Part shown: piece after piece, positions 1-64,000 of the stretch
How the letters are laid out: the number at the start of each line of letters is the position of its first letter
Numbering within the stretch: the stretch's first letter is position 1
Source: Malacoraja senta
Lineage: Eukaryota
DNA: 64,000 nt
Direction: 5' to 3'
Assembly (NCBI GenBank): GCA_038087875.1
Contig: CM075979.1
Location: forward strand, 73,718,001 to 73,782,000
Notes under the pieces: generated by a model
What the model was told of the DNA's origin: nothing
Database searches by the model: none
What the model saw: the letters and a program-made list of their open reading frames with translations, nothing else
Made by a program: the position numbers and the translations under genes

Positions 1-624
1 TTACCTTGTGTCGGTCACAATAATTCAACCCACAATGTGCGAGCCTTGGTGACAGATACTGACATCCATGAGGCCCTACAGCTCAGTACGGCGATACCGC
101 AGTGAGTGAAAATAACCATTAGCAGTGTACTTCGTTACACACATCTGTTCCTCCCACTACTAGAACATTAAACAGTACAGCACATGAACAGGCCCTCTGC
201 CCCACAATGTTTGCGCCGATCAAGATGCCAAGTTAAACTGATCTTATCTGCCTGTACATGATCCATATTCCTCTATTCACTGCACTTCCATGTGTCTATC
301 TAAAAGCCTCTTACACACCACTATCGTATCTGCCTCCACCACCAGCCCAGGCAATTTGTTCCAGGACCCCGCCACTCTTTGTGCCAGTATTATACAGTGA
401 GTATCCTGTACCCACCATTACTGTACCCTGATGTAATGCAGTGACAGACCCATCGCTCCATAACTGTACGCAGTATCATACACCAAGAGACTCGTACCAA
501 CCAGTACGGCATCTCAGTTATACAAAGAAACTCTGTCCCCACCACTACTGTACCTCAGTGCTCTGTTTACAGAGACATGGCTTATTCCTGACATACCTGA
601 CTGTGCCATTCAGCCCAAGAACAT

Positions 625-1960
625 ATCCCTTCACCAGGTGGACTGTATGGCGTCTTCAGGCAATGTTAGAGGCGGTGGGGTCTGCTTTCTAATCAATGCC
701 GTGCGGTACTCAGACTTGGTAGTCCTGGCGAGCTCGTGCTCCCCGTACCTGGAATATCTGACTCTGAAGTGCTGTCCCTACTATCTGCCGAGGGAATTCA
801 CCTCCGCTATCCTGATAACAGTCTACATCCCTCCCCATGTGGATGTCAAGCTTGCTCTGGATGAACTGTACTCTGCTATCAATAGCCTTAAGCCAAAACA
901 CTCCAAAGCCCTGGTCAATGTTGCCAGGGACATTAATCAAGCTAACCTCAAGGGTGTTCTATCAATGTACCAGCAGCATGACTCTTGTCCCACCAGAGGT
1001 GACTGACTGCCACGACAGGTCTACTACGGCTGATGCCATATCCATGGCCCAACACTCATCCCTGGAACACCTGGATAAGAGAAACATCTATGTCAGACTT
1101 CTATTCACAGTCTAGAGCTCTGTCTTCAACACCATTATCCCTTCCAAGCTCATTTCCAAACTCGAGAAACTTAGATTCAGCACTCACGTCTGCAACTGGA
1201 TCCTCAAATTTCTGACCAACAGACCACAATCAGTGAGGTTGTGTGACAAATCCTCTACGGTAATCCTCAACACTGGTTTTGCCCAGCAAGGATGCATTAT
1301 CGGCCCCCTTGTTTACTCATACACCTGCGACTGAAGCCAATAAAATCCGACTTAATTTATAAATTCGCAGACGACAACACCACAGTGGGCCGGATATCAA
1401 GTAATGATGAGAGGGCTGCAGGAAGGAGATTGAGAACCTCGTAACCTGCTCAGGAGTAAATATCAGCAACTTGTTCTGGACCAGCCATATCGAAGCAATG
1501 CCCAATAAAGCGCACCAATGCCTCTACTTATTAAGAAAGCACAGGAAGTTTGACATGTCCCCAACAGCTCTCACCAACTTCTATAGATGCACCGTGGAAA
1601 GGATTTAATCGGGATGCATCACAGCTTGCAAATAGCTCGATTCAAGACGGCAAGAAAGAGAATTGTGCAGAGAATTGTGGACGTAGCCCAGACCATCTTG
1701 TAAACCAACCTTCCTTTGATTGACTCCATCTACAGTTCATAATCAAGTTCGAGTCTCACATCGGACACTCCCCATTCTCCCTCTCCCATCAGGCAAGAAC
1801 TGTGAAAACGCACACCTCCAGATTTAGGGACAGTTTCTTCCCAGCTGTGATCAAGCAACTGAACCACCCTATCACCAACTAGAGTGCAGTCCTGAACTAC
1901 CATCTACCTCATTGGAGACCATCGGACTATCTTGAATCAGATTGTACTGGACTTTAGTCT
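625..1960 (+). mobile_element. Degenerate, internally deleted Rex1/Babar-clade non-LTR retrotransposon
   Basis: Endonuclease motifs GGGVCFLIN and LEYLTLKCCPYYLPREFTSAILITVYIPP, RT fragments (DAIS..HSSLEHLD..YVRLLF; [16 protein letters not shown]; KFADD) and a C-terminal LTNFYRCTVE-type region, joined by frameshifts and large deletions. Confidence 0.85.
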
Positions 1961-2179
1961 TTACTTTAGACTCTAGAGATACAATGACAGAGCCATCTCA
2001 TCAGACATGTACCCGGTGTTATACAAGGAAACTCTGTGCCGACCGATACTGTACATCCATATTTTAAATGACAGACATAGGTTGCGGTGTTAGTGCCCAC
2101 GAGGCTGTGGGGTGAGGGAGGGGAATGTTCCAGTTAACAGTGCTTCATTTAGTGACAATGTTATATTTGTTTTTCCCAG

Positions 2180-2303
2180 CAGGAGCGAAACGCATACACG
2201 CCTCCCGTCAGCCCTGTGCCGCCGTTCCCCAGCTCCGTGCACGGGGCTGCCTCCGAGTGTAGACGCATGGCAAATGGATCGCATGCTCTCCCTGCTCACC
2301 TCA
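2180..2303 (+). CDS. ETV6: ETV6-like internal exon (exon 2 equivalent): QERNAYTPPVSPVPPFPSSVHGAASECRRMANGSHALPAHL
   Basis: Polypyrimidine tract + cag acceptor, gtaagt donor, 124 nt, phase 0 to 1; resembles ETV6 QERISYTPPESPVP...LPAHL; in phase with the exon at 5510. Not in the ORF track. Confidence 0.85.
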
Positions 2304-2947
2304 GTAAGTAGAATGTGCAATCCAGTGTGTGAAGATTGTCCTAGTGGTGGAGGGTTGGGCACTGAATGTGTTGCCCAATTCCACAGTTTACTCCTCAGAC
2401 CATGAGGCCCTTCTTTTCCCTGTTCTGAGTTTCTTCCCTTCCCATCCCTGCAGCCTCTCAATCCCTCTCACCCCTCCTATTACGCTTGTATTATTTTCTC
2501 GATCTTTTAATCCACTCTTCCTGCCACTCTACAAAATTCAATTCCATTCAGCTGTGAACACCAACACTTTTCAATTTCTCACCATCTAACAAATACTACA
2601 CCTTTCTATTTTCTTATTTAAAGTTCAATTCTTCCTCTTGATGTTCCATCCGCCATATCTTTGCCCATTCACATCCCCAGTCGGCATGTCACCCAAGCCA
2701 CTTTGGATTCTCCTCAGCAGCATCCAGCAATCATCAACAAACTTGGATATAGTGGACATGATCGCTTCATCCCAATCATTGATGCTGACTGTGAACAGTA
2801 ATGAGCCCAAAACAAACCTCGCCAGAGAATGACCTCTTCTTTTGCCGTCTATTAGCCAAGCTTCAGTTCACATGAGCATGTTATCCTGATCCAAAGTACT
2901 TTAACTCCTGTGGCATCTTCTGAAAATCTAAATGCACCAAATTCACT

Positions 2948-3853
2948 TCAATCAATCAATCAATCAATCAGTTTTATTCGTCACATGCACATAAAGTGCA
3001 AGTGAAATGAATTTGCCAGCAGCGGTACAATGAAAAAGGACACACAAAGACACCATAAAAATTTAACATAAATATCCACCACAGCATTCATCACTGTGGT
3101 GGAAGCAACACAAATTTGGCCAGTCCTCCTCCATTTTCCCCCGTGGTCGGGACCTCAATCTTCCGCAGCCGCCGCTGCGGGTTTCCTGATGAGTAGACAA
3201 GGTAAAAAGTACAGGTAAGTCCAGAATCGGCTCTTCCCCACCGGAGACCGCGGCTTCAAGTTGGTGTAGGCCGCAGGCCGGCGGTCGAAGATTTAAAGTT
3301 CCCGCCGCGCCGCAGACAGAAGCACCGCAGACCGCAGGGCCGGCAGTCGAAGCTCCCCTCCAGGGATCCCCGGCGAGGGACCCCGCTCCTGATGGTAAGT
3401 CCCCGCCGCACCCGCAGTAGAAGTAGGCCGCGGTCCGGCGGTCGGTGCTTCTTCTCCCGGGTCCCCAACGAGGGATCCCAGGCTGCGGAGCTCTGCAGAC
3501 CCCGGCTTCAGGCTGCCACGGGCCATCGAACGGACCGCTCCCCTCCGGCGAGCCCTGGCGAGGGCTTGCCTGCTCCATGCCGAGAGTCCACGCTGCCCCC
3601 TGCTGCTGAAGCCCCGGGCGCGTCTCCGGGAAAGGCTGCACCGATCCTCGATGTTAGGCCACGAGGGAGGCGACATGGAAAAAGTTGCCTCTCCATGGAG
3701 GAGGCGACCGAAGCGGTTTCCCCCACACCACCCCCCACACAAGACACACAGAGAAACATTAAAAACATACATTTAAACACGCTAAAAAAGCAAAAAAAGT
3801 AGAAAAAACTGACACGCTGCTGACAGGGCTGCTGGCTTGCAGCGCCCCCACCG
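2948..3853 (-). mobile_element. Non-autonomous retro-type repeat with (TCAA)n tail and GC/CpG-rich interior, inserted into an old CR1 fragment
   Basis: (tcaa)n tail followed by tttattcgtcacatgcac...; a related segment recurs at about 8660-8735 and 9871-10070; no recognisable protein. Confidence 0.6.
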
Positions 3854-5509
3854 ACCTATTTCTCCGAGTTATTTCCCCCACCGACTTATTTCCCCTTGTC
3901 CATTCTGCTGGCTCAAAACTCCCTAACAGATTTATTTAACATGATTTCCCATTCAGAAATCCACGTTGACTTTGCCCAATCCTATTATTAGTTTTGAAAA
4001 ATTCTGTTACTATTTCCTTAACATAGATAATTTCCCCATCACTGATGACGGGCTTACTGGTTTTGAGTCCCTTGTTTCTCCCTTCTTAAATAGTAACATT
4101 ACATTTGTGATCTTCCACTCTGTGAAAGCATTCTAGAATTCATGGCGTTTTGAAAGGTGACAACATCCGGGACAGTGACTCCAGTGACAGCTCTTTGAAA
4201 ACGCTAAGATGACTCGTGTTGGGCTTCCAGTCCCATTCATTCCTCCAATACTAATATTTCACCAATACACACACCTCGCGATTTACGCAGGGGTTACGCA
4301 CTTGAAAAGCAAAGTGTAAATAATAAAGGGCATTAATCAAACATATGCCATTCAATTCAATCAAACGTTTTCCCCATCTATATAGTGGTAGAGTTATACT
4401 GCACAGAAATGGGCGCTTCAACCCAATCTGTCTCTGACGAACAGTGTTCCTAAAGCAGCTGGTCCTATTTACCTGTGCTTGGACCACTTCCTTCTGTCTT
4501 TCCTATTCAAGTACCTGTCTAAGAGTCTTTTTCCTGTAATTGTAGCAGCCTCAACCACTTCCTCTGGCAGCTTGCTCCATGTATACATTCTGTTTATGAT
4601 TCTCTTAACTAACTTTTACTTTTTAAAACATATTCTGATTTTCAATTATTTCCTATCGAAGTAAGCACCTCAAATGTTCTCACAATATATTCCCACCTCT
4701 TGCCCGCTTGTTAGCCTGTATATATTTCAAACTTGCCATGTTATCTTGAGCAAACTTGGGGATCTTACTCTGTCTCTTCATCCAAGGGCATTCAGAGTGC
4801 AATGGACAACGCACTGTGCCAACCTGCAGTTACTCCAAATGCTTCCCCTCCTTTAGCCAGTCGTCTCTGTACTAATGTCACCCAAAATCCCACACAACTT
4901 TACTTAATGTAATACTTGTGTGTAACGCCTTATCAATCTCTTTTTGGAAGTGTTGGAACTAGTTTCACCTCTTCATCCCTTCTACCTTGCACTCTGTGTC
5001 TGAAGACCATCCACAGAATTACAGGCCTCACCTATTGCTTTGTTGTGACAGTCCAACACACACCAGCAACTATTCCTTTAGTATCCAGTATGTACTTCAA
5101 CACTGCTCACTTGGGGGCTGTGTTCATGCTATTTTGGGGTTGTGTTTTTATGTGTGTGTTTATGTGTGTACTTGTGTGTACTGGGTGGGAGGATTAACAT
5201 TACAATGCAGCAGGTATTGGGGTTACTGTGGCCAAAGGTCGGAGGAAGGGGATTGGGCGGAGAAAGTGAGGTAGGAATTTAAGTGGCTTGGGATGGAGTA
5301 AGTTTAAATTGGTCACATGGGAAAGACTGTCCAGTCTAGGGCCCAGAACTGCACATGGTGCTCCAGGTGTGGCCTAACCCACGTTGTATGAAACTGCAGC
5401 ATGTATTTGGGGAGTGGGGTGGTCGTGTGCTGAGGGGGTGGACTCCTCTTTGTCAGGGCTTTGTCAGGCAGGTGGGGCTGTGGATCAGTGTTCCATTTTC
5501 GCTCCACAG

Positions 5510-5674
5510 GGTTGCAGCCAGTGTTCTGGAGCAGGCTGGATGTCGGTCAGTGGCTGAAGTGGGCAGAGCAGGAATACTCTCTGCGCCCGATGGACTGCGA
5601 CATGTTTGAGATGAACGGCAAAGCTCTCTGCCTGCTGACCAAAGAGGACTTCAGGTACCGGTGCCCACACTCAG
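5510..5674 (+). CDS. ETV6: ETV6-like exon encoding most of the PNT (SAM/pointed) domain
   Basis: [54 protein letters not shown]; cag/gtaaaa boundaries, 165 nt, phase 1 to 1. ETV6 vs ETV7 orthology is not certain. Confidence 0.93.
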
Positions 5675-6959
5675 GTAAAACACCTCCCTTCAACAGGACT
5701 TCACCAGGGTGGGACACTGTTGAAATACACGGTAGCTTTGTGCAGGACCCTCTGTCTAATCGGTCTGGGCTGGGTTGGAGTTTGGGGCCGCTGGGGTTAT
5801 TAGAGGCATGTGAGAGGTGAGCAGAGCATCGGGCTGGGGCCACAGGATCGCTCCTCACTCCCTGTACATCACTTTATGTCGCATTTTCAACTGCTATCCA
5901 CCCCTTTGCTCAGCTGCATCATGTTAACCTGTGTCTCTCTCCTTTGTACAGCTGCATCGCCCCCCCCCCCCCCCCCCACACTTTCCTTCATGTGCCCTAC
6001 TTCCTCAATTGCTTCCTCAATTATTCACGTTTTTCAAATCTGAGCTTCACAGGTTGAGTCAACATTTATTGCCCATCCCCGTTGCCTTTGGGAAGGTAGG
6101 GGTGAGCTGCCTTGATCCACTGCAGTTCTTCTGGTGAAGGAGCGCTCACAGTGTTGTCGGTGAGGATTTACTCCCAGAGGGAATGAAGACCCAGCGATTA
6201 TATTTCCATGTCGGCATGGTGGCTGAACCCACAGGTGTTGGTGTTCCCCTGCACCCGCTGCCCTTGTCCTTGGTGGTAGGGCTCTTTGGTTTGGGAGGTG
6301 CTGCCGGCGTAGCCTAAGTGAATGTGCACTCTGTCGAGGGTGCACACTGCAGCCAGTATGTGCCGGTAGGGGAGGTCCAGAATGGTGTTGAGCTTCCTGA
6401 GTATTAATGGACATACACTTACTAATCGCACTGCTGGCTTGTGATCAGGAGGGGAGTTGTTTGCCGCAGGATGCCTGACCTCTGATCTGCTGCTATAGTC
6501 ACGGTGATTTGTGGCTGGTTTAGGACATTGCCATTAGGGCACTTGGTATTGGAATTAGTTTATATTGTCCAGTGTACCAAGCTACAGTGAAAAGCTTTTG
6601 TCTGCATGCTATTCAATCAAATCAAAATGTGCGTTTGATTTATTGGTTTTTGAAATTACGCGCTTGTTCCTTTAATACCAAAGCTTGATTTACGTGTTAG
6701 TTCTTTTGGAATAATACATTCAACTTTACTGCTGACAGCATTGTCGTGTATATGTTTAATTTATGCGTCTTTGAATTACACGCTGCAGTTCAAACACATA
6801 TCCCCTGCGTAAAATGAGAGGTGCTTGTATACAATCAAACCAGACACAATTGCAAAGAGAAAAATACCAGAATGCAGAATATAGTGTTATAGCATTATAG
6901 TGTTATAGCTACAGGAAAGAAGTTCAAGATCCGCAATGAGGTAGGTGGAAGATCTGGGC

Positions 6960-7470
6960 TACACCCTAGCTAATGGGAGGACTGTTCAGTGGTCTGATAA
7001 CTGCGACAACGAAGCTGGTCCTAAATTTGGTGCCACATGGATCCTTGCTTTTGAAGAAGCTTCCCGACAGGAGAGGGGAGAAGAGGGAATGACGAGAGTG
7101 AAAAACGTCCGTGATTATGTTGGTTGTTGTCCGGAGGCAACGTGAGGTACAGATGGAGTAGATAGTGGTGATAGTGATGAGTCTGGTCAGAACTCTCTCC
7201 AATTTCGTATGGTCTTGGGCCCAACTGAGCTGCGATGCTTCCTGGTAAGAGGCTTTCTACGTTGCATCTGTGGAATTGGCAAGAGTCGTTGGAAACATGC
7301 CGAACCTCCTTAGTCTCCTGAGGAAGTAGAGGCATTTGTGCACGTTTTTGTCCATAGCTTCAATGTGGTTGGTCCAGAAGACAAATTGGTGGTGATATTT
7401 ATGCCGAGGAAGTTGGTGATGGAAATGCCATCGAATGTTAATTGGTGGATGGTCAAACTAAACTTTCTCT
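6960..7470 (-). mobile_element. 3' fragment of a Rex1/Babar LINE
   Basis: Minus-strand TNFLGINITTNLS.. and ..RCNVESLLPGSIAA.. fragments, homologous to the 3' part of the 625-1960 element. Confidence 0.7.
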
Positions 7471-7474
7471 CCAC

Positions 7475-8280
7475 TGCCTCAACAGCATCATCTCCATTTC
7501 CCTGCACCCCACACTGTCCCTGTCTGATACCTCCCTCTTCACCTTCCTCCCCCTGGCCCGGTTGTCTCTCCCCTCCCATCCTCAGTCCAGCGGTTCCCAT
7601 CCTTGGACCCACTCTTCTCCTCTCCAGCAGGTCCACACCTTCATTCCCCTTCCTATTCTGCCTCTTCCGCAATCCTCAGCCTCCTCCTGTACCTTCTGCT
7701 TACAATCCATGCCCCTTTGCTCCCCATTGCCCCAGCTCTTGCCTCTGCCCCCCTTGGCCCCATCCAGGGTCATTTACTTCTCTGGCTCTTTTTGCCTCCA
7801 TCTGTAGATTTTTTGCTCCTCGTGATCTCAAATTATGTCCCCCCTTCTTTGTTACTTGACCACCAGCTTCTGGATTTGCCCAACCCATCTTTGCCCTGAT
7901 CTCTGTCCTTCCCTCCATACTTGATCCAACCTTGCCTCCTCACCTTGCTTGCTGTTCTCCTCCTTGTTTCTTATTCCATCCCACTGCAGTTATTATTTTT
8001 CCGCACACTTCCTGCAAGTTTCTCCCTTTGGCCCCTTTGATTAGGTGCCACCCCTGACCCTCCAGTGACCAACTGTCCCTTACCCCATGACCGTTCCACC
8101 CATTGTCCTCCATTGTTACCTTGTTCTGACCCATGTGAATGCCAGCGATGTTCTTGCCTCAGCCCCCACCCCCCTTAGGTCATGTTTTTCCTCCTTCTGG
8201 ACCCTTTCCCGGACCCTGCCCCCACCGACCCTTCCCTTCTCTTCTTACCCTTTTGCCTCTGCCTCACGTTTGCCATTGTT
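7475..8280. repeat. Pyrimidine-rich low-complexity intronic tract
   Basis: Strong C/T skew on +; yields only Pro/Ser/Leu-rich spurious ORFs. Confidence 0.7.
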
Positions 8281-8310
8281 TTCATGATTGGTTGCTTCTT
8301 GTCATCTCAG

Positions 8311-8442
8311 GAGATGTCCTCTATGAATTATTACATCACATCCTGAAACAGCGGGGATCGCCTGTTTGGTACCCACCGTTTCTGCAGCCAGGGAACACCT
8401 CACACAATCCACCGGGGGTCATCCTTCATAACCACTTGGAAA
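8311..8442 (+). CDS. ETV6: ETV6-like exon completing the PNT domain: [44 protein letters not shown]
   Basis: tctcag acceptor, gtaagt donor, 132 nt, phase 1 to 1; resembles ETV6 [32 protein letters not shown]. Confidence 0.92.
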
Positions 8443-8736
8443 GTAAGTGTATTTGTAATGGTTTATTATTGTCACGTGTACAGAGATACAGTGAAAACAG
8501 GCAGAACATACCATGCACGGGTACATCAGGTAGTGCAAAAGAGAAAATTTAGTGTTATACCTACAGAGAAAGTGCAGAGAAAAATAACGTGTAAGAGCTG
8601 AGACAAGGCAGCTTGGAAGATCGGAAATTCATCCCTAGCATATGAGAGGACCATTCAGTATTCAAGTTCAAGTTTCATGTTTACATTTATTGTCACTGCA
8701 CCAATTGGTACAGTGAAATTTGAGTTATCACACAGT

Positions 8737-9870
8737 AGCAATGTTACAAAATTTTGAGATTTAAAAAATCAAGTCTGTAATTTATCCCATCAGATAAAGC
8801 ATAAAAAGACGTTTAATTTGACACCTAATTCATTTTCATATCTTCAGTATTAAAAGAGTTATGGCCATTTTCATACTCGGAAATTAGCATCTTGTTCCCT
8901 ATTGCTTTTCCATTGACTTAACATAAAAGCTGTGATCGAGGACAGTCAAAAGCCCATAACTTTCTTAAAAATTAAGAGAACTGAAAGAAATGTTCAGTTA
9001 TTATAGATTGAAGCATTCTGAAACAAATATGAAACAATCTTAGGTACACAAAAATGCTGGAGAAACTCAGCGGGTGCAGCAGCATCTATGGAGCGAAGGA
9101 AATAGGCAACGTTTCGGGCCGATGAAACAATCTTACTTGGATGACCTGAAATTAAAGCATATAATTAGTTATTTACCTAATTGTAGCTAATTACAAAATT
9201 CAATTACTAGATCTAAACATCTATCAATTTCATAAGAATAGATTAACATTTTTAAATAGCCTAAGTGTCCAAATAACATTCACACAATAATTCACAATAT
9301 AACATTATTTTTAAATCTCATTGTCATGGATTTATAGGCCAAATGGAAGGAATTTAATGTTTAATACCTGTAAATTAATGGCCTTTTAAATCATCTTGCG
9401 AGCGGGATTTTCTGGAACGCGATCATTTGGAACGTTGATTTGCGGTGAATTTAAACCCGTATCGGCATGAAAAATACTGCCGGTTCGTTCGGGGAAAAAA
9501 ATCACCGTTTCGCAACTTAAAATGTGAATTAAAGGCCTCTTAAGGAGCACTTTTATACTTAAAATAAACTGCTTTCCTTTACCTGTCCCGTGCGTGAAAT
9601 CCGTCCCCGTTGTCGGCGTTGACGGCTTTAGAAGCTGATTTTAAAATAACTCCGGCGCTGAACTTGTCGGGCGAATAATTTAAAAAAATACACAAAACGC
9701 CCGTAGGAACGATTCTTCAGCAAAAGCTTGCACTCCAACGAAATATAACCCAGGACAAGGTAGGAGAAACCCGCGTTTTAACCCCGCCCCCACCCTCAAA
9801 GGCGACAAAATCGCGCACACGGCCAGTGGCAGAATTGCAGCGCCGCTGAAGGTAAGTATTGTAACATACT
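8737..9870. mobile_element. Putative non-autonomous DNA transposon with short imperfect TIRs
   Basis: Ends agcaatgttacaaa ... tattgtaacatact; interrupts a retro-tail repeat whose halves flank it; no clear TSD, superfamily unassigned. Confidence 0.5.
9043..9121 (-). mobile_element. Short Penelope-derived repeat with 14-bp TSD
   Basis: atgaaacaatctta at 9029-9042 and 9122-9135; body matches the repeat family at 16946, 38252 and 39140. Confidence 0.8.
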
Positions 9871-10149
9871 TACATGCAGCCATGCGAATAAAAAGAACAC
9901 AACACACGACACATAAACATCCCCACACATAAACATCAACGTTTCCCACTGTGAGGGATGGCAATAAAGTTCAGTCATCTTCCTCTTTGTTGTTCACCCG
10001 TGGTCGGGGCCTTTTGAGCCCTCCGCAGTCGCCGCTACGGCGGCCCGATGTTCAGGCCCACTCGCCAGTATTCTTATAGTAGCAAGAAAGAAGCTGTTTC
10101 TGAATCTGGTGATACATGCTTTTAAGCTTTTGTATCTTCTGCCCAATTA

Positions 10150-10395
10150 GCAGAAACAAGCTCTTTGGCACTGAGTCCGCATCGACAACAACCACCCATT
10201 TACACTAATTCTTCACTAATCCCACTTTATTCTTCCCACATTCCCGTCAAGTCACTATGGGGGCAATATACAGCATTCAATTAACCTATCAGCCAGCCTG
10301 TCTTTAGGATGTGGGAGAAGGTGCAAACTCCACACAAACAGCACCAGAGGTCAGGTAGGAGCTGTGAGGCAGCAGCTCTACTAGCTGCACTACAG
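10150..10395 (-). mobile_element. Degenerate HE1-type (tRNA-derived) SINE
   Basis: caattaaccta..., gcaaactccacacaaacagcacc.gaggtcagg motifs shared with the 30870 copy. Confidence 0.6.
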
Positions 10396-11037
10396 AACAA
10401 CCGTTGCTACGGGAAAAAGTGACTTGCTCTTTACCTTGCAGTATCTATGACCCGTAGAATTTAATACACCTCTATCAAGTCCCTTCTCTACCCCCTCTAC
10501 TCCAACGAAAACAAACCCAGTCTATCCAATCTCTCATACTGAAACACACCAACCAGGCAACATCATAGAACATAGAATAGTACAGCACAGGAACAGGGTC
10601 TTTGGCCCACAATGTCCGCGCTGAACATGATGTAAAGTTACTCTAACAACCTTTCCCTGCATGTGATCAATATCCCTCTATTCCCAGGCATTCATCACCC
10701 CACCTGCCCATTTCCTTTAAATTTTGCCAATCTCATCTTAAAGCTGTGCCCGCTAGTCTATGACATTTCCATCCTGGGAGAAAGGTTCTTCCTGTCTACC
10801 CTATCAATCACTCTCATAATTTTATAAACTTCTATTAGGTCTCCCCTTGATCTCCGACACTCCAGAGTAAACAAACCAAGTTTGTTGAAACAATTGTTGA
10901 AACAATTCAAATCTCTTTTTATTCCTAATACCCCCTAATCCAGTCAACATTCTTGAAGCAATCTTGAGGCAAACCTCTTCTGTACCCTCTACAAAGCCCC
11001 TACATTCTTCCTATAATGAGGCGACCAGAACTGCGCA

Positions 11038-11237
11038 NNNNNNNNNNNNNNNNNNNNNNNNNNNNNNNNNNNNNNNNNNNNNNNNNNNNNNNNNNNNNNN
11101 NNNNNNNNNNNNNNNNNNNNNNNNNNNNNNNNNNNNNNNNNNNNNNNNNNNNNNNNNNNNNNNNNNNNNNNNNNNNNNNNNNNNNNNNNNNNNNNNNNNN
11201 NNNNNNNNNNNNNNNNNNNNNNNNNNNNNNNNNNNNN
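11038..11237. other. Assembly gap (exactly 200 N, unsized scaffold join)
   Basis: Run of 200 N. Confidence 0.99.
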
Positions 11238-11767
11238 TTAATTATGATTCATAATATTTAAATTCACTCTGCTGATGCTGACTGACTCGGTGTGTATTTC
11301 CAATTTTTGCAGTTTTTAGAGTCATATAAAGTCATGCAGCATCTCCGGGTCACTAGTGCAATGAGACATTGGCTCTATGGGCTGGGCCACTAGGCCTCAC
11401 TGTGTCCATTGTAAATATCTGCTTCTCACCCGCTTTCCTTCCCCCTCTCCCTCTAACTTTCAATATCTCTCGCCTTTGCCTGCTCTTTCTTGTACCTTTG
11501 CAATTCCTGTCGCTTCCTCACCTTTCACCACATTCTCTGATCTCCATCTCTGTGCCATTTTCTATTTCTTTCCTGCCTCTCAATCTGCACACCTTGACTG
11601 GAAGTTAAAACTGAGCAAGTGACTGCAGATGGATTTTAAAAGGAAGTAGGAGAGGTGCATCAACTGGCAAAAGACAAGAATTTAAAAAAGGGACAAGGTA
11701 CAGCAAATAGACAGTGATGTGAGGTTACTGCATTTTTTCTAAACTAATGTCTGTCTGATATGTTTAG

Positions 11768-11820
11768 ATGGATCCATACCAACACACCAAGTGCTTTCAG
11801 AGAACAGAGCAGATCTTCAG
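11768..11820 (+). CDS. MICAL3: MICAL3-like 53-nt exon: (D)GSIPTHQVLSENRADLQ
   Basis: tttag acceptor, CAG|gtacct donor, phase 1 to 0, which bridges the minus-strand exon ending at 50768 (phase 1) to the exon starting at 12516 (phase 0); weak resemblance to MICAL3 QVMHAADPLEIQ. Confidence 0.65.
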
Positions 11821-12007
11821 GTACCTTCTGTCAACACGAGGAGAGAACAACCAGAGGTACAGTAAACGCGCTTGTGGTGCTTTGGTTGATCTGTCTTGGA
11901 ATGGAGCTCTGCGTAATGTGGGTAATCTCGCCAGGTGGGGGTTTGTGGAAGATTGGGCGAGTTTTGGGTATATTGATAATGTGGCCAGGGATGAGGCTTT
12001 GGGAGAT

Positions 12008-12155
12008 CTGGTTAGGTGTGGGTCACTGCGGTTCTGGTTAGGTGTGGGTCACTGCGGTTCTGGTTAGGTGTGGATCTCTGGGCGTCTAGTTAGGTGTGGG
12101 GATCTGGGTGTCTGGTTAGGTACGGGTCACTGGGGCTATGGTTAGGTGTGGTGAT
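12008..12155. repeat. Short degenerate tandem repeat, about 26-bp unit (ggttaggtgtgggtcactgcggttct)
   Basis: Two exact copies plus diverged units. Confidence 0.8.
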
Positions 12156-12515
12156 CTGGAATGATTCTTCTGGCTTCCATGACATGCCTGCTGTACATGG
12201 AGTTGATTTGGAAGATTCTCCAAATAGCCCTGAGTGACTCCACAACTCAACATCATTGCGGTCAGAAAGACAGGTTCACCCTTACTGTGGACTTGCTGAG
12301 GGCGCAGCGTATGCATTCGAGCCTGCGTCCAACAGGGTGAAGAGAGGCTCTCCGCGGCTGCAGTAATCTTGCCGCCTTCCCTGTTGTACACTCAGGAAAC
12401 ACGGGTCACTTCGGTGGAAAGGAAGGGGCAATTTCTGGCCACGTGTCTGTGCATTCATAACTAGTCCGTGCTCTGTGTGAGTTTAAAATATCTAATTTAT
12501 TTTCCCTTCAAACAG

Positions 12516-14178
12516 ATCGATAAGCACAGTCCTTCCACAAAACAGTTTTCATCGGAAAGGAGAGGTGAACAGTCGCAGGAAAAGCCCAGCTCTCTTTCCA
12601 CCCTCTCTCCGGTACGGCAGCAGCCTCTGTTCTTCCCAGAAATGTCTTTGCCCTGTTCGCCAGTGGAATCGCAGCCAGCAGTCACCCCTCCTGCCATCTG
12701 CTGCCAGCCCCTGACATCGCCCCCAGCAGGCAGCCCCGTCACTGCCAAGTCCCCGGTGAAGTCCCAGCCACTCTCCTTGGTCCAGACCTCCACCCCCATC
12801 ACCGAACCCGGCAGGGAGTGGCTACGAGGTGGAGGGATCAAGGCAAAGGGCCCTCTGCAGGGGGTGGACAAACCGGCCAGGAAAGACCCCGTGGACGAGT
12901 TCTGGCTGAGGAGCAATGAGATGAGGAGAAATCTGGGAGTCAGTGCTCTGGAGAGAACCAGCGGCTCAGAAACCAGCTTCACCTTGTCCACCACGGGGTC
13001 GGCATCCCCTCAGTCCTTCACGCCGGAGGAGATGTTTGACGAATGCACATCCAGCCCTCAGCCGCTCTCGGGGACGCCCACCGCACCCATGGTGGGAGGG
13101 CAGCTGGTTCCATCCCCCACCCTCAGCCCATCCATCGGGCTGGAGCCCAAGAACTCAGACAGTGGGCAAAGGGACCTGACCAGCACCTCAGGGCTGGGCC
13201 TGAACGGGAGCATGAGTAACACTAGGACCGCTGCCAGTGAGAGCCTCAACAACTCGGACACCATGTTAACACCTCCCTCCAGCCCGCCCCCACCTCCCCC
13301 TGCTGGCGAGGAGCCCGCCACCCTCCGCCGTAAGAAGCAGCAGGGCCCCAGGCCTCGGCCTGCCGAGCAAGGCCCTGCTGCCCGGCCCGGTGACCAGCCC
13401 GCCTCAGGCCTGCAGTCGGCAGGTGTGAGGAAGTCGCTGGTGGAGAGCCTGGACGAGATTCCCTTTGCGGACGACGTTGAGGACACGTACGATGACCGGA
13501 CGCCCGACGCCAGCATCCAGGAGCGGTTCTACACGCCGGCCGGCAGCCTGGAGAAACCCGGGCAGCTGCACCTGGCCCCCGCCAAAGACACGCCTCCCCC
13601 GAGCGGGAAACGGCGGCCCCTCACCCAGATCTCCCCCGAGGCCAAGGAGATCGCTAAAGAGAGGATGAGGGCCCGCGAGAAGTCAGTCAAGAGCCAGGCT
13701 CTCCGAGACGCCATGGCCAAGGAGCTGTGGAAGATGAAGGAAATGGAAGCGGTGGAAGGGTCCCCAGCCCGTCCTCCGATAGCCCAGGTGGCCGAGGCGC
13801 CGGCTCCCCTCACCGCCAAGTTAATCGATGGGGACCAGCCGCAGCAGGAGGCGGTGGTGGAGAAGCCGTTGCCTGCACCGGCACAGGACCTCAGTCTGGA
13901 GGGATCAGGAGCCTCCTCCGAGGGTTCTGCCAGCAAGAACAAGAAGAGAACCTCCCTCTTCTCCCCCCGCAAGAGCAAAAAGGAGAAAAAGTCCAAGACT
14001 GAGAGCAGCCTGACCGAGGAGAGCACCAAGCCCAGGTCCATCTGGAAATCCGTCTTCTCCAGTTACCGGAGGGACAGAAAGAAGAAGGAGGAGAAGGCGT
14101 GCCCCAGCACCCCGTCCAGCAGCATCACCGCCAACTCCGGCACCAGGCGCAGCAATGACATCCTCCGCACCGCAGTCG
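12516..14178 (+). CDS. MICAL3: MICAL3-like large Pro/Ser-rich exon
   Basis: MICAL3 signature peptides DEFWLRSNEMRRNLG, MLTPPSSPPPPPPAGEEPATLRRK, EIPFADDVEDTYDD, ERMRAREKSVKSQALRDAMA, SLFSPRK, CPSTPSS; aacag acceptor, G|gtagga donor. Confidence 0.95.
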
Positions 14179-14259
14179 GTAGGATACGGACATGCACTGC
14201 CCAAAGCACCGCGCACTCACCGTTAAACTGCCCCACACATCGCGCACTCGCCTTCAAAC

Positions 14260-14900
14260 ACTGGCCACACACCACACTCACCCTGATACACTGGACCCTA
14301 ACACACACCACACCACACTCACACTGAAACACTGGCCACACACAACACTCGCCCTGATACACTGGCCACACACCACACTCACCCTGATACACTGGCCACA
14401 CACCACACTCGCCCTGATACACTGGCCCCTAACACACCACACACCACACTCACACTGAAACACTGGCCACACACAACACTCGCCCTGAAACACTGGCCTC
14501 TAACACAGCACACACTCACCCTGATACACTGGCCACACACCACACTCACCCTGATACACTGGCCACACACCACACTCACCCTGATACACTGGCCACACAC
14601 CACACTCACACTGATACACTGGACCCTAACACAACACACACTCACCCTGATACACTGGCCACACACCACACTCACACTGATACACTGGACCCTAACACAG
14701 CACACACTCACCCTGATACACTGGCCACACACCACACTCACACTAAAACACTGGCCACACACCACACTCACACTGAAACACTGACTACGCACCAACACAT
14801 CCTGAAACACTGCCCACACACCACACTCACCCTGATGCACAAGCTCTTAACACACCACACTCACCCTGATACACTGCCCTCACACCACACTCACCCACAA
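14260..14900. repeat. Minisatellite, about 30-bp unit (cactggccacacaccacactcaccctgata)
   Basis: About 20 head-to-tail, slightly variable units. Confidence 0.92.
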
Positions 14901-16069
14901 ACACAGCTCCTAGCATAATGCCGTCTCACTTCCTCAAGCCTCCAATATCCACCTCCAATATCCTCCCTCTCCCTCTCTGCCTCCAATACCCTCACACTTC
15001 TCTGCACCTCCAATGCCCTCACATCTTTGTTTCTTGGGGTGGGAGGTGATCACCATATAGCACTCTATGCCCAACTGTTGCCGTGTTTGACCCTCACGTG
15101 CAAATCATTTAATCACAGTGCAATAAACAAAGCAATTTTTTTGCTTAACTCTGAAAGGCCACCAGAAATAGCCGTCAACTTTCCCCCTTCCCCTACACCC
15201 ACTTACTGACCCTACTTTACATCCAGCGGTCGTCTTCATTAAACTCCATGGACTTTCAATTTTCCGATAAGCCTGCCAGATGGCAAATACATTGAATGCA
15301 TTTCCATCCACGGTGACTTTTCTTGTTTCCATCCTCAAAAGTTTTAATTGAATTAGTTGGACCCAGCCTTGACTTAACATGCAGACGACCCGTGATTAAT
15401 CTTGTCCACCTTAATGACATTTAATGCAGTTCTGCTCATTTTTCCAATGATTTAACAATGATTGATCATACACATTCTGGCAACTAATTTTTCTGTGTAA
15501 CTCTCTTCCACCTTTTAAGCAACAGCGCATTTTTCAATGTGCCATTACTGTGCGGGGAGTGAGATGTGTCGAAACAATCTCAAGCCTTTTCTTAGTCACT
15601 GTTCCTGGGCCAGGGGGTGGCATTATAAGACTCTTTCTCTGGGCACATTGGTGCACCAGAGTTGGGGAACACATACTTCATCTCTGAGTGTTACGCATGA
15701 ATATAGAACAGTGCAGCAAATGAACAGGCCCTTCAGCCCACAATGTCCGTCCAAAACATGATGCCATGGTAAACTAATCTATTCTGCCTGTACGTGATCC
15801 ATATCCCTCCATTCTCTTCATATCTATGTGAATCAAAGCCTCAGGCCCTCACTACTCTCTATGTTAAATAAAAACTTTTCATGCACATCTCCTTTCAATT
15901 TTGACCCTTTCACCTTTAAGCTATGCCCTCTGGTCTTTGACATTTCCACCCTCTGAAAAGTGTTCTGACTGTGTACCTGATTATGCTTCTCATAATGTTA
16001 TACACTTCTAAGTCTTCCCTCAGCTCTGAAGCACCAGAAAAAAAACAATCTAAGCTTGTCCAACCTCTC

Positions 16070-16673
16070 CATATAACCATATATAACCATATAACCATAA
16101 CAGCACGGAAACAGGCCATCTCGGCCCTTCAAGTCCGTGCCGAACATTTTTTTTTTTTTTTTAATAAATACTTCCCCCTAGTCCCATCTACCTGCACTCA
16201 GACCATAACCCTCCATTCCTTTCCCGTCCATATACCCATCCAATCTATTTTTAAAGGATAACATCGAACCTGCCTCCACCACTTCCACTGGAAGCTCATT
16301 CCACACAGCTACCACTCTCTGAGTAAAGAAGTTCCCCCTAATGTTCCCCCTAAACTTCTGTCCCTTAATTCTCAAGTCATGTCCCCTTGTTTGAATCTTC
16401 CCTACTCTCAATGGGAAAAGCTTATCCACGTCCACTCTGTCTAACCCGCTCATAATTTTAAAGACCTCTATCAAGTCCCCTCTTAACCTTCTGCGCTCCA
16501 AAGAATAAAGACCTAACTTGTTCAACCTTTCTCTGTAACTTAGTTGCTGAAACCCAGGCAACATTCTAGTAAATCTCCTCTGTACTCTCTCTATTTTGTT
16601 GACATCCTTCCTATAATTAGGCGACCAAAATTGTACTCCATACTCCAGAATTGGCCTCACCAATGCCTTGTAC
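16070..16673 (-). mobile_element. Young 5'-truncated CR1-like LINE 3' end, nested in an older CR1
   Basis: Open ORF2 C-terminus LVRPILEYGVQFWSPNY..LERRRLRGDLIEVFKI..FFTQRVV; (ATATGGTT)n tail; near-identical to 42036-43180. Confidence 0.92.
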
Positions 16674-16945
16674 CTAATTATACCTAATACTCTAAATCAG
16701 GCAGCATTCTGGTTAAAAATTAGACCAAGTGCTGGCAAATTGGACCAAGTGCTGGCATAACTCCAGGACATTCTGATAAACCTTTTTCTGCGCACTATCC
16801 AAAACCTGTACATCCTTCCTGCAATGGGGCTCCTTGAACTGCATGCAATACACCAAATGTGGCCTCACCATAGACGTAAAAAGCTGCAACATGACTTCCT
16901 GGCTCTTGTACTCAATGTCCTGACTAATGAAACCAAGCATACCAT

Positions 16946-17065
16946 CTGAAGAAGGGTTTTGACCCGAAACGTCACCCATTCCTTCCCTCCAGAGATGCTG
17001 CCTGTCCCGTTGAGTTACTCCAGCATTTTCGGTTTAAACCAGCATCTGCAGTTCCTTCATACACA
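16946..17065 (+). mobile_element. Penelope-derived short repeat with a minimal hammerhead core (CTGAAGA-stem II-GAAACGTC)
   Basis: ctgaagaagggttttgacccgaaacgtc at 16946-16973 followed by the family body. Confidence 0.75.
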
Positions 17066-17511
17066 TACCTTCTTTGACAATCTGTCTACCTGTGTTGCTA
17101 CGTTCAAGGTGCTATGACCTTGGATCCCAAGTTCCTTCTGTGCATTGATGCTGTTAAGGATCTTGCCATTGCAAGAATGAGATGGGGACTATGTACAAGG
17201 ACCTTCCCTAAATACTTTCATAATACAAGGGTGGTGATCTACATGGGGGAACTGTGGGGTTTGGGTGAGTAAATGCTGCATGAAGGTTCTCACTCTGAGA
17301 TCTGGGGGTGCGAGGTATGCAGGATATTTGGACACTATCACTGTGTGGGAAGTGGATATACAAGACATTTTGCCACTGCACAAGGGACATGGGATACACG
17401 TGAGCTCCTTTAGTTCCATCACTCCAAGGGACTGGGCGTCCTGGCCTTGTGTAGACCTTCATTGTTCAACCTATTTCAGGGACACGGTTCTCATGTGGTT
17501 GTTTGTTGCAG

Positions 17512-17606
17512 GACTCCAACTCCGTCAACACCTGAGTTTCTCGGAGGACTCGGACTTGTCCAGTGACGATATACTTGAGAGGACCTCACAGCGCTCCAGG
17601 CGAGAG
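17512..17606 (+). CDS. MICAL3: MICAL3-like exon: GLQLRQHLSFSEDSDLSSDDILERTSQRSRRE
   Basis: Matches MICAL3 LQLRRQLSFSEDSDLSSDDVLEKSSQKSRRE; ttgcag / gtaccc, phase 1 to 0. Confidence 0.95.
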
Positions 17607-18561
17607 GTACCCAGGCACTGCTTTTTGTGTGGGTGTGTGTGCATGTGTGCGCGTGTGTGTGTGCACACTGCGTGCCGCGTGAGTTTTCCATTTGGCTTCT
17701 GGGTCTGTGCTGAGCTAGGCTGGGCCAATTAAAGTGGGATGAAATCTGTAAATATATTGGGGGGGAAGAAGTCAGTCAGGGATCTCACTGGTGAAGATTG
17801 TTTTCAAAGCAGTTCGATTCAGATGTAGGATTGTGCTTGGTCTTCTCATTGGGATTGTAAATGAGATCAGGATTGGGTATCGAAGTGTGATTAGATCGAG
17901 GATTGTCTTGGATACAGGTGTACAGAGATTCAAGTGTGTTGTATTTGAGGAGTCCGAGTGCACAGGGATAGAAGGGTCCAAGTAAACGTGCACAAGGACC
18001 TGGGTAGAGTGATAAATAGATCCATGAGCTCCGAGATAGAATTAGAATAGAAATAGAATTATCCCTGAGATGGAATTATCTGTTTGCAGAAGAACAGGTG
18101 TGCGAGTGCACTTTGCTTCAAGTATACTGTGGGAAAGGGGTCCAAGTGTACGGGTAGAAAGGTCCAAGGTGGTAGTCAAACTGCACTGCGGTAAATACAT
18201 GCATGCTCAATTGTAGGGTGTTAAAGGGAATGGAGCAGAAAGGATCTATAATCAATCAATGTCTACAGCAGTGTAGGAGAACTGGACAAGAGTGGATACA
18301 TTCAATGAACAGGTGATAGAGAGGTGTGTTTGCACAGTTTCAGAAGCACTGAAATATACTGGGCTAGGGTGTGAGGATACGATGGATTGGCTGGTGAGCA
18401 TGAGAGCACATTAGTATTGATTGGTTGGCAAGTGTCAATATGAAGGCAAAATGTTTTTTGTTTTTTTTACTTCTACATTATAGTGCCAGTTTGTCTTTGA
18501 TACTGTGATCTGTTTTCAATCTGTTCCTTTCTAAGTTGTTTTATTTTTCTTCCTTCTTGAG

Positions 18562-18612
18562 ACTGTCTATGTTCCTCATGCTCTGGCATTCAGGAGATCA
18601 TACACGTTGAAG
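18562..18612 (+). CDS. MICAL3: MICAL3-like 51-nt cassette exon: TVYVPHALAFRRSYTLK
   Basis: Long pyrimidine tract, GAG acceptor, AAG|gtagag donor, phase 0 to 0; resembles the recalled alternative MICAL3 peptide S(I/V)YVPHALAF(K/R)RSY. Confidence 0.8.
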
Positions 18613-19089
18613 GTAGAGTGCTGTACACTGATGCTGAGTGGCTGCAATGCAGGCAACACTGTCAATCAATGGTTTTCCTCCACAGATGGAGAAGGGAGGG
18701 TGATGAACGGTGTGGGTTTGAGGGTGTGTGGCCCCATTAGTGTTAATTGGAGATTTAGAGAAGGCGGTTTCATCCTGCGCTGTGAAGGGGAGTAGATTCA
18801 GTCTGTTTGAGGAGGGGGGATAATTTCATGCAGGAGATGGACATTTCAGTGCCTTCAAGGACTGGGAGCGACAGCAATTTAATTTCACATCCTTCTCGGG
18901 CTCCTAGGTTGTGAGGTTTAGGTATTCTTCCATTTACATGTCCTCACCTATTCCATCAAATATTTTTTTCCCTATCAGTTAATCCTTTTCTGTAGCTCAG
19001 CTCCAAGGCATTGACACAAAAAGTATTTCTCACGGCAGTGTTGTCCTTGTCTTCTTACGGGTGTTACTCACTGTCTGCCCCACTGCTGT

Positions 19090-20930
19090 GCTGATTCACG
19101 CAATGGATAAAGCACGAAAGGGGACCATTTAGTCCATATTGACTCAATGGAATAGCAATCCAGCCTGTCCCACTGCACTGCCCTCTCTCCCCATAGCCCT
19201 GTAAATTCTCTCCGGCATTTACTTGCTGCCTTTTGCAAGCTACAATTGATTTTGCCCCTACTACTGTGCCTGGTGGTCCATTCCCGACCCAACCACTTGA
19301 TGTGAAAAAACATAATTTTCTCGCATCACTTTTGGTTCTTTTACCAAGCACCTTATTTCTATGAGACCAGTTCTTATGACAACAATTCCTGTCCCCCTGC
19401 TCTATCAATTCCTTTCAGTTCCAAATCCTTCAATCAGACATCCTCACCAGCTCCTTTGTTTCAAGAGGAACGACCCTTGTTTCTTCAGTCTGTTTACATC
19501 ATCAAAGTTCGTTCTCTTTGGAATCATCTTAGTGAATCTCTTCCTCACTCTTTCACATCACTCCTTAAAGCTTCGGCCCCGAATTGACACAGTATCCCAA
19601 ATCAGTGTTGATAAAAGTGCCCTTGACTTTATATTCCTCCTTCTCATCCTCCCATTAAAATGTAGCACTTCACATTTCTCTGTATTATATTTCATTGAAT
19701 TCCTTGCCTCTAGTTATAAAGTTCAAAATCCCGTTTTGTTTTTGCAACTGCTTTCTTAACCTGACCTGCCACTTTCAACCAACTAAGCAGCACATATACC
19801 CACAGATCTCTCTCTTGTACCCACTTTTGAATTGGGCCTTTAAGTTTATATTCCCTTTTCTCATCCCACAAACTGTAATACTTCATCTCTCACAGTATTA
19901 CATGTCATCTGTCATCTATCTGTCCATTCCACCCGCCTGCCTACAGCTCATTCAAGTCTGTTACAAAACCTCTCGCAGTTCATTACATTTTTTGTGTTTT
20001 GTGTCATCTGCAAATATGAAATTGTTCCTGTACACCTGTTGTTAATATATAAAAATAAATGTCATAGTTCTGGAATGGGCTGCTGGAGAACTCCACTCTA
20101 CACTTCCTACCAGTCTGGAGAAACCCTTTTCACTGCCACTCCATCTGCTTTCGCTTTACCATTTTTTTATCCATGCTGCTATAACCCCTTTTTCCTGTGT
20201 CCTATGATCTTGTTAACAAGCTTTTTTGGCGACACTTAACAAATTCCTTTTAGATATCCCTACATACTTCGTCAATCCCACTTTCCTCATCAACAATCTC
20301 TGTTACTACATGAAAATCTATAACAAGTTAATTTGGACATAATTTGATTGTAACAAATTTATGCTCACTTTCTCTAATCAATCCACATGTCCAAATGACT
20401 GATAATTATCTCCCATTTAATATTTTTTGGACTTTCCCTATTACCGAGGTTAAAGTAACAGATGTATAGTTACTGGCATGAATCTATAGATGTTGGGGTG
20501 ATTATGGCTAGGATTTCTGCAATTTCCTCCCTTATTTCCTTAAGTAACCTAGGATGCATTCCATCTGTTCCAGGTGATTTATACATTCCGTCAACCAGCC
20601 TTTCCATTACCTCCTTGTTGTCAATTTTGAGCCTGTCCAGAATTTCAATAACTTCATTCTATGTGATAACTTCAGCAACATATTTAACCATGGTGAACCC
20701 TGACATAAAGTTCTTAGTACCTCAGCCATATCTTGTGCCTCAATGAGTTTGCTTGTTTTCTGATCTTTGACCTGCACCATCTACCCCCTCATATGACTCA
20801 AGCCTGTTGAAGATTTCTCAATTCTCTTGTACATATGCTGCCAATCTTTTCTTTTGCTCTCCATTTCCTTTTCTACTTCCCCTGAACTTCCTGCAATACG
20901 CCTGTTTTACACAGTTACCAAATGCAATAA
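19090..20930 (-). mobile_element. Old, heavily decayed CR1-like LINE fragments
   Basis: Degraded 3' end and RT-like segments on the minus strand. Confidence 0.55.
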
Positions 20931-20934
20931 GTTC

Positions 20935-22920
20935 ACGTCATAGGAGCAGAATTAGGCCATTCGGCTCATTGAGTCTACTCTGCTGTTCAATCTTGGCTGA
21001 TCTATCTTTCCCTCTCAACCCTGTTCTCCTGCCTTTTCCCAATAAACCTTAACACCTTTACTAATCAAGAATCTGTCAATCTCCACCATACAATACCCAA
21101 TCACATAGCCTCCACGCCATCTGTGACAATGGATTCCACAGATTCACCACCCTCTATCCAAAGAAATTCCTCCTCCTCTCCTTCCCAAAGGTACGTCCTT
21201 TTAGTCTGAGGTTTCCCCTCTTATCCTAGACTCTCCCACTAATGGAAACATGCTCTCCACATCCACTCTATCCAGGCCTTTCACTATTAGGTAAATTTCA
21301 ATGAGGTTTTTCAACCTTCTATCCATGCTAATATCTTCCCTTTAATACTCTGGGCATTCATCTTCATTCGCAGCCTCATGTGCAGCATCTTATCAATGGC
21401 CTTCTGAAAATCCATGTAAACAATATCCACTGACTCTCCTTTGTCTATCCTGCTATTTACTTCCTCAAAGAATTCCAACAGATTTGTCAGGCAAGACGTT
21501 CCCTTCACAAAACCATGCTGACTGTGGCCTTTTATCATTTGCTTCTAAGTACTCAGAAAGCTCATCGTTTATAATAGACTCTAAAATCTTACCAACCACT
21601 GAAGTCAGACTAACCGGCCAATAGTTTTCCCTCTTTTGCTTTGCTCCCTACTTGAATAGTGGAGTAACATTTGCAATTTTCCAATCATTTGGAACCTGTC
21701 TCAAGTGATTCTTGACAGATCACTACTAATGCCTCCACAATCTCTAAAGCTACCTCTTTCATAACCCTTGGGGTGTAGTCCATCTGGTACAGGTGACTTA
21801 TCCACTTTCAGACCTTTCAGCTTCCCAAGCACATTCTCCTTAGTAATAGTCACTCCACTAACCTCTGCCCCCTGACTTTCTTTATTTCAGGCACGTTGCT
21901 GGTGTCTTCAGCTTTGAAGACTGATGCAAAAAACTTATTCAATTCATTTCTTTATTCCCCATTATCACTTCTCCCTCGTTATTTTCCAGCGGTCCAATAT
22001 CCATTCTTGCCTCTCTCTTACTCTTTATATATTTGAAGAGACATTTGCTATCTTCTTTTATATTATTGGCTACCTTACCTCCATATTTCATCTTTTCTCC
22101 CTGTATTGCCTTTTTAATTACCTTCCGTTGGTTTTTAAAAGCTGCCCAATCCTCTAGCCTCCCACTAATCTTTGCAGTATTATATGCCTTCTCTTTTAGT
22201 TTTATGTTGTCATTGACTTCCCTTGTCAACCACAGTCACCTCATTCTCCCCTGAGAACCTTTCTTCCTCTTTGGGATGAAAATATCCTGCATCTTCCAAA
22301 TTATTCCCAGAAACACCTGCCATTGCCGCTCCCCTGTCATTCCTGCTCGGGTCCCTTTCCAATCAACTTTAGCCAGCTCCTCCCTCTTGTCTCTGTGGTC
22401 ACCTTTACTATAATACAGACACATCCGATTTTATCTTCTCCCTCTCAAACTGCAGGGTGAATCTTATCATATTATGGTCACTACCTTCTAGGGTTTCTTG
22501 TACCTTAAGCTCTCCAATAACTTCCAGTTCATTACTCAATACCAAATCCAGAATTGTCTTTTCCCAAGTAGGCTTGACTACAAGCTGCTCTGAGAACCCA
22601 TCTCATAGGCATTCTACAAATTCCTTCTCTTGGGATCCAGTACCAACCTGATTTTCCCAGTCTCCCTGCATATTGAAATCCCCATATGACCACTGTAACA
22701 CTGCCTTTCTTTCAAGCTGATTGTATCTCCTGATTTGTACCCTGCATCCTGGCTATAGTTCGAATGCCTGTAAATAACTCCCATCAGGGTTTTTCATCCT
22801 TGCATTTTCTTTGCCCTACCCACAAGGATTATGCATCTTCTGATCCAATGTCACCCCTTGCTGTGGACTGAATTTCATTCCTTACCAGCAGAACCACCCC
22901 ACCCCCTCTGCCCATCTATT
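20935..22920 (-). mobile_element. Decayed CR1-like LINE (endonuclease end, RT start and 3' end; RT core deleted)
   Basis: SQHGFVKGTSCLTNLLEFFEEV..VDIVYMDFQKA, NIKEDSK.LFKYIKSKR; 3' tail at 20935-21310. Confidence 0.85.
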
Positions 22921-23856
22921 TTCCTCTCTCTGCTCTTGGAATTGATGGAACTGATATTCATTAAATGAAAACATTTTGCAGTGGCCTGGGAAACCGTGAT
23001 TGACGTATAATGAGGTATTAGAAAGTACAGAGTATAAAACCCTTCCTATTCACCCACACAGTGCTATTGTAAATGGGAACTTGGAGGCTTAAGTGGGTAC
23101 AGTTTTTCCGTTGTTCCCATGTTCAGGAATCATTCCACTTCCACTATTTTGAGCTGGTTCTCCCCATTATCCGTGGTGGAGGAGATGAGTAATGGGGTAT
23201 TTGAATATCCATGTGCAATTAATTCACACTTCTCTTTGTGCATAGAAAATTAAAGGTGATCTTACTGAGATTCGAAGAGTTGTAGTGTGCCCCTACTGTC
23301 ATAGAGCTGTCGGCACAAGGCATTAAGGGAGTAATGAAAATAAGCCAAACAACCAACGAGTGGTAGCAAACTTTCATTGCCCATCCCTGCCTCATTGCCC
23401 AATCATAATGTGGAGAAACAGCTGATGAATCTACCCAAGTATTACTGTTCAAACTGTAGAATTAGATCTATGCTTTGATCTATGCTGCAATCCGTATGTG
23501 TTCTTCAGCTTTTGTGAAGCAGATTTGATCAGTGTCCGGGTGCTTTTCTCTGTCTGTGGCCTCCTGCAAGTAGATGCAGATCCTCTTTGTGTCTTCATGG
23601 ATCCAGTAGTTTGCTCTGTCCTTGTGTGTTCTTCCAGTGAGTTTGGTGGATTTGTTTTCTGCATTCAAGCCTGCAGTAGATTCAGTGGTGTGATCTAATA
23701 GTCCTGCGGCATACTTTGTCTGAATGATCCACTCCCACTGTACCTATTACTGAGTGCACTAGTCACGCCTGGTGTTTGTTCCTCGCTTCACTGGAAAGGA
23801 CATTCACTGAGGACATTTTGCTGTGCAAAAATAAAAACTGGGCTCTCTTCTTTCAG

Positions 23857-23964
23857 AAACCCTACAGTGAAGAGGAGCTCAACTCCAAACTGACTCGGAG
23901 GGTACAGAAGGCAGCCCGCAGACAAGCCAAGCAGGAAGAGCTGAAGAGGTTACACAGAGCACAG
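23857..23964 (+). CDS. MICAL3: MICAL3-like exon: KPYSEEELNSKLTRRVQKAARRQAKQEELKRLHRAQ (bMERB start)
   Basis: Near-identical to MICAL3; tttcag / gttggc, 108 nt. Confidence 0.97.
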
Positions 23965-26094
23965 GTTGGCAACTGGGGGCTTGGTCCCATCAGTCTGAGT
24001 CATGGGGAAGAAAGATTCTGTGCAGAAAGCAAAGCTAATATCCCCAAATAAATGGGCAGAAACAAAATCCTTCACTTCAAAGGATTCCTTCTCAGACCAG
24101 TCCACACCTTCATCTATCTTGTCTCTCTATTTCAGGAAACCAGCTATCGATTGGCATTTATTACATGCAAAATACCCCACATGTGTCTAAAATACAAACT
24201 TTCCAAGCAGGTTTTATGGTAGACAGTCCTGAGTGATGATGGGTATTTAGTACACTTCCCTCATAGGGTAATAGGCACAGTCATAATCTGCCAAATGATG
24301 GCGTTACAATGTGTGGTACGTATGCGGTGAGGACAAATGAGTTATCTGCTACACGTCCCAAAGGGAACAATCAACACTAAAATAAGGAGCTGAGGCGCCC
24401 TCGAGCTTGCCCCGCCAGTCAATATGATCATGGCTGATCGACCCTGATCACAGCTTCTCTGCTGTGCCAATCCCCATAACCTTTGATTCATCGATAGTTC
24501 AAATATTTATCTTTCTCCGCCTGTAATATTTCTAGTGATCTGGCCACAGCCTCTCTCATGAGCAGATTCACTACCTTCTAACATGTTTCCACGCACCTTA
24601 GTTTTATTTTGTAACTATGTCCCCTTGTTCATGACTAGACCCAAGTGAAAACATTTCAACATCTAACCTATCAAACCTCCTTGTGATCTTATATGAATGA
24701 AGAAGACCCCTCATTCTTCTAAACTTCAAGGAATACAGACCCAAACTATCCAATATCTCTTGATAGGACAATCCCCTCACCCCAAGAATTAGCTTGGTGA
24801 ATTGCCTTTGAACTGTTCAGAATGCAACTATTTTATTTTAAGTAAGGAAACTAAAATTGTGCACAATATTCTAGGTGTGACCTCACAAATACCCTGTGCA
24901 ACTGTAAAAGCCCCTGACCAGACCCAAAATGTCACCTATCCATGTCCTCCAGAAATGCTACCCGAACCGCTGAGTTACTCCAGCACTTTGTGTTCTATGC
25001 AAGGCCCCCCCTACCATTCTTTAAGGCCAAAATTATGTTTGCCTTCTTATCTGCTTATTGGACATTGCTAACTTTGTGATCCGTGCACCAGAACAGCTAG
25101 ATTCCTCTGAAGTTAACTAATTTGACGTTTCTCTCCATTTTGATGATCTTACACTTCCACACGTTAAACTCCATTTGCCAACTTTTTTCCCCAAACACTC
25201 AGTCTTTATCATGTTCCAGAATTTCAGTGTCCTCACCACAACAGGCCCTTCCACATTTTCGTATCAACGGCAAACTTGGAAATCTTACTTAGAGTCATAG
25301 AATAACACAGTGTAGAAATAGGTCCTTCGGCCCAACTTGTCCACACCGGCCAACATGTCCCAGCTACACTACTCCCACCTGCCTGTGTTTGGTCCATATC
25401 TCTCCAAACATGTCCTATCCATGTACCTTTCTAACTGTTTCTTAAATGTTGGGATAGTCCCTGCCTCAACTACCTCTTCTGGCAGCTTGTTCCAACACCA
25501 ACAACCTTTGTGTAAAAAAGTTATCCCTCAGATTCCTATGAAATTCCCAGTCCACAGCCGCGGGGCCCGTCGGGAACCCTGCACTGAGGGTTAGCAATTT
25601 CCACAACACACTGCCTGAGAGGGTTATGGATTGATTCATCAGAACATAAGAAACAGGAAGATTTGGCCTCTCGAGCCTGCTCCGCCATTTATTGGGATCA
25701 TGGTTGATTTTCTCTCACTGCCACTTTCCTGTACTTTTGCCATTTCACTTTATTCCCTTCGTATCCAGAACTCTGCCTGTCTCTATTCTAAATCAATTCA
25801 ATGACCAAGAATAATGGGATTTAATAATGACCGTGAGAGGGGTAATAGGATTTAATATTCACTGTGTGAGGGATAATTAATTCTCATGTTCGCCATGGGG
25901 GAGTAATGGGATCTATTGATCACCTCCAGAGAGGATAACAGGTTATTTGGTGCCATGCCAGATGGGGTAACCGATTGGCTGTGACTGTGCCTTCAGACAC
26001 ATTGCTCTTACGCGCAGCTCTCTTCTCTCATGTGGGGTGAGGTTTCCACTGCACCACCATGTCAACTGACCGGAGTAAACTCCTGCTCTTACAG

Positions 26095-26188
26095 ATCATT
26101 CAGCGGCAGCTGGAGCAGGTGGAGGAGAAGCAGCGGCAGCTGGAGGAGCGGGGAGTGGCCGTGGAGAAGGCTCTCCGGGGAGAAGCAG
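26095..26188 (+). CDS. MICAL3: MICAL3-like bMERB exon: IIQRQLEQVEEKQRQLEERGVAVEKALRGEA
   Basis: ttacag / gtaact, phase 0 to 1; MICAL3 match. Confidence 0.97.
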
Positions 26189-27846
26189 GTAACTCCACCC
26201 TGTTTCCATCATGGCCTGTGCTGCTAGAGCACAGGGCAGTCCAGCGGCAGTTTCCCATGGAGGCCCAGCAAAGCTTGCGTCTGAGGGTGGGTTGCTGAGA
26301 AGGTCGGCCTCTTGCCCTCGGCCACTGGCTGAATACCCGCTCCCCCACCCAGCTGTTCACTTGTCTCCAGTCAGATTCGGTCGCGGGTTCCCTGGAGTCA
26401 CTTGTTCCATCCACGGTGAATAAGGGTGGCATGGGCAAAGGGAGTTCCCATGAGCAAGGAGTGGTAGCTCCCTTTGTTGAGATAAAATGCTGTAGGCTGG
26501 TGCCTCGTATCAACTGTCCTTCCTCTCTACATCCGCGAGTACTCCAACTTTGATATTCCTGGGATCACTTACTCTGGGATTAATCAGTCTTTCCCAGATC
26601 ACTCTCTCTGGGATTAATCTCAGTCCTGATGAGAATCACTCCATTATTTCCAAATTTAGTAACAGTCCTACTTTCAGAGTCATTTACAGATGTGCCTTGG
26701 TTCACTTGCTCGCAGCGGGGAGTCATTTACTAACCTTCCCACTGCCAGCTACATGAGTGAAGGACAGAAATCTTGACCAGGGTGACCTCTTCACTCTACA
26801 GGTAACATGTGGGTCTTTCGGAGTCATTCTCACCATCTGGGGCAGGGTGGGGATGTTGGGTGAATGGTCATCCACTGGGTCAGTCATCTGCTCTGGGTCA
26901 GTCACAGACCTTTGCATTTCCTCCAGAAGTCGATCACTGTCCTTCTGGGATCATTGTGACTCATTCCATATGGGGGGGGTTTAATCATTTCTTGATCCCG
27001 GCTCTCCTACTCTCCCCCAGAGTGAATCACAGAACCACAGAATGTAGCCCATTCCAGTCCAGGTTCCCCTCACGCACCATCCTATCACCATCCCTTCATC
27101 AATGTTGGATCTAAATCCTGGAACTACAGCACTGAGGAAGCAGCCTCAGCAGAAGCACAGCAGTGGTTCTACTACACTCACAGTTGGGGATGCTGTTCTT
27201 GCCAGCTGAGTCCACAACTCTAAATGTCCGTGCTCCAAATGTGAGCAGCGGACTGCCGAGTTCCAACCTCTTTGACCCATCCCTTGGGATCCAGTCCACC
27301 TGGGGTTCTGCTGACTCCAGCTGCTCAGAGATCTTCACCAGCCGTGCTCAGAACTCCTAAACATTGCAGAACCTCTCAAACCTGCTGCTGACAGTAACCT
27401 TGATCCCAGCACACTGGTTTCCTGACCAACTGGTGTCCAATATCCTCAACTAGAGCAGTATGGTTTTCCTGTACAAGTGAGCAATATTTAACTTTTGTGG
27501 GGAGGTTTTTTTTCTTTGCTTTTTAAAAAATTCCTTTTCTCAAGGAAGCTTGGTTTTCCTGACCATCAGGTGAACTGTACTCCACTGATCGTACCTACTG
27601 TCAGATAACTTACTGCATCTGCCTGACCTCTCCTAACACTAACTGCATCTATTGCACTGATACCGGAGGAGGTTACACCTCCTTTCACCTCCTCGATGGT
27701 GCTGGAATAAGCCAAGCTGGGACTCATTGACAGCCCTGGATATTTGCTAGATGGTAAAGGGCATTTCCACACCCACTCCTATCTATCACTGTCGGCTCTC
27801 TTGTACCTAGCCAACTCTCTGCCATTACCTGAGTAGTGGGCATTGG

Positions 27847-28235
27847 CAAAGATCCTATAAGATAGATCACTCCTGCTAAATACAATGGGCTGACGTGTAG
27901 TACGCAACGGAACGGAACGTAGGCCTTTTTTTCATCCATTTCCACAACCCGACCCGACCCGCAGTGTAATCAACGTTGCGGGGGAACAGTTTGTGTTAAT
28001 AAATTAAAATTCTGAAAATGAGAAGTTTTTTACCAAATAACTTTTATTTTTACGAGGATGTTTCCGTAACCGGCTTCCGTCTCCGCACTAGTTAACTTTG
28101 CTCCACTGTGGGATCTTTGGTGCGGAGACGGAAGCCGGTTACGGAAATGGGGCCTAAAATTACCCATGAATCTGCCCATGACCGTACTATGTCTTTTTCG
28201 TCGAGTGATCTATCTTGCTTGCTATAGGATCTTTG
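27847..28235. mobile_element. hAT-superfamily MITE
   Basis: TIR caaagatcctata..agatagatcactc at both ends; 8-bp TSD ggcattgg (27839-27846, 28236-28243). Confidence 0.88.
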
Positions 28236-28685
28236 GGCATTGGGTGTCTGAGGATCAGTAGGTTTCTGGGTGGGCCTGCCTAACTTTGACAAACTGTCAT
28301 TGATTGTCTCCATTGCTGCACAATGTCCGTCCAATGAAGCTGCTCAAGGGGCTAGCCATTTCTCCATCAGAAGCAAGTGAGTGAACGGGTACTCAGTGCG
28401 CACCTGCACCCGAGGGGCTTATCTGTCAACAAAACCACCATTGAACGTGAGCCTGCGCATGAGGCACCCTGCACCAGAGTTGCAGTCCCATCAGAAGCGA
28501 CGGAGCACCTGGTCTGCATGGCAACACCTTGCAGGACTAGACTGCTGCGTGCTACCTCATTCCCTGTGCAAGGTTCTGACCGAGAGTTTGGGTTGTGTTC
28601 ATCTCTTGAGCAGCACATGTGTGTGCATGATTTGTACTGCGTGTTGCCTGGCATTGTACAGTAACTCTTTCTAATCTTATTATAG

Positions 28686-28736
28686 ACTATTGGGGAGAGT
28701 CTAGTTACAGTGAAATCCTCGACTTGCATCTGGGTG
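28686..28736 (+). CDS. MICAL3: MICAL3-like 51-nt cassette exon: DYWGESSYSEILDLHLG
   Basis: tatag acceptor, G|gtacgt donor, phase 1 to 1; resembles the recalled alternative MICAL3 peptide DYWGES.YS..LDLHLG. Confidence 0.82.
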
Positions 28737-29231
28737 GTACGTATGGCTGTCGCTCTGCTTCATCATTCTTGCTAACCTTCACCTTTCTCTCTAATGCCTT
28801 CCTCTTCACTTGTATCCTTGACTGCACCCTCTTTTTAGTTTAGTGAGGTTAGAGTACCTGCCTCCCTGCCCCAGATCTTGCACAGTCTCGTGTATGTATA
28901 GTAGTGACCGTTCTCAGCTGAAGAGATGGGGGGGGGTGGGGTGGTGGGGTGGATGTCAAATTGAAAGTAGTGTTTGGACAAGTGATCAAGCAGCAAGTTG
29001 CAAGAACAGCTTTGCTTCTAATCGAGTTACATGCTGACATTATAGGGCTAGCCAAATGTTGTTTCTTGCCTTTGGAGGTGGATGGGTTTGGGGACAGATG
29101 AATGGGAGTGATGGGGAACCAGATGGTTGGTTGGGGGAGAAGGTGAAGGGCGGCAGGGTGACAGAGGTTGGTGGTTAGGGGTGATGAATGAGAGCGGGGG
29201 GGAGTGATGGATGGTAAATTGGCAAGATGTA

Positions 29232-30004
29232 CAGTGCCCTCCATAATGTTTGGGACAAAGACCCAACGTTTATTTATTTGCCTCTGTACTCCACAATTAG
29301 AGATTTGTAATAGAAAAAATCAGATGTGGTTAAAGTGCACATTGTTAGATTTTATTAAAGGCCATTTTTTATACATTTTGGTTTCACCATGTAGAAATTA
29401 CAGCTGTGTTTATACATAGTCCCCCCATTTCAGGGCACCATAATGTTTGGGACACGTGGCTTTACAGGTGTTTGTAATTGCTCAGGTGTGTTTAATCGCC
29501 TCCTTAATGCAGGTATAAGCGAGCTCTCAGCACCTAGTCTTTCCTCCAGTCTTTCCATCACCTTTGGAAACTTTCATTGCTGTTTATCAACATGAGGACC
29601 AAAGTGTGCCAATGAAAGTCAAAGAATCCATTATGAGACTGAGAAACAAGAATAAAACTGTTAAGAGACATCAGCCAAACCTTAAGCTTACCAAAATCAA
29701 CTGTTTGGAACAACATTAGGGATGCAAAGGATATGCAACAAAATACTATATATGACTACTTTCATTTACATGACATTGCTGTGTCCCAAACATTATGGTG
29801 TCCTGAAATGGGGGGACTATGTATAAACACTGCTGTAATTTCTACATGGTGAAACCAAAATGTATAAAAATGGCCTTTATTAAAACCTGACAATGTGTAC
29901 TTTAACCATATGTGATTTTTTTCTATTACAAATCTTAAATTGTGGAGTTCAGAGGCAAATAAATAAATGATGGGTCTTTGTCCCAATCATTATGGAGGGC
30001 ACTG
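29232..30004 (+). mobile_element. Internally deleted Tc1-like (IR/DR) element
   Basis: About 225-bp TIRs starting cagtgccctccataatg with inner direct repeats, TA on both sides, remnant transposase N-terminus (..DISQTLSLPKSTVWN..). Confidence 0.9.
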
Positions 30005-30339
30005 TATGGCAAGATGCATTGAAGACTAAATGTAATGAGGAAATAATGAGCGAATAGGCCAGAGTCCAGTCCCACAGGAAATGACTCCCACAGAGTTCCA
30101 CTTCTGCAGAACATGATACTCAGGTTCTAGTTGGGTGGGGGAATTTGATGCATCGATGGGAAGAGGCACTTTTATGGAATTAACTGACAGAATTTTTTTT
30201 TACTGAATTAACAAACAAAAATAAGGTTGGGGGCTTCAACCTCTGCAGTGTAGGTGGGAGCTCCAGGATTCTACCCATGTCCCTGGGGGACGGGGACGGA
30301 GGAGGTTTAGCTGATCCAAGAGAGTTAGATAGATCTGTG

Positions 30340-30545
30340 GAATTCTCTGCCTCACAAGGCATTGGAGGCCAATTCTCTGGATGCTTTCAAGAGAGAGTTA
30401 GATAGAGCTCTTAAAGATAGCAGAGTCAGAGGATATGGTGTGAAGGCAGGAACGGGGTACTGATTGTGGATGATCAGCTATGATCATGGCGGTGCTGGTG
30501 CGAAGGGCCGAATGGCCTACTTCTGCACCTTTTGTCTATTGTCAA
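30340..30545 (+). mobile_element. CR1-like LINE 3' end
   Basis: ctgtggaattctctgcc..ttagatagagctct..gaagggccgaatggcctac tail. Confidence 0.75.
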
Positions 30546-30869
30546 TAGAGAGAAATAGGAATAACGTTTTTTAATCGAGCATGCCTCATTTTAACGGGTT
30601 GAAAAGTGATAGCAACTCAAACATAACTCACTCGGAGCCACTCATCAAAGGGGTTCAGTGATTTAGCAATTTTGAAGTCGATAAATCAACAGAACCAAAT
30701 GATATGCAGCTCAGACTAGTAAAAAAACGAAAGGGGGAGATGGTAGAGGCTCTGGATACAAATGTTTGATATACTAGGAACGGAAGCAGAAAAGAATTGC
30801 AAGAATATTGCCAGGGTGATTATGGTACCAAGATTATTTTTCTCATTTGAAGAGGTTTTTTTTAGAAAT

Positions 30870-31128
30870 GTAGTGTGGAACTAGGCCCTGAGTCCATGCC
30901 GACAATTGTTCACCTGCACACTGGTTCTATATTATCTCTCTTCCGCATCCTACACACTAAGGGCAATTTGCAGAATCCAATTAACCTACAAACCTGCATG
31001 TCTTTGGAATGTAAGAAGAAACGCAAATTAAGAGGGAGAACGTGCAAACTCCAAACAGACAGCAACCGAGGTCAGGATCGAACCCAGATCTCTGGCACTC
31101 TGAGCCAGCTGCTCTACCACTGTGCCAG
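30870..31128 (-). mobile_element. HE1-type tRNA-derived SINE
   Basis: Minus-strand head ggcacagtggtagagcagctgg..ggttcgatcc (Pol III B box), central body and LINE-like tail. Confidence 0.75.
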
Positions 31129-33456
31129 ACTTGAAGGACTGAGTTGTAGGGAGAGATTGGGCAGGCTAGGACTTCATTCCACCCAAGGGTGTGTTTGACA
31201 AAACTTTCAATGTAACCCTACTGGTCAAAATAATCAAAGACCATGGGATCCAAGGGTGAGAGGCAAACGAGATCCAGAACCAGCTCAGTGTCAGGAAGCA
31301 AACAATAATGATTGATGAGTGTTTGAGACGAGAGGCAGTTAGCAGTGGGGGTTTCTCAGTACTCAGTACTTGATCCCTTGCTTTTTCCTATTGCATAATC
31401 AATGATTTAGACTTAAATGTAGAGAGCATGACAACAAATAGCAGGATATTGGTGTGGAGAAACAAATAAATCTTGACATGTATGTGCACAAGTACTTAAT
31501 GATGGCAGGACAGGTCAATAAGGTGATGAAAAAGATATACAGGATGCTTTGTTCTATTTACTGAAGCACTGAATGAAAGATAGGAATACCGAGAGGGAAG
31601 ACTCCTGTGCCCTAAATGTATGAGGAGTCTGCGAATGTAGACAGACATAACGAGTGTGATGGAGAGAGGCAGTTATTGATGGGAGAGGCAGGAATCGAGG
31701 TGTGATGGGGAGAGGCAGAGGTTGACGGGGAGACAGGAGTTGTGAATGAAGGAGATGGCGGATGTGATGGAGGAGACTGGGCTGTATGGGGCAGTGGGGG
31801 TTCTGATTTGGGAGAACCAAGGATGGGAGAGGAAGTGATGGAGAGGGCTGTGAAGGTGGAGGCAGGGCGAAGATGGGAGAGGTGGAAGTTGATGTATGTA
31901 ATGGTGAAGGGGCACACTGCAGTTATTTTTACCTGATCTTTCTGTTTCATCACAGGAGCCTGAATATTTAGACATTGGAGCACTAATATTAAGATTAGTG
32001 AGTGGACTGTAGGTTTCACACTCACTTCTATTGTTAGCTATCACTGTGTACATCTCTGCATGAATTTAACCATGTGTCTGGCTTGGTCTCCTGCTCCCCA
32101 TCATTGGCTGCGGAAACTTGCACACATGTGGATATTGGCAATCAGCTACAGCTGTCCTCAGCTGTGATAGTCCCCACCGTTCAATAGCTAAACCGCGCCC
32201 GTTCTTTAAGCTTGATGCATTGCCGAAAGTTAATGGTGCGCAGTTAGAGTTGGCATCTACAATTCAGAGGAATGAGAGCAGAATGTGTCAGTGATGGCCA
32301 GCGCGATGTGAAGATGGCAGCTTGCTGATTGCCCCACTCTCTGTGAACCAGGTTAGCTGGCAAGTTGATGATAGCACACTGCTAGAGGAGGCCATTCCTG
32401 TTAATGGGCTGACTTATGCTTAGAGGGCACAGTCACTGATAAAAATCTAGCTGCTTGTTTGCTCTTGGTTTTAAATGTAGATTGCATGCTCTTTATGTAA
32501 TTCAAATGGTTTCTTCACTAACAATTAACTGTTTGCTCACCTCTTCCATCACCTACCAGTCTCCCTTTGACTTCCGGTTTGTAGCAACACTTGTGGAGCA
32601 GACTGTCTTAATGACATTGGTTCGGTTTAAGCATGGGCACTGATGGATGTTCTCTTGATGGATGCATGATTGTGGAATTTGGTTTTCTAACTCCGCATCA
32701 TACCAGGTTTTACAGAGGTCAAGCAGTCTGCTGCCAAAATGGCTTAGCTAGAGAACAAACTCCAACCAAGGAAACTACTATTACAATCCAGCTGTTGTGC
32801 CACATAATAACACTGGGAGGGCAGTGAGCGAAAGAGGCAAAGCATTCCACATCTGGGCTCCACATGGGCAGTTCTACCAGCAACATATCTCTCCCACATC
32901 CATTATAATTCTCGTTCCTCTCCTCATCCATCCTCTTCTAATCTCTCTCCCGCACTAAGTCTGACTTTCTGCTTCATTTCACCCCCTGCTCAAAAAGTGC
33001 TCACATTTATTTCTTCCTCAGCCTTTTGTGTACTCATGCCTTTTCTCTTCCAAGCTGTGCTTCCCGTTTTCCCACCCCCCCCCCCCTCCTTTGTGCTTCT
33101 GTCCCACTCTCCATCCTTGTTCTGGTTTACATCCTGGCTCTGCCTCTCTCCCTCCTTCTGCCCCACTCTCGATTCTGTGAGAAGATTTGCTTGAGATTTT
33201 GAAAGTTGGAGGCTGCTTGTTATGGAGGGGTAGCGTGGTCTTTGATCGTGTAACCCTGATTGCATGAGTGAGATATGCCATTAGTTCCTTGATTGCTGCA
33301 GGCAGTTGCACTGTCTCATCCTGTTCTTATTTTCCTTCATTTCTTTCTGTTTGTTTCCTGCCCCCTCATTATTAGATTCTTGCCTTTGCCCTCTTCTTCT
33401 CTCCCTCTCACATTCTGCTCCTCTGCTTTGCTTTTCTTTTACTTCTCTTGTTGAAG

Positions 33457-33525
33457 TTGAGGCCCTTGTTGGAGCTCCGCGGCGAAGACCTCTTTCCTTC
33501 TGCCACTGCTGTACCCACGACAGAG
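33457..33525 (+). CDS. MICAL3: MICAL3-like 69-nt cassette exon: VEALVGAPRRRPLSFCHCCTHDR
   Basis: Very long pyrimidine tract, aag acceptor, G|gtaatg donor, phase 1 to 1; resembles the recalled MICAL3 isoform peptide PRRRPLSFCPCC. Confidence 0.82.
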
Positions 33526-35595
33526 GTAATGTAAACCAAGCCCTCAGAGGGTCACCTTAACAACACTGGGGTTCTCAAACCCTGAGGCTCAGTACAGTTC
33601 CCTTGGACACCTGGTCAAGTGTAAATTGTAATCAAATACCGCACCCGCTGCAGGACCCGCTTCAGGGAGCCAGAGGTAAGAACGGCCAGAGAGCTGGAGC
33701 CGTCAAGAAGTTGAGGAAACCGATGGCTTCAAATTAGTGGGGCAGAGATAGAAGTGAATGGCACAGTCCCCCGACGGATGGGTTAGGCCCATGGGACACA
33801 TTGAAGTGGTAGATGGTTTAGCCATCCCCCATTTGGCAACGTGCAAGATGGCGGTCAGTAGGGATAGCGTGAGTGTGTAGGTGCCATGTCCCATCCCGTC
33901 AACAGATGCCGTTGTCAGCCTGCTCTGTCCCCCTCCTGTAGACCTCAAGCCTGGGAATCCCCGACTGACAGGACCTCAGAGTGAGCATCAAAGTTCGAAG
34001 CAAAGCCCCGTTAGATTAAGGCAGATGAATGGATTCAAATGCTCTCTTAGCTTTGGGGTGATCCTCTGCTAACAGGATATAGCTCTCCACCCTCCACCAC
34101 CTCGACCTTGGCCCCCATCTCACCGTTCAACCCCATCCCTTGATCAAAGGCTCCAATCACCAACCACCAAACCCTGCACTTGGCTCAGCCTTTGCCCCAG
34201 CACGAATCCCCTCACACCATTCCTTGATTCCACTCCTTGATCCTGCTACTCCTCCCCACCCTTCTACCTCACTCTACCTTGCCATCCAACCACAGCATGT
34301 AGGCACACACTTGGTCTGTCCCTTCAGTCACACCATCTCCCGTTCTCTGTGTATTATCCTCCCAAGTTTCCTGGCTTTTTCTCCCCTATTTCCCCATCAT
34401 TTGCTTTTTCTTCCCATGGCCTATTTTCTCCTCTTCTCCCAATTCCCCTAATCAATTTTCCTCAGTGAATGGAAGGTTTCTTACTTGTCATGTTTTCTCT
34501 CTCTCTCTCTCTCCCCCATATTCTCCCCATCTCCCACTTGCCCATTTCCCAAACAGTTCTCCCATAACTGTGCAGTACATAATAACGCCATTTATACACA
34601 TATCCAGAGTGACGAAGATCCTCCTTTCTGACCCACGTAATTTAATGGTTAACTACCTGAGGACTCATGGATCCATCACCATATCCTGTAATAACAAACC
34701 ATTGAATTGGAAGATCAGCCTAATCTCTGCAGGATGAAAACTCAGTCAACATTCTCCTCTGAAAGTAGTGGCTGAAGAATAGATTCGGATCATCCCCAAA
34801 GGCCACTTCGTCGTGCCGTCCTGGGTCAGAAAAAGACCGAGGGCTCTGGAGAGTGAGTGAGGCAGTGTGACATTAGTTTTAATTGGGCTAGTGTGGAGCC
34901 AGCTTTGGTACCATGGGTCTAAAGGCAGGGAGACTCAACCACTACCCGCACTGAGGTGAGAAGCTGGGCAATGTGAGAAAGAATTGAGACAGGGTGGTTT
35001 CCTGATGCCCCCCTCCTACCCCTCCAAGGATCTCACTTCACTGTGAGTGCACACCGGGGCTGGGAAGGAATGAGAGTCTTGCCGGTGCAGAAAATTGGCT
35101 TGTGGCGTAGACCAGAGCGTAATAGCTGTCCCTTGGGACTTTACTCTGCCTCTCCGCCTGCTTGCAGTGACTCACTCCATTCCACTCGCAGTAATCTCCA
35201 CCTGGACTGACTTCTCATCTCAACGACTGGGCTTTATTTTCCCGTACCCTGCTTTTCTGTTCTGCAAGCACCCGTTTTGTTGAATGGCCTGAAATTTTCC
35301 CTTGGCTGAGAAACTTTCCATTCACTGAGGCACAGTACCTCCAAACCTTGGTCAGCTGACAGTGGAGACATCTGAGTTTTACCTGTAAAATGTGAAGTCT
35401 GGAGTCAGCTGCAATCCATAATGGTGAACAAGATTCAACCTGGGGCAGGGACTGAGAAAGCAAGAGGACTAGGGATTGCAGTCAGTGGTTCTACGCACTA
35501 AGTACATAGGTTGCCAATGTGGGCATGATTTACCCCCTAGAGTAATTCCCACTGCACATTAGATGGTACAAGTACGCTATAGAAAGGTAGATTCA

Positions 35596-35792
35596 AGGAA
35601 CTGCATATGCTGAAATCTTGCTTAGAACACACAGGAAGGAACTCAGCAGGTCAAGCAGCATCTCTGGAGGGCATGGATAGGCGACATTTTGGAACACGTC
35701 AGTAGAAGGGTTCTGATCCTAAACGTCACCTGTCCATGTCCTCCAGAGATGTTGCCTGACCCGCTGAGTTGCTCCAACACTTTGTGTTCTAC
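35596..35792. mobile_element. Inverted pair of Penelope-derived repeats (degenerate hammerhead cores)
   Basis: Minus copy followed by plus copy, forming an imperfect palindrome. Confidence 0.7.
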
Positions 35793-38251
35793 TCTGTTGA
35801 AAGATGGTTTAAAGTAGATTCGTGACCTTTGAGGCCATTAAATCTAATTAGCACTAATTAAGCAAGTGTTCACATACAGCATGTAATTGTTGCACATTGG
35901 ACAAGTACTGTAGGTTGCCAATGCTTCCCTGTTTACCATGCACATTCAGAAGTAGCAGCATTCTCCGATGCTCTCAGGTTGGTTGTGTGTTGCCCATTCA
36001 GTTCAAACGGGTTAGATGTGACTTTTGTTCATTGTTCAATCTAAGTGAATGCTAGTCAGTCACAAATCTAGCAGAGTCTGTCTGTGAACTGTCCCTTTGA
36101 ATTTGCAAGAAAGGAATAAATCAAGGGTGAGTTTCAAGCAAAATCTGCAAGTAAGGGTAGGAACATCAACCAATCAAATCCACATTATTGGGAGACGGTT
36201 TAAGCATTTACCTTGAATTTCTTCCAGCTGAAAACTTGTTACTGATTCAATGTTGTAAAGGAGCCAAAAGTACTTCTTACCATGTACACCCCCCCCCCCC
36301 CCCCCTCCCACCTTCCCTAGAAAATGGATTAGCAATAAACACGTCCCATCAGTTGGCATCGCACTGAAAAATGATTCCTTTAGTCCCATCAATCCCACCA
36401 CGGACCCCTCCTCCCCCCCCCCCATTCACTTATCGTCCTTCTACCAATTCATTTGGACTTCACTCCTCCCACTTTCCCATTACAGAACTCTCTACAAGGA
36501 TAAGAGCAGTGACAATTTTGTTCCTATCATACGTTGGTGGAGGAGAAACTAACCTTGCCACACGTCTTGATATTACCAACCAATTGTTAGAGGACATCAT
36601 AGGTTAAGTCTCACAAAAATTAATCATCCTTTTTTAGACAAATTAACATTACAACTTCCTAGTGTTATAAACCAATAAATTACCTTCCATAGAAGTGACC
36701 TATTACAAACCTGTCATTGTATTAATTTAACATTACAGAACTTATGTGTAATAAACTGCTACTACCGACCAACCATTATGTTAAGCTATCATTACAAAGC
36801 AACCAGTGTTTCAATCTAGTATGACAAGCTTGCTATTGTAACACGCTGATACTGTAGAGTTTCCACCCAACAAATTGGCACTGCAGATCAACCAAAATAC
36901 CAGGCTAACGTTGCAGGCCAGTTGTTGGTGTGAAGCTAACAATGTAGACCTCACAGTTTAATCGACCAATATTACAGGCCTTCCATTTTTACAAACTGAC
37001 AATACAGACCCCTTATTGTAATATAGCAATATAACAGACCAATCATTATATGAAACTAAGATCACATTTCAATTAAAAACAACATTACGATCTTTCCATT
37101 GTAACAAACTAACAAGGCAGACACACCATTATAAGGAACCAATATCACAGACTAACCACTCTTAAATCAAAATCAAACTTTAGATTTAAAGGAATTGAAA
37201 TTAAGACCTCTCATTATGGAGACCAATGTCACAACTGTAGTAAATCAACATTCCAGGCTTTCCTTTGTACAAAATGACACTACAGCTATCCTATTGCAAT
37301 AGAATTGTAATAAGACTTCACCTGGTAACCTATTAACCTTACAATTTGTGAGATATGAGTTGTTTGCTACAGTTCACCACTCAGCGAGTCTTTGAAGCCT
37401 GAGGCTTTATGTCAAAAGTAGGCTATGTCACAGCTCCCTACTCCGAAACAATATACAGGGAAAAAACACAGCAGTGCCTAGTGCATGGTGGAAGGAATAA
37501 TAAGCAAGTGGGGTAAGAAAGAATGTTCAACGTTGAATCTCTAATCTACATCCAAGAACCATTATTTGCTTGTTTCATATCCACATTCAGGCGAGAGGAC
37601 ACACAGACTGGGCTCAGGAAAGGGATTGTGTAGAATGGTGGGCACTACTGAGGTTCCATGAATGTCATTAGAATGAAAGTGTGTGCATATGCAGTGCATG
37701 TGATAATGTGTCTTAATGTGTAAGTGTCTCTAAGATTGTGTGAATGGGTACACACTTGAGTTTAAAATTGCATGGGATGTCTCAGAATATGATGATTGTG
37801 TAACAGAAAACTTTTACGTACGAGTAATATGTGCATGGTACATAATGCCTGAAAATGTCATAATATGCACTATGAAGAGTAGCATACCTGACAGGTTAGA
37901 ATGAAATGAAAATATTTTGTAGTTTATGTAATCAATTGCGGATACCCAGCCAGGTGAGTTGCAGGCTGCAACATTTACCTAAAGATTTTGCAATTTATAT
38001 ATTAAATAAAAGATGAATGGGAGCGAGTTGTAGGCTCTATCAATAAATATTGGGAGGTTTACAGGTAGAATATCAGATACTTGGAAATAAGTTCAATGCC
38101 AGTCTAATTGAGAGATTTTCAGTGTTCAGGTACGGAATATTTACATCTAAGTGGTGAGTTACAGATTAGATTGTATTCAGTGGGTTTTGAAGGTTTATAT
38201 TAGAAAACCTGGAGTGAGTTATAGGCTGGAAACTAATCTATAGATATTGGG

Positions 38252-38345
38252 TGTAGACAAAAATGCTGGAGAAACTCAGCGGGTGAGGCAGCATCTCTGG
38301 AGCGAAGGAAATAGGCGACGTTTCGGGTCGAGACCCTTCTTCAGA
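38252..38345 (-). mobile_element. Penelope-derived repeat with intact hammerhead core and 14-bp TSD
   Basis: Minus strand CTGAAGAAGGGTCTCGACCCGAAACGTC (38317-38344); TSD ctatagatattggg at 38238-38251 and 38346-38359. Confidence 0.85.
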
Positions 38346-39139
38346 CTATAGATATTGGGAGTTTATTTATAGAATAGCAATTACCTAGAAGCAAGTTATA
38401 GGCTAAAATATGAACAATAGTGATGGGGATGTACAGCATATGTAGAATGGCAGATGTTGAAAGTAAGTTACTGACTGGAATCTAATTGAGAGATCTTGGA
38501 GTTTACTTATGGAATAGTAGATGCCTGAAGGTTGAGTTTGAGTACAGAATCCAAGCAATAATTATTGGATACTTCAAAATTATTTACTGCCTAGAGTTCA
38601 AATAAGAGTTTAATTATAAAATCTAATCAATACATGTTGAGAATCAAATGGGGGAATCCAAGGAAAAATCTATAATCTTACTGAGAACTGAAGGATTTGT
38701 AAGCAGAATCAGTAATAGCAGAAGGGATTTGAGTTGGTCAATTATGTGCAGATTCTAACTGGATTTTTGGAGCATTAGAAGCAAAATAATATGTGGAAAT
38801 ATTCAAATTTCTAATACGTGGAAAAGAAAAATTGAAAATACTCTGCAGATCATGCACTATCTGTGAACAGAGAGATAGAGTCAATGTTTCAGACCAATGG
38901 CTTTTCTTGGAACTGGGAAAAGTTAGAAACAGAATGCATTTTGTTGTTTGGAGAGTGAGGGGGTGTCGGATAGAGGGACTAAATAACACAAGTGTTGGTG
39001 GTGCTTGTTGAGAGAGGTTGGTGACGGGTGTGCCTGGATGAGGCACAAGTAAGAGGTGAAGAAAGAAATTTGAAATACCAGAAGAGATGAGAGGAATAAA
39101 AGAATGACTGCAGTAAATGTGAGATACAAGAATGGAATG

Positions 39140-39268
39140 TGTAGGAAGGGACTGCAGATGCTGGTTTAAACCGAAGATAGACACAAAAAGCTGGAGTAAC
39201 TCAGCGGGTCAGACAGCATCTCTGGAGAAAAGGAATAGGTGATGTTTCGGGTCGAGATTCTTCTTCAG
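39140..39268 (-). mobile_element. Penelope-derived repeat with 11-bp TSD
   Basis: TSD agaatggaatg at 39129-39139 and 39267-39277; mutated hammerhead core. Confidence 0.8.
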
Positions 39269-39434
39269 AATGGAATGCCTGAAACTGTTGGCTTTATTGT
39301 TGAGCTGAGGACTGTATTGAGCCGAGACAGAAGATGAGGTGCTGCTCCTCGAGCTAACAGTGGCCAGTAGCAGAGGGGTCAGGGTGAGGTTACATAGAAT
39401 ATCAGACACCTTAACAAGACTTAGTCTGGAATCT

Positions 39435-40310
39435 AATCACATTTCTGTGCTCGGAGGTCTGTGACCAGTGATGTACCCCAGGAATCACTTACAATTTGTT
39501 GTACGTGGTAATGATCTCGATGTAAACCAGGATGGAGAGGATTAGAAAGTTCACAGATGACAAGGAAATCACTGGTGTTGTTGATAGTCTTCTGCTGCAG
39601 TAGTACATTGGTGAACTGGTAAAATGCACTGACAGATAGAATTTTTTGCGAAAAATGTGATAGGATGCATTTTGGGAGGACTAATAACGCCAGAACAAGC
39701 ATGATGAATGACAAGCCCCTAGGGAACAGAGTGACTTTGGTGTCCAAGGACCCCTGAAACCTCCCAAGTTGGTAAGGTGGGTAAAAAGGCAAACGGGATG
39801 TTTGCCTCCACATAATATAAGACCAGGGAACAATACAGCAATGGAAAGGCCACACCTGAAGTACTAAGTGCAGTTCTGGTCACCACACTGTAGGAAGGGT
39901 ATCATTGCACTGGAAGGAGTGTAGAGGAGATTCTCCAGGATGTTGCCCGCCCGACATGGAGCGTTCCAGTTATGAGGAGAGGCTGGGTTTGTTTTCCTTT
40001 GAGCGAGGGCCATTAAGGTAAACAAAATCCTGAGGGCAAAGACAGGGTAAATGATGAGAGACTTATTTTTAGCAGGGGCGTCTGTGATCAAAGCGCATGT
40101 GTTTGAGACAAATATTAGGAGATGTGAGGAGGTAATTTTTCACACAGGGAGGCACACACAACTTTTAATATACATTTAAATAAACACTTAAAATGCTATG
40201 ACATTGAAGATTACGGGTCGAGTACTGGAAAATGGGATTAGCACAGAAATGTAGTTCGTGGCCAGGTGGATGCAGTGGGCGAATGGGCCTGGTTCTGTGC
40301 TGTATGGCTA
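39435..40310 (+). mobile_element. Old CR1-like LINE 3' portion
   Basis: Decayed VTSDVPQ, KFTDD and QFWSPH-type motifs. Confidence 0.75.
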
Positions 40311-41434
40311 TGACAAGATGTTGAAAGTTCACATATAGAATGCCTTGAAGTAATCTTAATGTGTGATTTTGGAAATAAATATGTTGAAGGCAGCTGTCTT
40401 GGGGCAAAATCGAGGCTGAAATCATAAGATTTGAGCAGTTTATACGTGTGTTACCAGCTAATATTTTACTGAGAAACTTGGATTCATAACTAAAGTGCCA
40501 TTTTCATAGGAACCTCCTATTAAACGTACACGGTTAATGAAATGCTTATCTCCATCCTTCCACTCACAACCACCCCACACACTACAATGTGTAGGCATCC
40601 CCTGAAACTCTGATCCCTGTTTCATCCTGCAAGCTCCTCACCCACACCCAAAGCCGATGATTCCATGTACCCCACCCCAGTCTATGTCTTGGCCTCCAGT
40701 CCTTCCCCCACCAGTGCAACCTTACGCCTGTGTCCTGTCATCTACCTTCTGGTTACAACTGGAGTTTAATGTGGAGGGACAGCAGTATTTCGAGGCAGAT
40801 ATTGGAGTGAGTGACAACCCAGAGGTCAAAAAAAAGATTTGGGGGTTTTAAATAGATTAACAGATTGTGCAGGTCGATTCTGGGCAAGTTTGCACATAGA
40901 ATGAGGGAGTTGGAGTGAGTTACTGGTTAGCATCTAATCAAGACATTCAGTTGATCTATGTTCAGGATAATATCTAACTGGAAGTGAGTTCTAGGCTGGG
41001 ATATAGTTGAGGAATTTGGACATTTTATACATTTTTATATAAGAAAATGCAGATGCTGGAATCTTGTAAAGTACTGGAGTCAGCAGGTCAGACAGCATCT
41101 GTGGAGAGAATGGATAGGTAATGTTTCAGGTCAGGACTGAATGTCAGAATCAGGCTGATTTTTATGTTAGTTTAAAGTTATTTGCCGAATAGTCTGCAAC
41201 CTGTTTGATGATCTCTACGGACTGATGACCTAGGACGAGGTTAAGTCAGTGTGTTGCCCAATGGTTTGAAGTGCAGGGGTTGTGCTATGTTGAAATGATC
41301 CGCTCCAGCTGTGTGTGTACTTACAAGAGACTGTATGACAGAGCTTTTTTCGTGTTGGTGAGTGGCCCGTTGCCTCCTGTCTCATGCATGGCGTGCCTTG
41401 TTGTGGTCTTTGATTGGGATGTGCTCTCTGGCAG

Positions 41435-41534
41435 GAATGGGAAAGAAAGATGACCCTCGCCTGATGCAGGAATGGTTTAAGCTGGTGCAGGAGAAGAACA
41501 GCTTGGTACGCTACGAGTCAGAGCTGATGATCTT
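41435..41534 (+). CDS. MICAL3: MICAL3-like bMERB exon: [33 protein letters not shown]
   Basis: ggcag / gtaagt, phase 1 to 2; MICAL3 match. Confidence 0.97.
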
Positions 41535-42035
41535 GTAAGTAGCAAGAGTTGTTTCTCACAACCTGATCCATTGTTCATTTCTTTCCCTCTGGCGAGGAGC
41601 TTGAGATCGGGACCAAATGGACTGTTGAGATGGACTGTTTCTGCACAGTGCTATACAGCACCCTGATCCTGCATTTCAGCCAACACTCCTTAATAAGCAT
41701 CAAATGTTCCACCCCTGGCATTCTGCTCTTCTATTGATAACCTACTGACCTAAACCAAGCTACCAAAAAGTATTCAAATCAATCTAAATAATTTTAAATG
41801 ACAATATTTGCTATTGGTGTAGATAAAAGCTTTTGTTTGTGTACTATCCAATTAAATCAGATAATACTCCACAAGAATACAATCAAGCCATAGACAAGCA
41901 CAAGAGGTAGACCAGAGAATATACCAGAGTGCAGAATATAGTTTTCAGCATTGTAGCATTGTTCCAGAGAAAAACTCCAATGTTCACAATTGGATGATTG
42001 GTACTAGACCCTAGCACATGAGAGAACCATTCAGA

Positions 42036-43180
42036 ACCATATAACCATATAACCATTACAGCACGGAAACAGGCCATCTCGGCCCTTCAAGTCCGTGCTG
42101 AACATTTTTTTTTTTTTTTTTTTTAAATAAATACTTCCCCCTAGTCCCATCTACCTGCACTCAGACCATAACCCTCCATTTCTTTCCCGTCCATATACCC
42201 ATCCAATCTATTTTTAAAGGATAAAATCAAACCAGCCTCCACCACTTCCACTGGAAGCTCATTCCACACAGCTACCACTCTCTGAGTAATGAAGTTCCCC
42301 CTAATGTTACCCCTAAACTTCTGTCCCTTAATTCTCAAGTCATGTCCCCTTGTTTGAATCTTCCCTACTCTCAATGGAAAAAGCTTATCCACGTCAACTC
42401 TGTCTAACCCGCTCATAATTTTAAAGACCTCTATCAAGTCCCCTCTTAACCTTCTGCGCTCCAAAGAATAAAGACCTAACTTGTTCAACCTTTCTCTGTA
42501 ACTTAGTTGCTGAAACCCAGGCAACATTCTAGTAAATCTCCTCTGTACTCTCTCTATTTTGTTGACATCCTTCCTATAATTAGGCGACCAAAATTGTACT
42601 CCATACTCCAGAATTGGCCTCACCAATGCCTTGTACAATTTTAACATTACATCCCAACTTCTATATTCAATGCTCTGATTTATAAAGGCCAGCACCCCAA
42701 AAGCTTTCTTTACCACCCTATCTACATGAGATTCCACCTTCAGGGAACTATGCACAGTTATTCCTAGATCCCTCTGTTCAACTGCATTCATCAATTCTCT
42801 ACCGTTTACCATGTACGTCCTATTTTGATTTGTCCTGCCAAGATGTAGCACCTCACATTTATCAGCATTAAACTCCCTGCCATCTTTCAGCCCACTCTTC
42901 CAAATGGCCTAAATCTCTCTGTAGACTTTGAAAATCTACTTCATTATCCACCACACCACCTATCTTAGTATCATCTGCATACTTACTAATCCAATTTTCC
43001 ACACCATCATCCAAATCATTGATGTACATGACAAACAACAGTGGACCCAACACAGACCCCTGAGGCACCCCACTAGTCACCGGCCTCCAACCTGACAAAC
43101 AGCCATCCACCATTACTCTCTGGCATCTCCCATTCAGCCACTGTTGAATCCATCTTGCTACTCCACCATTAATACCCAAC
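42036..43180 (-). mobile_element. Young 5'-truncated CR1-like LINE (about 1.1 kb, one frameshift)
   Basis: GVPQGSVLGPLLF..YADD RT core and a 236-aa open C-terminus; frameshift near 42870; nested in a Rex1-type tail. Confidence 0.95.
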
Positions 43181-43379
43181 AATTTAAGACTCATAACAGA
43201 AGCAAAGCAGCTGTTCCTGAGTCTGGTGCTACATGCTTTCAAGCTTTTGTATCTTTCTGCCCAACGGGAGCTGGGAGAAGAGAGAATGACCAGGGTGAGA
43301 AAGGTTGTTGGCTGCCCTCCTGACAGTGTTCCAGGCACCCACAGCCTAGCAGGTCTGAGTTTTTCAAAGATGTGCCTCA

Positions 43380-44365
43380 CATATCACCTTTAAACTTTGC
43401 TGCTCTCACCTTAAAGCTATGTCCTCTAGTCTTTGACATTTCCACTCTGAGCAATAGGTTCTGACTGAATGTCCTATCTATGCCACTCATAATTTTATAT
43501 ACTTCTATCAGGGCTCCCCTCAGCCTCTTGACGCTTCAGAGAAACCAATACAAGTTTGCCCAACCTCTCCTGATAGCTACTACCCTCTAATCCAGGCAGT
43601 ATTCTGGTAAGCCTCTTCTGCACCTACTCCAAAGTCTCTACGTCCTTCCTGTAATGGGGTGACCAGAAGTGCAATCAAAATGCCACCGAACCAAAGTCCT
43701 ATAAAGCGGCAACATGATTCTTAACTCTTACACGCAATGCCCCAACCGATGTAGGCAAGCATACCACACACCTTCTTTACCACTCCATCTATTTGTGTTG
43801 CCTTTTTCAGGGGGCTATGGACTTGGACCCCAAGATCCTTCTATACATCGATGCTGTTAAGGGTCTTGCCATTAACGTTCCCCTTACATTTGACCTCCCA
43901 AAGTGCAACACCTCACACTTGCTCAGATTAAACTCCATCTGCCATTTGCCCCAGGGTGGAAATGCTATCCACACTACCCATGTCTGTAGCTTATCCATAA
44001 CCTGCTGTACACTTTGACGACCGGTCTGCAACTCCACCAGTTTTCATGTTATCTGCAAACTTACTAACCAACCCATTCATGTCCAAGTTGTTTATGTGTA
44101 TCACAAACAACAGAAATCCCAGCACAGTTCCCTGCGAAACTCCACTGACCACAGATCTCCAGCCAGAGTAACAGCCTTCCACCATGAGTAAGCCAGTTCT
44201 GAATCCAAAGGGCTGAGTCATTGTAGACTCCATACATCTTAATCTGCTGGATCAGCCTACCATGCAGGTCATTATCAAATGCCTTTTTAAAATCCATGCT
44301 GACAAAACCCACTCCCCTACCCTCAATGAACACCCTTGTCACCTCCTCAAAAAACTCAACAAATC
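43380..44365 (-). mobile_element. Older CR1-like LINE fragment
   Basis: MDFKKAFD, GVSQGTVLG, KFADN and MEFNLSKCEVLHFGR fragments. Confidence 0.85.
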
Positions 44366-44446
44366 CAGGCCGTAGCCTCACTGGGTCGGATTGAATATCT
44401 CCTGGAGAGATGCAAAGTGATGAACTGTGTTTGTTTCCTGGTGTAG

Positions 44447-44520
44447 TGCCCGGGAGCTGGAGCTGGAAGATTGCCAGAGCAGGCTACAGCAGGAGCTCCG
44501 GGAACGCATGGCCATTGATG
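44447..44520 (+). CDS. MICAL3: MICAL3-like bMERB exon: (F)ARELELEDCQSRLQQELRERMAID
   Basis: gtgtag / gtaggt, phase 2 to 1; MICAL3 match. Confidence 0.96.
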
Positions 44521-45408
44521 GTAGGTGACACTCATGCCTATTCTATTCTCTGTCGGCCCTCTCTGATCTTTCCAGGCCAAAGACACTGGTGGATATTAGG
44601 GCCCCCTCCTGGGGATCACTGCAACTTTTAAGTGATTCGGTGGGCCGTGGTAAGACAGCAGCGCTTGCCACAAACCAGATAAACCCGGGAGCTTCTGTCA
44701 GCATGTTGCTGCAGGTAGCTCACCATGTCTACAAGCCTCACACCAAACACTCCACCCTGAGCTCCATCATGGCAAGATATTCCCAGAGGCAGAGAAAACT
44801 AGGACATTGTCATGTCTCTCTGCCAGGAACACATAGAGGGGAAGAGCAAGCTGCCTCTTACTTACCCATCCACCTCAAAACCCACCTGCCCCACATGCAG
44901 AGACTTGATCCCCCACTGGGCCCGATAGCCACTCAAAAACACACCCACAACTGGGGTGGAAGCAAATCATCCTCAACCTCAAAAAATGACCGCAGAAGAA
45001 GGCAGTCAGTTGGAACAATCAGTATCCACCTTCAATCTAGATCCCTTTCCCCAGTATCCACCTCGATCTCAAGGTATCTAGGTCCCTGTCCCTAGAGTAT
45101 CCTCACCCTTTGTTCTAGGGATATCAAGGTCCCGTTTGCCAGAGTATATCGCCTCACTCTAGTTTCTAGAGTATCATCCCCAGTCTTTGTTCTAGGGGTA
45201 TCTCAGTCCATGTTCCTCAGCTGTTTGTTCTGGGGGTACTTGGGTCCATGGGCCCAGATTACCGGCACTATGTATGTGTGATGTTCTCCCCCTTTCCCAT
45301 GGGCATGAGGCATTTGACTCATTTTGTGACCTGCCTCGGCCCTTGCGCTGGGTGCTGTCTGGACCATAAGCTGCTCCGTGCTCTGACCGTTCCCTATGTG
45401 CTTGGCAG

Positions 45409-45593
45409 ACAATCTGAAGAACAGCGAGGAGCTGCTGGAGGAGAAGCGGATCTTGAACGAGATGCTGGACGTGGTGGAGCAGCGGGATGCGCTGGTGGCT
45501 CTGCTCGAGGAGCAGCGGCTCCGCGAGAAGGAGGAGGACAAGGACCTGGAGGCGGTGATGCTGACCAAGAGCTACAACCTGAACTGGTCATAG
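45409..45593 (+). CDS. MICAL3: MICAL3-like terminal coding exon ending ...TKSYNLNWS*
   Basis: EEKRILNEMLDVVEQRDALVALLEEQRLREKEEDKDLEAVML..LNWS-stop; MICAL3 C-terminal signature. Confidence 0.97.
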
Positions 45594-48500
45594 ACAGTCC
45601 ACCTGTGGCCGCAGTCACTGAGTTCTGGGCTTCAGCAGCCGGCAGGAAAGGCAAGAGGCTGTCTTGCAAATGGCTGGTGGAGCAAACCCCTGCAGCCTTT
45701 CTACTGCCGTGTACACCGCAGAATACTACTTGTGCTGTGTTCTCAGGTGTTAGCCACACATGATCCCACCTGACCCAAGGGCAACCAGATATTGGCCAGA
45801 TTTACAGCATAGGGCAGGTGCTCGGAGGGTAAGGAACACAGGAATTTGGGGTGCTGAGTTATTTCATCAGATTCGTAGAAACTGATTCTTTTTGGTGAGG
45901 GAACAGTAGAACTGAACGGCACAGGAGCTCGAGTGAGCCCTTCAGTGAGTATAGACCTGGTTCAGTCCACCAATTCTTCCTCTATGCGCATCAGAAATAG
46001 AAACGCTGCACCCTGAGGTGGAGGCTTGCTCCTCTTGTTTACCCAGTCCAGAGGGGCAGCTGCCCTTCACAAGTCGGCCCATAGGTATCATCAAGCCCTC
46101 TGCAGCTTGCTGCTGCTGATCTGGGAGCTTGAAGTACTGAGCACAGAGTGAGCCACTCCCAGCTGCTGTAGGATCCAGTTACCTTTCCTTTGGGGAGGGT
46201 GGGCCGTGTGTGATAGAACACACGCAGGAGCAAAAAAAAACTTTTAAATGCCATGACGTGAGTAAAGGGAGGTGGAAAATACCAGTGGTGGGGCATTCAA
46301 TGGAGTCCAGCGTCCTGCCACCATTTAACAAGCACACGGCAGCTTACCCTGTTCCCACCTGTTCACTTACACGCTGTACTCCTTCCAGCTCTAATTTAGT
46401 TCACTTGAACATTGTACCTCCTAAAACACTTACACATCCCACTTGCTCCCATTTGCATCCCAAAGGCTTTTCACTGTATCTCGGTACACGTGACAATAAA
46501 CTAAACTAAACTCCAGTAAATACAACATAGTTCGCTCCAGTAAAGACAACATCGTCCACTCCAGTAAACACAATGTAGCCCAGTCCAAAGGGGATTCAGA
46601 AGAAATCCCAGCAATACCTAACAACGGGATGCCCCCTTGAAAGAAATGTTGAAGAGGAGGTTGGATGGGCCTTTCAGATCAAAGGGTACAGGTCATACTG
46701 ATTTAGGTAAGTAAAGGTGAATGGAGTGGAGCAAAGTGACAGCTGAGCGGCCAGTTTCTGTGCCATAACTCCAGAATGTAGCTCCCATCATTGCACCAAG
46801 ACGCATGCGCACGTCACTGCACACTCACGATCTGTATCTTCCCAGATCTAACCCTTCATATTTACACACGTGCATGCACCCATCCCATCCATCGCAACAT
46901 CACCATCACACCATGTACCCATGCACTCCCAACACCAATGTGGAAATTATTTACGAGCTACCTTTTCTCTCATGTGAGGACCAGAAATGGACACAGTGCT
47001 GCACGTGTGGTCCAGTTAGCATTTTACAGTCTTTGCAAGATCTCTCGGCTCTCATAGTCTGCATTTTGACCAATAACAGCAAGTATTCCAGATGTCTCAT
47101 TAACCATTATCTACCATATCTGGGACTTTCAGATCCAACGGAACGTGCACTCCAAACCCCTGCTGGAGCGATATTTCCCACTATCCTCTTGCTTGGTTGC
47201 GTCTGCCTTCCCCAAATGCATGACATTATCCATCGTCATATAACATTGCCTGTCTGACCAGACTGTTGATTTTTTTGCTGGTTGTGACTTTCTTCCTCAC
47301 TGTTCGTCACGTGGCCACGGTTTACATTACTGCAATCGCTTTACCATATTACCCAGAGTTAAGTCCAAATCATTGATACACACTGTGAAAAGCCTTTTGG
47401 TCTCAACTGCAAACAGCCTCCCACTCACCAATGACCAGTAGCTTTAGTTTTCTCCGTCAGAGTAGGAGTGCAGATTGGCAGTCTCCCTTGAATCCCATAG
47501 GTTTAATTTTCTTCCCATGGGATGGGATGTGGTCAAAGGTTTTGCTGAAATCCATGTATGTACTTAGATGCCATCATCACCCCCTCTTGATACCTCCTCA
47601 AAAATATCTAATTTGTCTTCCTCAGCCTTCCCTAACAAATCTATGTTGGCCATCCTTGATTAATCCATAATGATTAATCATTTCCCGCACTGATCTCAGA
47701 CTGGCTGACGTAATAACTTGTTCTCCACCCTACCTTGCTTTTCTAAAACATTGCCATTCTGGTGACCCTCCACTTATTTTACAGCTGCTATGAGGGAAGA
47801 CTGGAAACTGTCCACAAGTCAAACTGCTTGGACACCAAGTGTATTGCATCCAACTCCCCACCCTTGAACAGGCACCTTTCCTTCTCCAACACGCTCCACC
47901 CATCCTGACATCACTTCTTTTCAGATGAGTCACCGGCTCCTGTATCTACTTCTACCTGTCACTTTGTTCTTGTAAATCAATGAACTTTAGAAAGCACAGG
48001 CTTTTCCTCCCTTCCCCCTCGTCACAAGCATCCAACCATGCCCTCCATTTATTTTCTTATCTCTGCAACCTTTCCCAGCAATTCTGCATTTCCCCCACCA
48101 CAATCCCATATGCTTATATACTAACCATGTCCCGCTCTGCCCATTATTCCAACTCTGATTTCTGCCCCTATACACTGCATCAGTTTATAATTCCTACTCG
48201 GGATATGCATGGCTCCTATTCCTACTCGGGATATGCACGGCACCTATCATTGCCTGCGCCTAGTTGCTCTAGAGAAGGTGTAGTGAGTCACTTTCTATTG
48301 AAAGAACTCTCAGGGTGCTATTTAGGTAGGGAATTCCAAGATTGATTTAACAATGATGAAGGAACAGTGAAGTCACTCCAAGCCAGGACAAATGCAGAGA
48401 GATTGTTTATTTAAGCACTGATCCTGTCAGCTATCCTGTCAGTTTTATTTCAGCGTGAGACTGCATCAGCATTGGGCTGGTGGTGTTCCCATGCATCTGC

Positions 48501-49899
48501 TTTCCATTGCCGTGGCCATGGCTGTTGCAGAAGCGTTGGCAAGGAACTGCAGTGCATCCTGTTGCTAGTCAACAAGGTACCTCTCTGAGGTACTGGAGGG
48601 CAGCTGGTAATTTAAACTAACACGCAAACATCCTTTACTGCTTGTGCAAGGAATTAATGTTTGGGGTGGTGCTTGAGGAGCTAACCATGCTTTGTCCTGA
48701 ATGTTGTCGAACTTGTAACAGCACTCGTACAGGCAGGTGGACAGTATCCCATCCCACTCCTGGCTTGCCTCAGAGACTGAGAAGACACTTTGGAAGTCAG
48801 GAAGTGAGTCATCCACAGCTAGATACAACGTTCGACCAGCTCCTCTCATGGACACCATATTCATGTACATGGTCTAATTTCTGGTTCGAAGACAATGCCC
48901 AGGGTATGGATGGTGGAGATTCAGTAATGGTAATGCTATCAAATGTCAAGAGGGGGTTGCTAGAGCCTCACTTGTTGAGATAATCATTGTCTGGTACTTG
49001 TGAGTTGCAAATGTTACTTGGCACTTACCAGCCTGTGCCTGAATATTGTCCAGGTCTTGCTGCATGTAGACATGGATTGCTTCAGTACTGAAAGAGTTGC
49101 AAATGGAACTGAAGACTGCGTGCATGGGTTCCCGTGTGTGGGTGGGTGGGTGTCTCTGGGTGGGTGTGTGTGTGTTTCATTGTGTCTCAGCTCTCTTTCG
49201 ATGTGGTCAGGGTTACAACAGTGTTGGACCTGTGGTTTAACACAGTATTATGTACAGATGAGTGTGTGGGTATGTGTATGATGCGGCACAGAGGGGTACA
49301 AATATATTTAAGAATGAAATCCTGTGGAATGTAATTCCAGAGGTCAGGTTTGGAGCTTGTGTCTGTGACTTTGTGGCTACGCTCAAACTGGAGTCTGAGT
49401 CAGACGGAGAGCAAGATGCAGCCCAGGGGCTGGAGAGAAGGCCCTGCCTACTGACAGCCTCTCTGGGAGAAGATTTATAGGCCGAGTTGGTCTGTGAATC
49501 AGGTCAGTTCCCAATGGGAACGTGATTTATTGTGATTGTACAGTGTGCTTTATACATTTAAAATACATACCTTTCATTCGGTTTCATCCCGGCTCGGGCT
49601 TGCTCCTGTAGTTATAGAGTTGTACGGCACAGAAATGGGTCCTTCGGCCCCTCATGTTCATGCCGATCTTTTTGCCCAACTACGTTCATTTCATTTGCCT
49701 GCATTTGAACTGTCTCAATGCTTCTTAAACGTAGTGACTGTATCTTGCAGCCTGCTATGTCAGTGCTGGGTTCCCTTGCAGGGATCAAGCAATGAGGCCT
49801 GGGTATGCTGGAGGAACCCGGCCCCACGGCCTCCCCCCCCACTTCTCTCCATGACACTCCTCTCTCACGCCCCTCTCTCACACTCCTCTCTCACACCTC

Positions 49900-50099
49900 N
49901 NNNNNNNNNNNNNNNNNNNNNNNNNNNNNNNNNNNNNNNNNNNNNNNNNNNNNNNNNNNNNNNNNNNNNNNNNNNNNNNNNNNNNNNNNNNNNNNNNNNN
50001 NNNNNNNNNNNNNNNNNNNNNNNNNNNNNNNNNNNNNNNNNNNNNNNNNNNNNNNNNNNNNNNNNNNNNNNNNNNNNNNNNNNNNNNNNNNNNNNNNNN
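49900..50099. other. Assembly gap (exactly 200 N)
   Basis: Run of 200 N. Confidence 0.99.
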
Positions 50100-50767
50100 G
50101 GCGCGAGGGGGTCAATGATCCATTACATTAACTCCCATTGAACCCAACTCACATCATTTGGGTTCTGCTACATCAATTAAGCTGATCCTTCTGGTGCAAT
50201 AACTTCCCTGCCCCTATTAAACATCTCCAGTTTGTTAACTCCTGCTGCACGTACATAACTAGTTATAACTAGTTTCCAGTGTATTGACCCCCATACGCTA
50301 TAAATCCCTAGTTTATTCATTCCCTCTGACCCCGATATATCCCGTGTATTAACATCTCCAACTCCTAAGTATCCCTGGTGTATTAACTTTCCCTTGGAGC
50401 TCAATGCATCCAGTACATTAACTCTTGTCCTGAACTCCGCACCTACAATATTTTAACTGTCCCACTGAACTCGGTCCTTCCCGTATAGTCGACTTCCCAA
50501 TAGATCCATCCCCATGCACTGCTTCCTCTCACCAGCGAGCCCTCTGGAGATTAGCTCTACATTAGACACCCCTCCATGACGCCTCCCCACTTGCTCAGTA
50601 GTCATGAGGGCTTTGCAGACTCCAAAGGACCGATGACAACTGGCCTTTGACTGGGAGCAGCGCCCTGTAATGATCTAGGGTTTAGACAATTATTTAGGCA
50701 AGTTTCCTCGGCTAATGATAATCACCTCAGAAGGAAGCTCCTGCACAAGTCGGACAGTGTCACTCAC

Positions 50768-50997
50768 CGTAACTCGATTCTGAATGTCCCTCATCCTCGC
50801 TCTCTGCCTCGCTGTCTTCCTCTGAATTTTTCTTCAGCAACTGCTGGGCCTCCGCTGCTTTTCTCCATGATACTCCGTCCACTGAGGGAGACAACATATC
50901 TTCCTCATCCCTCTTATCCTCCTTGTCCTCCTCATCTTCTTCTTCCTCCTCCTCCTCCTCCTCCTCCTCCTCCATTTCGTACTCAGAGCTGCTGCAA
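50768..50997 (-). CDS. MICAL3: MICAL3-like acidic exon: SCSSSEYEMEEEE...GVSWRKAAEAQQLLKKNSEED...SESSY
   Basis: Resembles MICAL3 SSSESEMEEE..GGVPWKEAV...LLKGKSEEE; G|gtgagt donor, phase 2 to 1; three in-frame tandem acceptors. Confidence 0.88.
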
Positions 50998-51639
50998 CTG
51001 AATGCAGATATGTCACTTGGTAAGCAGTGCCCTGGCTCCACGATAGTGGGGTGGATAAATTAGCGGACATACAGAGATTGCAACAGAGGCAGAGACTGCA
51101 CGGAAATTAAGCACTGCCCGGCAGGATACACAGGACGAGACAGAGTGAGATAGGCAGGACCAGACCAGCAGGTGAAATCACAGTCGTGTAGAAAATACGC
51201 AGCACAAAATGAAGCCCATCCTTTGCAAGGCGATCAATAATAAGTTCCTCACCCTGATCCCACCTCCCAGCACTATATGTAGATTGCTGCTCTCCACGCT
51301 CACATCCAAAAGATGATTAAAGGTTCTGGCAAAGGAATTTGGCTTGAAATATTTACTCTCTGTCCTTCTCCACATATGCTGCCTGACCTGTTGTGTGTTT
51401 CCAGTATTTTCTGCCTTTTTTAGAGTCATAGAGGGACACTGTACAGAAACAAGTCCATCGAGTCATTAGCCTGCACTAATCTCAATTTTTTTTATTCCCC
51501 CATAGCACAATTAACTTCCCTCTGTTTAAATGTGATGAGGGTTTTGGTCTGTCTCATCCTTTCAGTTGTGGAGTTCCTAACCCCACACCCACACTGGATG
51601 AGAAATCTTATCCTCATCTCCCGCCTGATCTTCCTGCCA

Positions 51640-52335
51640 AATAAATCTTATACAGGTATATAAAACCATGAGGAGCATATATGGGGAAGTTTAAAACTAG
51701 ACGGCATAGATTTAAAGTGAGAAGTGAAAGATTTAAAGGGGACCTGAGGAGCAAGGTTTTCACTTTTGAGGTGATAGACACGTCGATCAAGTTGCCAGGG
51801 ATGTGGTTGATGCGGGTACAATTACAAAGTGTAAAAACCATTTGGACATGTAAATGGGTAGAAAATAAATTGCGAGAGGAATAGATCGGGCAAACGCACA
51901 GTCTCTTGCCCAGAGTAGGAGAATCGAGGACCAGAGGACATAGGTGAGGAGGGAAAGATTTATTAGGAACCTGAGGGGTAACTTTTTTTATACAAAGGGT
52001 AGTGGGTATATGGAACGAGCTGCAGGAGCCGATAGTTGAGGCAGGTACCATCACAATGTTTAAGAAACATTTACACAGGTACATGGAATAGGATGGGCTT
52101 AATGGGATATGGGCCAAATGCAGGCAGGTGGGACTAGTGTAGATGCGACATGTTGGTTGGTGTGGGCAAGCTGGGCCGAAGGGCCTATTTCCATTCTGAC
52201 CGAATTTATGACTCTATGAAAGATTTAGATGGATAGGGGCCAACGATGGGCAAGTGAGACTAGCTTAGATGGGCATCTTAGACATGGATGAGTTTGGGCA
52301 GAAGAGAAGGGCCCATTTCGGTGCTGTATGGCTCC
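51640..52335 (+). mobile_element. Nested CR1-like 3' fragments
   Basis: Two TRGHRFKV-type ends and two gaagggcc tails. Confidence 0.75.
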
Positions 52336-52747
52336 AAGATTGACATGACCAAGACCCAGACACGAGGAGACAATAACAGAACCACTCAGCAGGTCGGGGC
52401 AGTGTCTAAGGAGAGAGAAACAGAGATTTTATTTCAGGTGTGGACTTTTCAAGTTCTAACGAAAGTGTTTGATCTGAAACGTTGACTATGTTTCTCTTCC
52501 CACAGAGGTGGCCGGCCCGCTGAGGATTGCCAGCATTTTCTGTTGCATAAGAGACACCACAGGAAATAAACTAGACACAACCATCCAGAAAGCAAATGTG
52601 ATCAGACACGTACAACACTGTGAGACGGAGGTAGACAAACACTAGGCTGATGAGGCAGGGCCGGACATTGGGAGTCTGGATTAGATGAAAGGTGGGAGAT
52701 TTCTTTGACCCATGCAAGGATGTGACACCGTCCTGTCCGACACTGAC

Positions 52748-52916
52748 CTGCTGCCGGGCTCTTGGCTGGTTTGGTGCAAAGCGCTGCTCAGATTGTGCTC
52801 AGCTAGTGTCTCCTCCGGCACCTCCTGCAGATCTTCCTCCCGCTCCAGGGACACCCGGATGTTCTCCAGCTCGATCCTCTCTGGAGTGCCGCGCAGTCGC
52901 TTGGCCTGCCAGGGCT
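52748..52916 (-). CDS. MICAL3: MICAL3-like exon: EPWQAKRLRGTPERIELENIRVSLEREEDLQEVPEETLAEHNLSSALHQTSQEPGS
   Basis: Strong match to MICAL3 AKRLRGTPERIELENYR..LQEVPEETQAEHNLSS; 169 nt, phase 1 to 2. Confidence 0.95.
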
Positions 52917-54949
52917 CTGTCACGGGAGAGAAAAGAAGATTGCCAGTGAGGGTGGGTGAAGTGTTGGTGATGCGGGGAGTGCAGTCGAATGACGCAAGAG
53001 GCAATGGGACAACAGAGGAACTAACTGAGGCGGCTCAAGACTGATCTGGGGCAGGGAAGGGAACACGGGATGCCATAATACTATGGCAGCCCAGACCAAG
53101 GGAACACACAACACTGACCAGGGAATCAACACTACGTACTCTGGTTTTGCACTATCACGCTCTGGTTTGCCTGATAATTTACTGTTTATTTATCGTGTAC
53201 CTGTAAAGCTGCAGCACGTAAGGAATTTCATTGTTCTGGGCCTCGTGCATATGACAATTAAACACTCTGGACTAACATCACACGAGTAGACACTCATTTA
53301 CCCACCTTGGCCACTGAAAACACTGGTGCCGTGGGGATTTTGATTCCACACTCCTGCTGGCCACTTCTGCCCCATGCACGGCCTAGCATCTGTCTCAGTC
53401 CCATCGCCCACTCCTTGCCCCTCACTCACCCGGCCCCATGTTGTCCCGCTGGTCACCGTAGGGGTAAATGCAACGCAGTGTGTTTGGATCCTGGGGCTAT
53501 GATGTTGACGACCTACCATCATTGCCATTGTAAATGGTGGGCGTGTCCAGGACTGCTGTCTCGGTTTCCTCACAGTACCTGAAGCAGCTACTAACAGTTA
53601 AAGTAAACAGAATGGAGACACTCTGCAAACTGTGCTTAACATACTTGAGTCAGGGCTGCCTGCCTGTTTCACCACTTTCATGGGACCATGTACTCATTGG
53701 TCTCTACGTTTTACAACACTCCCCAGGGCACCACCATTTACTGTGCAAGTCCTGCCCTGCTTTGTCGTTCCAAAATGCAACACCTCATATTTATCTGAAT
53801 TAAACTCCATCGGTCATTCCTCAGCCCATTAGCCCAGTTGATGAAGATCCCACAATTCAGACTGACATTTCGGTGTAGGACAGGGGTCGTGCTATTTGGT
53901 CGGAGATGAGAACATCCGCAGACAGTTTTCAGGGCACAATTTTAAAGAGCAAATAAATCTGCCCAGTATCCTTGATAAAGCTTCCCTCAATCCAGGTTTC
54001 TGAACTAGATATCAAGCGATTAGCAAAAGGTTATTAGTGGAAGCGTGAAAATAAAAATAACTGCAGCTGATGGAATGATAACTCTTCCTTTTCTCTCCAC
54101 AGAGGCTGCTTGGTCTACTGCGTGTTCCCACTGGTGGTTTTATTTTTAGAGATTTAGAGTGAACAGGCAAGGCTTGCAAGCATTACATTACTTTGGAAAT
54201 GGGCAGTGAGCAAGATCGCTTCTGTGCTCTCATATGGGTTTGTGCAGTCGGAGTGCGTCTATCTGCGCTTAGAGTGTGCCTCTGTGTCCAAGTGTTCTGA
54301 CCGCACAGCACAGCCTGCCGTCCACGTCCTCCAGAGATGCTGCCTGACCCGCTGAGTTATTCCAGCACTTCTGTCCTATAGCTAAAATTCCTGTCGTCTT
54401 GCCACAGGACCCAGACCTCTCTCTGTCAACACAACATGGTGATTAATTGTGCAACGAGCTACCGACATAAAAAATTAATTCATGCATTGGCATCCTCCAC
54501 TCCTCAGAAATGGAGTGAAATCAAGTAGTCTGCGACCCTGAGAGAAATGGACTCGATTTTACTGGGTGTAAATAGCACTGGGATGTTCTGAGCTGCCTGC
54601 CACGTGATATCAATGAAAGTCTCTATTTTATCTCTTCTCTGTTTCACTCTGATATTATCCGGAGGTTTCCCACACCGGATGCATGCTTGCATCGCTCGCC
54701 TTTCTCAGTATTTCCCCACTCACGAGTCAAGCAAGGCTGAATTATGATTGTTTCATTGAGCGTCGAGACCACCTTGAGTTCATGCACTGTAGAAGCTCAC
54801 AACTTAAATGAATGTAATGTCATTGTACAGAGAACTCCTGCTAAAAAAGCCAGTAAAAATGATAGAGGAAGAAAATGCCGGAGCCAAAGAAATCCACTGC
54901 TCGAGGACAAAACCCTTGCCAAAGGATAAGTAATCTACCAATGAACATT

Positions 54950-55850
54950 CACTTTTCCATTGCTCACTCCCATCTTGGCCGTGCTCCGAAATCTTTCTGG
55001 CTCGCTCCTTCTCTGCTCGGCCTCCTCCCTCTCCCACTCCCGCTCATTGCTCAGTACCTCCTCTCCATTTCCTGCTTGCTCACTTGTTTTATATTTCTGA
55101 TCCCAGCTCCGTCTGTCCTCGCCTCCTGCCCCCCGTCCCCTGCTCGCTCCCTATCCCTGTTCCCTCCCCGTTCTCCACTCCCTCCCGGTCCACTGCACCC
55201 TCCGTCCCGTTCCCTCCCCCTGCTCCCTCTGTCTCATTCTCCCTCCCAGTCCCCAGCTCGCTCTGTCCCGTTCCCTCCCCCTACCTGCAGCCCCCATCTC
55301 GTGCTCCCTCCTTCCCGTTCGCTCCGTCTGCAGCTCCACGTTCCCTGGACTCTGTTCCTACGCTGCTCCCTCCCCCGGTTCGTTCCCTGTCCTTGCTCCC
55401 GATCTTCTGCTCCCTCTCCGTCCTTCACTCCCCCCCCATCCCCTGCTCCCTCCGTCCCATGCCGTTTCCTGCTCTCAATTATTTCGCCTCCTCCGTTCCG
55501 GTTGCGTTTCCTGCTCCCTCTCTATGCTTCTTCCTCATTCTACCCTTCCCATTTTTACTGTTTGTTCACTGTTCAGTCCGCTCTTGCTGTCCCATCCTGC
55601 TTTCCTTGTTCCCTCTCCCACACCCTTCTCTCCACTCTCTAGTTTCATTCTTTTCCCCCTTCTCTCTCTCTCCCCTGCTCACCCGCCCCCCCCTCTGATC
55701 ATTATCCCTCTCTCCCGCTCCTCACTTTCTTTCTCTCTCCCCTCCTCCTCTATGTTCCCTGCTTATTCTCCTTTTCCGTGTTCGCTGTTTGATCTCTTCT
55801 CCGTTTTCTCTCACCCCACTGCTTCCTGCTCACTCTCCCACTCCCTGAAG
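54950..55850. repeat. Pyrimidine-rich low-complexity tract (a similar tract lies at 56580-57180)
   Basis: Extreme C/T skew. Confidence 0.75.
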
Positions 55851-55879
55851 CAGCGGCAGTAGTCCATCAGCACTTCAAA

Positions 55880-56545
55880 CCTGCTCTTCAAGGTATTGGT
55901 GAGACCACATTTGGGGTATTGTGTGCAGTTCTGGTCGGCCTTATCTAAGAAGGATATTGTTAAGCTAGAAAGGACGCAAAACAGATTTTGCAGGATGTTA
56001 ACAGGACTGGAGGCCTGAGATAAGGTGGGACTGGGCAGGCTTGACTTTTTTCCAAGGAGCGTAGGAGGCTGTGGAGTGACCTTGTAGAGATTTATAAAAC
56101 CATGAAGGGCATAGATAGGGTGAATTGTCATAGTCTTTTTCCCCGGGTAGAGAAAGTCTAGAACTAAAGGTAACAAAAAAGAACTGCAGATGCTGGTTTA
56201 CACCAAAGATAGACAAGAAAATGCTGGAGTAACCCAGTGGGTCAGGCAGCATCTCTGGGGAAAATGAACCAGAACTAAACGTCACTGGATTAAGGTGAAG
56301 GGGGAAAAAGAGATCTGAAGCTCAATTTCTTTGAGTAGAAGGTGGTGTATACATAGAACGAGCTGTCAGAGGAAGCTGTAGAGGCAGCTATAATGGTGAC
56401 ATTTAAAAGACATTTGGACAACTACATGCCTGGAACGTTGGGTGGGATATGGGCCAAAGGCCGTGAAATGGGACCCGCACAATTATAAACCTGGTCGGCA
56501 TGGACAAGTTGGGCCAGAGCCTGTTTCTGTACTGTACGACTCAGA
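55880..56545 (+). mobile_element. CR1-like 3' fragment containing an inserted Penelope-derived repeat (about 56170-56270)
   Basis: LVRPHLGYCVQFWS-type motif; agaactaaa duplicated around the insert. Confidence 0.75.
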
Positions 56546-57204
56546 CTCAACAATATTCACGGCTGATCATCCACTTGTAGCCCTGTTCTTGCCTTCATCC
56601 CGTCTCCCCATATCCAGTGATCTTACTGGCATTATAAAATATACCACTAGAATATATTTCATAACTTGGCCTTCACTGTCCACTCTCCAGTCCGTTTCCT
56701 GTTTGCTTCCCCGCTCCCAATTCCCAGCTCATTCACTCTCATGCTCCCAGTTCCCCGTTCGCTCTCTCGCTCCGTTCCTTCCCATTGTTCCCTGTTCCCT
56801 CCCCCTACTTTCTCGACTCTCTGTTCCCAGCCTCCTCCCGTTTCATTTGCTTCCCCTTTCATATTTCTCGATTGCTCACTCCCTCCTCAAGCCCCGATCC
56901 CTCTGAACCCAATTTCCCACTCTCACTACGCCTGCTCCCCATTCACTCTTCCTCTCTCCTCTCCAAGTTTGTTCTCCTTAACCCCATTCTACGCCTGTTC
57001 TCCCTCTACCTGATCCAGCTCATTCTCTCTCTATCCCCTGCTACCTGTTCTCTCCTCACTCTACAGCTCTTTGATCCCATTTTTTGTGCATTCCCATTGT
57101 GCATTTTTTGTGCATTCCCAGTCATGCTGCTCTCACTGTTTGATGCACTTTGCTCCTCTTCTTACTGGAGCTCCATCAATCCGCTTTACTGGATCCCCTA
57201 CATA

Positions 57205-58800
57205 CAGTGGCTTGCAAAAGTTTTCATACCCCTTGAACTTTTCCACATTTTGTCACGTTACAACCACAAACGTAAATGTATTTTATTGGGATTTTGTGTG
57301 ATAGACCAACACAAAGTGGTGCATAATTGTGAAGTGGAAGGAAAATGATACATGGTTTTCAATTTTTTTTACAAATAAAAAACTGAAGTGTCGCGTGCAA
57401 AAGTATTCAGCCCCCGTCAATACTTTGTAGAACCACCTTTCGCTGCAATTACAGCTGCAAGTCTTTTGGGGTATGTCTCTACCAGCTTTGCACATCTAGA
57501 GACTGACATTTTTGCCCATTCTTCTTTGCAAAATAGCTCAAGCTCAGTCAGATTGGATGGAGAGCGTCTGTGAACAGCAATTTTCAAGTCTTGCCAGAGA
57601 TTCTCAATTGGATTTAGGTCTGGACTTTGACTGGGCCATTCTAACACATGAATATGCTTTGATCTAAACCAATCCATTGTAGCTCTGGCTGTATGTTTAG
57701 GGTCGTTGTCCTGCTGGAAGGTGAACCTCCGCCCCAGTCTCAAGTCTTTTGCAGACTCTAACAGGTTTTCTTCCAAGATTGCCCTGTATTTGGCTCCATC
57801 CATCTTCCCATCAACCTTGATCAGCTTCCATGTCCCTGCTGAAGAAAAGCATCCCCACAGCATGATGCTGCCACCACCATGTTTCACAGTGGGGATGGTT
57901 TGTTCAGGGTGATGTGCAGTGTTAGGTTTCCGCCACACATAGCGTTTTGCATTTAGGCCAAAAACTTCAATTTTGGTCTCATCTGACCAGAGCACCTTCC
58001 TCCACATGTTTGCTGTGTCCCCCACAAGGCTTGTGGCAAACTGCAAACGGGACTTCTTATGGCTTTTTTTCAACAATGGCTTTCTTCTTGCCACTCTTCC
58101 ATAAAGGCCCGATTTGTGGAGTGCACGACTAATAGTTGTCCTGTGGACAGATTCTCCCACCTGAGCTGTGGATCTCTGCAGCTCCTCCAGAGTTACCATG
58201 GCTGCTTCTCTGATCAATGCTCTCCTTGCCCGGCCTGTCAGTGGACGGCCATGTCTTGGTAGGTTTGCAGTTGTGCCATACTCTTTCCATTTTCGGATGA
58301 TGGATTGAACAGTGCTCCGTGAGATGTTCAAAGCTTGGGATATTTTTTTATAACCTAACCCTGCTTTAAACTTCTCCACAACTTTATCCCTGACCTGTCT
58401 GGTGTGTTCCTTGGGCTTCATGATGCTGTTTGTTCACTAATGTTCTCTAACAAACCTCTGAGGCCTTCACAGAACAGCTGTATTTATACTGAGATTAGAT
58501 TACACACAAGTGGACTCTATTTACAAATTAGGTGACTTCTGAAGGCAATTGGTTGCACTGGATTTTATTTAGGGGTATCAGAGTAAAGGGGGCTGAATAC
58601 TTTTGCACGCGACACTTTTCAGTTTTTTATTTGTAGAAAAATTTGAAAACCATGTATCATTTTCCTTCCACTTCACAATTATGCGCCACCTTGTGTTGGT
58701 CTATCACATAAAATCCCAATAGAATACATTTACGTTTGTGGTTGTAACGTGACAAAATGTGGAAAAGTTCAAGGGGTATGAATACTTTTGCAAGCCACTG
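57205..58800 (-). mobile_element. Full-length Tc1 (IR/DR; Passport/Eagle/Glan-like) DNA transposon
   Basis: About 210-bp TIRs cagtggcttgcaaaagt.., inner direct repeats, TA TSD, 1596 bp. Confidence 0.97.
57417..58421 (-). CDS. Tc1 transposase, DD34E, 334-aa open ORF
   Basis: Paired-like HTH N-terminus, WSDETK, QQDND + 34 aa + E (SPDLNPIENLW). Confidence 0.95.
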   Translation of the reverse strand: MKPKEHTRQVRDKVVEKFKAGLGYKKISQALNISRSTVQSIIRKWKEYGTTANLPRHGRPLTGRARRALIREAAMVTLEELQRSTAQVGESVHRTTISRALHKSGLYGRVARRKPLLKKSHKKSRLQFATSLVGDTANMWRKVLWSDETKIEVFGLNAKRYVWRKPNTAHHPEQTIPTVKHGGGSIMLWGCFSSAGTWKLIKVDGKMDGAKYRAILEENLLESAKDLRLGRRFTFQQDNDPKHTARATMDWFRSKHIHVLEWPSQSPDLNPIENLWQDLKIAVHRRSPSNLTELELFCKEEWAKMSVSRCAKLVETYPKRLAAVIAAKGGSTKY

Positions 58801-59426
58801 TACCTGGATCCTGACCATTAAACATTCCTGGATCCTGACCAATAAATATTCCCTTTGTTCCACTTCTCAGTGGATTCTTATTCTTCTTCTTGCAGCTGAA
58901 GAGACACCAACACATGTTTTATGGACGAATATCAACCCCTCTGTGACTGCATCCATTCCTTTCACCTTATGGTTAGATCCTCATTCTCACAGGGAACACA
59001 TCGTCCTCCTGGTTTCCGCAGCCTCTGTGATAACAATGACCATCATTCCACTCTCCCGGTCCTCACCTGTTGTCATTGTTCCCTTGTCGCTGTGTCCCGT
59101 CATTCTCCCACGATCAAGTCCCAACATTCACCCTGGTCCTCAAATCCCCAAATATGTATTACCGGATCCCCATCACCTTCCTTGTTACTGGACACCTGTC
59201 TTTGTCTCCTTACTTATGAAAGGAAGTGTTTGCCTTGGAGACAACGCACGGCGCGCTTTGTTGATCCCAAGTATGTTACAAATAAAGATTAAGTAGGTTA
59301 TTCCCTCATGCTTTGGAGTTTAGAAGAACAAGAGGTGATCTTACTGAAGCAGAGGATCCCAGAAAAAGAAAATACTGGCACAATACTCAGCATCTCAGGC
59401 AACATCTGTGGAGCAAGAGGCCGTTA

Positions 59427-59668
59427 AGGGCCTGTCCCACTTACGCGACCTTTACAGGCGACTGCCGGCGTCCATCATAGGTCGCCGAAATTTTCAACAT
59501 GTTGAAAATTCAGTGGTGACCAGAAAGACGCTACGATTCTTTGGAGACCTTTGGAGGTCGTGAGAGGTCTCCTATGGTCGCGAGAAGTCTCCAAAGAGTC
59601 ATAGCTGGTTGCCGCTGAATTTTCAACATGTTGAAAATCTCGGCAACCTATGAAGTGGGACAGGCCCT
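59427..59668. mobile_element. PIF/Harbinger-type MITE nested in a Penelope-derived repeat
   Basis: TIR agggcctgtcccactt / aagtgggacaggccct, TTA TSD, internal palindromes ttttcaacatgttgaaaa. Confidence 0.85.
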
Positions 59669-59729
59669 TTAATGTTTCAGGTTAGCAACCTTTCATCAGG
59701 ACTAGAAGTTAGCAATGCAGGTCTTAAGC

Positions 59730-60745
59730 TGTATTCCAGTCTCCTGATCTCTCTGTCTCTGCCTCAGCTACTCTGACATCTCTTTCCACACCACTGCTTC
59801 TGAGGTGTCTTTCCACTCATCAATGGCTTCCTCTGCACCATGGCTGACCAACTCCCTGTAGCTTTTCCTGCACTGCTGCTCGCAAATCCCTCTCGTTACG
59901 CAGAACACGTGGAACATTCTATTTATCCTCTCCTTCCATGGCACCAGATATCATGTGACAACCAGGCACATCTTCCTTTTCCCTGTCCCATTTCTGTAGG
60001 CACTGTTTCCTTCACAATTTCCTTCTCCACAAAACCGCCCCCCACCCCCCCCTTCCCGCACTTTTCCTTGCAACTGCAGTGAAATAATGCTTGTCCTTTC
60101 ACCTCTTCACTTCCCACCACCCAGGGACCCATGACATCCTTCCAGGTGAAGCAACGATTCACTTCAACCTCATGCAATCTATGTACTATGTTCAGTATTC
60201 ACGGCCAGATTGGGTGCTGGCTCTTTAGTCATGAGGAGGATGTTGTGCTCCCAGTTGCCCGACACGTTAACTCACTAGTCCACTCCCCCACTGAACTCTC
60301 TCCCACGTGGCACATTATAACCTTCAGGGCTTAACATCAACCACTTCAGATGAACTCCCATTCTACCCTGGCTCTTCACATTTCTAGCGGTCTCTCTCTC
60401 CTTTTCAGGTATTTCAGATTCCATCCACTGTCTCCTCCTGCTTACAGCTTCGGTCCTCAGACAGACCTTCCCCCTCCCTCTCTCAGCTGCACCCCCCCCC
60501 ATTTATGTCATTCTGCTTCTCTGCCTCTTCACTGTGTCATGGATATTGGTACCTGTTCTGTCCGAATCCCTCATCCCCCTCCTCCCCAATTCATCTTCTC
60601 TGCAACTTAAAACTTATTTAATTTCTCACTTCTAGTTCTAATCTGAAATGCCATCTTTGTTTCTCCCTCCACAGATGCTGCTTGGTCTGCTGAGTATCTC
60701 TGATTTTTTTCTCCTGTTTTGATTTCATATTTCCAACATCTGTGG
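59730..60745 (+). mobile_element. Decayed Penelope-like element (RT C-terminus / GIY-YIG region remnant, CT-rich 3' region, terminal repeat)
   Basis: QGP.TSFQVKQRFTSTSCNL and LPVARHVNS..HS fragments typical of vertebrate Penelope endonuclease regions; ends in the same repeat as the short dispersed copies. Confidence 0.7.
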
Positions 60746-60869
60746 TGTGCTTGGCTGTGGCTTCAGGAGCGGGGTTGACAGGGGAGGTATTGATGCTTCC
60801 TCTGGCAGGGAAAGCCAGAGCCAGGGTGTACGATCCCATGGTAAAGGGACCTCCACTTAAGCAAAAAGC

Positions 60870-61112
60870 AAACTGATGGAGGAACTCAGCAGGTCAGGCA
60901 GCATCTGTGGTGGGGAATGGACTGATGATGTTTTGGGTCAGGACCTTCTTCAGACTGAAGGAGGGAGGCTCGTAGAGTGCAATGTGGCGTTTCTCTGAGG
61001 TCCTCATGCCCAGACTGAAGAAGTCTGATTCCATTCCTTACACAGATGCTGCCTGACCCGCTGAGCTCCTCCAGCATTTTGCATTTCGCCCCAGATCCCA
61101 TCTGCAATCTCT
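60870..61112. mobile_element. Inverted pair of Penelope-derived repeats
   Basis: Minus copy then plus copy around a short spacer. Confidence 0.7.
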
Positions 61113-62096
61113 TGCATTACATTAGACTGAGATGAGGACCAATTATAAACCTTTGCAATCCTACCCTACAAAGCATGAAGTGCAGATAACCCTCATTATA
61201 ATGGGGGGGGGGGGGGGGGGGTAGTGTCCGTTATTGCTGTATATATTTGAGGCGCAGATGAGCCCTGGCGCATTAGGGAGTCATCGACAATGGGAAGTGT
61301 GGCTGGGCCAGGATCAGACTGACATGTTCTTACCCAATGGAGGGACAGGTTGAAGGGCTTTATGATACACTCGTCTTCCTGAACGCTGTTTTACTCAATC
61401 CCTTCAGCCCCTGATACATCCGATCCCCACAGTTCTCTTTGCCATCACAGCAATTACTGGTTCCCCAAGTGTTACAGGATGGAGACCGAGGGAGCCCAGC
61501 TGGTCAGGCAGCAACGGCGGAGAGAAATCTCCAGATCTGATCAACGGTGATCAGTGTGAGACATTAAGTTTGATGTCTCCACAGATGCCGCCCGACCTGC
61601 TGAGTATTTGGGGCATACTCTGTTTCACTGGCACCAGGAATCTCTCCGTTACCCCAGGTATTCTATCCATATCAGTCTTTGAGTGACTGAATCCACAATC
61701 TTAATCTTGGTCACTAGTTCCTCATCAGTCTCCGTGTTACATGATTCTTGTCTGTTCCATGTTACATGATCCCTGTCAGTCTCGTGTTACAAGATACACG
61801 TCAGTCCTGTGTTACAGGATCCCTGTCAGTCCCTTATTACATGGTCCACGTTACATGGTCCCCATCAGTTCCTTGTTATCGGACTCCCCTCAGTCTCGTA
61901 TTACGCGGTCAGGTCTGTGTTGCAGGGTTCTCGTCAGTCATGTGTTACATGGTTAGTCCCGTATTACACAGTCAGTCCCCGGGCCACTTAATCCACGTCT
62001 ATCACTGGACCACGGGATCCCCTTGCTGTTTCCACGTCACCATTTGCCCCTGGCTCACTGAATCCCCACTTGCAACCCAACCCTGAGCTGTCACTG

Positions 62097-62332
62097 TGCA
62101 GGAAGGAACTGCAGATGCTGGTTTACACTGAAGATAGATACAAAATGCTGGAGTAACTCAGTGGGCCAGGCAGCATCTCTGGAGAAAAGGGAATAGGTGA
62201 CATTTCGGGTTGAGATCTGTGCGTAGGTGAGGAGGGTCTGAAGAAGAGTCTTAACCCGAAATGTCACCTATTCCTTTTCTCCAGAGATGCTGCCTGACCC
62301 ACTAAGTTACTCCAGCATTTTGTGTCCCTCAG
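62097..62332. mobile_element. Inverted pair of Penelope-derived repeats with hammerhead-like core and imperfect TSD
   Basis: About 75-bp near-perfect arms; gagctgtcactg / gagctatcactg flanks. Confidence 0.8.
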
Positions 62333-63120
62333 GAGCTATCACTGGATCCCCTGACCCCTGGCTGTCACTGGATCACTGGAAACCCAGCTGTCCCCTGGTC
62401 ACTGGATCCTCAGGCATCACCAGAACCCCATTGGCCCTTATATCACTGGATCCCTGGTTGTCATTGCGTCACCATATATCTGCCTACCCCTGGACCTGCT
62501 GTCACTGGATCTGCTGTTGAATCCAGGTTACTGGATCCCTAGTGGTACTGTTACAACACTGTAAGTGACATTACTTATTTAGACTCTGTGTAACCCTTTG
62601 CTATCACCTTAAACATGTCAGCCAGACCCAAACTGTTAACAGGAGATTTATTGGAGTAGCAGTGTCTGTAGTAGTCTTAGAATGGTTGGCAACCACTAAC
62701 TTATCAGCCAGGGGACTAGCATTCCATCTTCTGTGCCTGCACTTTGCATAGACTGGATTTGGTGAAGGTATTTCCATCAGAACGGGCGGGATGGTGGAAG
62801 AGGTGTGGAGACTCAGGACTCAGTGAGCTAGGTCACTTGGGCAGTCGAGGAAGCCCAGGCGGTGGTGAGGCAAGGAGGGATGGGTGGAGATTCTCCAGGC
62901 TGTTGAGTTATGGAAATGGCAGATCACCAGAGTGCTTTCACTTTGAACTGTCGAGGGGTGCGCATGTGTGGAGGAGGACGGGGCGGCGAGAGAACTTCCT
63001 TTCCTAGATCTGCATCAGCTGTGTCGGATATCCATCGGTTCATTCCGTCGTACAGGCGAGCAAACCCACCCCTCAGAGGGAAGGGCAGCCACTCGCCGTC
63101 AAGAAGGGCGCAACAACTAC

Positions 63121-63205
63121 CTGTGGCTCCCCCAATGTACGGCTCCTTGGGGATAGGTTGTCCATCCGGGGTCAGGGTAGGCAGTGGAGGAGCAAACACC
63201 TTCTC
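63121..63205 (-). CDS. MICAL3: Probable MICAL3-like post-LIM exon: EKVFAPPLPTLTPDGQPIPKEPYIGGAT
   Basis: Excellent acceptor (ctctccctcctgcag), CAG|gtagtt donor, 85 nt, phase 0 to 1, compatible with the downstream exon; position fits the poorly conserved linker after the LIM domain, sequence similarity weak. Confidence 0.6.
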
Positions 63206-63289
63206 CTGCAGGAGGGAGAGAACAAACAGAACAGAGGTGGTTACAGTATCGGAGTACACACTCCATGGTCGTCATCACCACGTGTACGC

Positions 63290-63835
63290 GGCACTGGGCA
63301 CACAGTGACCATAAACACTCAGGGAACACAGTGATCGTGCGTGACTCCAGGAACACAGCGACCGAAAACAGTACTGGGTACACAGGGACCGCGCGCGGCA
63401 CTTGGAACACAGAAACTGTACGCAGTACTGGGAACTCAGTGACCATAAGTGGCAACTGGGAACACAGTGACCGAAAACAGCCCTAGGAAACACAGTGACT
63501 GTACATGGCAGAGGAAACACAGTGACTATACGTGACACTGGAAACACAGTAAACGATGCGGCACTGGAAGCACAGTGACCTTATCTGGTACTGGGAACAC
63601 AGTGTGCAAACACCACTGGGAACACAGTGACAACACGGCACTGGAAATAGGGATTAAAACGGCACTGGGAACACAATGATCGTAAACAGCACAGTGACAG
63701 TACGTGTCCCTGGCAGCACAGTGATCGTAAATGGCACTGGGTACACAGTGATCGTGCACAGCACAGGGAACGCAGCAACCGAAAAAAATCACTGTGTACA
63801 CAATGACCTTCTGCGACACTGGGAACACAGGGAAC
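63290..63835. repeat. Degenerate tandem repeat built on actgggaacacagtga
   Basis: Core recurs about every 30 bp with variable spacers. Confidence 0.8.
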
Positions 63836-64000
63836 TCTGCCTTCCGGAGCTGCCACTGCGGCAGACGCCTTCCGGAGGTGCTGCTGAGAAGTCGAGCCCG
63901 GAGCCACACGGCCCGGACCTCATGGGTTGACTAATCGGTGCCTGGGTCTGTGGAGCCCGTGGCTGGGGCCTGGGTCAGCGTCACGGAGGCGTCCAGAGAG

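What the first reader, a model, noticed from the sequence alone, without database searches (positions are those of the whole stretch)
11038..50099. One MICAL3 gene split across opposite strands: the 38.7-kb gap-bounded contig appears inverted
Seen: upstream MICAL3 exons (63121, 52748, 50768) run on the minus strand toward the second gap, while all downstream exons (11768 to 45593) run on the plus strand away from the first gap. The exon sets are complementary, non-redundant and phase-compatible, and both breakpoints are 200-N joins. Inference: reversing 11238-49899 restores one continuous minus-strand gene. A scaffolding error is most likely; a real inversion would break the gene or need trans-splicing. 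Automated annotation would likely call two partial genes.
Basis: partly seen in the sequence, partly recalled or inferred. Interest (0 to 1): 0.8.

Follow-up and report, generated by a model that had tools for sequence, protein, structure and literature searches.

The report
MICAL3 gene split by mis-oriented contig
One ordinary MICAL3 gene reads on opposite strands on the two sides of an assembly gap, almost certainly because a 38.7-kb contig was placed backwards in the scaffold, and the same join also hides several exons.

Summary
The window has exactly two 200-N gaps (11038-11237, 49900-50099), which bound a 38,662-bp contig B. On its + strand, B carries the whole 3' part of a MICAL3 orthologue: 11 exons from 11768 to the stop at 45593, including the bMERB domain. 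Contig C (50100-64000) carries the preceding exons on the - strand (52916-52748 and 50997-50768, and probably 63205-63121). No exon occurs twice. All exons have AG/GT sites, and joining them conceptually gives one open frame of 1020 codons.

Two corrections are needed:
- RNA contigs of related species show the first B exon is 11768-11856, not 11768-11820.
- The two exon sets do not abut. In that RNA the exon just upstream of 11768 ends '...EEACGEVGSP', and it is absent from the whole window. About 125 residues conserved in sharks (3-4 exons) are missing between 50768(-) and 11768(+).

The two contig ends that must face each other (50100 and 11238) both point away from each other in the scaffold. 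The best explanation is a scaffolding orientation error with unassembled sequence at the join (about 0.8). A real inversion is not excluded, because no RNA or long reads of this species could be used. This is an artefact of low interest. The scan noted other oddities at 200-N gaps in this genome.

The parts
11038..11237 (.). Assembly gap 1 (200 N) between contig A and contig B
   Evidence: Contig A ends inside an interspersed LINE-like repeat.
11238..49899 (+). Contig B (38,662 bp). It carries the 3' part of MICAL3 on the + strand and is probably reversed relative to contig C.
49900..50099 (.). Assembly gap 2 (200 N) between contig B and contig C
   Evidence: Contig B ends in a CT-rich low-complexity run.
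63121..63205 (-). Probable MICAL3 exon (85 nt). It has an AG acceptor and a GT donor and ends in phase 1, which fits the next exon. No homology was detected.
52748..52916 (-). MICAL3 exon 'EPWQAKRLRGTPERIELEN...' (169 nt)
   Evidence: tblastn to P0122 residues 1065-1127, E 3e-18. Splice sites. Held by RNA runs of related species.
50768..50997 (-). MICAL3 Glu-rich exon '...SSSEYEMEEEE...SESSY' (230 nt) with donor GTGAGT. It ends with one hanging base.
   Evidence: tblastn to catshark P0003 residues 2-52, E 1e-7. Sequence. Phase.
11768..11856 (+). MICAL3 exon (89 nt) 'DGSIPTHQVLSENRADLQVPSVNTRREQPE'. It starts with two bases that complete a codon.
   Evidence: RNA contigs of two related species show the joint 11856|12516 and run on upstream of 11768 into an exon that is not in the window. 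Weak tblastn match.
12516..14178 (+). Large MICAL3 exon (1663 nt)
17512..17606 (+). MICAL3 exon 'LQLRQHLSFSEDSDLSSDDILER...'
   Evidence: The RNA loose end behind 14179 matches its start.
18562..18612 (+). MICAL3 cassette exon 'TVYVPHALAFRRSYTLK'
23857..23964 (+). MICAL3 exon 'KPYSEEELNSKLTRRVQKAARRQAKQEELKRLHRAQ'
26095..26188 (+). MICAL3 exon, start of the bMERB domain
   Evidence: Pfam PF12130
28686..28736 (+). MICAL3 cassette exon 'DYWGESSYSEILDLHLG'
33457..33525 (+). MICAL3 cassette exon 'VEALVGAPRRRPLSFCHCCTHDR'
41435..41534 (+). MICAL3 exon, bMERB domain
   Evidence: Pfam
44447..44520 (+). MICAL3 exon 'ARELELEDCQSRLQQELRERMAID'
45409..45593 (+). Last coding exon of MICAL3, end of the bMERB domain, with the stop codon at 45591-45593
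   Evidence: Pfam

Best explanation
This is one ordinary, intact MICAL3 orthologue, an F-actin monooxygenase gene. Its middle exons lie on contig C and its 3' exons on contig B.

In the scaffold, B and C are joined in the wrong relative orientation across arbitrary 200-N joins. The simplest repair is to reverse the short contig B (38.7 kb), which brings its end at 11238 next to 50100.

That true junction is not a small gap. It hides unassembled or unplaced sequence holding at least one exon, and probably three or four. The split across strands is therefore an assembly artefact, not biology.

Shown here: the exon content, order, strands, splice sites and phases; the absence of duplicated exons; the coincidence of both breakpoints with the gaps; and the absence of the exon that precedes 11768 in mRNA of relatives.

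Inferred: that the genome of the sequenced animal is collinear, and that B rather than C is the misplaced piece.
For: - Gaps are exactly at both breakpoints.
- The + strand exons 11768-45593 and the - strand exons 52916-50768 cover consecutive, non-overlapping parts of MICAL3.
- Every exon has AG/GT sites, and the conceptual join is a single 1020-codon frame. Neither half shows decay.
- RNA contigs of two related species (about 96-97% identical) splice 11856 to 12516. They continue upstream of 11768 for 155-173 nt into '...GAAGAGGCTTGTGGTGAGGTTGGATCTCCAA' (EEACGEVGSP), the homologue of the shark 'REKEEACG' exon. This exon is nowhere in the window, so sequence is missing on the 11238 side of B.
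- In the bamboo shark the Glu-rich exon, the intermediate exons and the large exon lie on one strand over about 45 kb. The catshark model also has them in one gene.
- Four RNA runs of related species that hold the large exon of B also hold the C exon 52748-52916.
- Short contigs are known to be mis-oriented often in Hi-C scaffolds (PMC7672694).
- As unchecked leads only: other notes on this genome report oddities at 200-N gaps.
Against: - There is no direct evidence from the sequenced species. The only same-species runs found (X19, X20) are short-read DNA contigs that do not bridge contigs.
- The RNA contigs come from other species and do not reach the 50768 exon, so no single molecule was seen linking B to C.
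- Reversing B does not explain why the ETV6-like gene in contig A lacks its ETS exons, so the region may hold more than one error.
- Shark annotations include C-terminal-only 'MICAL3-like' models (P0001, P0003). A separate 3' transcription unit is therefore not absurd.
Confidence: 0.8

Rival explanations
1. There is a scaffolding error of another form. Contig B could be correctly oriented while contig C, with whatever follows it beyond the window, is inverted or misplaced. Alternatively B belongs elsewhere, and a further unplaced contig carrying the missing exons sits between the two. This is still an artefact, but the repair is not 'reverse 11238-49899'.
For: - Contig C runs off the window, so its size and far end are unknown.
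- Exons are missing between the two halves, so at least one more piece of sequence exists somewhere.
- The ETV6-like PNT gene on the + strand of contig A has no ETS exons anywhere in the window. This suggests the A/B join is also unsound.
Against: - Reversing the one short contig bounded by gaps on both sides is the single most economical change.
- Short contigs are the ones scaffolders mis-orient.
Confidence: 0.13
2. There is a real inversion in this species or individual. One breakpoint lies in the intron between the Glu-rich exon and the 11768 exon, the other downstream of MICAL3. This would split the gene into a 5' half (monooxygenase-CH-LIM) and a separate 3' half (bMERB), possibly read from a new upstream context.
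For: - It cannot be excluded with the data at hand.
- Gaps often form at repeats, and repeats also mediate inversions.
- C-terminal-only MICAL3-like models exist in shark annotations.
Against: - Both breakpoints would have to coincide exactly with assembly joins.
- All exons of both halves are intact, with conserved splice sites and an unbroken frame.
- The exon that precedes 11768 in relatives is not upstream of B in the scaffold.
- Close relatives express the normal exon order.
Confidence: 0.05
3. There are two partial MICAL3 copies: a 5' fragment on the - strand and a 3' fragment on the + strand, left by duplication and decay.
For: None beyond the opposite strands.
Against: - The exon sets are exactly complementary, with no overlap.
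- There are no 3'-type exons on the - strand of the 38.7 kb next to C, and no 5'-type exons in contig A next to B.
- There are no stops or frameshifts.
Confidence: 0.02

Closest known systems
Locally mis-oriented short contigs in Hi-C or other scaffolded assemblies (as treated by HiC-Hiker, PMC7672694)
   Same: A short contig bounded on both sides by fixed-length N joins. Its orientation is inconsistent with its neighbour, and a gene is broken exactly at the joins.
   Different: Reversal alone does not heal the gene here, because several exons are also missing at the true junction. The scaffolding method of this assembly is not known to me.
Vertebrate MICAL3 (shark MICAL3-like P0001 and P0003; full-length P0122)
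   Same: The same exon order: 'AKRLRGTPERIELEN' exon, Glu-rich exon, large Ser/Pro-rich exon, cassette exons and the C-terminal bMERB domain. Identity is 56-63% to sharks over the large exon and up to 100% over single bMERB-domain exons.
   Different: The N-terminal monooxygenase, CH and LIM exons lie outside the window. The 'IDPLEI.ADVHWTH', 'AVRAWL' and 'REKEEACG' exons are not in the assembled letters. The gene is about five times more compact than in the catshark (34 kb against 179 kb for the same part).
Gene-disrupting chromosomal inversions
   Same: Two halves of a gene lie on opposite strands.
   Different: Nothing marks these breakpoints except assembly gaps, and both halves look fully functional.

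Membership tests
MICAL3 orthologue | C-terminal bMERB (Mical/EHBP Rab-binding) domain | tested here: met
   PF12130 hits on three + strand exons cover profile positions 1-134.
MICAL3 orthologue | Best matches are MICAL3 rather than MICAL1, MICAL2 or MICAL-like proteins, over the MICAL3-specific central region | tested here: met
   The 619-aa ORF hits proteins named MICAL3 from sharks, reptiles, birds, mammals and fish, with E down to 2e-181. The full-length 2203-aa relative P0122 aligns collinearly.
MICAL3 orthologue | N-terminal FAD monooxygenase, CH and LIM domains | not testable with these tools
   No such exons are in the window. They should lie beyond 64000 on the - strand.
Scaffolding orientation error | Both breakpoints coincide with scaffold joins (N runs of fixed length) | tested here: met
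   200-N runs at 11038-11237 and 49900-50099.
Scaffolding orientation error | Reversal restores order, strand and reading frame, with no exon duplicated | tested here: met
   However, intermediate exons remain missing.
Scaffolding orientation error | Independent long-range evidence from the same individual (long reads, Hi-C or a map) contradicts the scaffold | not testable with these tools
Only short-read DNA contigs of the species were found (X19, X20).
Scaffolding orientation error | mRNA joins the exons of the two contigs | tested here: inconclusive
   RNA contigs of related species continue upstream of 11768 into a MICAL3 exon not present in the window. They stop 155-173 nt upstream, before the 50768 exon. 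The same RNA runs hold exons of both contigs.

The most novel reading that the evidence does not exclude
The inversion is real in this species. MICAL3 would then be split into an N-terminal enzyme gene and an independent C-terminal Rab-binding (bMERB) gene. In the present layout the C-terminal gene lies downstream of, and on the same strand as, the PNT exons of an ETV6-like gene, which could create a PNT-MICAL3 fusion transcript.
Probability: 0.04. Interest if true: 0.5.

Novelty: not a real feature. Interest (0 to 1): 0.1.

Why it matters
This matters mainly for people who use this assembly. Automated annotation here would call two partial MICAL3 genes, or a chimera of the ETV6-like PNT exons with the MICAL3 3' exons, which lie on the same strand across gap 1. 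Synteny or inversion analyses would score a false 38.7-kb inversion. The region needs re-scaffolding, and several MICAL3 exons need to be recovered. It says nothing new about MICAL3 biology.

Tried and rejected
- Same-species transcripts in the protein collection: the 619-aa ORF and its first 200 residues gave no near-identical proteins. No transcript contig of the species could therefore be fetched.
- The Heptranchias protein P0001 is not on record for context. The catshark gene is too long for DNA to be returned.
- Overlap between contig ends: blastn of the four ends found no overlap, only a 55-bp repeat match.
- Strand composition skews per contig and per 4-kb bin are dominated by repeats and give no orientation signal.
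- ETS-domain exons that might be restored by the same reversal: none on either strand of the window.
- MAFFT of the conceptual protein with relatives mis-aligned the Glu-rich region. The tblastn coordinates were used instead.
- One same-species DNA contig (X19, record 3) runs 112 letters past 11238 into the gap.
- Searches of the scan's notes for 'MICAL' and 'MICAL3' found nothing.
Full report
**Layout.** The window holds exactly two runs of N, each 200 long, at 11038-11237 and 49900-50099. They divide it into three contigs:
- Contig A: 1-11037.
- Contig B: 11238-49899 (38,662 bp).
- Contig C: 50100-64000.

No exon or open frame touches either gap. The nearest exons lie 530 bp (11768) and about 2.7 kb (the ETV6-like exon near 8290) from gap 1. 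They lie 668 bp (50768) and 4.3 kb (45593) from gap 2. The letters at the gap edges therefore say nothing about continuity. Contig A ends inside an interspersed LINE-like repeat and contig B ends in a CT-rich simple run.

**What the gene is.** The 619-aa ORF at 12468-14327(+) has no Pfam or PDB match. It does hit proteins that their sources name MICAL3, in sharks, reptiles, birds, mammals and fish:
- Heptranchias perlo MICAL3-like: E 2e-181, 62% identity.
- Scyliorhinus canicula MICAL3-like P0003: 56% identity.

An exhaustive search added a full-length 2203-aa relative, P0122. Pfam finds the bMERB domain in three + strand ORFs, covering profile positions 1-134 in order.

**Exon map.** tblastn of P0003, P0001, P0121 and P0122 against the window gave the exon positions. 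Inspection of the splice sites then fixed the boundaries.

On the + strand of B:
- 11768-11856
- 12516-14178
- 17512-17606
- 18562-18612
- 23857-23964
- 26095-26188
- 28686-28736
- 33457-33525
- 41435-41534
- 44447-44520
- 45409-45593 (stop)

On the - strand of C:
- 52916-52748, matching P0122 residues 1065-1127 at E 3e-18.
- 50997-50768, matching catshark residues 2-52 at E 1e-7.
- 63205-63121, a probable further exon. It has good AG/GT sites and a compatible phase but no detectable homology.

Every exon is flanked by AG and GT. No MICAL3 residue range is found twice. No MICAL3 exon lies on the - strand of B, on the + strand of C, or anywhere in A. The LIM, CH and monooxygenase exons are not in the window.

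**Phase.** The phases of successive exons fit:
- The 52748 exon ends with two hanging bases.
- The 50997-50768 exon is 1+228+1, so it ends with one base (G).
- The 11768 exon starts with two bases (AT) and ends in phase 0.
- The large exon starts in phase 0.

Joining the three C exons to the eleven B exons gives 3063 nt, which reads as 1020 codons with only the terminal stop.

**RNA evidence (the single read-laying run).**
- The two runs that hold almost all words of the large exon (X19, X20) proved to be DNA of the same species. Their contigs cover introns at about 100% identity and are broken at repeats.
- Two RNA runs of related species (X1 and X5, about 96-97% identical) each gave a contig that covers 11766/11768-11854 and then skips 659 bases to 12514. 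The ends are GT..AG with the cut two places to the right, so the intron is 11857-12515. The frame stays open, and the extra residues align with the catshark.
- Both contigs run on behind 14179 into letters that match the start of the exon at 17512.
- Both also run on before 11768, for 155 and 173 letters. Their last 30 letters read ...GGAAGAGGCTTGTGGTGAGGTTGGATCTCCAA, which translates as EEACGEVGSP plus one hanging base.

That last sequence is the homologue of the shark '...LEQLVREKEEACG' exon (P0001, P0003). It is not the 50768 exon. A search of the whole window on both strands, allowing three mismatches, finds it nowhere.

**The missing exons.** Catshark residues 53-177 have no match in the window, even at very permissive settings. 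These residues include 'ALRIRQIISPIDPLEIKADVHWTH', 'AVRAWLDSLS', 'EVELSPDDD...' and 'SDAEAENLMISYTEELEQLVREKEEACG'.

In a bamboo-shark contig (L001), the Glu-rich exon, the 'AVRAWL' exon, the 'EVELSP' exon and the large exon all lie on one strand, spread over about 45 kb. In the window only 0.67 kb (50767-50100) plus 1.28 kb (11238-12515) of that interval is assembled.

The two exon sets are therefore neighbours in the gene but do not abut. At least one exon (shown by RNA of relatives), and probably three or four (inferred from sharks), are missing between them. Some of these are cassette exons in other species: P0122 lacks the IDPLEI and AVQAWL exons that P0121 has. The missing exon seen in RNA also ends in phase 1, which explains why the direct conceptual join stays in frame.

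**Interpretation.** For the gene to be collinear, the contig end at 50100 must face the end at 11238, with the missing exons between them. In the scaffold these two ends point away from each other: 50100 faces 49899 and 11238 faces 11037. Both inconsistencies sit exactly at fixed-length N joins, and the piece between them is short.

Short contigs have few Hi-C contacts and are known to be mis-oriented often in scaffolds, with damage to gene prediction (PMC7672694). Both halves of the gene are intact. Four RNA runs of related species (X9, X10, X12, X15) hold exons of both halves.

I therefore rate a scaffolding orientation artefact at about 0.8 in the form 'B reversed'. I give a further 0.13 to other mis-join forms: C being the misplaced piece, or an unplaced contig belonging between them.

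One point favours a messier error than a single flip. The ETV6-like gene on the + strand of contig A has a SAM_PNT domain at 5461-5820 (Pfam E 6e-20), which continues at about 8250 with '[15 protein letters not shown]'. It has no ETS-domain exon anywhere in the window on either strand. The A/B join therefore also cuts a gene, whichever way B lies.

**What is not shown.** No RNA and no long reads of the sequenced species were available to me. The RNA contigs of relatives end before reaching the 50768 exon, so no single molecule links B to C.
- A real inversion (about 0.05) would need both breakpoints to coincide with assembly joins and both halves to stay intact.
- Two decayed partial copies (about 0.02) would need exactly complementary exon content.

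Composition skews, overlaps between contig ends and searches for same-species transcripts in the protein collection gave nothing. One same-species DNA contig extends 112 letters into gap 1.

**Earlier notes of the scan.**
- One note on this window (s1-179780) concerns the ETV6/ETV7-like PNT gene. I confirmed the PNT domain and add that its ETS exons are absent here.
- Two notes on other pieces of this genome (s1-203363, s1-207042) report gene or repeat oddities at 200-N gaps. I did not test them. They are only leads that joins in this assembly may be unreliable.

**Verdict.** The feature is most likely an assembly artefact around an ordinary MICAL3 gene. It is of low scientific interest but of practical value for curating this assembly.

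Noticed in passing
window 5461-5820 and about 8139-8300 (+), contig A: These are exons of an ETV6/ETV7-like gene. Pfam finds SAM_PNT at E 6e-20, and the next exon reads '[15 protein letters not shown]...'. No ETS-domain exon exists anywhere in the window on either strand, so this gene is also cut off at gap 1. In the present layout its PNT exons lie upstream of the MICAL3 3' exons on the same strand, which invites a chimeric gene model.
   Followed up: partly
window 57417-58421 (-): An uninterrupted 334-aa Tc1/Sleeping-Beauty-type transposase ORF (HTH_Tnp_Tc3_2, HTH_SB and DDE_3) lies inside a MICAL3 intron in contig C.
   Followed up: partly
window 42141-43380 (-), 16178-16663 (-), 10758-10910 (-), 24604-24780 (-): These are copies of a LINE-like retroelement (RVT_1 fragment at 42868-43380; recurring 'LGLYSLERRRLRGDLIEV' tail), all antisense to MICAL3 in contig B. 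Contig A ends inside a related repeat.
   Followed up: partly
window 14258-14896 and 12007-12151: A minisatellite with a 30/66-nt unit (about 20 and 9 copies) lies directly after the large MICAL3 exon. A 26-nt array of 5.6 copies lies in the intron before it. Same-species short-read DNA contigs break at both.
   Followed up: partly
window 11768-45593 compared with the catshark gene: The 3' part of MICAL3 spans about 34 kb here, against 179 kb for the corresponding catshark gene model. Its introns are about five times more compact.
   Followed up: no
proteins P0001 and P0003 (sharks): Shark annotations carry C-terminal-only 'MICAL3-like' models that start in the Glu-rich exon or in the 'EEACG' exon, even in chromosome-level assemblies. 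This points either to an internal promoter or to a recurrent splitting of this long gene by annotation pipelines.
   Followed up: no
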